Program-made: the position numbers and the translations under genes | Notes under the pieces: model-generated | Told to the model about the DNA's origin: nothing | The model's database searches: none | What the model saw: the letters and a program-made list of their open reading frames with translations, nothing else | Assembly (NCBI GenBank): GCA_043827405.1 | Contig: JBDRPD010000101.1 | Coordinates: forward strand, 1 to 31,430 | Source: Elusimicrobiota bacterium | Lineage (GTDB): Bacteria; Elusimicrobiota; Elusimicrobia; UBA1565 | Reading direction: 5' to 3' | DNA: 31,430 bases | In this document: in pieces, positions 1-31,430 of the stretch | Position numbering within the stretch: the stretch's first letter is position 1 | Layout of the letters: each line of letters starts with the position of its first letter

Positions 1-1016
1 TCGGGGCTCAGGCTTCCCAGGGCCTGGTCCGCCTCGTCCATGTACTCCTGGCGCTTGGCCCAGTTGACGCCGCGGCCGGCGCTGGCATGGCTGATGCTGT
101 GATGCTTCGCGGCCGCCTCCCAGTTGAAGTCCGCCGGGGTGTCGTAGTCGTAGAAGTTGGAGGCTTCGCAGTTGTAGAAGTTGCCGTCCGCGCCCAGGAT
201 CAGCTGGGTGCAGTCCAGCCACCAGCGCTTGCCCTGCTTGAGGTATTCCGAGCGCTCGAGCCCGTCATGCAGGGTCCCGATATGGAACGGGCACTGGCCT
301 TCCGCTTCCGTGCGGCGCACGTAGTAATCGGCCAGCTGCTGGAAAAAGGCGGCGAGCTTTCCGAGCTCTTCCTTGGTCCAGTGGTGGTAGCAGTCGGGCT
401 CGAGGTTGACGAGCTTGATGCCGATCTCGGAGAAGGCCTCGAGCGCGTCGATGGTGCCGGCAAGGGTCGGCGGGCGCAGCGTCATATTGACGCCCAGCCC
501 GTCTTTGGGGAGATCTTTGATCTTGCCCATGACTGTTTCCCAGACCGAGTGGCTGCTGCCCGCGGGGAAGCAGCGAAACCGGTCGTTGTCCCCTTTATGT
601 CCGTCGAGGCTGATGAGGACCTCGGCGCCGTGCTCCTGGAACTTGCGAATCTGCTCGGGCTTGATCAAGGTGCCGTTGGTGTGGATCGAGAAGATCGGCT
701 TATTGGTGAAGCGCTCGGCGTACTGCACCGCCTTCTCCAGCAGGGGGTAGACGAGAAAGGTCTCGCCGCCCTGGATCGAGATGACCTTCTGTCCCGGGTA
801 AGGCGTCTGCTTGGGGTCCATGAAGATATCGATGGCGTTCTTGAAGTCCTCCCATTTGAGATGGACGGCCTTCTTGGCGACCTTGACCGTGGGCGCGCAG
901 CAATGCGTGCAGGCCAGGTTGCACTGGTTGGTGGCGAAGACGCACATGACGCGGATATAGTCGGGGCCGGTCTGCAGCTGGTTGTCGGCGGCTTCTTCAG
1001 TTTTTGCTTGGGTCAT
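1..1016 (-). CDS. Radical SAM enzyme with SPASM/twitch-like C-terminus, paralog 1 (3' end runs off the window)
   Basis: Absent from the ORF track because it has no stop in the window. Translated by hand from ATG at 1016 (AGGAGG RBS): MTQAKTEEAADNQLQTGPDYIRVMCVFATNQCNLACTHCCAP...IQGGETFL...HTNGTL...ISLDG...WWLDCTQLILGADGNFYNCE. Contains CxxxCxxC, GGE, TNG and SLDG motifs. Confidence 0.9.
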   Translation of the reverse strand, partial: MTQAKTEEAADNQLQTGPDYIRVMCVFATNQCNLACTHCCAPTVKVAKKAVHLKWEDFKNAIDIFMDPKQTPYPGQKVISIQGGETFLVYPLLEKAVQYAERFTNKPIFSIHTNGTLIKPEQIRKFQEHGAEVLISLDGHKGDNDRFRCFPAGSSHSVWETVMGKIKDLPKDGLGVNMTLRPPTLAGTIDALEAFSEIGIKLVNLEPDCYHHWTKEELGKLAAFFQQLADYYVRRTEAEGQCPFHIGTLHDGLERSEYLKQGKRWWLDCTQLILGADGNFYNCEASNFYDYDTPADFNWEAAAKHHSISHASAGRGVNWAKRQEYMDEADQALGSLSP

Positions 1017-1029
1017 GGGTGTTTCCTCC

Positions 1030-2280
1030 TCAGGAACCGGGAACGACATCGGCGAGGATATGTTCCTTGTTAAAGCTGGGATTATCCTGCAAGCGGGCGG
1101 CGAGCTTCATCAGCCCGCCATGAAGGATGCGGGAGGTCCGGTGCATATTGTCGACGAGGTCCTTGGGATCCTTGCCCTCGATATGGGCTACCGTGTAGTA
1201 GAGGCGGGGACACATATGCTGCCATTCGCTGTCCGGCTTGCCGTGTTCGCCGAGAACGGTATTGGCCTCTTCCATGTAGGCCTGGCGCTTGGCCCAGTCG
1301 ATGCCGCGGCCGGCGCTGCAGTGGTTGATGCTGTGCTTGCCGGCGACCTCGGACCAGGGGTAAAGGCCGATGGCCTCGCAGCTGTAGAAGTTGCCGTCGG
1401 AGCCCAGGATGAGGTGCACGCATTCGGTCCACCAGCCCTTGCCCGACTTGCGGGCCGCGACGCGCTGCAGCCCGTCATGAATCGCGCCGCAGCGAAAGGG
1501 GACTTTGCCGTGCTTTTCGGTGTAGCCGGCATAGAAGTCAAAGAGCTCGTCCATGAACTTCTCCAGCTTTTTGAGATCGGTCTCCGACCACATATGATAG
1601 TAGTCGATGGCGAGGTTGATGAAGCCGAAGCCCATCTCGGTGAGGGTTTTCAGCGCGCCCACCAGGCCCTCGATGCTGTTGGGGCGCACCACCATATTGA
1701 TGCCGAGGCCGTCTTTGGGGAGCGGCTCGATGCGCTTCATGACCGCGTCCCATACCGAGGTGTCGGCGGAGCCGGGGAAGCGCCGGAAATGATCATTGCC
1801 CTCTTTGTTCCCGTCCAGGCTGAACAGGATCTCGACGCCGTACTTGCGCAGCGCCTGGATTTGCTCGGGCTTCACCATGGTGCCGTTGGTGTGGATATAG
1901 ACATGCGGGGGGGTGGGGAACTTCTGCACGTACTCCACGGCCTGCTGCAGCAGGGGATAGACGAGGAAAGTCTCGCCGCCCTCGACGCAGATCACTTTCT
2001 GCCCCTGATGCGGCAGCTGCGCGGGGTCCATGAAGATGTCGATCGCGTTTTTGAAGTCCTCCCATTTCAAATGCTCGGGCGCCGCGTCCATCTTGACGGT
2101 ATCGGCGCAGCAGTTGGTGCAGGCAAGGTTGCACTGGTTGGTCACAAATACCGCCATGACCGCGACGTGGTCCGGTCCGGTCTGAATCTTAATAGGGCCG
2201 TCGGCGGCGGCTCGCGCCGCGGGGGCCTTGCCGGTTACTATCTTAACGGGTTTGGGACGTGCCTTGCTGGGATGCTGCAT
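1030..2280 (-). CDS. Radical SAM enzyme with SPASM/twitch-like C-terminus, paralog 2
   Basis: Motifs CNLACTNCC, EGGETFL, HTNGT, FSLDG, and C-terminal ECVHLILGSDGNFYSCE...WQHMCPRLYY. Start moved from 2325 to ATG 2280 (GAGGT RBS, 4 bp after the upstream stop). Confidence 0.9.
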   Translation of the reverse strand: MQHPSKARPKPVKIVTGKAPAARAAADGPIKIQTGPDHVAVMAVFVTNQCNLACTNCCADTVKMDAAPEHLKWEDFKNAIDIFMDPAQLPHQGQKVICVEGGETFLVYPLLQQAVEYVQKFPTPPHVYIHTNGTMVKPEQIQALRKYGVEILFSLDGNKEGNDHFRRFPGSADTSVWDAVMKRIEPLPKDGLGINMVVRPNSIEGLVGALKTLTEMGFGFINLAIDYYHMWSETDLKKLEKFMDELFDFYAGYTEKHGKVPFRCGAIHDGLQRVAARKSGKGWWTECVHLILGSDGNFYSCEAIGLYPWSEVAGKHSINHCSAGRGIDWAKRQAYMEEANTVLGEHGKPDSEWQHMCPRLYYTVAHIEGKDPKDLVDNMHRTSRILHGGLMKLAARLQDNPSFNKEHILADVVPGS

Positions 2281-2284
2281 AGCG

Positions 2285-3496
2285 TTACCTCTGGGTGATT
2301 GAAAGTTCCTGCGCGTCGCAGACATGCGGATAACGGCTCGACGTATAGTTGCGGATGAAATCGGGGTGCCGCCGCAGGCGCGTCGACAGCTTGACCAGCT
2401 CGGTAAAGAACAGCTCCGAGACGCGGTGCAGGTTGTCGATCAGCGGCGCAAGCTCGGCGCCCAGGCACTGCGCGACCGTATAGTACAGCCGAGGGCATAC
2501 ATGCTGCCAGGCGTCTTCGGCGCCCAGCTGCCGCAGCCGGCGGTAGGCGGCGTCCATATAGCTTTGCCGCTTGGCCCAATCGATGCCGCGGCCCGAACGG
2601 GCATGGTTGATCCCATGCGGCTCCAGCACCTTGGCGTAGGGAGCGCAGCCCATGGCTTCGCAGTCGTAGAAATTCCCGTCCGCTCCCAAAGTCAGCCGGA
2701 AGCAGTCCTTCCACCAGGCCCGGCTGCCGCGCCGGTTGGCGCCGACGAAGAGGGCATGCGCGAGCCCGCCGGTATAGAAAGGGATGCGGCCGTCGGCTTG
2801 CGTGCGCTCGACGTAGTAATCGGCGAAGTCCCGGCAGAAGCGCCGCAGCTGCTTGAGCTCGGCGGGCGTCCAGACATGAAGATAGTCGATCCATAGGTCG
2901 CAGAAGCGGAAGCCGAGCTTGCGAAAGCCTTCAAGTACCGGCAGCATGGTGTCCAGGTTGGCCGGCCGCAGTACGGAGTTTGTCCCGAGCCCGTCTTTCG
3001 GCGTATCCCGCAGCTTGTCCATTACGGTCTTCCAGGAGGACATCCTGCCGCCTTTGGCATAGGGACGGCACCGGTCATGCGCTTGGCGGCCGCCGTCGAT
3101 GCTGAAGACGATCCCGGCGTTGTGGGCGCGCAGTTCGCGAATCTGCTCAGGGCGGACCAAGGTCCCATTGGTGTGGATGTACAGGTGGGGACGTCGCGGG
3201 AAATGCCTGACGTACTTTGCGGCCTTGAGCAGCAGAGGGTAGACGAGAAACGGCTCGCCGCCGGCGATCGCTATTTCCTTGCGTGCGGCGGCCGGGGCTT
3301 GCGCGGGATCCATAAAAACGTCGATCGCCGCCTTGAAATCCTTCCACTGCAGATGTACCGCGCCCTTTGCTCCCTTGACGGTATCGACAAAGCAGCTGCG
3401 GCAGCCGCTATTGCACTGGTTGGTGACGTAGACGTCCATGACGTGGACATGCGGCGGACCGGTCTGTGTTCCGTTTCTGGATGCTCTTTTGGGCAT
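2285..3496 (-). CDS. Radical SAM enzyme with SPASM/twitch-like C-terminus, paralog 3
   Basis: Motifs CNSGCRSC, AGGEPFL, HTNGTL, FSIDG, and DCFRLTLGADGNFYDCE...WQHVCPRLYY. Colinear with the two downstream paralogs. Confidence 0.9.
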   Translation of the reverse strand: MPKRASRNGTQTGPPHVHVMDVYVTNQCNSGCRSCFVDTVKGAKGAVHLQWKDFKAAIDVFMDPAQAPAAARKEIAIAGGEPFLVYPLLLKAAKYVRHFPRRPHLYIHTNGTLVRPEQIRELRAHNAGIVFSIDGGRQAHDRCRPYAKGGRMSSWKTVMDKLRDTPKDGLGTNSVLRPANLDTMLPVLEGFRKLGFRFCDLWIDYLHVWTPAELKQLRRFCRDFADYYVERTQADGRIPFYTGGLAHALFVGANRRGSRAWWKDCFRLTLGADGNFYDCEAMGCAPYAKVLEPHGINHARSGRGIDWAKRQSYMDAAYRRLRQLGAEDAWQHVCPRLYYTVAQCLGAELAPLIDNLHRVSELFFTELVKLSTRLRRHPDFIRNYTSSRYPHVCDAQELSITQR

Positions 3497-3521
3497 AAGC
3501 TAAGACGGTTCCGAAGGCGTC

Positions 3522-3530
3522 ATTTTAGCA
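3522..3530 (-). promoter_or_regulatory. Putative extended -10 element (TGcTAAAAT) of an internal promoter for the radical SAM triplet
   Basis: The minus strand reads TGCTAAAAT in the only sizeable gap (86 bp) of the leftward operon. Confidence 0.4.
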
Positions 3531-3572
3531 GTCGTCCTATAGATGAAAACAGGTCAAATCTAAAGGCGAGAC

Positions 3573-3586
3573 TTGATAAATATCAA
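3573..3586. promoter_or_regulatory. Perfect FNR box TTGAT-AAAT-ATCAA
   Basis: Exact match to TTGAT-N4-ATCAA in an AT-rich gap upstream of 3496. It overlaps the stop codon of the HemN-like gene, and an FNR-type regulator is encoded in the cluster. Confidence 0.7.
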
Positions 3587-5085
3587 TCCTTGCGGCAGCG
3601 CTCGAATGTTGTCATCATGGCCGCTATCTGTTTGTCCGCAACCGGCAAAAAGGCGCGGATGTCCCGGTCGCTGTGGCGGCGGTTGAATGCCTGGAAATCC
3701 TTATGGTGCGCCGCCTTGAGCCGGCGGTGCAGCCGGGGGCTGTAGAGGCGTTTTGAAAAGACCAGTCTTTGCGCCCGGTCCGTTCCCGTAAAGGATACCG
3801 CCTCCCCGTTGGTGCGGATCAGGCCTTCTCGCTGGGCGGCATGCAGCGGGCGCGCCAGCGGCGTGTCGAGCACATCGCAACCGAACAGCCGGCGGAATTC
3901 ACCGCGCGGGATCGAGCCTTGGGCGTATAGGTGGCGCACCGCGAAACCGCGCATCTCCTCGGCCGGCGGCGACTCCATGCAGAAAAACGGGAGGGCGCGG
4001 TCCCAACGCCGCCGCGTTTCTTCGATCGGAGGATGACGGTACCAGGCGGCGCCGAAGGCATGCGACAGGGCGCCGGCGCCCAGTCCGAGGATCGAGGCGC
4101 CGTTTCTCCGCGCGACGCGGCACTGGGATGATATCGTTCTGAGATAGCCCGGGGACTCCGCTTGTCCCGACGGCGTGCGGTAGCCGTAGAGGCGCGCCAG
4201 GCGTTCCAGCGCGGGCAGCAGGCGGACTTTGCCTTCGCGGATGCGCGGAGACAGCGTTTGGCCCGCCTGCGCGAACGGCGTCTGCGGGCGCGGGTCGAAG
4301 CCGAAGAGGTAGACGGCGTCGAGACCCCGGCGCATAATGTCGTCGAGGTCGCGCAGAAAAGACCGCAGCGTCTGGCCCTCCAGGCCGAACATCAGCTCGA
4401 CTCCCGAGTAGACGCCCCGCGCGGCGGTGAGGCGGCGGAGCGCAGCGTTCACGGCGGCGCGCGTCTGGCCGCGGCGGTCGCTGCGCCGCAAGACCGCAGG
4501 ATCGAGGCTCTGTACGCCCAAAGTGATGCGGTTGACGCCGCGGCGCAGCAGCAGCTTCAGCTTGGACGCGGTCAGCGTTCCCGGGGAGGCTTCGACGTAG
4601 AGCTCCGCGTCCGGACGCAGCCGGAAGCTGCGGGATATATGGCCCAGAAGGTCGTCGAGCACCCCGTCCGGGGCCAAAGTCGGCGTGCCGCCGCCGAAGT
4701 ATACCGACGAGAACTCCACCTCGTGGAAAAGGCCGCGCAGGGCGTCGATTTCCCGGCGGATGCCGGCGGCGTAGTCCCGCATCTCGGCGCTGCCGCGCGC
4801 GGCTCCCATGCTGCAGAAGCAGAAGCGGCAGCGGCTGACGCAGAAAGGCCAGTGGACGTACAGGCCGATCTCGCGCGGCGCTTTTCCCGCGCGCATGAGC
4901 GCTGTGGTCCGGCGCCAAAAGTCCCTGATCTCCGCCAGGCCGCTGCGCCGGAAGTAGCCGCAGCTGGAGTAGTAGGTGCCGTCAGCCGGGAAGTACGGCT
5001 CGTGCTCGTCGTTGCACTTGGCCGTGAGGTACGTGCGCCAGCGCAGGTCGGCTATGCGGGCTGTCCGTTCCTTTGCAGTCGGCAT
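3583..5085 (-). CDS. HemN-like (coproporphyrinogen III oxidase family / class C) radical SAM enzyme, paralog 1
   Basis: Motifs GLYVHWPFCVSRCRFCFC, YFGGGTPT, EASP, NRITLGVQSLD and LMFGLEGQT. Start set at ATG 5085 rather than 5118. Confidence 0.88.
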   Translation of the reverse strand: MPTAKERTARIADLRWRTYLTAKCNDEHEPYFPADGTYYSSCGYFRRSGLAEIRDFWRRTTALMRAGKAPREIGLYVHWPFCVSRCRFCFCSMGAARGSAEMRDYAAGIRREIDALRGLFHEVEFSSVYFGGGTPTLAPDGVLDDLLGHISRSFRLRPDAELYVEASPGTLTASKLKLLLRRGVNRITLGVQSLDPAVLRRSDRRGQTRAAVNAALRRLTAARGVYSGVELMFGLEGQTLRSFLRDLDDIMRRGLDAVYLFGFDPRPQTPFAQAGQTLSPRIREGKVRLLPALERLARLYGYRTPSGQAESPGYLRTISSQCRVARRNGASILGLGAGALSHAFGAAWYRHPPIEETRRRWDRALPFFCMESPPAEEMRGFAVRHLYAQGSIPRGEFRRLFGCDVLDTPLARPLHAAQREGLIRTNGEAVSFTGTDRAQRLVFSKRLYSPRLHRRLKAAHHKDFQAFNRRHSDRDIRAFLPVADKQIAAMMTTFERCRKD

Positions 5086-6707
5086 ACGTTCTCGGATTCC
5101 ATGGCCCGGCTGAACCATTTGGGCTTCGCCGCGGCGGGACGATAGTACATGCGCATCATCGAGGCGACGCGCTTGTCGGCGACCGCTTCCAGGCTGCGCA
5201 CCTGCGCGTCGGTGAAGCGGCGGTTGAAGTCGCGGTACTTGGCGCGGTTGCCGCGCAACAGCGCCGAGGTCAATTTGGGGCTGAACAGGTGCTTGCAGTA
5301 GACCAGCCGTTCCGTCCGGTCCTTGCTCAGGAAACGAATATAGCCGCTGTCGATGCGCACCTTGCCGGCGGCGGCAAGGTCGGCCAGCGCCCGCTGCAGG
5401 GCCGCAACGGCCAGGGGGTCCTGTCCGAAAACGTTCTTAAAGCCGGGGCGCGATACTCTGCTCTGCGTATGCAGGTGGCGGATAACGAAGCCGCGCATCT
5501 CTTCGTTGAGGCTCGACTCCAGGGAGTAGAAAGGCGGCAGGCCGTTCCAGTCGCGCGGCGCGCCCTGCTGGCGGTTAGACGACGGCTGCACGAAAGCGGG
5601 ATGACCGTACCAGGCCGCGCCGAAGGCATGGGACAACGCGCTCATGCCGATGCCGAGAACCGACGCGCCCCATTTGCGCGCCATGCGGCACTGCCGGGTG
5701 ATCGCGGTGAGGTATTCCGGCTCCTCGGGGTCGAGCGGCGCGGGCCGGTAGCCGCAGCGCTGCGCGAGCCGGTCGAGTTCTTCGCTCATGCGCCACTGCC
5801 GCTCCCGCAGGCCGTCCGCCGGCCGGCGTCCGAGCTCGGAAAAGGCCGTCTGGACGCGCGGATCGAAGGCGTAGACGCGGAGGTTGCGCGGATGGGCCTT
5901 CAGCATGCCGATAAAATCACGGAGAAAAGAGTCATCGGACTGCCCGTCGAGCCCGTACATCAGGTCGGCGGCGCTGATCATGTCGGCATGGCGGGTCAGC
6001 AGGGCGGCGCTTTGCCGCACATTGTCCTGGTTCTGGCCGACGCGATTGGCTTTGTGCAGAATGAGGTTGTCGAGGCTCTGCACGCCCAAAGTGACATGGT
6101 TGACGCCGAGCGAGCGCATGCACTCCAGCTTCTCGGGCGTCAACGTGGCGGGGGAGGCCTCCATGTAGATTTCGGCGTCCCGCTCCAAACGGAAGCTGTC
6201 GCGGATCAGCTGAAACAGCTCCCGCAGCAGGTCCGACGGCATTAACGACGGCGTCCCCCCGCCCAGATAGATGGAGTGGAAATCGACCTCGGCGAAGACA
6301 TCGCGCAGGGCTTCCATTTCGCGCTTGAGCATCAGGTTGTAGCGGCGGAACTCGCCGCGGCTGCTGGTCAGGCACATGGCGCAGAAGCAGAAGGCGCAGC
6401 GGCTGAGACAAAACGGCCAGTGGATGTAGAGGCCGATCTCCCGCGGGGCTTTCCCCTGCCGGATCAGGCGGACCGTTTTTCGCCAGTAGCCGCGCACGTC
6501 CTCCAGGCCGGCGGGATGGAAGTAGCTGCGGTCCAGGTAGGCGCCCCCGTCGGTGGGGTAGTACGCCTCGTGCTCCTCGTGGCAGACCGCGGTCAGGAAG
6601 CTGTACTTGCGCAGCTCCTCCGCGGATATCGCGCGCGCCGCCCCTTTACGACGGGGCGGCGTGCTCGCCGACGCTCCGCTTACGGCTCCGCGCGCCGCCG
6701 TTACCAC
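5052..6707 (-). CDS. HemN-like radical SAM enzyme, paralog 2
   Basis: Motifs GLYIHWPFCLSRCAFCFC, YLGGGTPS, TLGVQSLD and DLMYGLDGQS. GTG start with a GGAGG RBS, overlapping the upstream stop. Confidence 0.88.
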   Translation of the reverse strand: MVTAARGAVSGASASTPPRRKGAARAISAEELRKYSFLTAVCHEEHEAYYPTDGGAYLDRSYFHPAGLEDVRGYWRKTVRLIRQGKAPREIGLYIHWPFCLSRCAFCFCAMCLTSSRGEFRRYNLMLKREMEALRDVFAEVDFHSIYLGGGTPSLMPSDLLRELFQLIRDSFRLERDAEIYMEASPATLTPEKLECMRSLGVNHVTLGVQSLDNLILHKANRVGQNQDNVRQSAALLTRHADMISAADLMYGLDGQSDDSFLRDFIGMLKAHPRNLRVYAFDPRVQTAFSELGRRPADGLRERQWRMSEELDRLAQRCGYRPAPLDPEEPEYLTAITRQCRMARKWGASVLGIGMSALSHAFGAAWYGHPAFVQPSSNRQQGAPRDWNGLPPFYSLESSLNEEMRGFVIRHLHTQSRVSRPGFKNVFGQDPLAVAALQRALADLAAAGKVRIDSGYIRFLSKDRTERLVYCKHLFSPKLTSALLRGNRAKYRDFNRRFTDAQVRSLEAVADKRVASMMRMYYRPAAAKPKWFSRAMESENVCRLQRNGQPA

Positions 6708-8239
6708 CAGGCCTCCGCTTCGACGCCGATATTCGTAAACGGGCTGATTTCGACCCAGCGCCGCGAGCGCTTGCCGGTGCCTTCTTTGCCGCGGCGTCCG
6801 CCTTGGCCGACGATGCGCTCGCGCGGGATGAAGCCCGATCGCAGAAGCTGCTGCGCGACTTTTTCCAGCATGTCCGAGGGACGGCCCTGCCGCCGGCGCA
6901 AAAATTTATCGAAGTCCGCCCATAGCTTCGGGGTCTCCCGGATATAGCAGTAGGCTACGAACAGCCAGCTGGAACGCATCATGTCCTCGGCGCTGAACGA
7001 GTAGGAGCTGGCGACCAGCCCTTCGGCATCGGTCTTGATTTTGAACTCCGCGACGCGGTCGGCCAGCGGCGCGTTGGGCAGCATGACGAGATCGAACAGG
7101 GTAAAGTTTACGTCCGGGACGAACCGCAGCGCCCAGTCGAGCGAGCGCTTGAAGGACTCATAGCTGTCGCCGGGCAGGCCGAGGATGAACTCGAGGTCCA
7201 GCCGAATGTTCTTGAACCGGGCGATCTTGGCGATATTCTCTTCGCAGCGCGCGATATCGAAAGGCCGGTTGATGTTTTTGAGGGCTTCTTCACCGGTCGT
7301 CTGGATGCCGACCGCCACCGTGGCGCACGGGACTTTGCCCAGCTCCGCGATCAGCTCATCGTCGAAGTGCTCGGCTTTGAGCTCCATCAAAAAACGGTTC
7401 TCGTATTGCTGCAGTATCCGGAACACCTCTTGGCAGCGTTTCTTCTTGATGTTGAGAAAGGGGTCGGTGATGTAGATGACGCCGGCGAACTTCTCGCGGC
7501 GCAGCGTCTCCAGCTCGGCCCGCAGCCGCTGCAGGGAGAATTTCCGCATGCTGCGCCGGCCCGCATGGTAGTCGCAGTAGGAGCAGGACAGCGGGCAGCC
7601 GCGTGAGGACTCGACGCAGATCATGCCGCGGTCGCTGTTGCCGTGGACTTTGAGCGCGCCGGTCAGATAGGGCGAGGGGATGTCCTCCAGGTTGTCCGGG
7701 CCGCGCGACGGCGGCGCAACCACCACGCGTCCGTTCTCGCGATAGGCCAGACCCTCTATTCCCGTCAGCTCCCGTTGGGCCGCGAAGGCCAGCAGCAGCC
7801 GGCGAAAAGGCTCTTCCCCCTCGCCGCAGACGCAGATGTCCACCGCGGGGTTGCTGCGGAAAAACTCCTTGAGCAAAACGTCCTTGCGGGGAATCTCGGG
7901 GCCGCCCACCACGATCCGGACCTCGGGCATATCCTTCTTGAGCAGCTCGATGAGCCCGAGGGTGCGCGGGGCGTTCCACAGAAAGATGCTGAACGCCGCG
8001 ACGTCCGGCCGGCTTTCGCGCAGCGCGGCCAGCGCTTCCTGATCGGTCACCGCGTCGTGGAACTTGAGGTTGATCATCTCCGTGCCGCGGCGGATGCCGG
8101 GGTCCTGCTGGGCGTAGGCGCGCACGGTGGCCAGCCCCAGGGGCAGGTCCGCTCCCGTGCGGATATCGACGTAGCGGTCTTTCTCCGGTCCCAGGAGCTC
8201 GGTCCAGAATGTTTCGAGGTAGACGAAGGATACTCTCAC
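6701..8239 (-). CDS. Cobalamin-binding (class B) radical SAM enzyme, probable methyltransferase
   Basis: B12-binding domain (LPLGLATV, PDVAAFSIFLWN, IVVGGPE, GEGEEPF) followed by ESSRGCPLSCSYC and FILGLPGDS. GTGA overlap with the upstream gene. Confidence 0.9.
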   Translation of the reverse strand: MRVSFVYLETFWTELLGPEKDRYVDIRTGADLPLGLATVRAYAQQDPGIRRGTEMINLKFHDAVTDQEALAALRESRPDVAAFSIFLWNAPRTLGLIELLKKDMPEVRIVVGGPEIPRKDVLLKEFFRSNPAVDICVCGEGEEPFRRLLLAFAAQRELTGIEGLAYRENGRVVVAPPSRGPDNLEDIPSPYLTGALKVHGNSDRGMICVESSRGCPLSCSYCDYHAGRRSMRKFSLQRLRAELETLRREKFAGVIYITDPFLNIKKKRCQEVFRILQQYENRFLMELKAEHFDDELIAELGKVPCATVAVGIQTTGEEALKNINRPFDIARCEENIAKIARFKNIRLDLEFILGLPGDSYESFKRSLDWALRFVPDVNFTLFDLVMLPNAPLADRVAEFKIKTDAEGLVASSYSFSAEDMMRSSWLFVAYCYIRETPKLWADFDKFLRRRQGRPSDMLEKVAQQLLRSGFIPRERIVGQGGRRGKEGTGKRSRRWVEISPFTNIGVEAEAWW

Positions 8240-9639
8240 TTATCCTCGGCGGCGGTGAATTCGGGACGCGCCTCGCGGTTAAGGCGCGCGAATTCCTGGC
8301 GCATCTCGGTCTCGTCCTCCTCCTCCTCGTCGCTGTCGCCTTTGACCAGCTGCAGCCGCCGCTTATGGTGCAGGGCGTTGGCCATGCGGCCCGCGAAATT
8401 GAGAAATCCTTCAAAGCCCAGATAGGGCTCATCGACCAGGGCGTGGTGGAAGTAGGACGGGAAGCCGAGCTCCACGATGCAGAACTTCTCTATCGTATGC
8501 CAGCGGAAGATGCGCGAAACGTCGTTGGTCGTGGTGACGACGAGTTCCGTCGGATCGCCCAGGAAGCGGTTGACGTCCGGGTGGTAGATGTCGGGCTCGA
8601 AGAGGATGGTGTCGGCCATGCCGGTCGCCCTTTCGCTGACCGGGCGGTCGCGTGAGGTCAGAAAGCAGTCGCGTACCGTCATCCCCAGGTCCTCACAGGT
8701 TTCCATGAAGCCTTCCATGTGGTAGGGGTCGCCGATAAACGTCGCTTCCTTGTGCAGGAAGATGTAGGGCGCGATCCACTCCAGGCGGCTCAGGATGCGC
8801 CGCCGCTCTTCAGTGATCAGCTTCTTGGCGGCTTTTTCGCGGCCGGTGGCTGCGGCGAGCTGCCGGATCCAGCGCTCGGTGGCCTGCAGGCCGAACGGCA
8901 GGTCGCAGACCACCAGCTGGGCTCCCGTCTTCTTCGCCAGTTCTGCGGCGGCCTCGCGGCCATGGGGAAAGGAGAGTATGGTGCCGGCCGTCTGCACCCC
9001 CCGCGCGAGCTCATCGTACGGTTGGCAGCTGAACCAGGTCGAGACGAGCTTCAGCCCCAGCGCCTCGATCATGCGGCGCAGCTCTTTGAGGTTGCCCCGG
9101 TGGTCCCCTTCGTTGCGGTCCATCATATAGCCGACGATGGCGACGTTCTCCGGCTTGGGATCAATGCCCGGCAGCGGCATATGGCGCACCAAAGTCCGCA
9201 TGGCGATGGCGAAGCCGTCGAGCCAATCACCGACCAGAGAGGTCGGGGGGATCGAGATGGCCTCCTTCTGCATGAAGGTGCCGGCGCCGCGCATTAGGTG
9301 GTCGTAGTCGATCCCCGTCAGCGAGCAGCCGGGCAGGGCGGTCAGGAAGACGGCGCGGGAATTCTCCAGCATTTCGATCGCGTGCACTTTGCGCAGGATC
9401 ACGTCGTTGTGATCCTTGGTGACGCTTTGGGCGCAGATATTGGTGAAGCAGACCCGGTGGTTGCCGTTGATGTCGAGCAGCGTGCTGTTGAGGTCGTGGC
9501 GCCCGTGGATGAAGTGCGATTTGTAGAGCGCGCAGTCCGGGCCGTCGATAAGGATATAGGCGTCCGGTATGCCGTTGATGGCGAGATAGGCTCCCATCAT
9601 TGAGGGATAATTCAGCCGGTGTCCGCGTACCCTGCTCAT
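8236..9639 (-). CDS. Nitrogenase component 1-like oxidoreductase, beta/NifK-like subunit (HGRHD type), copy 2
   Basis: Motifs GAYLAINGIPDAYILIDGPDC, LPGCSLTGIDYD, GNLKELRRMIEALGL, LPFGLQATERW and ELGFPSYFHH...PYLGFEG. ATGA overlap and AAGGAG RBS. Confidence 0.85.
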   Translation of the reverse strand: MSRVRGHRLNYPSMMGAYLAINGIPDAYILIDGPDCALYKSHFIHGRHDLNSTLLDINGNHRVCFTNICAQSVTKDHNDVILRKVHAIEMLENSRAVFLTALPGCSLTGIDYDHLMRGAGTFMQKEAISIPPTSLVGDWLDGFAIAMRTLVRHMPLPGIDPKPENVAIVGYMMDRNEGDHRGNLKELRRMIEALGLKLVSTWFSCQPYDELARGVQTAGTILSFPHGREAAAELAKKTGAQLVVCDLPFGLQATERWIRQLAAATGREKAAKKLITEERRRILSRLEWIAPYIFLHKEATFIGDPYHMEGFMETCEDLGMTVRDCFLTSRDRPVSERATGMADTILFEPDIYHPDVNRFLGDPTELVVTTTNDVSRIFRWHTIEKFCIVELGFPSYFHHALVDEPYLGFEGFLNFAGRMANALHHKRRLQLVKGDSDEEEEDETEMRQEFARLNREARPEFTAAEDK

Positions 9640-12008
9640 GAGGCGGTCTCCTTAAGGCGTTTATAGAACGGCCACCGGCACAGGTTCTCAATGCGTTCAA
9701 TCGAACGCATCGCTCCCGGCACGCCCATCTCAAGCTCCAGGAGCGAGAACTGGGCGATGCCCCGGCGGGTCAGCCGCTTGTCGAAGAAAAATTCGGAATA
9801 GGCGATGTCGTAGCCTTCGGTTTCAAGGATGGCGTCCAGCTCCTCGTGCGTCGTGAACCATTTTACGCCGTGGCGGCCGGCGCCGCCGTCGAGCTGCGGG
9901 GCCTTGCCCGGGTGGTAGATGATATAGTCGACGGCGATCCCCATCTCCTTGATCATCATGGCCAGGGGGACGCCGCAGTGGCCCTTGGGGTCGGCCAAAC
10001 GGGCGACCTTCTCGGGATCGACGATAAAAGCGAGGCGCCGGCCCTTGAGGCGGGCCGCCCGCTGCTTCCACTTCGGCGCGATCTTCTCGACCGCGCTCGA
10101 CCAGGCGCTGTCGGCGGCGCGGGCGCTGCCGCCGGCGGCTTCGGCCACGGCCTTGAGCCAGGAGCGCGTGTTCGCCAGTCCGTACGGGGCGACCGGCATG
10201 ACGGAGTTGAGCTTGAGGTCGGAGAACAGCCGCTTGTAGGTGCCGAGGTAGTGGGTGTCCGGGTTGAATACATGCGTTCCGGCGCGGTTGAAGGAATCCA
10301 TTTCAGCGACGTTGAATCGCGGCAGGATGAAGAGGTTTATGTCGAGGCCGCAGTCGGCGAGCAGGGCGCGGGTTTCGTCGCGGCCTTTGCCGGCCGGATA
10401 ACCGATGATGTTGACGAGCTCCGGCCGCGGCTGGTGCGCCTTGAACTCAGCGGACGCCTTGATGCGGTCGAAGAATATCCTGAGCAGGTCGGTCTCCTGG
10501 CCGCCCGCGGGGTTGGTGTAGATTATCGGAATGTCGAACTTCTTTTCATACTTCTTCAAGATGCTGGCGGCGTCGTCGCCGATGACGGTCGGGATGCAGG
10601 TGCTGGAGACGACGACGGCCACTTTCCCCTTGGCGCTTTTGACCGCCAGATCGAGCGCCTCTTCAAGCTTGCCTTGGCCGCCCGAGACCACGTCGGTGTC
10701 GCGCAGATCGGTGGTCAGGCCCACGCAGCCTTCGCCGGAGTCCTTGACCCGTTCGCGGCGCTGCAGCCACTTGAAGTTGAACCAGGTCATATAGCCGTCG
10801 TCAAAGTGCGGCGTGGCGTAATGGCATTCGATATCTTCGTGCGAAACCCCGATGATCGGGGCCTCGAGGTTCGTTTGCTGGTCGTAGTTGCGGTTGGTTT
10901 CGCGGTCGGCGAAGAAGTTGCGCCACTGTTCCGGATCGCCCCACTGCCGGGCATGCGGCCCCTCGTTCCACAGGTTCTCCTTGGCCGTGGACCAGATGGA
11001 CAGGATGCGCTCGAGCCGGTCGTCGGGCCGGGCGTTCTTCATCCCCGCCGCGGCTCCGTCCGGCAAGCCGCCGCCGCGCGCTTTATTGACCGCCGCGGGA
11101 GTGGATTCATCGGCGATCCTCGGCGCTCGCGGCGCGGGGGGGCGCCGCGCGCCCTGAAAGTCGAGCCGGGACAGTTCGAGGAACTCGTCGTCGCTCAGCG
11201 GCGTCGGACACGGGGCCTCGGCGATGTCCAAATCATAGAGCGTGTCGGCCAGCTTGCGCAGGGCCTTGGAGAAGGGGGCGTCTTGGTCGTGCTTGAGCAC
11301 ACTGACGCGTTGAAATTCCGCTTTGCGCACGGCGGGATCGCGCGGCAGGAAGGCCAGCACCCGGCTGTCGATGAGCTCGCAGAAGCGGCGGACGGTCGAA
11401 TCCTTCTCTCCCTTATCCTTGGTGTTGGCGATGATGCCGCATAGCCCGATGCCGTTGGAGGCGTAGTTCTCGATGGCGCGCGTAATATTGTTGGCGGCGT
11501 AAAGCGCCATGAGCTCTTCCGACGCCACGATGCACACCTTCTCGGCGAAGCCCAGGCGCAGGGGGGCCGCGAAGCCGCCGCATACCACGTCGCCGAGGAC
11601 ATCGAAGAGCATGACGTCATAGCGGCCCTCATCCATGACTCCGCACTGCGCGAGCATCTCGATGGTGCGCGAAATGCCGCGGCCGGCGCAGCCGATGCCG
11701 GGTTCGGGGCCGCCGGATTCGACGCAGTCGACGCCGAAGTCGCCCGGCACGATGAGCTGCTCGCGCCGGGTCTGCATATCCATGAAGCCCGGAAGCTCGA
11801 CCGCCGTCTTGATGGGCTCGCCGCGCGTCAGGGAGATCGTCGAGTCATGTTTGGGATCGCAGCCGACCAGCAGCACCTTCTTGCCCTGCAGGGCGTAGGC
11901 CGCGGCCAGGTTGGAGGTGATGGTGGATTTTCCGATGCCGCCCTTGCCGAAGATGACGATCCTCTGCACGCGTTTTTTCCCGCGGCCGGGTTTCTTTTTC
12001 TTCGTCAT
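9636..12008 (-). CDS. Fusion of a NifH/BchL-like Fe protein and a NifD-like component 1 subunit, copy 2
   Basis: N-terminal half has GKGGIGKST, GCDPKHDST, ESGGPEPGIGCAGRG and DVLGDVVCGGFAAP. A Pro/Ala linker follows. C-terminal half has TDLRDTDVVSGG, STCIPTVIGDD, VNIIG and PYGLANTRSWL. Confidence 0.9.
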   Translation of the reverse strand: MTKKKKPGRGKKRVQRIVIFGKGGIGKSTITSNLAAAYALQGKKVLLVGCDPKHDSTISLTRGEPIKTAVELPGFMDMQTRREQLIVPGDFGVDCVESGGPEPGIGCAGRGISRTIEMLAQCGVMDEGRYDVMLFDVLGDVVCGGFAAPLRLGFAEKVCIVASEELMALYAANNITRAIENYASNGIGLCGIIANTKDKGEKDSTVRRFCELIDSRVLAFLPRDPAVRKAEFQRVSVLKHDQDAPFSKALRKLADTLYDLDIAEAPCPTPLSDDEFLELSRLDFQGARRPPAPRAPRIADESTPAAVNKARGGGLPDGAAAGMKNARPDDRLERILSIWSTAKENLWNEGPHARQWGDPEQWRNFFADRETNRNYDQQTNLEAPIIGVSHEDIECHYATPHFDDGYMTWFNFKWLQRRERVKDSGEGCVGLTTDLRDTDVVSGGQGKLEEALDLAVKSAKGKVAVVVSSTCIPTVIGDDAASILKKYEKKFDIPIIYTNPAGGQETDLLRIFFDRIKASAEFKAHQPRPELVNIIGYPAGKGRDETRALLADCGLDINLFILPRFNVAEMDSFNRAGTHVFNPDTHYLGTYKRLFSDLKLNSVMPVAPYGLANTRSWLKAVAEAAGGSARAADSAWSSAVEKIAPKWKQRAARLKGRRLAFIVDPEKVARLADPKGHCGVPLAMMIKEMGIAVDYIIYHPGKAPQLDGGAGRHGVKWFTTHEELDAILETEGYDIAYSEFFFDKRLTRRGIAQFSLLELEMGVPGAMRSIERIENLCRWPFYKRLKETAS

Positions 12009-12853
12009 TTCTTCCTGCGCCGGGCGCTCTTTTTGAACTGCGTGTACGAGAGCGCGTAAAATTCACGGTCCTCAAGGGGCGTCGGCAGCGGCAGCGCTTT
12101 ATGCTTGAGCCGCAGGGCCGTCGTCGCCAGGCGGGCGAGCGCGCGGGTGACCGGCGCCTTGGGCGCATGTTCGACCACGGTTTCCCGCTTGAACTCGGCT
12201 TCCCGCACCGCCGGGTCGCGCGGGACGTACTGCAGAATCCTGGTGTTGATCAGCTTGGCGAAGCGCTCCAGCGGCCGGCGGTCGACCTCGGCGTCGCGCA
12301 AATTGGCGATGAGGCCGGCCAGGCGGATGCCGTTGGGGCTGTAGTGCCGGACGGCCTTGGCGATATTGTTGGCGGCGTAGATCGACATCAGCTCCTCGGA
12401 GCAGACGATGAAGACTTTTTTGCCGAAGCCGGCGCGCAGCGGGGTCGCGAAGCCGCCGCAGACCACATCTCCCAGGATGTCGTAGACGCAGATGTCGTAG
12501 CCGCCGTTTTCCAGCAGCCGGGTTTCCTTGAAGGTCTCCAGCATCAGCGAGATGCCGCGGCCGGCGCAGCCCACCCCCGGCTCGGGGCCGCCGGCCTCTA
12601 CCAGATCGATTCCGAAGCGGCCGCGCAGGACCAGCTTGCCGCTGTCGGTTATGGATTCGTTGGCGGCGATCTTCTCCATGAACGTCCGCACGTATTCCGT
12701 GCTGCGTGCGGCGATCGCCAAAGTCGAATCGTGCTTGGGGTCGCAGCCGACATGGAGCACCTTTCTGCCCGAGAGACCGTACAGGGCGCTGAGGTTGGCG
12801 CAGATGGTCGATTTGCCGATGCCGCCTTTGCCGAAGAATACCAGGCTTTCCAT
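12005..12853 (-). CDS. Stand-alone NifH-like Fe protein (ATP-dependent reductase)
   Basis: Motifs GKGGIGKST, GCDPKHDST, EAGGPEPGVGCAGRG, DILGDVVCGGFATP and ELMSIYAANNI. Both [4Fe-4S] Cys are present; 282 aa. Confidence 0.92.
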   Translation of the reverse strand: MESLVFFGKGGIGKSTICANLSALYGLSGRKVLHVGCDPKHDSTLAIAARSTEYVRTFMEKIAANESITDSGKLVLRGRFGIDLVEAGGPEPGVGCAGRGISLMLETFKETRLLENGGYDICVYDILGDVVCGGFATPLRAGFGKKVFIVCSEELMSIYAANNIAKAVRHYSPNGIRLAGLIANLRDAEVDRRPLERFAKLINTRILQYVPRDPAVREAEFKRETVVEHAPKAPVTRALARLATTALRLKHKALPLPTPLEDREFYALSYTQFKKSARRRKK

Positions 12854-12854
12854 T

Positions 12855-14156
12855 TCAGCGCGCCTCCTCGAGGGCGCCGGTAGTCCAATGGGAGACGGCC
12901 TTGCGGCCGTTGAGCGCCTGGTTCATGCGGTCGGCGAAGGCGATAAAGCCGTTGCAGCCGAGATAGGGCTCGTCCTTCAGAAAGTGCGTCCAGACGGAGG
13001 GGAAGCCGAACTCCATCCAGGCGCCATCCGGTTTAAGCATGGACAGCGCGTCCGTGTTGCCGATGAATAGGTCGGTGTCGGCGGCCCGGTTCGCCCAGTC
13101 CGCCCGAAGCTCTGAGACATGAGGCTCGTAGTGGACGCCGGCTGCGGCCTGCCCGCCCGCGGGACGCCGGCCGGAGAGATAGGCCGCGGCCAAGCGCATT
13201 CCCAGATCCTCGCAGGCGCCGCGCAGCCCGTCCAGGAGATGCGGGTCGCCCTGGAAGACGATTTTCTTATGCAGGAAAGCGAAAGGGACCGCCCATTCCA
13301 GGCGCGGCGTGATGCGGTCGAGCTCGTTTTCAATGAAGGCTTCGGCCGCGGCTTTGCGGCCTGTCGCGGCCGCGACCTTGCGCAGCCAGCTTTGCGTGCC
13401 GCGGAGCCCGAACGGGAGCTCCGTGTCCACGAGCTTGGCCCGCAGGCGCTTGGCCAGCGTCGCCGCCGCCCGGCGTCCATGCGGCAGGGAAATAATGGTG
13501 CTCGCGCGCCGTACTTCCCGCAGGCGCTCATAAGAGACGCCGGAGGGCCAGATCGCGACCGGATTGAGGTCCAGCGCCGCGCACATGCGCTTGAGCTCGG
13601 CGAGATTCCCGCGCTGATCGCCTTCGCCCCGGTCCATGAAGTGGCCGATGATGGCGACGTCATTCTTGCGCCGGCGTCCGCCGGAGAGGTCCATGCCGGA
13701 GGCCAGTGTCTGCAGGACGGCTTCGTAGCCGTCGAGCCAGTTGCCCGACAGCGAGGTCCCCTTAATGACGAAGCCGGGTTTTTTGCTGCGGGCCGCCCGC
13801 AGCAGCCGGTCGTAGTCGGTGCCGGCGATCGTGCACATCGGCAATGCGGTTACCAGCAGCGCACCGCAGGCGTCGAGCGCGGCGGTCCGGCGGATCACGT
13901 CGCCGATCATCTCGGCGGAATCGGTGGCGATGGTGTTGGCGCTGATCCCGGCGTACTGGAAGCGGTGATAGCCGGTGCAGGAGAGGAGCGTCGAAGTCCA
14001 GTCGTGACGGCCGTGCACCTGCATGGCGCGATAGAACGAACAGCCCGGTCCGTCCAGGACAAGATAGACATCCGGCAGCGCGTTGACCGCCAGTACCACT
14101 CCTACATTGTGCGGGAAAGTCAGCCGGGGGCTGAAGTCCGTCTGTTTTTTAAGCAT
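12855..14156 (-). CDS. Nitrogenase component 1-like oxidoreductase, beta/NifK-like subunit (HGRHD type), copy 1
   Basis: Start set at ATG 14156 (MLKKQTDF, GGAGG RBS). Motifs LDGPGCSFY..HGRHD, LPMCTIAGTDYD, LPFGLRGT and EFGFPS...PYLG. Colinear with 8236-9639. Confidence 0.85.
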   Translation of the reverse strand: MLKKQTDFSPRLTFPHNVGVVLAVNALPDVYLVLDGPGCSFYRAMQVHGRHDWTSTLLSCTGYHRFQYAGISANTIATDSAEMIGDVIRRTAALDACGALLVTALPMCTIAGTDYDRLLRAARSKKPGFVIKGTSLSGNWLDGYEAVLQTLASGMDLSGGRRRKNDVAIIGHFMDRGEGDQRGNLAELKRMCAALDLNPVAIWPSGVSYERLREVRRASTIISLPHGRRAAATLAKRLRAKLVDTELPFGLRGTQSWLRKVAAATGRKAAAEAFIENELDRITPRLEWAVPFAFLHKKIVFQGDPHLLDGLRGACEDLGMRLAAAYLSGRRPAGGQAAAGVHYEPHVSELRADWANRAADTDLFIGNTDALSMLKPDGAWMEFGFPSVWTHFLKDEPYLGCNGFIAFADRMNQALNGRKAVSHWTTGALEEAR

Positions 14157-15873
14157 CGGTCCTCCCGGCGCGGCGCAGATGCTTGCGGTAGCGGGCATAG
14201 AAGGGCAGGCGGCAGATGTCGAGCAGCCGTTCGAGCGAACGGAGCGCTCCGTCCATGCCCGCTTCGAACGTCCGCATGGAGAACTGCGGCTTCCCGGCGC
14301 GGGTGAGCCGGTGATCAAAGAAAATGTCCGAATATGCGGCGCTGAAATCTCCATTCGCCAGCGCTTGTTCGAGCCCCTGCGGTGCGCTGAAGAAGCGCAG
14401 CCGCGGCGGCCGCTGGAAGCCCGGCAGCGCCTTGAGGCGCCGCGCATTCTTCGGCTCGCGCCCCTGCGGCGCGAAGACGAGAAACTCCGCGCCGAAACCC
14501 ATTTCCGCGATCATGCGCAGGACCGGCACACCCGTCTGAAAGCCCGGCGCCAGCAGGAATCCCAGGCTCGCCTCATCAGCGACGAAGGCGAGGCGGTGTC
14601 CGCGCGCGCGCCGCGTCAGCTCGTCCCAGCGCGCTTTGCGCCGGCGCCACTCCCGCCGCGACCAAGCCGCGGCGGCCGGCGCCTTGCCGTAGGGCGCGGT
14701 GACCGCGCGCAGGTAGCGGCGCGTGCCCTCGACGCCGAACGGCGCCGGCGCGTAGATCGTTTCCAGCGGCAGGCGGGTGAGGGTCCGTTGTACGGTCGGG
14801 ATGGCCCGCAGATATTCCGGCAGGACTTGGCAAGCGGCGGCGGGATAGCGGTGCAGCGTCGGCAGATGCACTTCCGGGAAAATGCGCGCATTAACGCGGA
14901 TGCCGGCCGCCGCCAGCAGCGGGGCCAGCTCTTCGCGGAAAAAGCGCGGCGGACAGTCCAGCAGGTTGACGGCCGCGGGGTCGGGCTTGACGCGCCGGAA
15001 GGCGGCCGTGCCGCGCACTTCGCGGAAAATCTCTTCAAACAAGCTGAAGCTCTTCTGCATGCGGAAATTGATCGAGTTCATGACTACGGGGCAGCCGCCC
15101 GCGTCGCGGCACTTCGCGGCCATCGCCTGCTCATCGTCCCCGATGACGGTCGGAGTGCAGGACCAGCTGATCATAATCAGGTCGGGCCGGGTCCGCTCTT
15201 TAAGCTTATGCAGAAACGCGTTCAGCTTGCCGGCGGTGCCGAGGATCACGTCCTTTTCCTGTAGGTCGCTCGTCCACTGCTCATAGACGGTGTCCGGCAG
15301 CGGGGAGTCCTGGGAGTGAGGATGGACCGGGGGGTAGTTCAAAAAGGTCATGCCCCGGAAGGTCACGTCGGGCGGCATGAAGGTGCAGTCGAAGTCGCCG
15401 TGAACGAAGTATAGAACACGCCCGACAAAGCCGGTGGCATGCGCCCAGAAGAACATGCGGCTGAACTCGCGCTCGCAGAAGAAGCGCCGCCATTGACCGG
15501 GGTTGCCGCCGAGGCGGTCGGAGACGCATTGGGCGTCGGGAGCCTCGCCTTCTCCGCCGTCGCCGTTTTTCTTATTTTGCTTGTCCTGCGGCAGGGCCGC
15601 GATGAGCCGCTGCGGATCGCAGCGCTTGAGGCGGCGCGCCATCTGCCGCAGCAGGTCCGTCAGCTCCCGGCCGGCGGTCTTGCCCTCGTAGCAGATGTCG
15701 AAAGCGCCGGCGCGGACGAAGCAGTTCTTCGCCGGCGCCGGCCGGAGGATGACGACGGCGTTCTTGTGGCCGCGGGCCACGGCCAAACGCACCCGGCCGG
15801 CTTCCTGCCGGCTGGCGCTGCGTAGGCGCCAGGCGCCGTCGAGACCGCATAGGTCGGCGAGCGCCCGGCTCAT
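14149..15873 (-). CDS. NifD-like component 1 subunit with an unassigned N-terminal domain of about 110 aa
   Basis: Start set at ATG 15873 (GAGGAG RBS, ATGA overlap). Motifs GNPGQWRRFF, HGDFDC, TSDLQEKDVILG, SCTPTVIGDD and APFGVEGT. Homologous to the C-terminal halves of both fusions. Confidence 0.82.
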   Translation of the reverse strand: MSRALADLCGLDGAWRLRSASRQEAGRVRLAVARGHKNAVVILRPAPAKNCFVRAGAFDICYEGKTAGRELTDLLRQMARRLKRCDPQRLIAALPQDKQNKKNGDGGEGEAPDAQCVSDRLGGNPGQWRRFFCEREFSRMFFWAHATGFVGRVLYFVHGDFDCTFMPPDVTFRGMTFLNYPPVHPHSQDSPLPDTVYEQWTSDLQEKDVILGTAGKLNAFLHKLKERTRPDLIMISWSCTPTVIGDDEQAMAAKCRDAGGCPVVMNSINFRMQKSFSLFEEIFREVRGTAAFRRVKPDPAAVNLLDCPPRFFREELAPLLAAAGIRVNARIFPEVHLPTLHRYPAAACQVLPEYLRAIPTVQRTLTRLPLETIYAPAPFGVEGTRRYLRAVTAPYGKAPAAAAWSRREWRRRKARWDELTRRARGHRLAFVADEASLGFLLAPGFQTGVPVLRMIAEMGFGAEFLVFAPQGREPKNARRLKALPGFQRPPRLRFFSAPQGLEQALANGDFSAAYSDIFFDHRLTRAGKPQFSMRTFEAGMDGALRSLERLLDICRLPFYARYRKHLRRAGRTDA

Positions 15874-18251
15874 TTCTTTCTCCTCGCCGCGGCGCGCGGC
15901 TCGGCGCACCTTTTGTACAGCTCCCAGCGGCAGATGCGCTCAAGGCGCTGCAGCGATCGCCGCGCCCCGCGCAGGCCCATTTCGACGTCCAGCAGGGAAA
16001 ACTGCGGCACGCCGGCCCGGGTCAGCCGCCGGTCGAAGAAGTACTCGGAGTATACCGCGTCCGGCCCGTTCTCCTGCAGCAGGCGGTGCAGCTCTTTGCG
16101 CTCGCGGAACCAGCGAATCCGGTGCCGGGAGCCGCTGTCTATTTTTGCGCGCGGCAGTTTGGGCGCCGTGCCTTCCACATAAGCGAGGTAGTCGATGCCG
16201 AATCCCATTTCCTTGAGCATGCCCACCAGCGGTACGCCCGCCGCGCCTGTCGGCCCCGCCAAGCGGTGGACTTTGTCGGCATCCACGACGAATCCCAGCC
16301 GGCGCTGCGCGATCCGTTCGCGGCCGGCCGTCCAGTCTTTCGCGATCAGGGAAGCCGCCAGCGACCAGGCCTCCGCGGCGGACGCTTCCTTGCCGCCGCA
16401 TTTCTGCGCGACTTCCATAAGCCAGCGGCGGGTGCCGCGCAGGCCGTACGGAGCGGTCGGCGTGATGCCGGGCAGGTCGACGTCGGCGAAGAGCTTGCTG
16501 TAGGTCGTCTGGAAGGCCGGGTCGGGATAGAAGACGTTGAGGCCGGCGCGGCGGAGCTTCACGGCGTCTTCGACGCTGAAGCGCGGCAGCAGGCAGACGT
16601 TGACGTCGATGCCGGCGTTCTCGAGCAGAAACTTCAGCTCGTCGCGCGGCCGGCCGGGCGGGAAACCGATCAGGTTGACGCGCCGCGGCTGCGGCTTGCA
16701 GCCGCGGAACTCCTTGCTCGCTTTGACGCGCTGGAAAAGGACCTCCATGGGGTCTTCGTAATGGTCGGCGGAAGGGTTGTTGTAGATGATCGGGATATTC
16801 GTCTTCTTGCGGTAGCGCGCAACGAGCCCCGGCGTATCGTCGCCGATCACGGTCGGGACGCAGGTGGAGGTCACGATCACGGCCTGCTTGCCCTCCAGGT
16901 TGTCCATCGCCATGTCGAGAGCTTCCTTCAGCTTGCCGCTCCCGCCCGCCATCACGTCGGTGTCCACGATGTCGGTCGAGATGCACAGGTAGTCGTCGCT
17001 GCGCCGCTTCTGCGTCTTCCAGCGCGCCGCCCAGGGGACATTGAAGGGGACCATATGGCCGTCGTCGTAGTACGGCGAGGCGTAGTTGCACTCGAGGTCC
17101 TCGTGCGAGACGCCGACGATGGGCGCATCCAGGTACATCTGCTGCTCCTGGCTGCGCCAGGTCTCGCGATCGGCGAAGAACTGCCGCCACTGCTCGGGAT
17201 CGCCCCAAACCTTGCCGTGCGGGCCCTCGGCGTGCTTCTTGTCCTTGGCTTTGGCCCACACCGACATAATTTTTTCCAGCCGATCATCCTCTTTCGCCGG
17301 CGGGGGAAGCTTTTGCCGTCCGGATGCCGCCAGCGGAGCGGCCGCGGCGCGGTTGACCGCGATGTCGGGCGTGTCGTCGTAGGCCTGGGGCGCGCGTCCG
17401 GGCGCATGCTCGCGGCGCTCGCCCTTGAACTCGCGGCGCGAGAGGTCGAGGAACTCCCGGTCGGACAGCGGAACCGGCATCTTGGCCTGCGCGACGTCCA
17501 GCTCCCAGAGGATGTCCGCGAGTTCGCCGATCTTGCGCGAGAAGGCGGCGCGGGGGTTGTAGTCGACGACGGTTCGCCGCTCGTACTCGGCTTTGCGCAC
17601 CTCAAGGTCGCGCGGCAGGTAGGTCAGGATGTTGCTGTGGATGAGCTGCGTGAAGCGCACCAGCGTCCCCGCGCTCTCCTCTTCGTCGCTGTGATCTTTA
17701 AGGTTCGCGATGATGCCGCACAGGCCGATGCCGTTGGAGGCATAGTTCACGATCGCCCGGCAGATATTGTTGCAGGCGTAAAGCGCCATCATCTCTTCGG
17801 ACGCGACGATGACCACCTTGTCGGCGAAGCCGAGCTTGAGCGGCGCCGCGAAGCCGCCGCAGACCACGTCGCCGAGCACGTCGAAAATCATCACGTCGTA
17901 GGCGTCGTCCGACATCATGCCGCAGCTCTCCATCATCTCGATGGTGCGCGAGATGCCGCGGCCGGCGCAGCCGATGCCGGGCTCGGGTCCGCCGGACTCG
18001 ATGCAGTCGACTCCCAGCCGCCCTCTAACGACCAGCTGTTCGCGTTTGGCGGACAGGTCCAGGAATCCCGACAGCTCGACCGCGGTCTTGATGGGTTTGC
18101 CGTCGGTCAGGTTGATCGTCGTGTCGTGCTTGGGATCGCAGCCGACGAGCAGGACCTTCTTGCCCTGCGCGGAGTAGGCCGCCGCGAGGTTTGAACAAGC
18201 GGTAGATTTTCCGATGCCGCCTTTGCCGAATACGACAAGCTTCATGCTCAT
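15870..18251 (-). CDS. Fusion of a NifH/BchL-like Fe protein and a NifD-like component 1 subunit, copy 1
   Basis: Motifs GKGGIGKST, GCDPKHDTT, ESGGPEPGIGCAGRG and DVLGDVVCGGFAAP, then a linker, then WGDPEQWRQFFADRE, HEDLEC, STDIVDTDVMAGG and STCVPTVIGDD. The start could be 18245. Confidence 0.9.
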   Translation of the reverse strand: MSMKLVVFGKGGIGKSTACSNLAAAYSAQGKKVLLVGCDPKHDTTINLTDGKPIKTAVELSGFLDLSAKREQLVVRGRLGVDCIESGGPEPGIGCAGRGISRTIEMMESCGMMSDDAYDVMIFDVLGDVVCGGFAAPLKLGFADKVVIVASEEMMALYACNNICRAIVNYASNGIGLCGIIANLKDHSDEEESAGTLVRFTQLIHSNILTYLPRDLEVRKAEYERRTVVDYNPRAAFSRKIGELADILWELDVAQAKMPVPLSDREFLDLSRREFKGERREHAPGRAPQAYDDTPDIAVNRAAAAPLAASGRQKLPPPAKEDDRLEKIMSVWAKAKDKKHAEGPHGKVWGDPEQWRQFFADRETWRSQEQQMYLDAPIVGVSHEDLECNYASPYYDDGHMVPFNVPWAARWKTQKRRSDDYLCISTDIVDTDVMAGGSGKLKEALDMAMDNLEGKQAVIVTSTCVPTVIGDDTPGLVARYRKKTNIPIIYNNPSADHYEDPMEVLFQRVKASKEFRGCKPQPRRVNLIGFPPGRPRDELKFLLENAGIDVNVCLLPRFSVEDAVKLRRAGLNVFYPDPAFQTTYSKLFADVDLPGITPTAPYGLRGTRRWLMEVAQKCGGKEASAAEAWSLAASLIAKDWTAGRERIAQRRLGFVVDADKVHRLAGPTGAAGVPLVGMLKEMGFGIDYLAYVEGTAPKLPRAKIDSGSRHRIRWFRERKELHRLLQENGPDAVYSEYFFDRRLTRAGVPQFSLLDVEMGLRGARRSLQRLERICRWELYKRCAEPRAAARRKK

Positions 18252-18343
18252 GTGTTTGCTGATGCGCGGTGAAGATGAAACGGAAAATCAGGCTGTTTTC
18301 GGCGCTGTTATCCCGAGCGGGCACGACGTCGGGCAGCCCCATG

Positions 18344-18349
18344 AGTTTA
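18344..18349 (-). promoter_or_regulatory. Putative -10 element (TAAACT) of the leftward operon
   Basis: TAAACT on the minus strand. It places the ATGAC-N4-GTCAT box at exactly -41.5. Confidence 0.5.
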
Positions 18350-18368
18350 TCCTTCCGGGTGTGTCGAG

Positions 18369-18410
18369 TCCATGACATATGTCATATTGAAATATGACCG
18401 TCGTCATGGA
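18369..18410. promoter_or_regulatory. Tandem Crp/Fnr-type operator: two ATGAC-N4-GTCAT boxes (18372-18385, 18394-18407) inside a 42-bp dyad
   Basis: Sequence TCCATGAC-atat-GTCATATT-ga-AATATGAC-cgtc-GTCATGGA. The boxes are 22 bp apart. Confidence 0.7.
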
Positions 18411-18429
18411 GTCGCTGCGGCCTTGGCAT

Positions 18430-18493
18430 GTGATCTAGAGCAGAAAATTATATGATAGATGTCAGAGTTTCGCGGAAAATCTTCTCCTATACT
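18430..18493 (+). promoter_or_regulatory. Putative rightward promoter: degenerate Crp/Fnr boxes at 18430-18443 and 18452-18465, plus -10 TATACT at 18488-18493
   Basis: GTGAT-ctag-AGCAG (within the CRP-like aTGTGATCTAGAgcaga) and ATGAT-agat-GTCAG are 22 bp apart. They centre at -63.5 and -41.5 relative to TATACT. Confidence 0.5.
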
Positions 18494-18502
18494 ATCAGAG
18501 TT

Positions 18503-19885
18503 ATGCCGGTAAAGGCAGCTAACAGCCGTAAGGCCCCCGCCGATCTGAATTTGGATCCAAAGCTGCAGGAAAGCGACGAGACGTTCTGGCAGCAGCAGGA
18601 GGGCCGCATGACCCGGCAGATCGGGCAGCCCTGCTGCACGCTCTCCGGCATGACGCATCTGCTCATCGAGATGCCCGGCAATTTCGCCGTCGTGCTGCAC
18701 TCCGAGCGCGACTGCGCGAACTGTTTTCTGAATACCCACGGGGTGTCCGGACGAAACTTCTACTCGGTCGGCATCACGCAGCCGCAGTTTTCGTCGGGGC
18801 GGATGGGCGAACCGCTGCGCCGCTGCCTCGAGCTGGTGATCCGCCACCGCAAGCCCGACGCGGTTTTCGTTTTGGGCAGCTGCCTCGTTGAGATGGTTTA
18901 CGATACGTTCGATATGGTCTGCGCGGAAACGGCGAAAACGACCGGGACGCCGGTCATCGCGCTGCGTACGAGCGGGCTCCGGCACGGTTCCCAGGCGGCG
19001 ATGGTGGATTGGCTCTACAGCACGCTCGCAGGGCTGGCCGCCAGCAGGACGAGCGCGGTTCCCGAAGGGAAAAAGGGCTTGTCCAAGCGCTTGAACCTGA
19101 TCGGGATGCCCCATCTCAACAGCGAGCCGGTCCGCCGCGAGCTGACGGGTTTTCTGCACGCAGCCGGGCTCGCGATTAACGGCGTCTATCCTTACGAGGC
19201 GGGCTTTGAGGATTGGCTGAAGGTGGGGCGCGCCTCGGCGAATGTCGTCGTCGACAGCTCGCTGTATCCCAAGCTGCTGGCGGCGCTGGGCGCATTGAAG
19301 ATGACGTCGGTTGAGGTGCCGCTGCCGGTGGGAATCGAATCGACCTCGCGCTTTTTTGCCGTGATCGGCAAGCAGTTCGGAGTCGCCAAAAGTCTGAGCG
19401 GCGCCTGCGCGGCGGCGGTGGAGACGGCACAGCGGCGCCTGGCGGCGTTTCGCAAGCGCTTTGGCGGGCTGAAGGTCGCCGTGGGCCTGCGCATGGTCAA
19501 CAACTACCGGGTGGATCAGCTCGCATACGACGGGCTGGGCGATATCGCCACCTTCGTCGAGGCGGGCTTCGAGGTCCGGCTGTTTATTCAGGGGCCGGGG
19601 GATCGGAAATCACGCCGGCATTTCGCCGACCGTCTCAAGCAGCTCGGCTGCGCGCTGCCGTTCGAGATATTCCCCGATCCCTACGATCTGCCGCCGCTGC
19701 TGCAGGCCGACCGGCCGGACGTGGCGTACCTGGCGGATCATGCCCGCTGGGAGACGACTAAAATCGGCATCCCGCTTATTCAGAGCCGTTCGCTCGAGCC
19801 GCTCTACAGCGGGGCGGTGCGCAATTTCGACTATTTCGACAAGGTTTTGACGCAGATCGGACGGAGCCGGAGGGGGAGGAGGTAG
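18503..19885 (+). CDS. Nitrogenase component 1-like alpha subunit (NifD/NifE/BchN/CfbD-like) with three cluster Cys
   Basis: Motifs QPCCTLSG, LHSERDCAN, LGSCLVEMVYD, LNLIG and LPVGIESTSRF. Start set at ATG 18503 because the ORF-track start at 18452 lies inside the predicted promoter. Confidence 0.82.
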   Translation: MPVKAANSRKAPADLNLDPKLQESDETFWQQQEGRMTRQIGQPCCTLSGMTHLLIEMPGNFAVVLHSERDCANCFLNTHGVSGRNFYSVGITQPQFSSGRMGEPLRRCLELVIRHRKPDAVFVLGSCLVEMVYDTFDMVCAETAKTTGTPVIALRTSGLRHGSQAAMVDWLYSTLAGLAASRTSAVPEGKKGLSKRLNLIGMPHLNSEPVRRELTGFLHAAGLAINGVYPYEAGFEDWLKVGRASANVVVDSSLYPKLLAALGALKMTSVEVPLPVGIESTSRFFAVIGKQFGVAKSLSGACAAAVETAQRRLAAFRKRFGGLKVAVGLRMVNNYRVDQLAYDGLGDIATFVEAGFEVRLFIQGPGDRKSRRHFADRLKQLGCALPFEIFPDPYDLPPLLQADRPDVAYLADHARWETTKIGIPLIQSRSLEPLYSGAVRNFDYFDKVLTQIGRSRRGRR

Positions 19886-19889
19886 AAAG

Positions 19890-20990
19890 ATGAGATGCGG
19901 GTTGATGATCGTTTTGTGCGGCGGGTTGCTGGCGCCGGCGGCGGCGGAGAAGCCGGCCGGCCTGACGGACGCGCAGCAGGCGCGCTACGTGACGGCGGGT
20001 GAGTTCCTCATCGCGGACAAGTTCGAAGCGGAGCGTTTTGCGCGCATCCTCGCCGATCTGCCGGCGCTTAAGAAAGAGGATTCCGCGCTGTACCGGGATA
20101 TCCGCTCGGCGCTCAAGAAGCGGACGGGGGACAAGGCCAAGCCGCTGCTGGATTACTTCGAGCGCTACGTCGACGATCCCTGTATTCGCGACGAGGTCGG
20201 CCGCTCGCATGACGATGAAAACTTCGACTACTTCTACCAGCGGACCGTCGCGGGGGAGATCGAGCTGAAGGCGGTATGCAAGGACATCAAAAAGGGACGC
20301 AACGAGGAAGCGGCGAAGCCGCTCGATGCGATGATCAAGCGTGTTCCGATGAACACGGTCGCTTACCTGCACCGGGCGATCGTGCGCCTGCGGTCCGGCG
20401 ATGCGGCGGGAGCGGGCGGCGATTATCGCGAGGCGCTGAAGACCCCGGTGGGGAAGACGGAGGCGTCCGCCAGTTGTCTGTGCTGCAAGTCCTTGGCTCC
20501 CGACCTGGCGCAGTTGCAGGAGCGCCGCGCTCTGAGCGAGGCCGCGAAGAAAGCGGGGACTTCGCTGTTTATCGACGGCAATGCCGCCGGCGCGCTCGCC
20601 AAGTTCGATGAGGCGCTGCGGCATGATCCGGGCGACCCGGAAGCTTTCGTGAGCCGCGCGGTCGCGCGGCAGAAGACCGGCGGCGAGCCGGCGCTGGCGG
20701 TCGCGGATTACCACGCGGCGTCCAAGTTCGCGGTCGCGGCGGGACGCTGGGACCTCGCGGCGGACGCGCTGCTCAGCAGCGCGCAGGTGAGCGGCGTCGA
20801 TGAAAAGGCGGTGCTGCCGGTAACCGTCGCCAGGATCGAGGAGATGATCGTGATGACAACTCCCGAATGGCAGGAGAAGCTGGCTAAGGAGCTGCAAACT
20901 CTGCGGCCGCGCTTGCAGAAAATCCTGCCGCCGCCCGCCGAGAAGAAGCCCGCGCCGGGGATAGAACCGGAGGGAAAAAAGGCGCCGTGA
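19890..20990 (+). CDS. TPR-repeat protein with a predicted N-terminal signal peptide
   Basis: Signal-like N-terminus MRCGLMIVLCGGLLAPAAA|EK. TPR patterns AYLHRAIVRLRSGDAAGAGGDYREAL and ALAKFDEALRHDPGDPEAFVSRAVA. GGAGGAGG RBS. Confidence 0.75.
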   Translation: MRCGLMIVLCGGLLAPAAAEKPAGLTDAQQARYVTAGEFLIADKFEAERFARILADLPALKKEDSALYRDIRSALKKRTGDKAKPLLDYFERYVDDPCIRDEVGRSHDDENFDYFYQRTVAGEIELKAVCKDIKKGRNEEAAKPLDAMIKRVPMNTVAYLHRAIVRLRSGDAAGAGGDYREALKTPVGKTEASASCLCCKSLAPDLAQLQERRALSEAAKKAGTSLFIDGNAAGALAKFDEALRHDPGDPEAFVSRAVARQKTGGEPALAVADYHAASKFAVAAGRWDLAADALLSSAQVSGVDEKAVLPVTVARIEEMIVMTTPEWQEKLAKELQTLRPRLQKILPPPAEKKPAPGIEPEGKKAP

Positions 20991-22333
20991 GCGCGCAGCG
21001 GACCGTCGACCAAGAGCTGGCTGAGCTTGAGGGTTTCGCCCTCAAGACGCACGCGTATTGCCGTTTGACGGGGGCGAGCTTGGCGATGCATGCCATTCCG
21101 GACGCCTTCCTTGTGCTGCATGTGGGCGTGGGCTGCAAATATAAGGGCGCGGGACAGTTTACCCTGCACGATCTCGCCCGCGTGGCGCATCACCGGGAAA
21201 ACTATACCGAAGTCAACGACCGCGCCTTGATCCAGGGCTCGGGCGACCGGGTCGGAATCTACGTGCGCAACTTCTACCGCAAGCGCCGGCCGCGGTTTAT
21301 GGCGGTGGCGACGATGACGTTTCTCGAGATGACCGGCGAGGACTTCGGCCGCGCCGTGCGGGACGCGGCCAAGACCGTGCCGTGTCCGGTCGCTTATGTG
21401 CCGACGCCCGGGTTCGAGGGCGACCTGTACGCGGGCTACGCCGCCGTTATTCGCGAGGTGCTCAAGCTCGTGCCGTTTAAGAAGACCAAGCCGGTGCGCG
21501 GGCGGATCGGGATCATCGGCTATCCGTTCGACCGCTACGAGATGGACCATGCCGGCAATCTGCAGCAGCTGCGCCATCTCCTGGAATCGATCGGGCTCGA
21601 GCCGGGCCCGGTGTTTTTGAGCGGACGTCCCATGGCCGAGCTGCTGCGGGCGGGCAGCTGCGAGAAGTTCGTTGTTTTCCCATATATGCGGCCGGGGCTC
21701 GACGAACTCAAAGATCTCGTCGGCGGGCGTCCTCTGATCGCGACCGATATCCCCGTCGGCGTGTCCGGGACCTTTCGCTGGCTGCATGACGTCGGCCGCG
21801 CTTGCGGCGTCGGCCGGGGCGTGCTGGAGAAGGCTTTACGGACGCAGAAGGATTATGCGCGTCCGCAGCTGGATATGTTCCGCAACTACATCGGCCACCG
21901 GATCGGGAGCGCGCGGGCCGCGATATTCGCCGCTACCCCGCTGGCGGCCGGTCTGACGGCGCTGACCTCCGAGCTGGGTATGAACCCCCTGCTGGTCGGG
22001 CTGCGGGACCGGGATCTGGGGGGACGGGCGGCATTTGCCGAGGCGGTCGGCCGGACCGGAGTGCGTCCGCCCGTCGACCTGGATGTCGTGGAGACCCCGA
22101 GCCTGGACCTCACGTGCAGGAAGGTGCAGGCGCTGCGCGATGCGGGCCGGCTGTCGGTCCTGTTTTCATCCTCTGCGGAAAAGAACTGCGTCGCCGCCGG
22201 CGGAGGCTCGCTGCCGCCGCATATCGAGATCGGCTTTCCGTCGCAGTCGTACCATGTGCTGTATCCGGAGCCATTTTACGGTATCGGCGGAAGTCTCGTG
22301 CTGGCTCAACGGATAATGAACTCTGTGCGTTAG
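20987..22333 (+). CDS. Nitrogenase component 1-like beta subunit (NifK/NifN-like)
   Basis: Motifs YCRLTGASLAMHAIPDAFLVLHVGVGC, TEVNDRALIQG, EMTGEDF, PTPGFEGDLYAGY and IEIGFPS...PFYG. GTGA overlap. Confidence 0.85.
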   Translation: MSAQRTVDQELAELEGFALKTHAYCRLTGASLAMHAIPDAFLVLHVGVGCKYKGAGQFTLHDLARVAHHRENYTEVNDRALIQGSGDRVGIYVRNFYRKRRPRFMAVATMTFLEMTGEDFGRAVRDAAKTVPCPVAYVPTPGFEGDLYAGYAAVIREVLKLVPFKKTKPVRGRIGIIGYPFDRYEMDHAGNLQQLRHLLESIGLEPGPVFLSGRPMAELLRAGSCEKFVVFPYMRPGLDELKDLVGGRPLIATDIPVGVSGTFRWLHDVGRACGVGRGVLEKALRTQKDYARPQLDMFRNYIGHRIGSARAAIFAATPLAAGLTALTSELGMNPLLVGLRDRDLGGRAAFAEAVGRTGVRPPVDLDVVETPSLDLTCRKVQALRDAGRLSVLFSSSAEKNCVAAGGGSLPPHIEIGFPSQSYHVLYPEPFYGIGGSLVLAQRIMNSVR

Positions 22334-22345
22334 CGGGGCCGCGTT

Positions 22346-23116
22346 ATGAATCCGGGATATCATCGATCGACCATGAAACGGAAGGGCTTGGGACTCGCCG
22401 ATCCGCGGGTCTACTGCAAGGGCTGTCCGGTGCTGCAGACCGGATTTTTCGGCGCCCTCAACAGCGAGTCCAAAGCGGCCCTGACCTGCATGATGGAGTA
22501 CGGGCATTATATCCCGCGCCAGATCCTCTACCAGGAGGGAAATCCGGCGACCCGAATTTACGCGGTCAAGACCGGCTATGTGAAGACGTACCGGACGCAT
22601 CCGCTGGGCAAGCACCAGGTGATTCAGATCGCGAAGGGCGGAGATGTTCTGAACCTTGAGAGCGTGCACGGCCGGCAGTGCACCGTTACGGCGGAGGTCC
22701 TGACCAATTCCGAGATATGCTTTCTCGAGGTGCGTCAGCTGATGGAGCGCGCCAAGCGCAGCGGCGCGCTCGCGATGGAGATCATTCAAATCCTGGCGGC
22801 GGCGATCGTGGATTCGCAGCAGCGCATTCTTGATTTCGGCACGCTGGACGCCAAGGCGCGCTTCGCCGGCTTTCTGCTGGATATGCTGCCGGAAGAGGCC
22901 GTCGCCGCGGCGGCGAGCGGCGGCCCGCGGCGCGGCGGGAAGGAGGCGGGTTTTCGCCTGCCTTTGACGCGCCATGAGATCGCGGATTTGATCGGCGTGC
23001 GCCTGGAGACGATTTCCCGGCTGTTCCAGCTGTTCAAGGAAAAGAAGATTATCGCGGCGGATTGCCGGCAGGTGCGGGTGCTGAATGCCGGCAAGCTGGC
23101 CGAATTGGCGAAGTAG
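22346..23116 (+). CDS. Crp/Fnr family transcriptional regulator, FNR-like
   Basis: N-terminal CKGC, a cNMP-like domain (LYQEGNPATRIYAVKTGYVK), AEVLTNSEICF, and HTH LTRHEIADLIGVRLETISR. The start could be 22373. Confidence 0.9.
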   Translation: MNPGYHRSTMKRKGLGLADPRVYCKGCPVLQTGFFGALNSESKAALTCMMEYGHYIPRQILYQEGNPATRIYAVKTGYVKTYRTHPLGKHQVIQIAKGGDVLNLESVHGRQCTVTAEVLTNSEICFLEVRQLMERAKRSGALAMEIIQILAAAIVDSQQRILDFGTLDAKARFAGFLLDMLPEEAVAAAASGGPRRGGKEAGFRLPLTRHEIADLIGVRLETISRLFQLFKEKKIIAADCRQVRVLNAGKLAELAK

Positions 23117-23131
23117 CTGTCCGGAGGTTTT

Positions 23132-23524
23132 ATGAATAACGACAGGCAGGAAGAGCGCAGGGAACATGGTGCGGCGGCCGAGCCGGGCGACTGCGGTCAC
23201 CGGTCCGAAAGGCGGCCGGGTCCGGATGGAACCCCGCGGCCGCACTACGACGGCCCCCGCACCACGGAAGAGTACCTGGTGCGCGAATGGCAGGTCGCTT
23301 ACGAGCGCGCCTGCGGCGAGCTTCGCGTCGAGATCCTCAAGGAGAAGCTGCGTAAGACCTGGGGCAAGAGCCTGGAGAAGGTCGCCGGAGAGGTCGACCG
23401 CCTGATGTGGAAGGACTGGGAGCTAAGCCGGAAGGACGGCGATCATTGCGCGGAGCGGGAGGCTCTCGTCAAAGAGCTCGCCAAGAAGATCATGGATTCT
23501 TATGCGCAGGGTCCGCGCCGTTAG
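23132..23524 (+). CDS. Hypothetical protein (130 aa; disordered N-terminus, helical C-terminus)
   Basis: GGAGG RBS. Fills the gap between the regulator and the CoA-transferase. No family recognised. Confidence 0.65.
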   Translation: MNNDRQEERREHGAAAEPGDCGHRSERRPGPDGTPRPHYDGPRTTEEYLVREWQVAYERACGELRVEILKEKLRKTWGKSLEKVAGEVDRLMWKDWELSRKDGDHCAEREALVKELAKKIMDSYAQGPRR

Positions 23525-23552
23525 GCGCCCCGGCGCCGGCATAGGGAGGAGC

Positions 23553-24929
23553 ATGAAGTCCGCGACAACGCTGGAAGCCGCCGTTAACTCCAAGATCATC
23601 CCTCCGGGCAGCCGCATCTACTGCAGCGGCAACGCGGCGACGCCGCAGAAGCTGCTGGGCCGGCTGGCCGGCGACGAGTCCATCCGCGATGTCGATTTGT
23701 ACTGCGTCCTGCCGCTCGGCGAGCAGGATGTCATGCGGAAGGTATTCGGGGATGCGGCTTGCTCGCGCATCAACTACCGCATTATCTTCAACAGCGGCTT
23801 CACGCGTGAGGCCGTCAACGCGGGCAAGGCGAAGTATCAGCTGTGGCATCTCTCGCAGACGCCGCGCCAGATCCGGCGCTACGTCAAACCCAATGTTGTC
23901 CTGCTGCAGGTCAGCGGGCCGGACTACGGCGGAAATTACAGCCTCGGGACCACGGTGGAGGCCGTGCTGGCCGCGATCCATACCGCCAAGGAGACCGGAG
24001 GCATCGTTATCGCCGAGCGCAACCTGCGGATGCCCTTTGTGCTGGGGCCGACGGTGCCGGAGCATATGATCGATTATTTTATTGACGTCGACTATCCGCT
24101 TCCGGCCAGCCCGGCAGCGCCGATAGATGATACGGCGCAGCGCATCGCGCGCATCATCACCCGCCTGTATATCGAGGACGGCTCCACGCTCCAGTTCGGG
24201 ATCGGCGGGGTTCCCGAGGCCGTCGCCGACGCTATAATTGAGAAAGGCGTCAAGGACCTCGGCATCCATACCGAAGTGCTCGCTTCCGCGATGATCAAGC
24301 TGATCCGCCGGGGGATCGTCACCAACAAGAAAAACCGGCGCAAGGGCGACGACTTCTCGATCGGCACGGTATTTCTCGCGGATTCCAAAGAGGATTACGA
24401 CTGGCTGCACTTCAACAGCAGCGTGCAGGGACGCGCCAGCAACTACACCAACAGCATCCTGGTTATAGCTCAGCAGCCCAATATGGTCGCCATAAATTCC
24501 GCCATCGGCGTCGATCTGGCGGGCAATATTTGGGCCGATTCCATGACCGGCCGGCAGATCTACAGCGGTATCGGCGGACAGGCCGATTTTATCCGTGCCG
24601 CGCCCTATTCCGAGGGCGGCCGCGCCGTGATCGCGCTTAAGGCGACGACGGGGAAAGGCGTGTCCAAGATCGTTGATATGTGCCCGGAAGGGATTACCAC
24701 GACGGCGATCCCCGCCGATCAGGTGATCCTGGTGTCCGAGTACGGCGCCTTCGAGCCCTTCGGTTTGAGCGTCGGTGAGAAGGCCGTGGGAATCGCCCAT
24801 TTGGCCGCTCCCGAGTTCCGGGACGAGCTGCTCGGCAAGATCTACAGCAATCCGGCTTTCCACGACCCCAAAAGCGCCAATATTAGCGGCCGGCCCAAGG
24901 GGTTCACGCCCTACGACAAAGCGGGGTAG
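23553..24929 (+). CDS. Acetyl-CoA hydrolase/transferase family protein (4-hydroxybutyrate CoA-transferase-like)
   Basis: Motifs GSTLQFGIGGVPEAV, DLGIHTE (catalytic Glu), INSAIGVDLAG and SGIGGQADFIRAA..SEGG. Start at ATG 23553 with a GGAGGAG RBS. Confidence 0.9.
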   Translation: MKSATTLEAAVNSKIIPPGSRIYCSGNAATPQKLLGRLAGDESIRDVDLYCVLPLGEQDVMRKVFGDAACSRINYRIIFNSGFTREAVNAGKAKYQLWHLSQTPRQIRRYVKPNVVLLQVSGPDYGGNYSLGTTVEAVLAAIHTAKETGGIVIAERNLRMPFVLGPTVPEHMIDYFIDVDYPLPASPAAPIDDTAQRIARIITRLYIEDGSTLQFGIGGVPEAVADAIIEKGVKDLGIHTEVLASAMIKLIRRGIVTNKKNRRKGDDFSIGTVFLADSKEDYDWLHFNSSVQGRASNYTNSILVIAQQPNMVAINSAIGVDLAGNIWADSMTGRQIYSGIGGQADFIRAAPYSEGGRAVIALKATTGKGVSKIVDMCPEGITTTAIPADQVILVSEYGAFEPFGLSVGEKAVGIAHLAAPEFRDELLGKIYSNPAFHDPKSANISGRPKGFTPYDKAG

Positions 24930-24934
24930 CCGCC

Positions 24935-26605
24935 TTAATCGTGCTCAAGCCAGAGACAGCGCTTGTCCAGTACTTCGCGTGCCGTCCGGCGCTTAAGCAC
25001 GTCGTCGTTGCCCCATAACTCGCGAAACAGCGCCTTGACCCGGCGCCGGGCGCCGCGGCAGAACATGTCGGCTAGATCGATCATGCGGCCGCCGTCAGCG
25101 CTCTCATCCTGGGAGTTGTGGGCGTGGACGACCGCCGCGGTTATGGCATAGAGCAGTATCCCGATCCGGGCCAGGCGTTCATGCACGACGCGGCGGCTGC
25201 GGTAGCCGCGGCCGTGCAGCAGCATGCCGTGGAAAGCCGCACGCGCGAGCTTCCTCCCGTGCTTTTCCGCGAAGCGCAGATGCCGGGCAAGGCGTCCGAA
25301 CCGGCGCCAGCGCGGCCACCAGCTCCAGCCCAGCCAAGCCAGGGGATACCACAGCGCGTAGAAGGCCGTGATTCCGGCAAGCAGCAGGTACCTCTGCCGG
25401 CGTCCCATGTCCTGGTAGGCCCAGGTGCCGATCGCGCGCAGGTGCCGCTCGACGGCTTCCCGCGCCAGCGCCGCCAGCGGCGGCTCTCCCTCCAGCAGAC
25501 CGGCGCGCCGCAGGTGCGCGTCCCGGGCGGCGTCCGCCGCGGTGCGCTCCTTCGATTGGGTGATATGCGCCGTCAGTTCGAGAATCCGCTGTTCCGTATC
25601 GTCGGCGAACAAGCGCGCCGCCGCGGCTTCCTGGCGGTGGGCGAGAGCGCCGCGGTCCGCCAGCCCGGCGGCGAACGCGGAGACGGCTTCCATAGCGTAG
25701 AGGTTCGCGGCGATGTCGGCGAGGGCATTGGCCGATATTTCGTCGTCGCCCGCGCGGCCGCCGGCGGGCGTCGGCATTTCCAGACGCAAGCGCGCGGCGC
25801 GCAGGCAGTCCTTGACGGGCCCGGTGCCGGCCGCGAGCAGCAGCTGCGCGATGTCCAGGGCGGCCTGCGCATGATGGTCGCCCTGGCCGATCTCACCGAT
25901 CAGGCTCTCGGGGGGGACCGGCACGTCCGCGAGAATCAGGCGCGCGACGCGCAGACCAGCGGCCGGAGTTTCCAGCGGCGCCAAGGAAATCCCCGGCCAG
26001 GCGGCTTCGAGCAGAAATACGCCATGACCGCGGCGGGCGGCGTCGACGGCGGTGACGGCGATGAGCTTGGGCTTTTCCTCGCCGTAGTACAGCGTCTTTT
26101 CGCCGCTGAGGTTAAATTTATAGTCGCGCAGCACCGCGGTCGTCCCTTCCGCATCGGTGAGGGCGGCGGCGGCGGGTTCGCCCTGGGCCAGGCGGGGAAG
26201 GTAGGTCGCGCGCTGCTTCTTGGCGCCGAATATCAGCAGCAGCTGCTGCAGGATGAAAGAACGGTATATATCCAGGATGACCGGGCTGCGGCCTTTCTCC
26301 GACAGCCGGCGGATAATTTCCACGGTTCGCGTCAGCGACAGGCCGAGGCCGCCGAACTCCCGCGGGACGGCCAGGCCGCAGAGGCCGCTGTCCGCGGCGG
26401 GCACGGCTTCGATTCGGGAGCGGAGTTCGCGGAAGGCGGCCGCGTCGTCTTTGAGCTTTTCCCGCAGCTCCGCGCGCGATACTCCGCGGGAACGCGGCTC
26501 GGTCTCCAGCAGCGCCGTCGGAAATGAGCCGTAAAACAGCTTATGGAAAAAGCCCGCCGACCAGCCGCGGCCGACCGTCGCGCCTTTGATATCGAAGATT
26601 TCCAA
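24935..26605 (-). CDS. Acyl-CoA dehydrogenase family protein with degenerate motifs
   Basis: Motifs GLAVPREFGGLGLS, FGAKKQRATYLPRLAQGE, VPVPPESLIGEIGQG and LADIAANLYAMEA, plus a long C-terminal extension. The TTG start is uncertain. Confidence 0.75.
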   Translation of the reverse strand: MEIFDIKGATVGRGWSAGFFHKLFYGSFPTALLETEPRSRGVSRAELREKLKDDAAAFRELRSRIEAVPAADSGLCGLAVPREFGGLGLSLTRTVEIIRRLSEKGRSPVILDIYRSFILQQLLLIFGAKKQRATYLPRLAQGEPAAAALTDAEGTTAVLRDYKFNLSGEKTLYYGEEKPKLIAVTAVDAARRGHGVFLLEAAWPGISLAPLETPAAGLRVARLILADVPVPPESLIGEIGQGDHHAQAALDIAQLLLAAGTGPVKDCLRAARLRLEMPTPAGGRAGDDEISANALADIAANLYAMEAVSAFAAGLADRGALAHRQEAAAARLFADDTEQRILELTAHITQSKERTAADAARDAHLRRAGLLEGEPPLAALAREAVERHLRAIGTWAYQDMGRRQRYLLLAGITAFYALWYPLAWLGWSWWPRWRRFGRLARHLRFAEKHGRKLARAAFHGMLLHGRGYRSRRVVHERLARIGILLYAITAAVVHAHNSQDESADGGRMIDLADMFCRGARRRVKALFRELWGNDDVLKRRTAREVLDKRCLWLEHD

Positions 26606-26672
26606 TGCCGGATCCTGAGTGCGGAGTCAGGTTAAAATACAATAAAACCCGGCGTGTCGGCTCCCGTGCGGC

Positions 26673-27941
26673 CTAGAAGTCGAGAACAGCCTGGATGAAG
26701 CCGAAGGTCTTGTCTCTGGCCGCCACCGTCTTCTTGGCAAACTCGCCGGGAAAGAACTGGGCGACGCCGAACCAGAGGTTCAGCGTGTCGCGGAACTTGG
26801 TCTTGAAGTGGATGTCGATCTCGTCTCCCACATGCTTGCCGGAAGTCCCCGTTGCGTCGGTCGCGATCGCCGCGCCGCCGTACCAGCTGTCGCGGGCATG
26901 CTCGAGGCGGAAGTGATGATATGAGACGAAGGAGTTCAATCCGGCGACCGGGACCAGCTTCAGGTGCGCCGCGAAGTCATGGCCGTTGCGCCAGTTGAAG
27001 ACATCGGCATGTCCCTGCAGGGCGTGACTGAAGGGGTAGAGCGGGCTGAACGTTTCTTCCTTGCCGTCGTTGGGGTCCGAATCGCCCGAGGCGTAGGTCC
27101 ATTCGAAGCCGAGGCGGGGCTGCATGGCGACCGGCGCGTTCACTCCCGCCGTCAGGGCGAGGGCATGCGCTTGGATGCGGTCGCCCGCGGCGAAGCCGAA
27201 CTGGTAGACAAACTCTCCCGAATAATCGGCCATGCCGGTCCGGCCTTTAATCCGGGTGCCTAGAGTCCGCTCGGTGAGGTTGCCGGTGCCGGCCGTCCGC
27301 GGACCGGCGCCGTCCGGGTCTTCGTTGGTCTGGATGCCGTCGCCCAGGTCGCGGCCCAGGAAGTAGACATCCATCTCATGCTTCTCGACTGCTTTGCAGG
27401 CGGCATAGAGGCCGGAGAAGCGGTGGTCATGGACGCTTTTGTCGACTTCCTTCACGTTGGTTGAAAACAAGTCGACGTTCCAGATATCGTTTCCGGCCCG
27501 GATGCGGATGCCGTCCCAGGCGCGGCCGACATTGGACCAGTCCAGCGTGCTGATCAGGCGCTGGTCGCCGTAGCTCATTCCCCAGCGGCCCGCCCGCAGG
27601 CTCAGGGGCAGCCCCCAGAGGTCGAGGATATCCAGGTACCCTTGATGGAGGTCGACGTTTTGGTTATTGGTGCCGGGCGCGGAACCGGAGGTCCGGGAGT
27701 CCTGCAGCTGGATGAAGGTGCGAACTCCCTTGCCGGGCTCCGCCTCGGCATTGAGCCGGGTGCGGTAGAGGACGAAGTCGGTGGGGTTTCTCCCTGCCTG
27801 AGTCGCATAGCTCGTCACGTTGGTAGCTTCGCCGCGAACGCGGAACTGTCCGCCGAACTTCAGGTTGTAAGGCATCTCGGCCCCGGCCGCTGCCGGAGCG
27901 AACAGTACCACGGCGGCAAATAAGATGATGACGGGTCGCAT
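26673..27941 (-). CDS. Outer-membrane beta-barrel, alginate export (AlgE-like) family
   Basis: True start at ATG 27941 (AGGAG RBS) with signal peptide MRPVIILFAAVVLFAPAAAGA. Motifs FIQLQDSR, DLHQGY, GDQRLISTLDWSNVGRAWDG and YASGDSDP. C-terminal Phe. Confidence 0.85.
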   Translation of the reverse strand: MRPVIILFAAVVLFAPAAAGAEMPYNLKFGGQFRVRGEATNVTSYATQAGRNPTDFVLYRTRLNAEAEPGKGVRTFIQLQDSRTSGSAPGTNNQNVDLHQGYLDILDLWGLPLSLRAGRWGMSYGDQRLISTLDWSNVGRAWDGIRIRAGNDIWNVDLFSTNVKEVDKSVHDHRFSGLYAACKAVEKHEMDVYFLGRDLGDGIQTNEDPDGAGPRTAGTGNLTERTLGTRIKGRTGMADYSGEFVYQFGFAAGDRIQAHALALTAGVNAPVAMQPRLGFEWTYASGDSDPNDGKEETFSPLYPFSHALQGHADVFNWRNGHDFAAHLKLVPVAGLNSFVSYHHFRLEHARDSWYGGAAIATDATGTSGKHVGDEIDIHFKTKFRDTLNLWFGVAQFFPGEFAKKTVAARDKTFGFIQAVLDF

Positions 27942-28019
27942 ATCCACTCCTCTTTGTGCTATTTCCCGGCGGCGCCGGCAAATTCGTCGGGCTCGCCGAT
28001 AAAGTATCATAATAACATC

Positions 28020-29795
28020 GTGGATAAACGTGCTTTTCCGGACAGCCGGGACCAGGTTGCGAATTTTCGGCGCCAGGTCGCCGTCCGCTTCGCGGCCATA
28101 TATCTGCCGGCCCTGCTGCTGCTCGGCGGCCTCGTCGCCTTCTTCTATTTCCAGGAGCGGAGCCGGACGGAATGGATGCATAAGCAGGGCGCGATCAGCG
28201 TCGCCGATATGCAGGAGGACGTTCTTGGCCGGGAGTTCGACTCCATTACCTCGGACCTGATGTACCTGGCCGAGCATAAGGGGCTGCGGGAGTTCCTGAC
28301 CAAGAGAAGCCCGGAAGCCCGGCGCGCGCTGACCGAGGAGTTCCTGCTGTTTTGCGCCACCAAGCGGGGACTCTATGACCAGATCCGCCTGCTCGACGGC
28401 AAGGGGCGGGAGACGGTGCGGGTCAACTACGAGAAGGGGAGCCCGCGAATCGTTCCCGACCGCCTGCTGCAGGACAAGTCGCGGCGGTATTACTTCCGCT
28501 CCACGATAGGGCTCGATCAGGGCGAGGTATACGTATCGCCGTTCGATCTCAACATTGAACGCGGAGAGATCGAACGGCCGTGGAAGCCCATGATCCGCTT
28601 CGCGGTTCCCGTCTTTGACGGCCGGCAGCGCAAAAGCGGCGTTTTGATCCTGAACTTCCAAGGCGCCAAGTTCCTGCACCGGATGGACGGCATCTCGGCG
28701 CATTTCCCCGGCTTCGTTATGCTCGTTAACGATAACGGCTATTGGCTGCGCGGTCCCAAGGCGGACGACGATTGGGGCTTCATGTTCGACAAGGAGCCCA
28801 CGTTCAAGCGCGATTACCCGGACGCCTGGCGGCGGATCAGCTCGTCCGACGGCGGGCAGTTCCTTAATTCCGAGGGTCTGTTCACTTTTATTAATTTCGT
28901 GCCGCCCTTTCGCTTTCGTGAGGCCGCCGGCGACAGAAGCGGCGGCCTGAAGGTGGTATCGTTCGTGCCGCACAGCGTGTTGCGCTGGGAGCCGTGGCAG
29001 GCGCTGCGCCGGCCGCTTTTGATCTGCGCCGTCGCCGCGGTGATTCTCGCCGCGCTGGCTTTGCTGCTCGCGAATTCCCGGGTGATTCGCCGCCGCGACC
29101 AGCAGAAGCTGCGGGAGTCGGAGGCGCGAATGCGGGCGCTGTCGACGCGGCTGATTACGGTGCAGGAGGATGAGCGCCGCAAGATTTCGCAGGACCTGCA
29201 CGACGACCTGGGCCAGACCGTCACCGCTATCGGCATCGATCTGGAACGGGCGGCGCTCGCCGCGGAGGCCGATAAGCGCGACGACCTGCTGCGCCGCGCG
29301 CTCGCCTGCAACCGCGAGGTGCTCGATAAGATCCGTGAGCTGTCTTCCGAGCTGCGGCCGCGCATCCTCGACGATCTCGGCCTGCGCGACGCGGTGCGCA
29401 GTTTTCTCGCGGATTTTCAGACCCGCACCGGCATCGATGTCGCGGCTGAGCTGAGCGTCGGGAGCGGCGAGGTCCCCTCCGACGTGAGCGGAAATATCTA
29501 CCGCATTCTGCAGGAGTCGTTGAATAATGTCGTTAAGCATGCCCGCGCCAAGAAGGTTTCCATCCGCCTCGACGCCGCGCCGGACCGGGTGGCGCTGACC
29601 GTGCGCGACGAGGGGGTGGGCTTCACCCCGGATGAGGCCGGGCTCACGTCTCTCGGTATCCTCGGCATGCGGGAGCGGGCGGAGCTGCTGGGCGGCCGCT
29701 TTGAGCTGACTTCCCGCCCCGGAGAGGGGACCGAGATCCTGGCGGCTTTCCCGCTCAACGGCGGCGAAGGTAAATCGGATAGAATGAAGGAATGA
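28020..29795 (+). CDS. Sensor histidine kinase (periplasmic Cache-like domain, HisKA_3/NarX-type core)
   Basis: Two TM segments, YDQIRLLD..DKSRRYYF..YVSPFDLNIE..PMIRF, then ERRKISQDLHDDLGQ, QESLNNVVKHA, DEGVGF and LGILGMRER. Start is probably GTG 28020 (ORF track gives 27954). Confidence 0.9.
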   Translation: MDKRAFPDSRDQVANFRRQVAVRFAAIYLPALLLLGGLVAFFYFQERSRTEWMHKQGAISVADMQEDVLGREFDSITSDLMYLAEHKGLREFLTKRSPEARRALTEEFLLFCATKRGLYDQIRLLDGKGRETVRVNYEKGSPRIVPDRLLQDKSRRYYFRSTIGLDQGEVYVSPFDLNIERGEIERPWKPMIRFAVPVFDGRQRKSGVLILNFQGAKFLHRMDGISAHFPGFVMLVNDNGYWLRGPKADDDWGFMFDKEPTFKRDYPDAWRRISSSDGGQFLNSEGLFTFINFVPPFRFREAAGDRSGGLKVVSFVPHSVLRWEPWQALRRPLLICAVAAVILAALALLLANSRVIRRRDQQKLRESEARMRALSTRLITVQEDERRKISQDLHDDLGQTVTAIGIDLERAALAAEADKRDDLLRRALACNREVLDKIRELSSELRPRILDDLGLRDAVRSFLADFQTRTGIDVAAELSVGSGEVPSDVSGNIYRILQESLNNVVKHARAKKVSIRLDAAPDRVALTVRDEGVGFTPDEAGLTSLGILGMRERAELLGGRFELTSRPGEGTEILAAFPLNGGEGKSDRMKE

Positions 29796-30445
29796 TGACG
29801 CGTCCCAAAGAGATCCGGGTGCTGCTGGCGGACGACCACGTGATGGTCCGTGAAGGCCTGACGCAGCTGCTGCGCGAGCATCCCAGCATCGAAGTGGCGG
29901 GACAGGCGGGCAGCGGGGAGGAGGTTCTCGCCCAGGCGGAGACGGCCAAGCCCGACGTCGTGGTTCTCGACTACAGCATGCCGAAAGGAGACGCGCCGAC
30001 CGTGATCGGGCAGCTGCGCAAGCGCTTCCCCCGCGTCAGGATTTTGGTCCTGACCGTGCATGAGAATATCCACTACGCGGTGAACGTTCTCGAGGCGGGA
30101 GCCCAGGGCTATATCATCAAGTCTTCCGCGGTCCAGGAGCTGGTGGACGCGATCCGGGCCGTGCACGGCGGAGAGATCTTCATCTCGGCCAAGCTGTCGC
30201 AGAGCGTGCTCAAGCATCTGCTCACCCCCAAGAAGGAGCGGGCCGGTCTGGAGGCGCTGTCGCAGCGGGAGTTCGACATGCTGCGCGTGCTCGGCGCGGG
30301 GATGAGCCTGACGGCGAGCGCCGAGTATCTCGACATCAGCCCCAGCGCCGCCTCCACCTACCGCGCGCGCCTGATGGAGAAGCTGCGCCTTGACAGTACC
30401 GCCGCGATCATCCGCTTCGCGCTCGAGAACGGGATCGTCGGGTAG
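29792..30445 (+). CDS. NarL/LuxR family DNA-binding response regulator
   Basis: Motifs VLLADDHVMVREG, VVLDYSMP and GAQGYIIK, plus LuxR HTH LSQREFDML..STYRARLMEKL. ATGA-coupled to the kinase. Confidence 0.93.
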   Translation: MMTRPKEIRVLLADDHVMVREGLTQLLREHPSIEVAGQAGSGEEVLAQAETAKPDVVVLDYSMPKGDAPTVIGQLRKRFPRVRILVLTVHENIHYAVNVLEAGAQGYIIKSSAVQELVDAIRAVHGGEIFISAKLSQSVLKHLLTPKKERAGLEALSQREFDMLRVLGAGMSLTASAEYLDISPSAASTYRARLMEKLRLDSTAAIIRFALENGIVG

Positions 30446-30452
30446 TCCCGGC

Positions 30453-31184
30453 TTACGGCCGGCAGTTGATGAGTCCGGCGGACAGGACCTGGTGCAGGGC
30501 TTCCCGGCAGGAAAACAGCGCGGCCATCAGGGCCAGCGCGCCGCCATAGGCGCCGAGGCGGAGCGCGCTCGGCCGGCACTGCTCGGTGAACAGCAGGTAG
30601 AGGCCGCACAGCGCGTTGACCGCGCCGATCAGAACGGCGGCCGTCAGTACGCCCAGGTACGGCAGCAGCACCAAGGGAAACAGCAGCGCGCCGACGAAGG
30701 TGCCCGCGTAGTCAACGGCCAGGACCTGGTTGGCCCGGTCGCCGCTGAGCTGCATGAGCAGGGGGAGCTCGAAGCCGGACAGCAGCCCGATCACCACGAT
30801 CAGGGAATGGTCGAAGGCGTTTACGGCCAGGCCGTAGAAGAGCCCGGTCAGCGGCAGCCCCAGGGCGGCGGCGGCGCGGCAGGCGGCCATGTTCCAGCAC
30901 AGGACCAGGACCGGGCTCAGGGCGCCGAGGAGAGCCAGCGCCAGCTCGACGTCGATGAGCCGCAGCAGGCGGTCGCCCGGCTTGGTGCGCGAGCACAGCA
31001 GGGCGCCGAGGCCGAGCGAGGCCAGGTAAAGCCCGATGGTCACGTTGTAGCGCAGAAAGGTATTGCCCAGCGTCACCGCCAGGCTCTGCGCCAGCAGCAG
31101 CTCGTAGACGATGCTGCAGCAGGCGAGCAGCAGCGTCAGCAGGAGGAGGGGGGTGCGGCGCAAGGATTTAACTGGCTGCGTCAC
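30453..31184 (-). CDS. Membrane protein resembling the N-terminal transmembrane domain of membrane-bound spermidine synthases
   Basis: Motifs CSIVYELLLAQ, TIGLYLASLGLG, IGLLSGFELPLL and VLAVDYAGTFVGALLFPLVLLP. About 7 TM segments and no catalytic domain. Confidence 0.75.
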   Translation of the reverse strand: MTQPVKSLRRTPLLLLTLLLACCSIVYELLLAQSLAVTLGNTFLRYNVTIGLYLASLGLGALLCSRTKPGDRLLRLIDVELALALLGALSPVLVLCWNMAACRAAAALGLPLTGLFYGLAVNAFDHSLIVVIGLLSGFELPLLMQLSGDRANQVLAVDYAGTFVGALLFPLVLLPYLGVLTAAVLIGAVNALCGLYLLFTEQCRPSALRLGAYGGALALMAALFSCREALHQVLSAGLINCRP

Positions 31185-31231
31185 TGCCTCGTAGTCTAGC
31201 TAATAGGAATCCGCCGGCGCAAAACGGCGAT

Positions 31232-31430
31232 TCAAATCGGCTGGGGCTGCTTCAGCCGGTATAAGGGAATATCCGTCCCGAAGTCGATGATGACCGGGGT
31301 TTGACTGCGTCCCATATCCCGAGAGAGGCGAGCGGTCGTCTTTTTAGAGAAGGCTCCTAGTTCGACCAGGCCCACCATCTGGTCTCCATCCAGGTCGGCG
31401 TCCCGATTGTCGCTGAGGCCCTTGAGCAGC
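31232..31430 (-). CDS. 3' end of a probable caspase-like (peptidase C14) domain protein, partial
   Basis: Translated by hand: LLKGLSDNRDADLDGDQMVGLVELGAFSKKTTARLSRDMGRSQTPVIIDFGTDIPLYRLKQPQPI*. Fits the LL.GL...AD.DGD..V...EL.....QTP C-terminal pattern of bacterial caspase homologs. Confidence 0.55.
   Translation of the reverse strand, partial: LLKGLSDNRDADLDGDQMVGLVELGAFSKKTTARLSRDMGRSQTPVIIDFGTDIPLYRLKQPQPI

Follow-up and report, generated by a model that had tools for sequence, protein, structure and literature searches.

A Group VI nitrogenase-like and radical SAM gene cluster of a groundwater Elusimicrobiota genome, with a possible His-Xaa-Ser peptide substrate

We found that the window, which is the whole of contig C101 (31.4 kb) of an Elusimicrobiota MAG, carries a non-nitrogen-fixing gene cluster of the Group VI nitrogenase-like (NFL) kind already described by Meheust et al. 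2020, as the initial annotation had correctly stated. The function of Group VI is still called unknown in a July 2026 review (Chem Rev 2026), in keeping with the statement in that annotation that no product was established. We tentatively propose, as something close to an even prospect, that the window holds much of a Group VI NFL and radical SAM (rSAM) pathway of an anaerobic groundwater Elusimicrobiota bacterium, a pathway which fixes no N2 and has the peptide HxsA4 as its substrate.

Gene content of the window

Two divergent operons hold three NifH-type domains, seven D/K-like domains, six rSAM enzymes and a Crp/FNR regulator, as identified by Pfam and NCBIfam scans (Table 1). Each of these counts, the three rSAM classes and the divergent layout with its own FNR-type regulator had been given in the initial annotation and were upheld. 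The same is true of the lack of nifB, nifX, bch/chl and cfb genes, since every NifB, NifX, Bch/Chl and Cfb model stayed below its cut-off in the window (NCBIfam scan). At the right end of the extent of 1..24929 assigned to the cluster, the 130-aa ORF and the CoA-transferase, for which none of the related loci mapped holds a homologue, are probably neighbours of the system and not members. Because the left end of the contig truncates the first rSAM gene, the cluster on C101 is incomplete.

Table 1. Features of the window (positions on contig C101)
Feature	Position	Strand	Evidence or remark
rSAM A, SPASM/twitch peptide-maturase-like, C-terminus cut	3..1049	-	PF04055 53.8 bits, PF13353
rSAM B, SPASM/twitch type, paralogue of A and C	1030..2325	-	PF04055
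rSAM C, SPASM/twitch type, paralogue of A and B	2285..3496	-	PF04055, PF13353
Predicted FNR/FixK-type palindrome TTGATAAATATCAA	3573..3586		centre ~84 bases upstream of rSAM C start
HemN-like rSAM 1	3583..5118	-	PF04055 68.5 bits
HemN-like rSAM 2	5052..6707	-	Pfam and NCBIfam scans
B12-binding rSAM, methyltransferase-like	6701..8239	-	PF02310, PF04055
DK1, K-type component-1-like subunit	8236..9639	-	PF00148 145 bits
HD1, NifH::D-type fusion, 790 aa	9636..12008	-	PF00142 272 bits; PF00148 103 bits (C-terminal half)
H2, stand-alone NifH-type reductase, 282 aa	12005..12853	-	PF00142 247 bits
DK3, K-type subunit	12855..14156 (first called to 14447)	-	PF00148 132 bits
DK4, unfused D-type subunit	14149..15909	-	PF00148 89 bits
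HD2, NifH::D-type fusion, 793 aa	15870..18251	-	PF00142 261 bits; PF00148 108 bits (C-terminal half)
Divergent promoter region	18252..18451		perfect 14-base palindrome ATGACATATGTCAT at 18373-18386
DK6, divergent D-like subunit	18452..19885	+	PF00148 95.9 bits
TPR-repeat protein	19890..20990	+	TPR_16, TPR_11 below gathering scores
DK7, divergent K-type subunit	20987..22333	+	PF00148 152 bits
Crp/FNR-family transcription regulator	22346..23116	+	cNMP_binding, HTH_Crp_2, Crp domains
130-aa ORF	23132-23524	+	no family found
CoA-transferase	23502-24929	+	AcetylCoA_hyd_C 135 bits

Two of the three NifH-type domains are fused to D-like domains. HD1 consists of an ATPase/[4Fe-4S] domain (residues 15-290), a flexible linker (~292-356) and a D-type domain (358-790), and its AF2 model is confident for both domains, with pLDDT <50 in the linker. 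The fusion is conserved, with both domains present in 117 of the 120 best homologues among the matches listed, and neither the Walker A motif nor either of the cluster Cys residues varies across the 16 fusions aligned. HD2 is the first gene in the minus-strand operon, and in a 70-row tree the H domains of HD2 and HD1 form a sister pair (support 96); H2, in which the motifs GKGGIGKST, GCAGRG and VVCGGF are seen, clusters in this tree with stand-alone H proteins from other Elusimicrobiota (support 96). DK1, which presumably partners the D domain in the HD1 fusion upstream, matches DK3 and the K gene of contig C74 at 256-332 bits. Homologue alignments to DK3 as first called begin only at residue ~108, and GGAGGA precedes ATG 14156, which is most likely the start codon rather than 14447. 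DK4 scores 196-223 bits against other D-type domains and DK7 89-127 bits against the K-type group. DK6 reaches at most 53 bits against any other D/K domain in the genome, and, with the window's own genome counted, 6 of 33 NFL-bearing genomes yielded orthologues (best G316, 56%, and G367, 54%). TPR proteins recur in 8 of 12 related loci scanned; in G316 and G367, no TPR gene separates the orthologues of DK6 and DK7. One Cys is kept in all nine D/K domains of the genome, and a second, within an xTCxPxxIGDD motif, by the D-type domains only.

The rSAM enzymes comprise three SPASM/twitch, two HemN-like and one B12-binding type. All three SPASM-type proteins match peptide maturases best (63-95 bits), with AhbC, AhbD and NirJ1 at 28.6-46.5 bits. 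The best NCBIfam match of rSAM A is the PapB family (93.9 bits, cut-off 340), and its HxsB score is 66.8 bits (cut-off 370); rSAM B reaches 95 bits for PapB and rSAM C 67 bits for a Nif11-like peptide maturase, each below cut-off, and B and C share ~50% identity across the C-terminal 120 residues. HemN-like rSAM 1 matches the STM4012 family (145.7 bits), ChuW/HutW (131.8) and HemN (106), all below cut-offs, and the B12-binding rSAM matches the KedN5 family at 143.7 bits (cut-off 700). A synteny comparison had been suggested in the initial annotation; in most related loci mapped, rSAM genes do adjoin reductase genes, with counter-examples such as an isolated H::D gene in G367.

The regulator scores 85.7 bits against the Fnr subfamily (cut-off 228) and has Cys residues at positions 24, 27, 48, 112, 125 and 240, including an N-terminal CxxC. 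The palindrome that precedes the SPASM genes is the window's only zero-mismatch match to TTGAT-N4-ATCAA, which we take to be the FNR/FixK-type consensus, and the palindrome in the divergent promoter region is a putative regulator site. Given the CxxC and the exact box, the anoxic setting assumed in the initial annotation is plausible as a mode of control of the window genes.

His-Xaa-Ser genes beside nitrogenase-like genes

New here is a second NFL/rSAM locus in the same genome, a single plus-strand gene array on contig C74. Its operon is headed by a true His-Xaa-Ser (Hxs) set of HxsD (62.7 bits, cut-off 50), HxsB (512, cut-off 370) and an HxsA4 precursor (59.5, cut-off 55) with a (Ser-His-Gly)n tail, followed by rSAMs of HemN-like and HxsC-like type, genes for a TPR and a membrane protein, and a D/K pair. 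No H-x-S repeat ORF (six-frame scan) and no HxsB or HxsC-like gene (NCBIfam scan) was found in the window, nor any join between C74 and the window's cut end, and the Hxs link is drawn from another contig of a MAG and from relatives, not from the window. HxsA is reportedly modified by E. coli HxsB/HxsC (Nat Commun 2026, PMC13128918). No paper combining "nitrogenase" and "His-Xaa-Ser" was found in the literature searched.

HxsB is encoded in 32 of the 34 NFL-bearing genomes among 401 Elusimicrobiota genomes searched (in 12, on the same contig and within 17.5 kb of NFL genes) and, in a second phylum, in 20 of 20 NFL-positive Polyangia genomes versus 85 of 301 overall, counts that include related, non-independent genomes. 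Since HxsB is common irrespective of NFL genes in families f1 (7/9), f3 (34/48) and f5 (43/47), co-occurrence at the genome level is weak evidence there. At the level of loci, a six-frame scan found HxsA-type precursors in 12 Elusimicrobiota genomes, in eight of them as part of an uninterrupted same-strand run with D/K or H::D genes. Among the Polyangia, genes for HxsC-like, H, D, K, HxsD, HxsB and HxsA proteins lie on the same strand in G495, and, in Elusimicrobiota, on contig C19 of G367 a CysRich-HxsD-HxsB-HxsA4 core is co-directional with a homologue of HemN-like rSAM 2 (45% identity), in a cluster that also has homologues of the B12-binding rSAM (37-40%). In G620, 430 kb of a 7-Mb contig separates the H::D gene from the Hxs locus. 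Together, the NFL/rSAM loci with Hxs sets in C74, other Elusimicrobiota and Polyangia make a ribosomal peptide a serious rival to a tetrapyrrole as the substrate.

Possible chemistry and competing explanations

These loci suggest that the substrate of the NFL enzymes may be a small peptide with His-x-Ser repeats instead of a tetrapyrrole. In such a pathway, the three NifH-type domains would bind and hydrolyse ATP, and their [4Fe-4S] clusters would hand low-potential electrons to D/K-type partners, two of these domains being tethered to a D-type catalytic domain through a presumably floppy linker of ~65 residues. With conserved cluster cysteines down to two (D) and one (K), the partners would fit a simple [4Fe-4S]-type cluster, not the P-cluster/FeMo-co pair. 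Four or five different D/K sets could carry out successive hard reductions, the six rSAM enzymes would put cross-links or one-carbon groups onto the same substrate, and the Crp/FNR regulator would turn the genes on without oxygen. As substrate we tentatively favour the (Ser-His-Gly)n tail of HxsA4, which C74 encodes in an operon that also holds another D/K pair, and the reductases may reduce unsaturated or heteroaromatic groups that rSAM enzymes have built on it. A point against a peptide is that the nitrogenase-family enzymes listed in Chem Rev 2026 all use small molecules.

The published proposal, which we consider doubtful, is a tetrapyrrole pathway in which NFL sets reduce porphyrinoid double bonds, like DPOR, COR and CfbCD, and the HemN-like, B12-dependent and SPASM rSAMs decarboxylate, methylate or remodel side chains to give an uncharacterised cofactor. 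The HemN-like and B12-rSAM families do have tetrapyrrole enzymes among their members, but the rSAM classes of the window are found in peptide pathways too. This genome encodes HemB and HemC, and one C74 rSAM bears a HemN_C domain; among the NFL-bearing genomes, HemB is present in 18 of 19 from families f1 and f3, and in this genome too, and a TP_methylase gene lies inside one related operon (L122:5600-6370, 47.5 bits), two observations that also count against a peptide. Group VI was placed beside tetrapyrrole-reducing groups, with HemN_C and B12 domains noted, by Meheust et al. 2020, and a supported split (98) unites Group VI-like rows with BchL in our 70-row tree. On the other hand, no HemB match was found in 11 of 13 NFL-bearing f5 genomes, 4 of these 11 being rated 100% complete, and, the L122 methylase excepted, no chelatase, uroporphyrinogen or sirohaem genes were found in the window or among 103 unassigned neighbour proteins. 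A tetrapyrrole would also leave the recurrent operon link to HxsD-HxsB-HxsA4 unaccounted for. The tetrapyrrole scaffold of the initial annotation was an analogy, not a finding. Here and in many relatives, this gene kit shares an operon with a His-Xaa-Ser precursor and its maturases. Its idea of several ATP-driven reductions and radical chemistry on one scaffold may nevertheless hold, given the Hxs operon link and the missing HemB in f5, with a peptide as that scaffold.

It is also conceivable, though on balance unlikely, that the NFL proteins have another role in the same pathway: the D/K proteins, as NifEN-like scaffolds or reductases, would handle a metal cluster or small molecule which the peptide subsequently uses or has attached to it; alternatively, the NifH domains would chiefly feed low-potential electrons to the many rSAM enzymes. 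NifE is among the best, though weak, matches to the D-type domains (1.2e-8, PDB sequences; 40-56 bits, NCBIfam), ~16 rSAM genes lie in the window and C74 loci together, and a Nature 2025 paper mentions disagreement over whether Group VI proteins contain an active-site cluster. However, four or five D/K sets would be needless for electron supply alone, neither NifB nor other cluster-assembly genes were found (models in the window; nifB genome-wide), and the conserved Cys count suits a simple cluster.

Comparison with nitrogenase and related reductases

A working nitrogenase or alternative N2-fixing system is exceedingly improbable. The likeness is one of family, through PF00142 and PF00148 domains, whereas scores against nifH, nifD, nifK, nifE and nifN models are all far below cut-off, TIGR01290 (nifB) has no match anywhere in the 98%-complete genome, and the nitrogenase P-cluster Cys set is incomplete in the window's D/K domains. 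The NifH domains score 256-275 bits against the nifH model (cut-off 394), 253-274 against CfbC (402), 188-202 against BchL (345) and 158-168 against BchX (331). The comparison with Nif, Bch and Cfb proteins that the initial annotation had called for places them, in the 70-row tree, outside both the BchL clade (support 100) and the group of NifH, CfbC and other NFL sequences (support 98). No Nif, BchL, BchX or CfbC model or clade tested accommodates the cluster. Instead, the NifH domains group with Elusimicrobia sequences that include GWA2_69_24 and RBG_16_66_12, and the cluster is a further example of the Group VI gene clusters from groundwater Elusimicrobia.

Gene content of the window and its Group VI affiliation

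The window is a complete contig of 31,430 bases. The genome that contains it (G000) comprises 108 contigs and 4.33 Mb at 63% G+C, and is rated 98% complete. A hand-picked gene set for the window was identical to the set returned by a simple third-position G+C gene caller, and Pfam and NCBIfam searches resolved it into a minus-strand operon that runs from 18251 down to the contig end and a divergent plus-strand operon (table). The same searches bore out the counts of the initial annotation, namely three NifH domains, seven D/K-like domains, six radical SAM (rSAM) genes in three classes, and a regulator of FNR type. The last two genes within its range for the cluster, 1..24929, are without counterpart in the related loci mapped. 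At up to two mismatches, the window contains 14 matches to TTGAT-N4-ATCAA, compared with a shuffled mean of 4.4, and the divergent promoter carries a perfect 14-base palindrome (18373-18386). The Crp/FNR regulator has an N-terminal CxxC but reaches only 85.7 bits on the Fnr model (cut-off 228). These sequence features suggest that the cluster may be under oxygen control. Two short metatranscriptome contigs are identical to window positions 8008-8161 (B12-binding rSAM gene) and 18588-18779 (DK6); their RNA library comes from the study to which the probable source sample also belongs, and they give a weak hint of transcription, with DNA carry-over possible.

Features of the window, of the second contig C74 and of related loci; the minus-strand operon of the window is in transcription order
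Feature	Coordinates	Strand	Remarks
HD2, NifH::D fusion	window 15870-18251	-	minus-strand operon
DK4		-	D-type
DK3	start probably at window 14156	-	K-type
H2, stand-alone NifH	window 12005-12853	-	
HD1, NifH::D fusion	window 9636-12008	-	
DK1		-	K-type
B12-binding rSAM		-	
Two HemN-like rSAMs		-	
Three paralogous SPASM/twitch-type rSAMs		-	last cut by contig end
Exact TTGAT-N4-ATCAA box	window 3573-3586		sole exact match in the window; just upstream of three SPASM genes
DK6, TPR protein, DK7, Crp/FNR regulator		+	divergent operon
955-aa protein	window 26673-29540	-	C-terminal 380 residues, Alginate_exp outer-membrane barrel (215 bits); N-terminal 550 residues without family match
NarL/LuxR-type response regulator	window 29792-30445		right end of the window; no evident tie to the cluster
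Spermidine-synthase-like gene	window 30453-31184		PRK03612 119 bits (cut-off 472); no evident tie to the cluster
C74: two Cys-rich coiled-coil proteins	L117:201-1343, L117:1340-2467	+	partial third at C74 start
C74: HxsD		+	62.7 bits (cut-off 50)
C74: HxsB		+	512 bits (cut-off 370)
C74: HxsA4 precursor, 102 aa		+	NF038313 59.5 bits (cut-off 55); Lys-rich leader, (Ser-His-Gly)n tail
C74: short rSAM, then three HemN-like rSAMs		+	
C74: four HxsC-like rSAMs		+	HxsC 61-96 bits (cut-off 268); HxsC4 72-127 bits (cut-off 500)
C74: HemN_C-rSAM protein, 704-aa TPR protein, polytopic membrane protein		+	
C74: D/K pair, another HemN-like gene		+	
H-x-S repeat ORF, 803 aa	L145:3880-6291		genome G295, contig C45
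Lone H::D fusion, 979 aa	L171:1-2940		genome G620 (Polyangia), 7-Mb contig
TP_methylase	L122:5600-6370		genome G264, contig C25; 47.5 bits

The NifH domains of the window fell below the cut-offs of the nifH (256-275 bits versus 394), CfbC (253-274 versus 402), BchL (188-202 versus 345) and BchX (158-168 versus 331) models. GKGGIGKST and both [4Fe-4S] cysteines are invariant in 16 fusion proteins and are also present in the stand-alone H2. A search with HD1 returned 698 relatives at E <= 1e-3 among proteins of 434-1383 residues, and 117 of the best 120 carry both PF00142 and PF00148. The named relatives among these best 120 are nearly all Elusimicrobia, plus one Pseudenhygromyxa isolate, and include GWA2_69_24 (55% identity), RBG_16_66_12 and RIFCSPLOWO2_12_FULL_59_9.

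References for a NifH tree were drawn from a wide contig scan with the fusion alignment (NifH motifs), which listed mostly canonical NifH, BchL and CfbC loci. From 80 NifH-like genes of named genomes, labelled by NCBIfam cut-offs, 46 served as references (18 NifH, 3 CfbC, 9 BchL and 16 that reach no cut-off); another two rows, from Elusimicrobia, are Group VI-like, and the 32 left out are nearly all redundant NifH or BchL. In the resulting quick IQ-TREE maximum-likelihood tree of 70 rows, the H domains of HD1 and HD2 form a sister pair (support 96) that falls with GWA2_69_24 (support 99), and H2 groups with stand-alone H proteins of other Elusimicrobiota, including RBG_16_66_12 (support 96). 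A split with a support of 98 places Group VI-like rows together with BchL, apart from NifH, CfbC and other nitrogenase-like (NFL) proteins, and the BchL clade (support 100) excludes the window domains. Group VI-like rows as a whole are not monophyletic (three changes). The NifH domains of the window therefore lie outside the Nif/CfbC and BchL groups, in keeping with the initial annotation, in a tree whose labelled references include no BchX, MarH or isethionate-reductase rows. This placement matches the wording 'sibling to group V' for Group VI in the preprint text of Meheust et al. (10.1101/765248). The nifB model (TIGR01290) had no match in the 98%-complete genome. Together, we conclude that the locus is a further member of the Group VI NFL kind.

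The D/K domains were similarly divergent: across the Nif and Bch component-1 models of NCBIfam, none exceeded about 56 bits. In the window, scores reached at most 33 bits on nifD (cut-off 654) and on nifK (cut-off 427), 51.5 on BchB (490), 47 on BchN (420) and 27.5 on BchZ (529). By pairwise score, the nine D/K domains of the genome separate into a D-type group (the D domains of HD1 and HD2, DK4 and the D gene of contig C74; 196-475 bits mutually) and a K-type group (256-332 bits among DK1, DK3 and the K gene of C74, 89-127 bits for DK7), with DK6 as an outlier at no more than 53 bits against any other. Gene adjacency suggests the pairs HD1/DK1, DK4/DK3, DK6/DK7 and the C74 pair; HD2 is without a K gene of its own. 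The cysteine of an HxxxxC-type motif is kept in all nine domains, and that of xTCxPxxIGDD in the four D-type domains and DK6; it is absent from the K-type, two of whose four members (DK1 and DK3) have a cysteine shifted two positions on. We take these two cysteines to be equivalent to NifD Cys62 and Cys154. With three conserved cysteines per D/K pair, a cluster of [4Fe-4S] type would be expected rather than a P-cluster, as judged from an alignment that has no NifD row from which to place FeMo-co ligands.

The AlphaFold2 model of HD1 (mean pLDDT 78) consists of two confident domains, residues 15-290 and 358-790, joined by a low-confidence linker (residues 292-356), an arrangement that tethers the reductase to its catalytic partner. 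In a Foldseek search of this model against the PDB, the best 50 matches were all nitrogenase Fe proteins, which swamped the D domain. A lone fusion is found in the Polyangia genome G620, where the 40 kb mapped around it revealed no K-type gene and, as sole rSAM, a HemN-like gene about 11.5 kb off; a K partner may therefore be dispensable for some Group VI fusions.

A His-Xaa-Ser locus associated with the nitrogenase-like genes

Translated searches with the window proteins uncovered a second NFL/rSAM locus in the same genome, on the 23.9-kb contig C74 (L117, 1-12000, and L118, 12001-23925). It is one plus-strand array with about ten rSAM genes and a D/K pair without a NifH of its own, and it encodes His-Xaa-Ser (Hxs) proteins: the repeat precursor HxsA4, the maturase HxsB, HxsC-like rSAMs and HxsD. 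For HxsA/B/C/D, the models (TIGR03976-03979) are reportedly those of Haft and Basu (2011). The Cys-rich tandem paralogues of C74 (about 375 residues, no Pfam family) begin with a hydrophobic segment, continue through a Cys-rich middle and end in a Glu/Arg-rich coiled coil; homologues occur in L142, L167 and L168, and in four genomes HxsD has such paralogues directly upstream. For the membrane protein, homologues reached the Peptidase_A24 cut-off in three of six cases, with one weak match and nothing in two, including the G000 copy. Complex prediction for HxsA4 and the D and K proteins of C74 scored 0.01 against a mark of 0.32, a score that speaks neither for nor against binding. The gaps of two related loci held no convincing precursor-like small ORFs. 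No overlap was found between the ends of the window and those of C74, whose first bases belong to the last part of a third Cys-rich paralogue and not to the missing rSAM C-terminus. No public contig was found that extends the window leftward, the sole spanning record being approximately the same contig.

Among 401 sampled Elusimicrobiota genomes, D-domain matches at E <= 1e-10 were found in 34 (1 of 9 in family f1, plus G000; 18 of 48 in f3; 13 of 47 in f5) and HxsB over its cut-off in 88. HxsB is present in 32 of the 34 NFL-positive genomes; the exceptions are G150, where the cluster runs to the contig end, and G034, with weak hits (24% identity). This genome-level count says little because HxsB is common in NFL-negative genomes of those families, and related genomes are not independent samples. 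For at least 12 of the 32, a D-domain hit has an HxsB hit 1.5-17.5 kb away on the same contig. HxsD-HxsB-HxsA4 are contiguous and co-directional with D/K or H::D genes in G000, G266, G188, G264, G112, G178, G218 and G084, in arrays that also carry HxsC-like rSAMs and the membrane protein, and gene maps place the trio near NFL genes in G054, G295 and G312. In the 2.2-Mb genome G188, HxsD-HxsB-HxsA4 open a single minus-strand array, about 35 kb long, which contains the only H, D and K genes found there. In G295, the H-x-S repeat lies inside a called ORF, with a putative precursor start, and a second reading frame of the same DNA encodes a long Arg/Leu/Ala repeat; because of such repeat DNA, assemblies may break near H-x-S genes.

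The closest mapped relative, G367, has one contig (C8) syntenic with window 12005-22333. On another (C19), homologues of the second HemN-like rSAM (45%) and of the B12-binding rSAM (37-40%) are co-directional with a Cys-rich gene, HxsD, HxsB and HxsA4. This gene order ties window-type genes to the Hxs core, and would be consistent with C74 following the cut end of the window. In a second phylum (class Polyangia), the fusion protein of Pseudenhygromyxa has strong matches in 20 of 301 sampled genomes. HxsB is present in 85 of the 301 overall and in all 20 NFL-positive genomes, 19 of them over the cut-off. In G495, HxsC-like genes, H, D, K, HxsD, HxsB and HxsA are all on one strand, and in G416, G460 and G403 HxsB lies 7-15 kb from NFL genes.

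Candidate substrates

The general idea of the initial annotation, in which a single scaffold undergoes several ATP-driven reductions together with radical chemistry under anoxia, is reasonable. We put the prospect that the scaffold is a His-Xaa-Ser peptide at close to even. The wider proposal, which we advance tentatively and somewhat short of even, is that Group VI reductases would be the first nitrogenase-family members to act on a ribosomal peptide. The rSAM battery would build heteroaromatic or unsaturated structures from the His and Ser residues of the (Ser-His-Gly)n tail, ATP-driven, low-potential electrons would reduce these structures, and the product would be a cofactor, a metal binder or an exported effector made from the peptide. 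The window and C74 would be halves of one co-directional supercluster of about 55 kb.

A tetrapyrrole scaffold, which appears to be the only published hypothesis for Group VI and is founded on analogy, is in our estimate unlikely, if still worth weighing. HemB and HemC are present in G000, HemB is found in 20 of 33 other NFL-bearing genomes (18 of 19 in families f1 and f3), and the TP_methylase gene of G264 lies inside a Group VI operon, between rSAM and TPR genes. Yet HemB is found in just 2 of 13 NFL-bearing f5 genomes, 4 of the 11 without a match being rated 100% complete; among 103 unassigned neighbour proteins from 12 loci there is no chelatase and, save that TP_methylase, no tetrapyrrole enzyme, and 8 of the 12 loci contain TPR proteins. 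That the NFL genes have another role is distinctly unlikely. Counting against the Hxs link are the lone H::D gene of G620, 430 kb from an Hxs locus, and one H::D gene of G367 that is also solitary. The possibility that the two gene sets are mere neighbours in a defence island was set aside, the genes being contiguous and co-directional on C74 and in eight other genomes. Nitrogenase proper (Nif/Vnf/Anf) was rejected, with nifH, nifD and nifK all below curated scores and no NifB in the genome, and nitrogen fixation by the locus is extremely improbable.

G000 and its relatives offer a clonable candidate substrate, a roughly 100-residue peptide that ends in a (Ser-His-Gly)n tail and shares its operons with the reductases. 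If the link is functional, nitrogenase-type ATP-driven reduction would extend to peptide chemistry and would be tied to His-Xaa-Ser systems; one such system has recently been shown to keep phage DNA from entering (PMC13128918), and an antiphage role of the C74-type locus would be putative. If it is not functional, the locus is one more example of a known, unexplained cluster.

Comparison with known systems

The Chem Rev 2026 review, in its section on the subject, presents Group VI as the one nitrogenase-family branch without a named substrate or cofactor, and the accessible texts of the Meheust preprint, Chem Rev 2026 and Nature 2025 treat its function as unknown, with a tetrapyrrole proposed from context. 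Our literature search found no functional study on Group VI with radical SAM, or on NflH/NflD. The window shares with Group VI of Meheust et al. the phylum, the habitat type (groundwater), NifH-like domains with Walker A and two cluster cysteines, several highly divergent D/K copies without NifB, and many adjoining rSAM genes, B12-binding and HemN-like among them; its proteins are directly homologous to those of genomes named there (GWA2_69_24, 55%). The NifH::D fusion is not mentioned in the main text of the preprint or in section 7 of the review, although supplementary gene maps (Figure S6) may show it; the words 'fused' and 'fusion' are absent from the review's accessible text and never applied to NifH-D in that of the preprint. 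Neither the recurrent TPR proteins nor the His-Xaa-Ser link was found in these two texts, supplements aside.

CfbCD and DPOR/COR (BchLNB, BchXYZ) combine an ATP-driven NifH-type reductase with a D/K-type component and a simple Fe-S cluster, without FeMo-co, and by analogy serve as our working model for how the window enzymes might act. Unlike these systems, the window encodes several sets of paralogues, in two of which the reductase is part of a fusion protein. CfbCD is the Ni-sirohydrochlorin a,c-diamide reductive cyclase and uses a single homodimeric CfbD as partner, whereas the window has distinct D-type and K-type partners and misses the CfbC cut-off. It likewise fails the BchL, BchX, BchN, BchB and BchZ cut-offs, and its NifH domains lie outside the BchL clade. 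Methylthio-alkane and isethionate reductases (Group IV-C and IV-F) resemble the window as non-N2 nitrogenase relatives used under anoxia, and the isethionate reductase system also works with a radical SAM enzyme, according to the accessible text of PMC11423573; Pfam and NCBIfam recognised no sulfur-metabolism genes in the window. The best solved relatives, 9fmg (E 4e-11) and 9d9u (1.6e-8), are remote and titled only 'Nitrogenase'.

The HXS system of E. coli is reported to be an antiphage system (Li et al., Nat Commun 2026, PMC13128918) in which HxsB and HxsC mature HxsA, with N-terminal processing and a change of +8 Da in an H-x-S repeat. The word nitrogenase is absent from that text, and a full-text literature search found no paper uniting 'nitrogenase' with 'His-Xaa-Ser'. 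The window itself has none of the Hxs genes; a six-frame scan found no H-x-S repeat protein in it, and its SPASM rSAMs reach 46-67 bits on HxsB (cut-off 370). C74 and many relatives, by contrast, have HxsD, HxsB and an H-x-S protein above NCBIfam cut-offs, with HxsC-like rSAMs alongside. The C74 precursor is of the small HxsA4 type (about 100 residues), matched only by the HxsA4 and HxsA3 models and with no peptidoglycan-binding domain recognised, and the C74-type version carries, as additions, at least ten extra rSAMs, nitrogenase-like reductases, TPR proteins and a membrane protein resembling prepilin peptidases.

Follow-up and report, generated by a model that had tools for sequence, protein, structure and literature searches.

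Group VI nitrogenase-like subunits of an Elusimicrobiota bacterium: three conserved predicted cluster cysteines and a variable fourth

The leftward D- and K-type subunits encoded by contig JBDRPD010000101.1 of an Elusimicrobiota bacterium (31,430 nucleotides, analysed over its whole length and referred to here as the window) are, as judged from their sequences, members of the uncharacterised Group VI nitrogenase-like (NflH/NflD/NflK) family, and the best reading of their predicted metal site is a simple interfacial [4Fe-4S] cluster with no FeMo-co, as is also the published expectation for Group VI in section 7 of a 2026 review (PMC13474568). Position-by-position comparison of 79 neighbouring D-K pairs shows that just three Cys residues are present in all 79, those at alpha-88, alpha-154, and beta-95, and with only three Cys fixed it is therefore likely that there is one simple cluster rather than one of a new kind. 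The census thus provides experimenters with the cluster Cys to expect, three that are fixed and one that is variable; the new ligation chemistry claimed in the initial annotation does not stand.

The closest homologs of these subunits are proteins of Elusimicrobia and Myxococcota, including one at 57% identity from the Elusimicrobia genome GWA2_69_24, which is named in the available text of the Group VI paper (Meheust et al. 2020, bioRxiv 10.1101/765248). Elusimicrobia, Myxococcales, and Gracilibacteria are the hosts of Group VI genes given in that text and in section 7 of the review (PMC13474568), which describes the group as entirely lacking characterised members and puts the ceiling at four of the six canonical Cys in any one pair. 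In an NflH tree with only three outside references, all three H domains of the window lie with GWA2_69_24 in one clade that is sister to BchL; they are 64–69% identical to the GWA2_69_24 H domains, and NflH retains Walker A and both cluster Cys, as is characteristic of Group VI. The suite of radical SAM genes adjoining the D/K genes is a further Group VI trait, and the multiple copies, the B12 and HemN radical SAM neighbours, the reduced Cys set, and the lack of NifB are all shared with that group; there is no NifB match in the source genome (98% complete), and neither NifB nor NifX in the locus. True nitrogenases (Groups I–III) differ in having 3+3 P-cluster Cys, Cys275/His442, and NifB. The window H domains score 253–274 bits against a CfbC cutoff of 402, the BchN, BchB, and BchL family scores of the window proteins are all far below their cutoffs, and there are no photosynthesis genes in the window.

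The leftward run, on the reverse strand, contains HD3 (15870..18251), an NflH-NflD fusion of 793 aa that is not directly followed by a K gene and has Cys388 (alpha-88), Cys464 (alpha-154), and, in the alpha-62-like column, Ala360; D2 (14149..15873), a 574 aa NflD with candidate ligands Cys133, Cys163, and Cys239; K2 (12855..14156), a 433 aa NflK with Cys39 (beta-95) and an off-register Cys108; a stand-alone NflH Fe protein of 282 aa (12005..12853) with Walker A, both cluster Cys, and 68% identity to the GWA2_69_24 NflH; HD1 (9636..12008), an NflH-NflD fusion of 790 aa with Cys395, Cys471, and Ala367 at the alpha-62-like column; and K1 (8236..9639), a 467 aa NflK with Cys36 (beta-95), Pro103 at beta-153, Cys69, and Cys105. 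The conserved accessory domain of about 115 aa at the D2 N-terminus has no family match, and its only structural similarity is a TM of 0.65 to Myxococcota radical SAM clusters (Atlas). On the same strand lie a B12-binding radical SAM gene that overlaps the K1 stop (6701..8239), two genes for HemN-like radical SAM proteins (3583..6707), and three for paralogous radical SAM proteins (1..3496), the last of which runs past the contig end; the best matches of these three, below cutoff, are to peptide-maturase families. On the forward strand are the divergent NflD-like subunit X (18452..19885), which retains each of the three canonical Cys (62, 88, 144), and the divergent NflK-like subunit Y (20987..22333), with Cys25 at the beta-70 column (not kept among four homologs), Cys50 (beta-95), and Thr at beta-153. 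Counting canonical P-cluster Cys, HD1/K1 has three and D2/K2 has four if D2 Cys133 is included, within the Group VI maximum of four; the X/Y pair, with five, is an exception to it.

HD3 Cys388 and Cys464 align with NifD Cys88 and Cys154 and are conserved in 78/78 and 81/81 D homologs, respectively. The initial annotation had found just two of the three NifD P-cluster Cys in these subunits, with a Trp-rich motif in the place of the first; this is correct for HD1 and HD3, and the first Cys is also lost in their nearest relatives, L014 and L015, but in D2 it overlooked Cys133 (codon at 15475..15477, reverse strand), which is inside that motif, in WRRFFC. Cys133 is likely a third Cys, located at the site of NifD Cys62 or close to it, although the alignment evidence is mixed: global alignment places its column on the first P-cluster Cys of three references (NifD, NifE, and a Group IV NflD), whereas local alignment places it on that of NifE and NflD, leaves it unaligned to NifD, and sets it 11 residues upstream of the X-family Cys62. 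An ungapped scan of the Trp-rich segment gave no good register in any reference, and in an AlphaFold model of D2 Cys133 caps the first helix of domain I, a helix one turn longer than that of K1. The reported absence of FeMo-co ligands is borne out, with alpha Cys275/His442 missing in the alignment to NifD and Pro576 replacing Cys275. The five sequence motifs described as clade-specific occur exactly as written in the D domains of HD1, D2, and HD3 and in K1 and K2, but their exact forms are mostly local, with G[DN]PxQWRxFFxxRE in 2/78 D homologs, H[EG]Dx[ED]C in 15/78, and LPxCxxxGxDYD in 6/119 K homologs; it is the looser cores that are family-wide, FFxxxE and H-x-[DE]-x-[ED]-C in D, and G[RKN]HD (115/119) and DRxE (118/119) in K. 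HED is not conserved as a unit: its E is variable, its His383 corresponds to His83 of ordinary nitrogenases, and invariance is limited to the two acids at 385 and 387.

In the K subunits, Cys36 aligns with NifK Cys95 and is present in all 120 of the homologs compared, and the first Cys is absent as previously noted, with Pro12 in its place (beta-70 is thus a Pro). The second K Cys had been placed at beta-153, but that column is occupied by Pro103 in 120/121 homologs; Cys105 is two residues later, is kept in 95/121, and is missing in whole clades, with divergent K proteins losing it while retaining HD, DRxE, and His399. The conserved residues of K1 include His48-Asp49, DRxE, Asp304, and His399. 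His399 is invariant (117/117) and shares a column with NifD His442 and NifK His473; since it is on a beta-type subunit, homology does not make it a FeMo-co ligand. We considered whether this His signalled that the D and K labels were swapped and rejected it, as the K model matches best to beta chains and the D2 model to alpha chains. The modelled fold of K is BchB-like, BchB being its best match, and in the DGPDC...HGRHD motif (9493..9546, reverse strand) Cys36 is at the position of BchB Asp36 and His48 at that of BchB Arg48. The latter match is based on spacing and near-colinear fold ranges, its register being unrecovered by hhalign or an ungapped scan; hhalign of the K family covered only 32 columns of NifD and misaligned the BchB N-terminus. 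The HGRHD His plausibly lines the substrate pocket because it is 12 residues past the cluster ligand, like BchB Arg48. His399 is about three residues off BchB His378, and the Asp and His are shared with NifK.

Beyond the three universal Cys, the 79 pairs differ in what may complete the cluster. The strict 2+2 set is present in 39/79 and is not the signature of the family; 23 pairs, one of them with D2, have an additional Cys in or beside the alpha-62 column while also keeping Cys105, eight have a Cys at alpha-84, and nine have no fourth Cys. This three-Cys core with alternative fourth positions, some of them off the canonical sites, differs in detail from the set of at most four canonical Cys that the available sections of the review describe. 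BchB of DPOR has in common with K the Pro12 and the 12-to-36 spacing, and K has conserved residues at or near its Arg48, Asp290, and His394 sites, but the Asp36 ligand is a Cys in K and Cys95 is a Pro; the first Cys is absent from most of the D subunits here, while the 3+1 set of D2/K2 resembles that of COR (BchYZ). The NifEN Cys set is also 3+1, consistent with the NifE and NifN sequences that we retrieved, and is similarly asymmetric, but the NifE Cys250/NifD Cys275 equivalent is absent here. IsrDK (isethionate reductase) has an asymmetric four-Cys set as well, 1+3 according to section 9.4 of the review (PMC13474568), but retains a different four. As described in section 6.2 of the review, CfbD has an all-Cys 2+2 [4Fe-4S] cluster at the subunit interface using the equivalents of NifD Cys88 and Cys154, both of which are kept in the window D subunits; CfbD is a symmetric homodimer of F430 synthesis (Group IV-B) with Cys at both sites on both partners, whereas here there are distinct D and K subunits, with adjacent K genes, and K has a Pro at the 153/154 site.

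It is possible, if rather doubtful, that the fourth ligand is K Cys105 in most pairs, HD1/K1 among them, making a heteromeric version of the CfbD cluster. The frequency of Cys105 and of the exact 2+2 set favours this, as does the apparently compensatory gain of the alpha-84 Cys, found in 8/12 pairs in which Cys105 is changed to Ala and in 0/62 that keep it; against it, Cys105 is two residues from the canonical site, which is itself a Pro, the compensation represents about one event because it is confined to a single clade of the tree, Cys105 occurs together with an alpha-62-like Cys in 23 pairs, and nine pairs have neither. Its geometry would not be new in any case. A larger cluster in the H-D fusion class, for which six Cys could suffice as a P-like or second cluster, seems very improbable: all six (D 62/88/154 and K 36/69/105) are present in 21/79 pairs, with L016 corrected by eye, and Cys69 is found only together with Cys105 (65/65), but two of the three K Cys are off the canonical sites, beta-70 is a Pro, the first D Cys is lost in HD1/K1, HD3, L014, and L015, NifB was not found, and Cys69 and Cys105 could be merely a surface pair. 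We regard as similarly improbable that HD3 works as a homodimer in the manner of CfbD, its 2+2 cluster being symmetric, even though the leftward run has three D domains to two K genes and about one-third of Group VI genomes have H and D alone according to the available sections of the review (PMC13474568); nearly all related loci pair D with K, and HD3, at 55% identity to HD1, could use K1 as its partner too.

We somewhat favor a DPOR-like Group VI reductase with one interfacial [4Fe-4S] cluster, predicted to be held by the three universal Cys and a variable fourth ligand, that likely reduces an organic compound, a modified His-Xaa-Ser repeat peptide being the most plausible. NflH, fused or free, would deliver ATP-driven electrons to the cluster at the D/K interface. 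The fourth ligand would be Cys133 in D2/K2, giving 3+1 as in NifEN and COR, and in HD1/K1 either the off-register K Cys105 or one of the invariant acids beside the first Cys; the fourth site of the 2+1 clades may be non-Cys or open. The substrate would occupy the pocket equivalent to that of FeMo-co, where K His48, Asp304, and the loop of His399 would form the lining, and these same elements may deliver protons, as is thought for Arg48, Asp290, and His394 of BchB.

The peptide substrate is made plausible by the co-occurrence of K and HxsB. In the same phylum HxsB is present in 13/14 K-bearing genomes and 21/237 others, and in the phylum of a Myxococcales MAG in 37/40 K-bearing and 55/211 other genomes, with the genomes in both comparisons being kin and not independent, for which reason Fisher tests on the co-occurrence exaggerate it and carry no weight here; HxsB lies within 20 kb of K on the same contig in 10/14 K-bearing genomes of its own phylum, and long contigs contain complete HxsD-HxsB-peptide...D-K-H runs on a single strand. 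Contig C74 of the source genome encodes HxsD, HxsB, and an HxsA4 repeat peptide, all above NCBIfam cutoffs and read in the same direction as the D/K pair of this family on that contig, and the three best paralogs of the HemN-like pair (33–43% identity) are in this His-Xaa-Ser operon. The window itself contains no Hxs gene or repeat peptide, and its left end has no sequence overlap joining it to C74; HxsB is also frequent without K (the 21 and 55 genomes above), and in the long-contig Myxococcota genomes G288, G306, and G318 the two are more than 1 Mb apart. A C74 membrane protein was considered as a prepilin peptidase and rejected, Pfam and NCBIfam matches being absent. The link to Hxs does not appear in the available texts on Group VI (bioRxiv 10.1101/765248, PMC13474568), and the paper on the characterised four-gene HxsABCD system, which is without a reductase, makes no mention of nitrogenase (PMC13128918). 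The Hxs link provides a concrete substrate candidate against the published proposal that Group VI enzymes make a new cofactor by tetrapyrrole reduction, which we consider unlikely: NflH is sister to BchL, K is nearest in fold to BchB, HemN-like and B12 radical SAM genes adjoin, and the source genome has both hemB and hemC, but HemC was not found in 6/13 K-bearing relatives (those six being 95–100% complete), all six of which have HxsB, and the HemN-like genes have paralogs in the Hxs operon, with none attaining a tetrapyrrole-enzyme cutoff. A second, mononuclear metal bound by the conserved His and acids, in line with the substrate-metal ligands of the initial annotation, is more doubtful still; potential ligands that are nearly invariant abound in K (His48, Asp49, His61, Asp174, Glu177, and His399) and the His-Xaa-Ser repeat is itself His-rich, but D His383 and K His399 are ordinary nitrogenase positions.

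Extending the favored reductase reading, we tentatively raise the possibility that Group VI holds the first reductases of the nitrogenase fold to tailor a ribosomal peptide, with a three-Cys [4Fe-4S] cluster and a swapped fourth site, the four pairs of this genome successively reducing His-Xaa-Ser repeats modified by radical SAM enzymes. The fourth site would be a Cys at alpha-62, alpha-84, or beta-155, or an acid or open iron, depending on the paralog, and its exchange might tune the potential or bind substrate. The pairs in the source genome do differ in their Cys sets, HD1/K1 being 2+2-like, D2/K2 3+1(+1), the C74 pair 2+1, and X/Y 3+2, and this single genome is therefore a ready comparison set.

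The source genome is 4.33 Mb and 98% complete, and the window is one whole contig of it. Reading leftward on the reverse strand from 18251 are HD3 (an NflH-NflD fusion), D2 (an unfused NflD), K2 (an NflK), a free NflH, HD1 (a fusion) and K1 (an NflK), followed by six radical SAM genes; the genes for X (divergent D-like) and Y (divergent K-like) lie on the opposite strand, and an additional D/K pair sits on contig C74. K1 has its closest homologs in Elusimicrobia and Myxococcota, including a GWA2_69_24 protein at 57%. The three H domains share 64–69% identity with their closest GWA2_69_24 counterparts, and a small tree that included three outside references places the window's domains in a clade sister to BchL. 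No NifB was found in this 98% complete genome. Group VI is defined by Meheust et al. (10.1101/765248), who name the GWA2_69_24 genome and remark on absent P-cluster cysteines, and the review PMC13474568 describes Group VI pairs as keeping no more than four of the six P-cluster Cys, lacking Cys275/His442 and likely using [4Fe-4S] clusters. The features are conserved and genuine, and the family is known, if uncharacterised.

All five motifs quoted in the initial annotation are present, letter for letter, in the window proteins. We mapped their cysteines using references from annotated plasmids (NifD/K/E/N, one Group IV pair and BchN/B), in alignment with which D Cys388 and Cys464 (HD3 numbering) correspond to alpha-88 and alpha-154, Pro576 occupies the NifD Cys275 position, and K Cys36 and Pro12 (K1 numbering) correspond to beta-95 and beta-70. 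The beta-153 site in K is Pro103, with Cys105 two residues further on; a helix begins at Pro103 in the K1 model, as it does at Cys239 in the D2 model. In three global alignments and in two of three local ones, the residue that follows the Trp-rich motif's FF pairs with the first P-cluster Cys; against the X family it falls 11 residues upstream of the first Cys. In D2 this residue is Cys133, which in the structure model caps a helix (134–147, one turn longer than in K1) ahead of a strand ending in His158, an arrangement like that of NifD Cys62. D2 has Cys133 at or near the first-Cys site, so the third canonical Cys that, by the initial annotation, would refute its ligation proposal is probably present in one of the three D domains.

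Conservation was complete for K Cys36 (120/120), D Cys388 (78/78) and D Cys464 (81/81), and lower for K Cys105 (95/121), among 121 K and 81 D sequences; as the search patterns for loci contain the HD motif, HD conservation was taken from this protein set. At thresholds of at least 300 bits for K and 200 bits for D, 69 genome loci, the window and C74 gave 86 adjacent D-K pairs, or 79 after removal of seven that were incomplete or duplicate. The alpha-88, alpha-154 and beta-95 Cys are kept in all 79, and the strict 2+2 set (Cys from D + from K) occurs in 39. An alpha-62-like Cys is additionally present in 23 pairs (one, L016, assigned by eye), 21 of which also have K Cys69; eight pairs, all within one Myxococcota-rich clade, have Ala at 105 and a new Cys at alpha-84, and nine, including the C74 pair, have three Cys only. 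Cys105 (window 9325–9327) is also absent from more divergent K proteins, and Cys69 (window 9433–9435) never occurs without it (65/65 K proteins), which suggests that the two work as a pair.

The new 2+2 [4Fe-4S] ligation initially proposed for the D/K interface is thus not general. Nor is it new: according to PMC13474568, CfbD binds a [4Fe-4S] cluster 2+2 through Cys39/Cys94, which, like Cys388/Cys464 of HD3, are NifD 88/154 equivalents, and given the Group VI limit in the same source neither the reduced Cys set nor such ligation is novel. A DPOR-like reductase with a three-Cys core and a variable fourth site would be the better description.

On C74, a run on one strand (L001:2611–5338 and L002:733–7645) encodes HxsD, an HxsD-like protein, HxsB (512 bits; cutoff 370), an HxsA4 repeat peptide (59.5 bits; cutoff 55), about ten radical SAM proteins, a TPR protein, a membrane protein with no Pfam or NCBIfam hit and the three-Cys Group VI D/K pair. 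K was detected in 14 of 251 genomes of the source phylum and HxsB in 34. The two occur together in 13/14 K genomes, and in 10 they lie within 20 kb on one contig. HxsB is present in 26/26 hand-picked K genomes, and in the phylum of a Myxococcales MAG (251 genomes) in 37/40 K genomes compared with 55/211 others; where both genes occur in that phylum, they are mostly unlinked. The repeat peptide is close to K in 8/9 fetched genomes, and within 10 kb of it in only 4/69 loci, many of which are short. There are no Hxs genes in the window, which is tied to the Hxs system solely through HemN-like paralogs and family membership. HemC occurs in 7/13 K-bearing relatives and in the source genome. A peptide is the leading substrate candidate for the Group VI reductase. 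The HxsA4 leaders (L001:5030–5338; peptides in L085–L097) have in common the motif FL(T/N/S)SEEGK, a run of hydrophobic residues and, ahead of the repeats, an A-Q junction; this pattern is reminiscent of pilin-type and signal-peptidase sites.

We found no paper that joins nitrogenase-like proteins to Hxs. A literature search combining nitrogenase-like, RiPP, precursor peptide and radical SAM matched zero papers, and no title with nitrogenase was among the matches listed for His-Xaa-Ser/Hxs. Nitrogenase is mentioned zero times in passages of the HXS paper PMC13128918 and of PMC9062424; in PMC13753814 and PMC9447857, Meheust appears in reference lists only, for the terms searched.

The N-terminal domain of D2 (window 15514–15873, reverse strand; about 115 residues, well predicted as five strands and two helices) has no family match, is kept in unfused D subunits, occurs as a tandem double copy in two loci (L054, L075) and resembles portions of Myxococcota radical SAM proteins (TM 0.65); this module may serve to bind a partner or a substrate. 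Nannocystaceae bacterium ST9 has a D homolog, P0193 (MFV8753545.1), whose 6.98-Mb contig carries no MAG label. This strain, for which a literature search found no publication, could be a cultured host.

The divergently read X-TPR-Y unit (18452–22333, forward strand) has a 3+2 Cys set, with canonical Cys62/88/144 in X and Cys25 and Cys50 in Y, of which Cys25 is missing from all four Y homologs; homologous pairs were found in L014, L043 and L059. A Crp/Fnr-family regulator (22346–23116, forward strand) immediately follows Y. The final 55 bases at the 3′ end of the window are shared with the end of contig C73, which may therefore be where the assembly goes on.

Follow-up and report, generated by a model that had tools for sequence, protein, structure and literature searches.

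A reductase of the nitrogenase family ordinarily dissociates from its catalytic partner each time it has delivered an electron. According to the available part of PMC12022308, it is not settled why the catalytic part of these enzymes is built of two halves, and in DPOR a single half is at work at any one time. For Group VI, the nitrogen-fixation-like (NflHDK) systems of Elusimicrobiota, the accessible text of the describing paper (bioRxiv 10.1101/765248) names the genome GWA2_69_24, and a tetrapyrrole substrate is a published guess. In 2012, fusions of nifH to nifE followed by nifN-like genes were mentioned for Archaea, Firmicutes and Deltaproteobacteria (Dos Santos et al. 2012, PMC3464626), and a table in PMC4153887 carries a label for a fused nifH/nifE gene; these were the only two mentions that our search of the literature on a Group VI fusion found, and the fusions in the available portions of PMC13753814, PMC8399215, PMC9447857 and PMC3512248 are other fusions. 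The architecture in which H is joined to an α-type subunit is itself no new discovery; a preliminary description of the DNA treated here had missed both the Group VI family and the 2012 mention.

Here we analyze two such genes, HD1 and HD2, from an uncultured groundwater bacterium of the Elusimicrobiota (assembly GCA_043827405.1). They lie in a window of 31,430 nucleotides, the whole stretch of DNA that was analyzed (contig JBDRPD010000101.1; Table 1).

Table 1. Features of the window, with positions counted from its first letter.
Feature	Position	Strand	Remarks
HD1, NflH::NflD fusion, 793 aa	15870..18251	-	Translated ORF, Pfam; opens minus-strand operon
HD1 H domain	17442..18245	-	
HD1 linker, residues 276-323, 48 aa	17283..17426	-	38% Pro+Ala; boundaries set in this analysis
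X-D', stand-alone D-like, 574 aa	14149..15873	-	From ATG overlapping HD1 stop
K1, K-like subunit, 433 aa from likely start	12855..14156	-	X-D' partner by synteny and tree
Free NflH, 282 aa	12005..12853	-	48-51% identity to fused H domains
HD2, NflH::NflD fusion, 790 aa	9636..12008	-	Translated ORF, Pfam, AlphaFold2
HD2 linker, residues 285-329, 45 aa	11022..11156	-	40% Pro+Ala; boundaries set in this analysis
K2, K-like subunit, 467 aa	8236..9639	-	ATGA overlap with HD2; Cys36 invariant
B12-binding radical SAM protein	6701..8239	-	Start overlaps K2 stop
HemN-like radical SAM proteins, two	5052-6707, 3583-5118	-	Below every curated cut-off
Exact FNR-type box	3573..3586	.	Upstream of three-rSAM cluster; 0.02 expected by chance
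Paralogous radical SAM proteins, three	2285-3496, 1030-2325, 3-1049	-	3-1049 cut by contig end
D3, divergent module	18452-19885	+	ORF and domain match
TPR protein, divergent module	19890-20990	+	ORF and domain match
K3, divergent module	20987-22333	+	ORF and domain match
Crp/FNR-family regulator, N-terminal Cys residues	22346..23116	+	ORF and domain match

Architecture and integrity of the fusion genes

HD1 and HD2 are genuine, uninterrupted ORFs in which a NifH-like and a NifD-like protein are fused. Their translations hold no internal stop, Pfam places Fer4_NifH at residues 3–270 of HD1 and 15–279 of HD2, and Oxidored_nitro is the second domain in both, with the D domain of HD2 starting at approximately residue 330. 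In the AlphaFold2 model of HD2, pLDDT falls below 50 at residues 293–328, with a confidently folded part on either side, and a further low-confidence stretch occupies residues 342–351. The complete NifH domain, Pro/Ala-rich linker of about 50 aa and D-like domain of the preliminary description are thus borne out by the ORFs, the Pfam domains and linkers of 45–48 aa.

That the locus encodes a true nitrogenase, or that the fusion is an assembly artefact, is extremely improbable. Among the 120 database matches listed, 77 align to the query in a single stretch over 97% or more of its length; two of these are the window's own proteins and 75 are other proteins, and an artefact is ruled out by these homologues, of which there are at least 75. 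The preliminary description had argued against a sequencing artefact on the ground that the fusion occurs twice; the conclusion stands, but the two copies do not count as two events. HD1 and HD2 share 68% identity in their H domains and 50% in their D domains, and the H domains are sisters in a quick tree (SH-aLRT 98), so that the two genes are sister paralogs and derive from one fusion event followed by a duplication.

A stop or frameshift in the linkers was the finding that the preliminary description had held could undo the fusion; instead, a contig of run X2, from a separate study, bridges the HD1 linker without gaps (window positions 17194–17778, 21 substitutions). For the HD2 linker, the X2 matches listed include no bridging piece. 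A single contig of run X1 covers the whole stretch, which is no independent confirmation because X1 is possibly the source of the window DNA, and one RNA run matched against the window DNA gave two short partial matches.

The linkers

The Pro+Ala content of the linkers (Table 1) compares with 16% in the whole proteins, and GC3 is 0.84 in the HD2 linker and 0.79 in the HD1 linker versus 0.86–0.88 in the domains. Across aligned fusions the linker has a median length of about 42 aa, the shortest being 26–29 aa, a length that might not suffice to span a tetramer. It is thus conceivable that the linker does not span one D2K2 tetramer and that H domains pair between tetramers, giving rings or filaments. 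The β-type chains matched by K2, all of which come from α2β2 proteins, would fit this arrangement, as would the shortest linkers; the median length and the additional flexible-looking stretch at 342–351 count against it, and we consider it unlikely.

Column identity is 0.25 in the linker versus 0.71 and 0.52 elsewhere, and because the linker sequence is not conserved, no conserved cut site is visible. This bears on the idea that the fusion does no more than secure co-expression, with the linker cut or D made from an internal start to yield a DPOR-like enzyme. In-frame ATG or GTG codons do occur near the D start (codon 323 in one gene, codons 329 and 331 in the other), and separate H, D and K genes are found inside fused clades (G150, G188, G340 and G302). 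Once freed, however, H would be expected in excess, whereas the fusion holds the ratio at 1:1; together with the unconserved linker this makes the idea very unlikely.

Family placement and distribution

By sequence, the HD1 and HD2 systems belong to Group VI. NflH retains Walker A, the switch regions, Cys97 and Cys132, as expected of a member of the group (residue labels follow what we take to be Av NifH numbering). In a quick IQ-TREE tree that leaves out the reference alignment of the Group VI paper and Group V sequences, the window H domains fall with P0009 of GWA2_69_24 (55% identity over 98%) and are separated from nif sequences and from further H proteins of Group IV type; our H trees are all of this quick type and carried long-branch warnings. 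In structure comparisons, H matches the Fe protein (Z 37.5), and the second domain is of α (D/E) type, with matches to MarD (Z 19.6), NifE (18.3) and NifD (16.4). Among the solved chains listed, none matched both halves of the fusion; the Foldseek list was taken up by matches to the H domain.

Both H domains score below the nifH equivalog cut-off (275 and 269 bits versus 394) and below that of CfbC (274 and 267 versus 402), and the BchL (202 versus 345) and BchB (47.5 versus 490) equivalogs are likewise below theirs. A search for nifB (TIGR01290) gave no match in one genome, 97.97% complete. The Cys of MarD at the position of the FeMo-co ligand α-Cys275 aligns to Thr585 of HD2, so that the FeMo-co Cys is missing; the position of α-His442 lies beyond the reach of the pairwise alignments, and the conserved C-terminal columns hold no His. 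Because nifB was not found, the FeMo-co Cys is missing and H is below the nifH cut-off, the system almost certainly does not fix nitrogen, even if some homologues are named nitrogenase iron protein by their sources.

The survey of homologous loci called for in the preliminary description found the fusion in 33 of the 38 same-class genomes that have such an H gene; the layout is common in a known, uncharacterized enzyme group. A Bacillota fusion (L162) lies outside the Group VI clade in a quick IQ-TREE tree, which suggests separate fusion origins. A metagenome scan with the HD1 protein returned one partial locus. The best 80 of 602 rows of a genome scan were mostly ordinary nifH, with a D-type match in frame in 7 of 82 H ORFs; these loci may overlap the genomes above and were left out of the counts.

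The H domain and its partner

In the H domain of HD1, Walker A, switches I and II and the two cluster Cys are all intact. Of 12 H positions checked, ten belong to the ATPase or the cluster, and these ten do not vary in 53/53 fusions. A degenerate fused H, acting as the pseudo-ATPase half of a heterodimer, is thereby ruled out. Since it keeps all checked ATPase and cluster residues, the fused H must dimerize.

Its partner could be a free H, recruited by the tethered one to give a heterodimeric Fe protein with both docking sites filled. The free NflH gene immediately precedes HD2, the two sharing an ATGA overlap, and in the window's own families (f1 and f3) free H co-occurs in 16 of the 17 fusion-bearing genomes. 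Yet no free H was found in 16 of the 33 fusion-bearing genomes searched, so that a fused/free heterodimer, which the preliminary description had raised as an example, is not required. In ten of the 33 a single H was found, and in a re-check five genomes (95–100% complete) each gave exactly one H match, which is fused, one D and one K; the genomes behind the free-H counts are incomplete and related to one another. Among the 16 fusion-only genomes, 14 carry an H-X-D form with a spacer of 133–175 aa, and only G054 and G274 the plain form seen in the window. The modest identity of the free H to the fused H domains also weighs against recruitment, as do its clustering, in a quick IQ-TREE tree, with H of the neighbouring X-D-K module, the relative L062, which keeps X-D, K and H together with no fusion nearby, and the fact that fused and free H display no complementary residue loss at the positions checked. 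We therefore regard a fused/free heterodimer as quite unlikely; most likely, judging from sequence, tethered H domains can dimerize with each other. In this genome the two fused H domains may also form a heterodimer with each other, as likewise raised in the preliminary description, since HD1 lacks a K gene of its own.

The D domain and its K partner

Cys395 and Cys471 of HD2 are invariant in 36 aligned fusions, and the equivalents of D Cys88 and Cys154 are present in 90/92 D rows. The first α Cys is missing from both window fusions, Ala367 of HD2 standing where most fusions carry Cys. The HD2-K2 pair has at most four of the six P-cluster Cys: residues 395 and 471 of HD2, Cys36 of K2 and one more K Cys, displaced by two positions. 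We rejected compensation of the missing first D Cys by a second K Cys: K1 has the second Cys though its D has three.

A K-like gene adjoins 49/53 fusions (42 downstream, 7 upstream), and the closest fold to K2 is BchB 1–414 (Z 36.6, rmsd 3.0, 405 aligned). The D/K modelling suggested in the preliminary description gave a positive result: HD2 residues 330–790 with K2 scored 0.86 (best of three controls 0.00), passing a mark reached by 116/157 solved pairs and 2/215 mismatched pairs, a pass possibly owed to likeness to solved α-β pairs. Runs agreed in at least 87% of contacts with partner pLDDT of at least 88, and in the model HD2 Cys395 contacts K2 Cys36. Thus, the HD2 D domain and K2 are predicted to form an α-β pair. 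No K-like gene adjoins HD1, which probably shares K2.

An arrangement like CfbCD on a single chain would dispense with K: a D-D (or HD1-HD2) dimer would hold a 2+2 Cys cluster, with the tethered H on the two-fold axis of a stable complex. In the available sections of PMC13474568, each half of CfbD contributes its Cys88 and Cys154 equivalents to the binding of the cluster, and CfbC and CfbD form a stable 1:1 complex; that ligand pair is the two invariant Cys of fused D, and genes of D type number 5 and those of K type 4 in the genome. This arrangement appears improbable, however, given the adjoining K genes, the K Cys95-equivalent kept in 89/92 K rows, the congruence of the D and K trees (FastTree, family f5 left out) and the D-K model, in which K would occupy the same domain-I surface.

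Neighbouring genes

Six radical SAM genes lie adjacent to the fusion operon, at 3–8239, and the box upstream of one cluster matches exactly what we take to be the FNR consensus. X-D' has an extra N-terminal domain of about 120–130 aa and all three α-type Cys, and a motif reading of the divergent D3 and K3 pair gives apparently five P-cluster Cys. A small domain common to D and radical SAM proteins found no support: a profile of 30 H-X-D spacers run against all loci gathered returned one new ORF, a D gene, and the window X domain gave no match to the window radical SAM proteins. In the genome, hemC and hemB domains are present and CbiX chelatase gave no match.

Proposed mechanism

We give slightly better than an even chance to a reading in which a leashed H dimer serves two D-K halves and reduces an organic substrate, not N2, alongside radical SAM enzymes. 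Each gene would yield one chain in which H, the subunit of the Fe protein, is joined through some 45–50 aa of disordered leash to the α-type D, which in HD2 would pair with the β-type K2, as synteny and the model suggest, and in HD1 probably too. One [4Fe-4S] cluster would sit at the D-K interface, presumably bound by D Cys395, Cys471, K Cys36 and a variable fourth ligand. On the basis of known Fe-protein chemistry and of the genomes with a single H, the tethered H domains of two H-D-K units would form a cluster-bridged dimer, and in the expected geometry a single Fe-protein dimer would be shared by each pair of catalytic halves. This dimer would dock, transfer one electron, hydrolyze ATP, undock on its leash, be re-reduced and serve the next half. 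Where a genome has many paralogs, the tether would hold each reductase at the module it belongs to; such dedication, which the preliminary description suggested, is in keeping with the congruence of the D and K trees. In this reading ATP would drive the reduction of an organic substrate, and the neighbouring radical SAM enzymes would act in the same pathway; for a tetrapyrrole as this substrate the chance is somewhat short of even.

Rather doubtful is the more specific proposal of a self-contained (H-D-K)2 in which the tether hard-wires half-of-sites working, together with a mixed HD1/HD2-K2 complex for two successive reductions. If true, (H-D-K)2 would be a machine with one Fe-protein dimer per two active sites, made from two genes in many genomes, and HD1 and HD2 on K2 would give a heterodimeric Fe protein with two different active sites for the two reductions.

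A conserved natural tether with fixed 1:2 stoichiometry would offer a ready test of the need for dissociation and of alternation between halves, and genomes with one fused gene and K a two-gene system for Group VI substrate screens. In annotation and in nifH surveys such proteins appear under the labels 'AAA ATPase' or 'nitrogenase iron protein', although they should not fix nitrogen.

Comparison with known systems

With NifHDK, NifEN and MarHDK the window proteins share folds, H with the Fe protein and D with MarD, NifE and NifD; their D-K pair differs in having neither the six-Cys P-cluster set nor the FeMo-co Cys, and no nifB accompanies it. DPOR (BchLNB/ChlLNB, Group V) is closer in the fold of K2, nearest to BchB, in a single interface cluster, predicted for the window proteins, and in the lack of NifB. 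However, BchL is a free dimer, the window proteins are far below the DPOR cut-offs, and K has Cys36 where BchB has Asp and is missing the BchB C-terminal domain. CfbCD (Group IV-B) has the identical two invariant D Cys and, in the accessible portion of PMC13474568, a non-dissociating complex of reductase and catalytic part; it is homomeric and unfused, whereas the window fusions have a K partner and an H below the CfbC cut-off. The fusions of PMC3464626 likewise place H and an α-type subunit in one ORF with a β-type gene adjoining, but they are given in a single sentence with data not shown, the fused sequences were filtered from the tree, and Elusimicrobiota are unnamed. As for Group VI itself, the available text of bioRxiv 10.1101/765248 and of PMC13474568 (section 7) is without an H-D fusion, though figure S6 may show one; in those same portions, NflHDK resembles the present locus in its multiple H, D and K copies, its B12-binding and HemN-like radical SAM genes, its lack of nifB and its reduced Cys set.

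Two H-D fusion genes in the window

The preliminary description had read two ORFs as NifH-like (H) and NifD-like (D) domains joined in single chains, and both genes, HD1 and HD2, match this description. Their linkers (45 aa in HD2, 48 aa in HD1) are rich in Pro and Ala (40% and 38% versus 16% overall), with codon GC3 near that of the flanking domains. Stops or frameshifts in the linkers had been raised as a concern; in a separate study, one contig runs across the HD1 linker with no gap. Among the 120 database matches listed, from the best 8000 candidates scored, 117 carry both Fer4_NifH and Oxidored_nitro, and 77 reach at least 97% query coverage, two of these being the window's own proteins. 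The fusions are real, and we regard processing of the chain, or an internal start, as very improbable.

HD2 was modeled with AlphaFold2 from a 36-row alignment (mean pLDDT 82.5); two parts are folded, and residues 293-328 between them are disordered. In this model the second part, from approximately residue 330, aligns to N-terminal regions of BchN, AnfD, NifD and NifE. Its best structural match is MarD (Z 19.6, rmsd 4.5, 354 aligned) and its sequence matches are headed by alpha chains, so that the label 'D-like' is fair. A MarD Cys, which we take to be the equivalent of FeMo-co Cys275, aligns to Thr585 in HD2.

Features of the window and of related loci
Feature	Position	Strand	Description
HD2	window 9636-12008	-	790 aa; Fer4_NifH then Oxidored_nitro
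HD1	window 15870-18251	-	793 aa; Fer4_NifH then Oxidored_nitro
D3/K3	window 18452-22333	+	22-27% identity to other modules
FNR-type box	window 3573-3586		exact; 5' of three radical SAM genes; chance expectation 0.02
Genes past regulator	window 23502-30445	+	CoA-transferase-like gene, two more ORFs, histidine kinase with response regulator
Additional D-K pair	G000:C74 (L070:7763-10643)		window genome, other contig; then HemN-like radical SAM gene; without H
H-radical SAM fusion	L044:12023-14017	-	genome G277; Group VI H, similar Pro/Ala linker, radical SAM domain in place of D
K-like gene	L029:8403-10325	-	additional C-terminal partial K repeat, ~170 aa
K-like gene	L035:13812-15659	-	additional C-terminal partial K repeat, ~170 aa
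H-X-D fusion	L004:8585-11227	+	D scored from middle onward; Cys region outside match
H-X-D fusion	L007:8131-10785	-	D scored from middle onward; Cys region outside match
Putative ORF	L101:2465-5881	+	Myxococcota; two tandem H domains then D-type domain

Locus and family

The minus strand carries, in order, HD1, X-D' (a D with an additional N-terminal domain), the beta-type gene K1, a free H, HD2, K2 and a B12-binding radical SAM gene, with stops and starts overlapping or abutting throughout; two HemN-like and then three more radical SAM genes lie beyond. The plus strand holds a divergent unit, D3-TPR-K3-Crp/FNR, in which D3 and K3 flank the TPR gene, have no H of their own and, from motif reading, appear to carry five P-cluster-type Cys. 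Together, the FNR-type box and the Crp/FNR regulator, which has N-terminal Cys residues, suggest oxygen or redox control. The window genome (97.97% complete) contains three H domains, every one at this locus, and nine component-1 domains, of which five are of D type and four of K type; two of the nine lie on another contig. No nifB was found in this genome.

The named homologues belong to Elusimicrobia; one comes from GWA2_69_24 (55% identity over 98%), a genome that the Group VI preprint (10.1101/765248) mentions by name. The window H domains score under the cut-offs of nifH, CfbC and BchL. A quick tree built from 125 H domains places those of HD1 and HD2 as sisters (SH-aLRT 98) within the clade of the GWA2_69_24 protein, and puts the free H with the H of X-D-K modules. 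The sister position points to a single fusion event in this line, later duplicated; the earlier statement that the fusion occurs twice thus holds for genes and not for events.

Fusions across the phylum

An H match at E <= 1e-30 was obtained in 50 of 401 phylum genomes (at most six candidates scored per genome). Loci were taken from 37 other same-class genomes with a match, giving 38 with the window genome; 12 genomes of other classes were kept outside the counts, eight of them serving as outgroups. The surveyed genomes are related to each other and incomplete. Conservation in homologous loci, proposed earlier as a check, was seen in 33 of the 38. The H genes of all 38 genomes comprise 53 fused, 39 free and 3 cut at a locus or contig edge, the fused ones being 23 plain H-D and 30 H-X-D forms, with a spacer of 133-175 aa in the latter.

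K lies directly downstream of 42 of the 53 fusions and upstream of 7. The other four comprise HD1, a fusion separated from K by 1.6 kb, and two that sit where their contigs end. Every one of the 53 fused H domains retains each of the ten residues checked for ATPase function and cluster binding. The docking residue equivalent to Arg100 occurs in 22/23 H-D, 0/30 H-X-D and 38/39 free H; its loss in H-X-D (e.g. L002, L010, L047) concerns mostly one family, hence few independent events.

The two families nearest the window have free H alongside the fusion in 16 of 17 genomes. Free H was not found in 16 of the 33 fusion-bearing genomes, 14 of which have the H-X-D form and 10 of which have a single fused H. 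A renewed search of five single-H genomes (95-100% complete; five genera, one family) returned, per genome, a single match to each of H, D and K. Against this background a heterodimer of fused and free H, as first suggested, is rather unlikely.

Other architectures were seen alongside. The H-radical SAM fusion adjoins separate D and K genes and ties the reductase to radical SAM partners. The database proteins P0107, P0108, P0110-P0114 and P0116 (1010-1100 aa) combine H, an NB-ARC/nSTAND3-type NTPase and a component-1 domain in a single chain; of these, the four that were tested lie outside Group VI. The L029 and L035 gene order is D-K-H and includes a free H that nests within fused H, likely a secondary split. 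The D parts of L004 and L007 are possibly divergent or cluster-free. If its ORF start and frame hold, L101 would have a whole Fe-protein dimer within one chain.

Cluster ligands and D-K pairing

Cysteines were counted in 92 D and 92 K rows (>100 bits, >300 aa). Equivalents of Cys88 and Cys154 occur in 90 D rows, the two misses being shortened rows, and Cys62 in 19; HD1 and HD2 both have Ala there, then Asp. K Cys95 has an equivalent in 89 K rows, and a second K Cys, shifted in position, is found in 51. The three near-invariant Cys would suit a single [4Fe-4S] cluster whose fourth ligand varies. CfbD (of CfbCD, Group IV-B) uses the same two Cys as the fused D for its cluster and the CfbCD complex is stable; a comparable D-D dimer nevertheless seems to us a very unlikely arrangement.

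K2 was modeled with a mean pLDDT of 92, its nearest structure being BchB. The D(330-790)+K2 complex scored 0.86 (best control 0.00; the mark is passed by 116/157 solved and 2/215 mismatched pairs), a value that may stem from likeness to solved alpha-beta pairs and says nothing on paralog specificity. At least 87% of contacts agree between runs, partner pLDDT is at least 88, and HD2 Cys395 contacts K2 Cys36. The D and K trees largely agree, and HD1 probably shares K2 with HD2, since no other K of the genome falls in the clade partnering HD1/HD2-type H-D.

Comparison with known systems

Group VI is presented as known since 2020 and uncharacterised in a review (PMC13474568) from whose text 'fused' and 'fusion' are absent. 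In 2012, fusions of H with E/D, each with an N-like gene behind it, were reported without data from Archaea, Firmicutes and Deltaproteobacteria (PMC3464626). The literature searched yielded no study of such H-D/E fusions, which the supplements of preprint 10.1101/765248 may show. New here are how prevalent the fusion is, the genomes in which only fused H was found, the one origin shared by HD1 and HD2, and the lack of a K beside HD1. A tetrapyrrole substrate is a published guess from gene context. The window genome also has hemB and hemC domains in other places, which neither establish this guess nor speak against it.

An Fe protein is a dimer bridged by one cluster (PMC13474568), the fusions provide one H per D, and some genomes have no other H found. 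H domains cross-linking D-K tetramers would be an unlikely outcome. We lean, with some reserve, towards tethered H domains that pair with one another, giving one H dimer per two D-K halves, which would dock and undock while leashed and serve the halves in turn. Such alternation is proposed by likeness to DPOR (BchLNB, Group V), which also serves its halves in turn but with a free donor (PMC12022308), whereas in HD1 and HD2 the donor is tethered.
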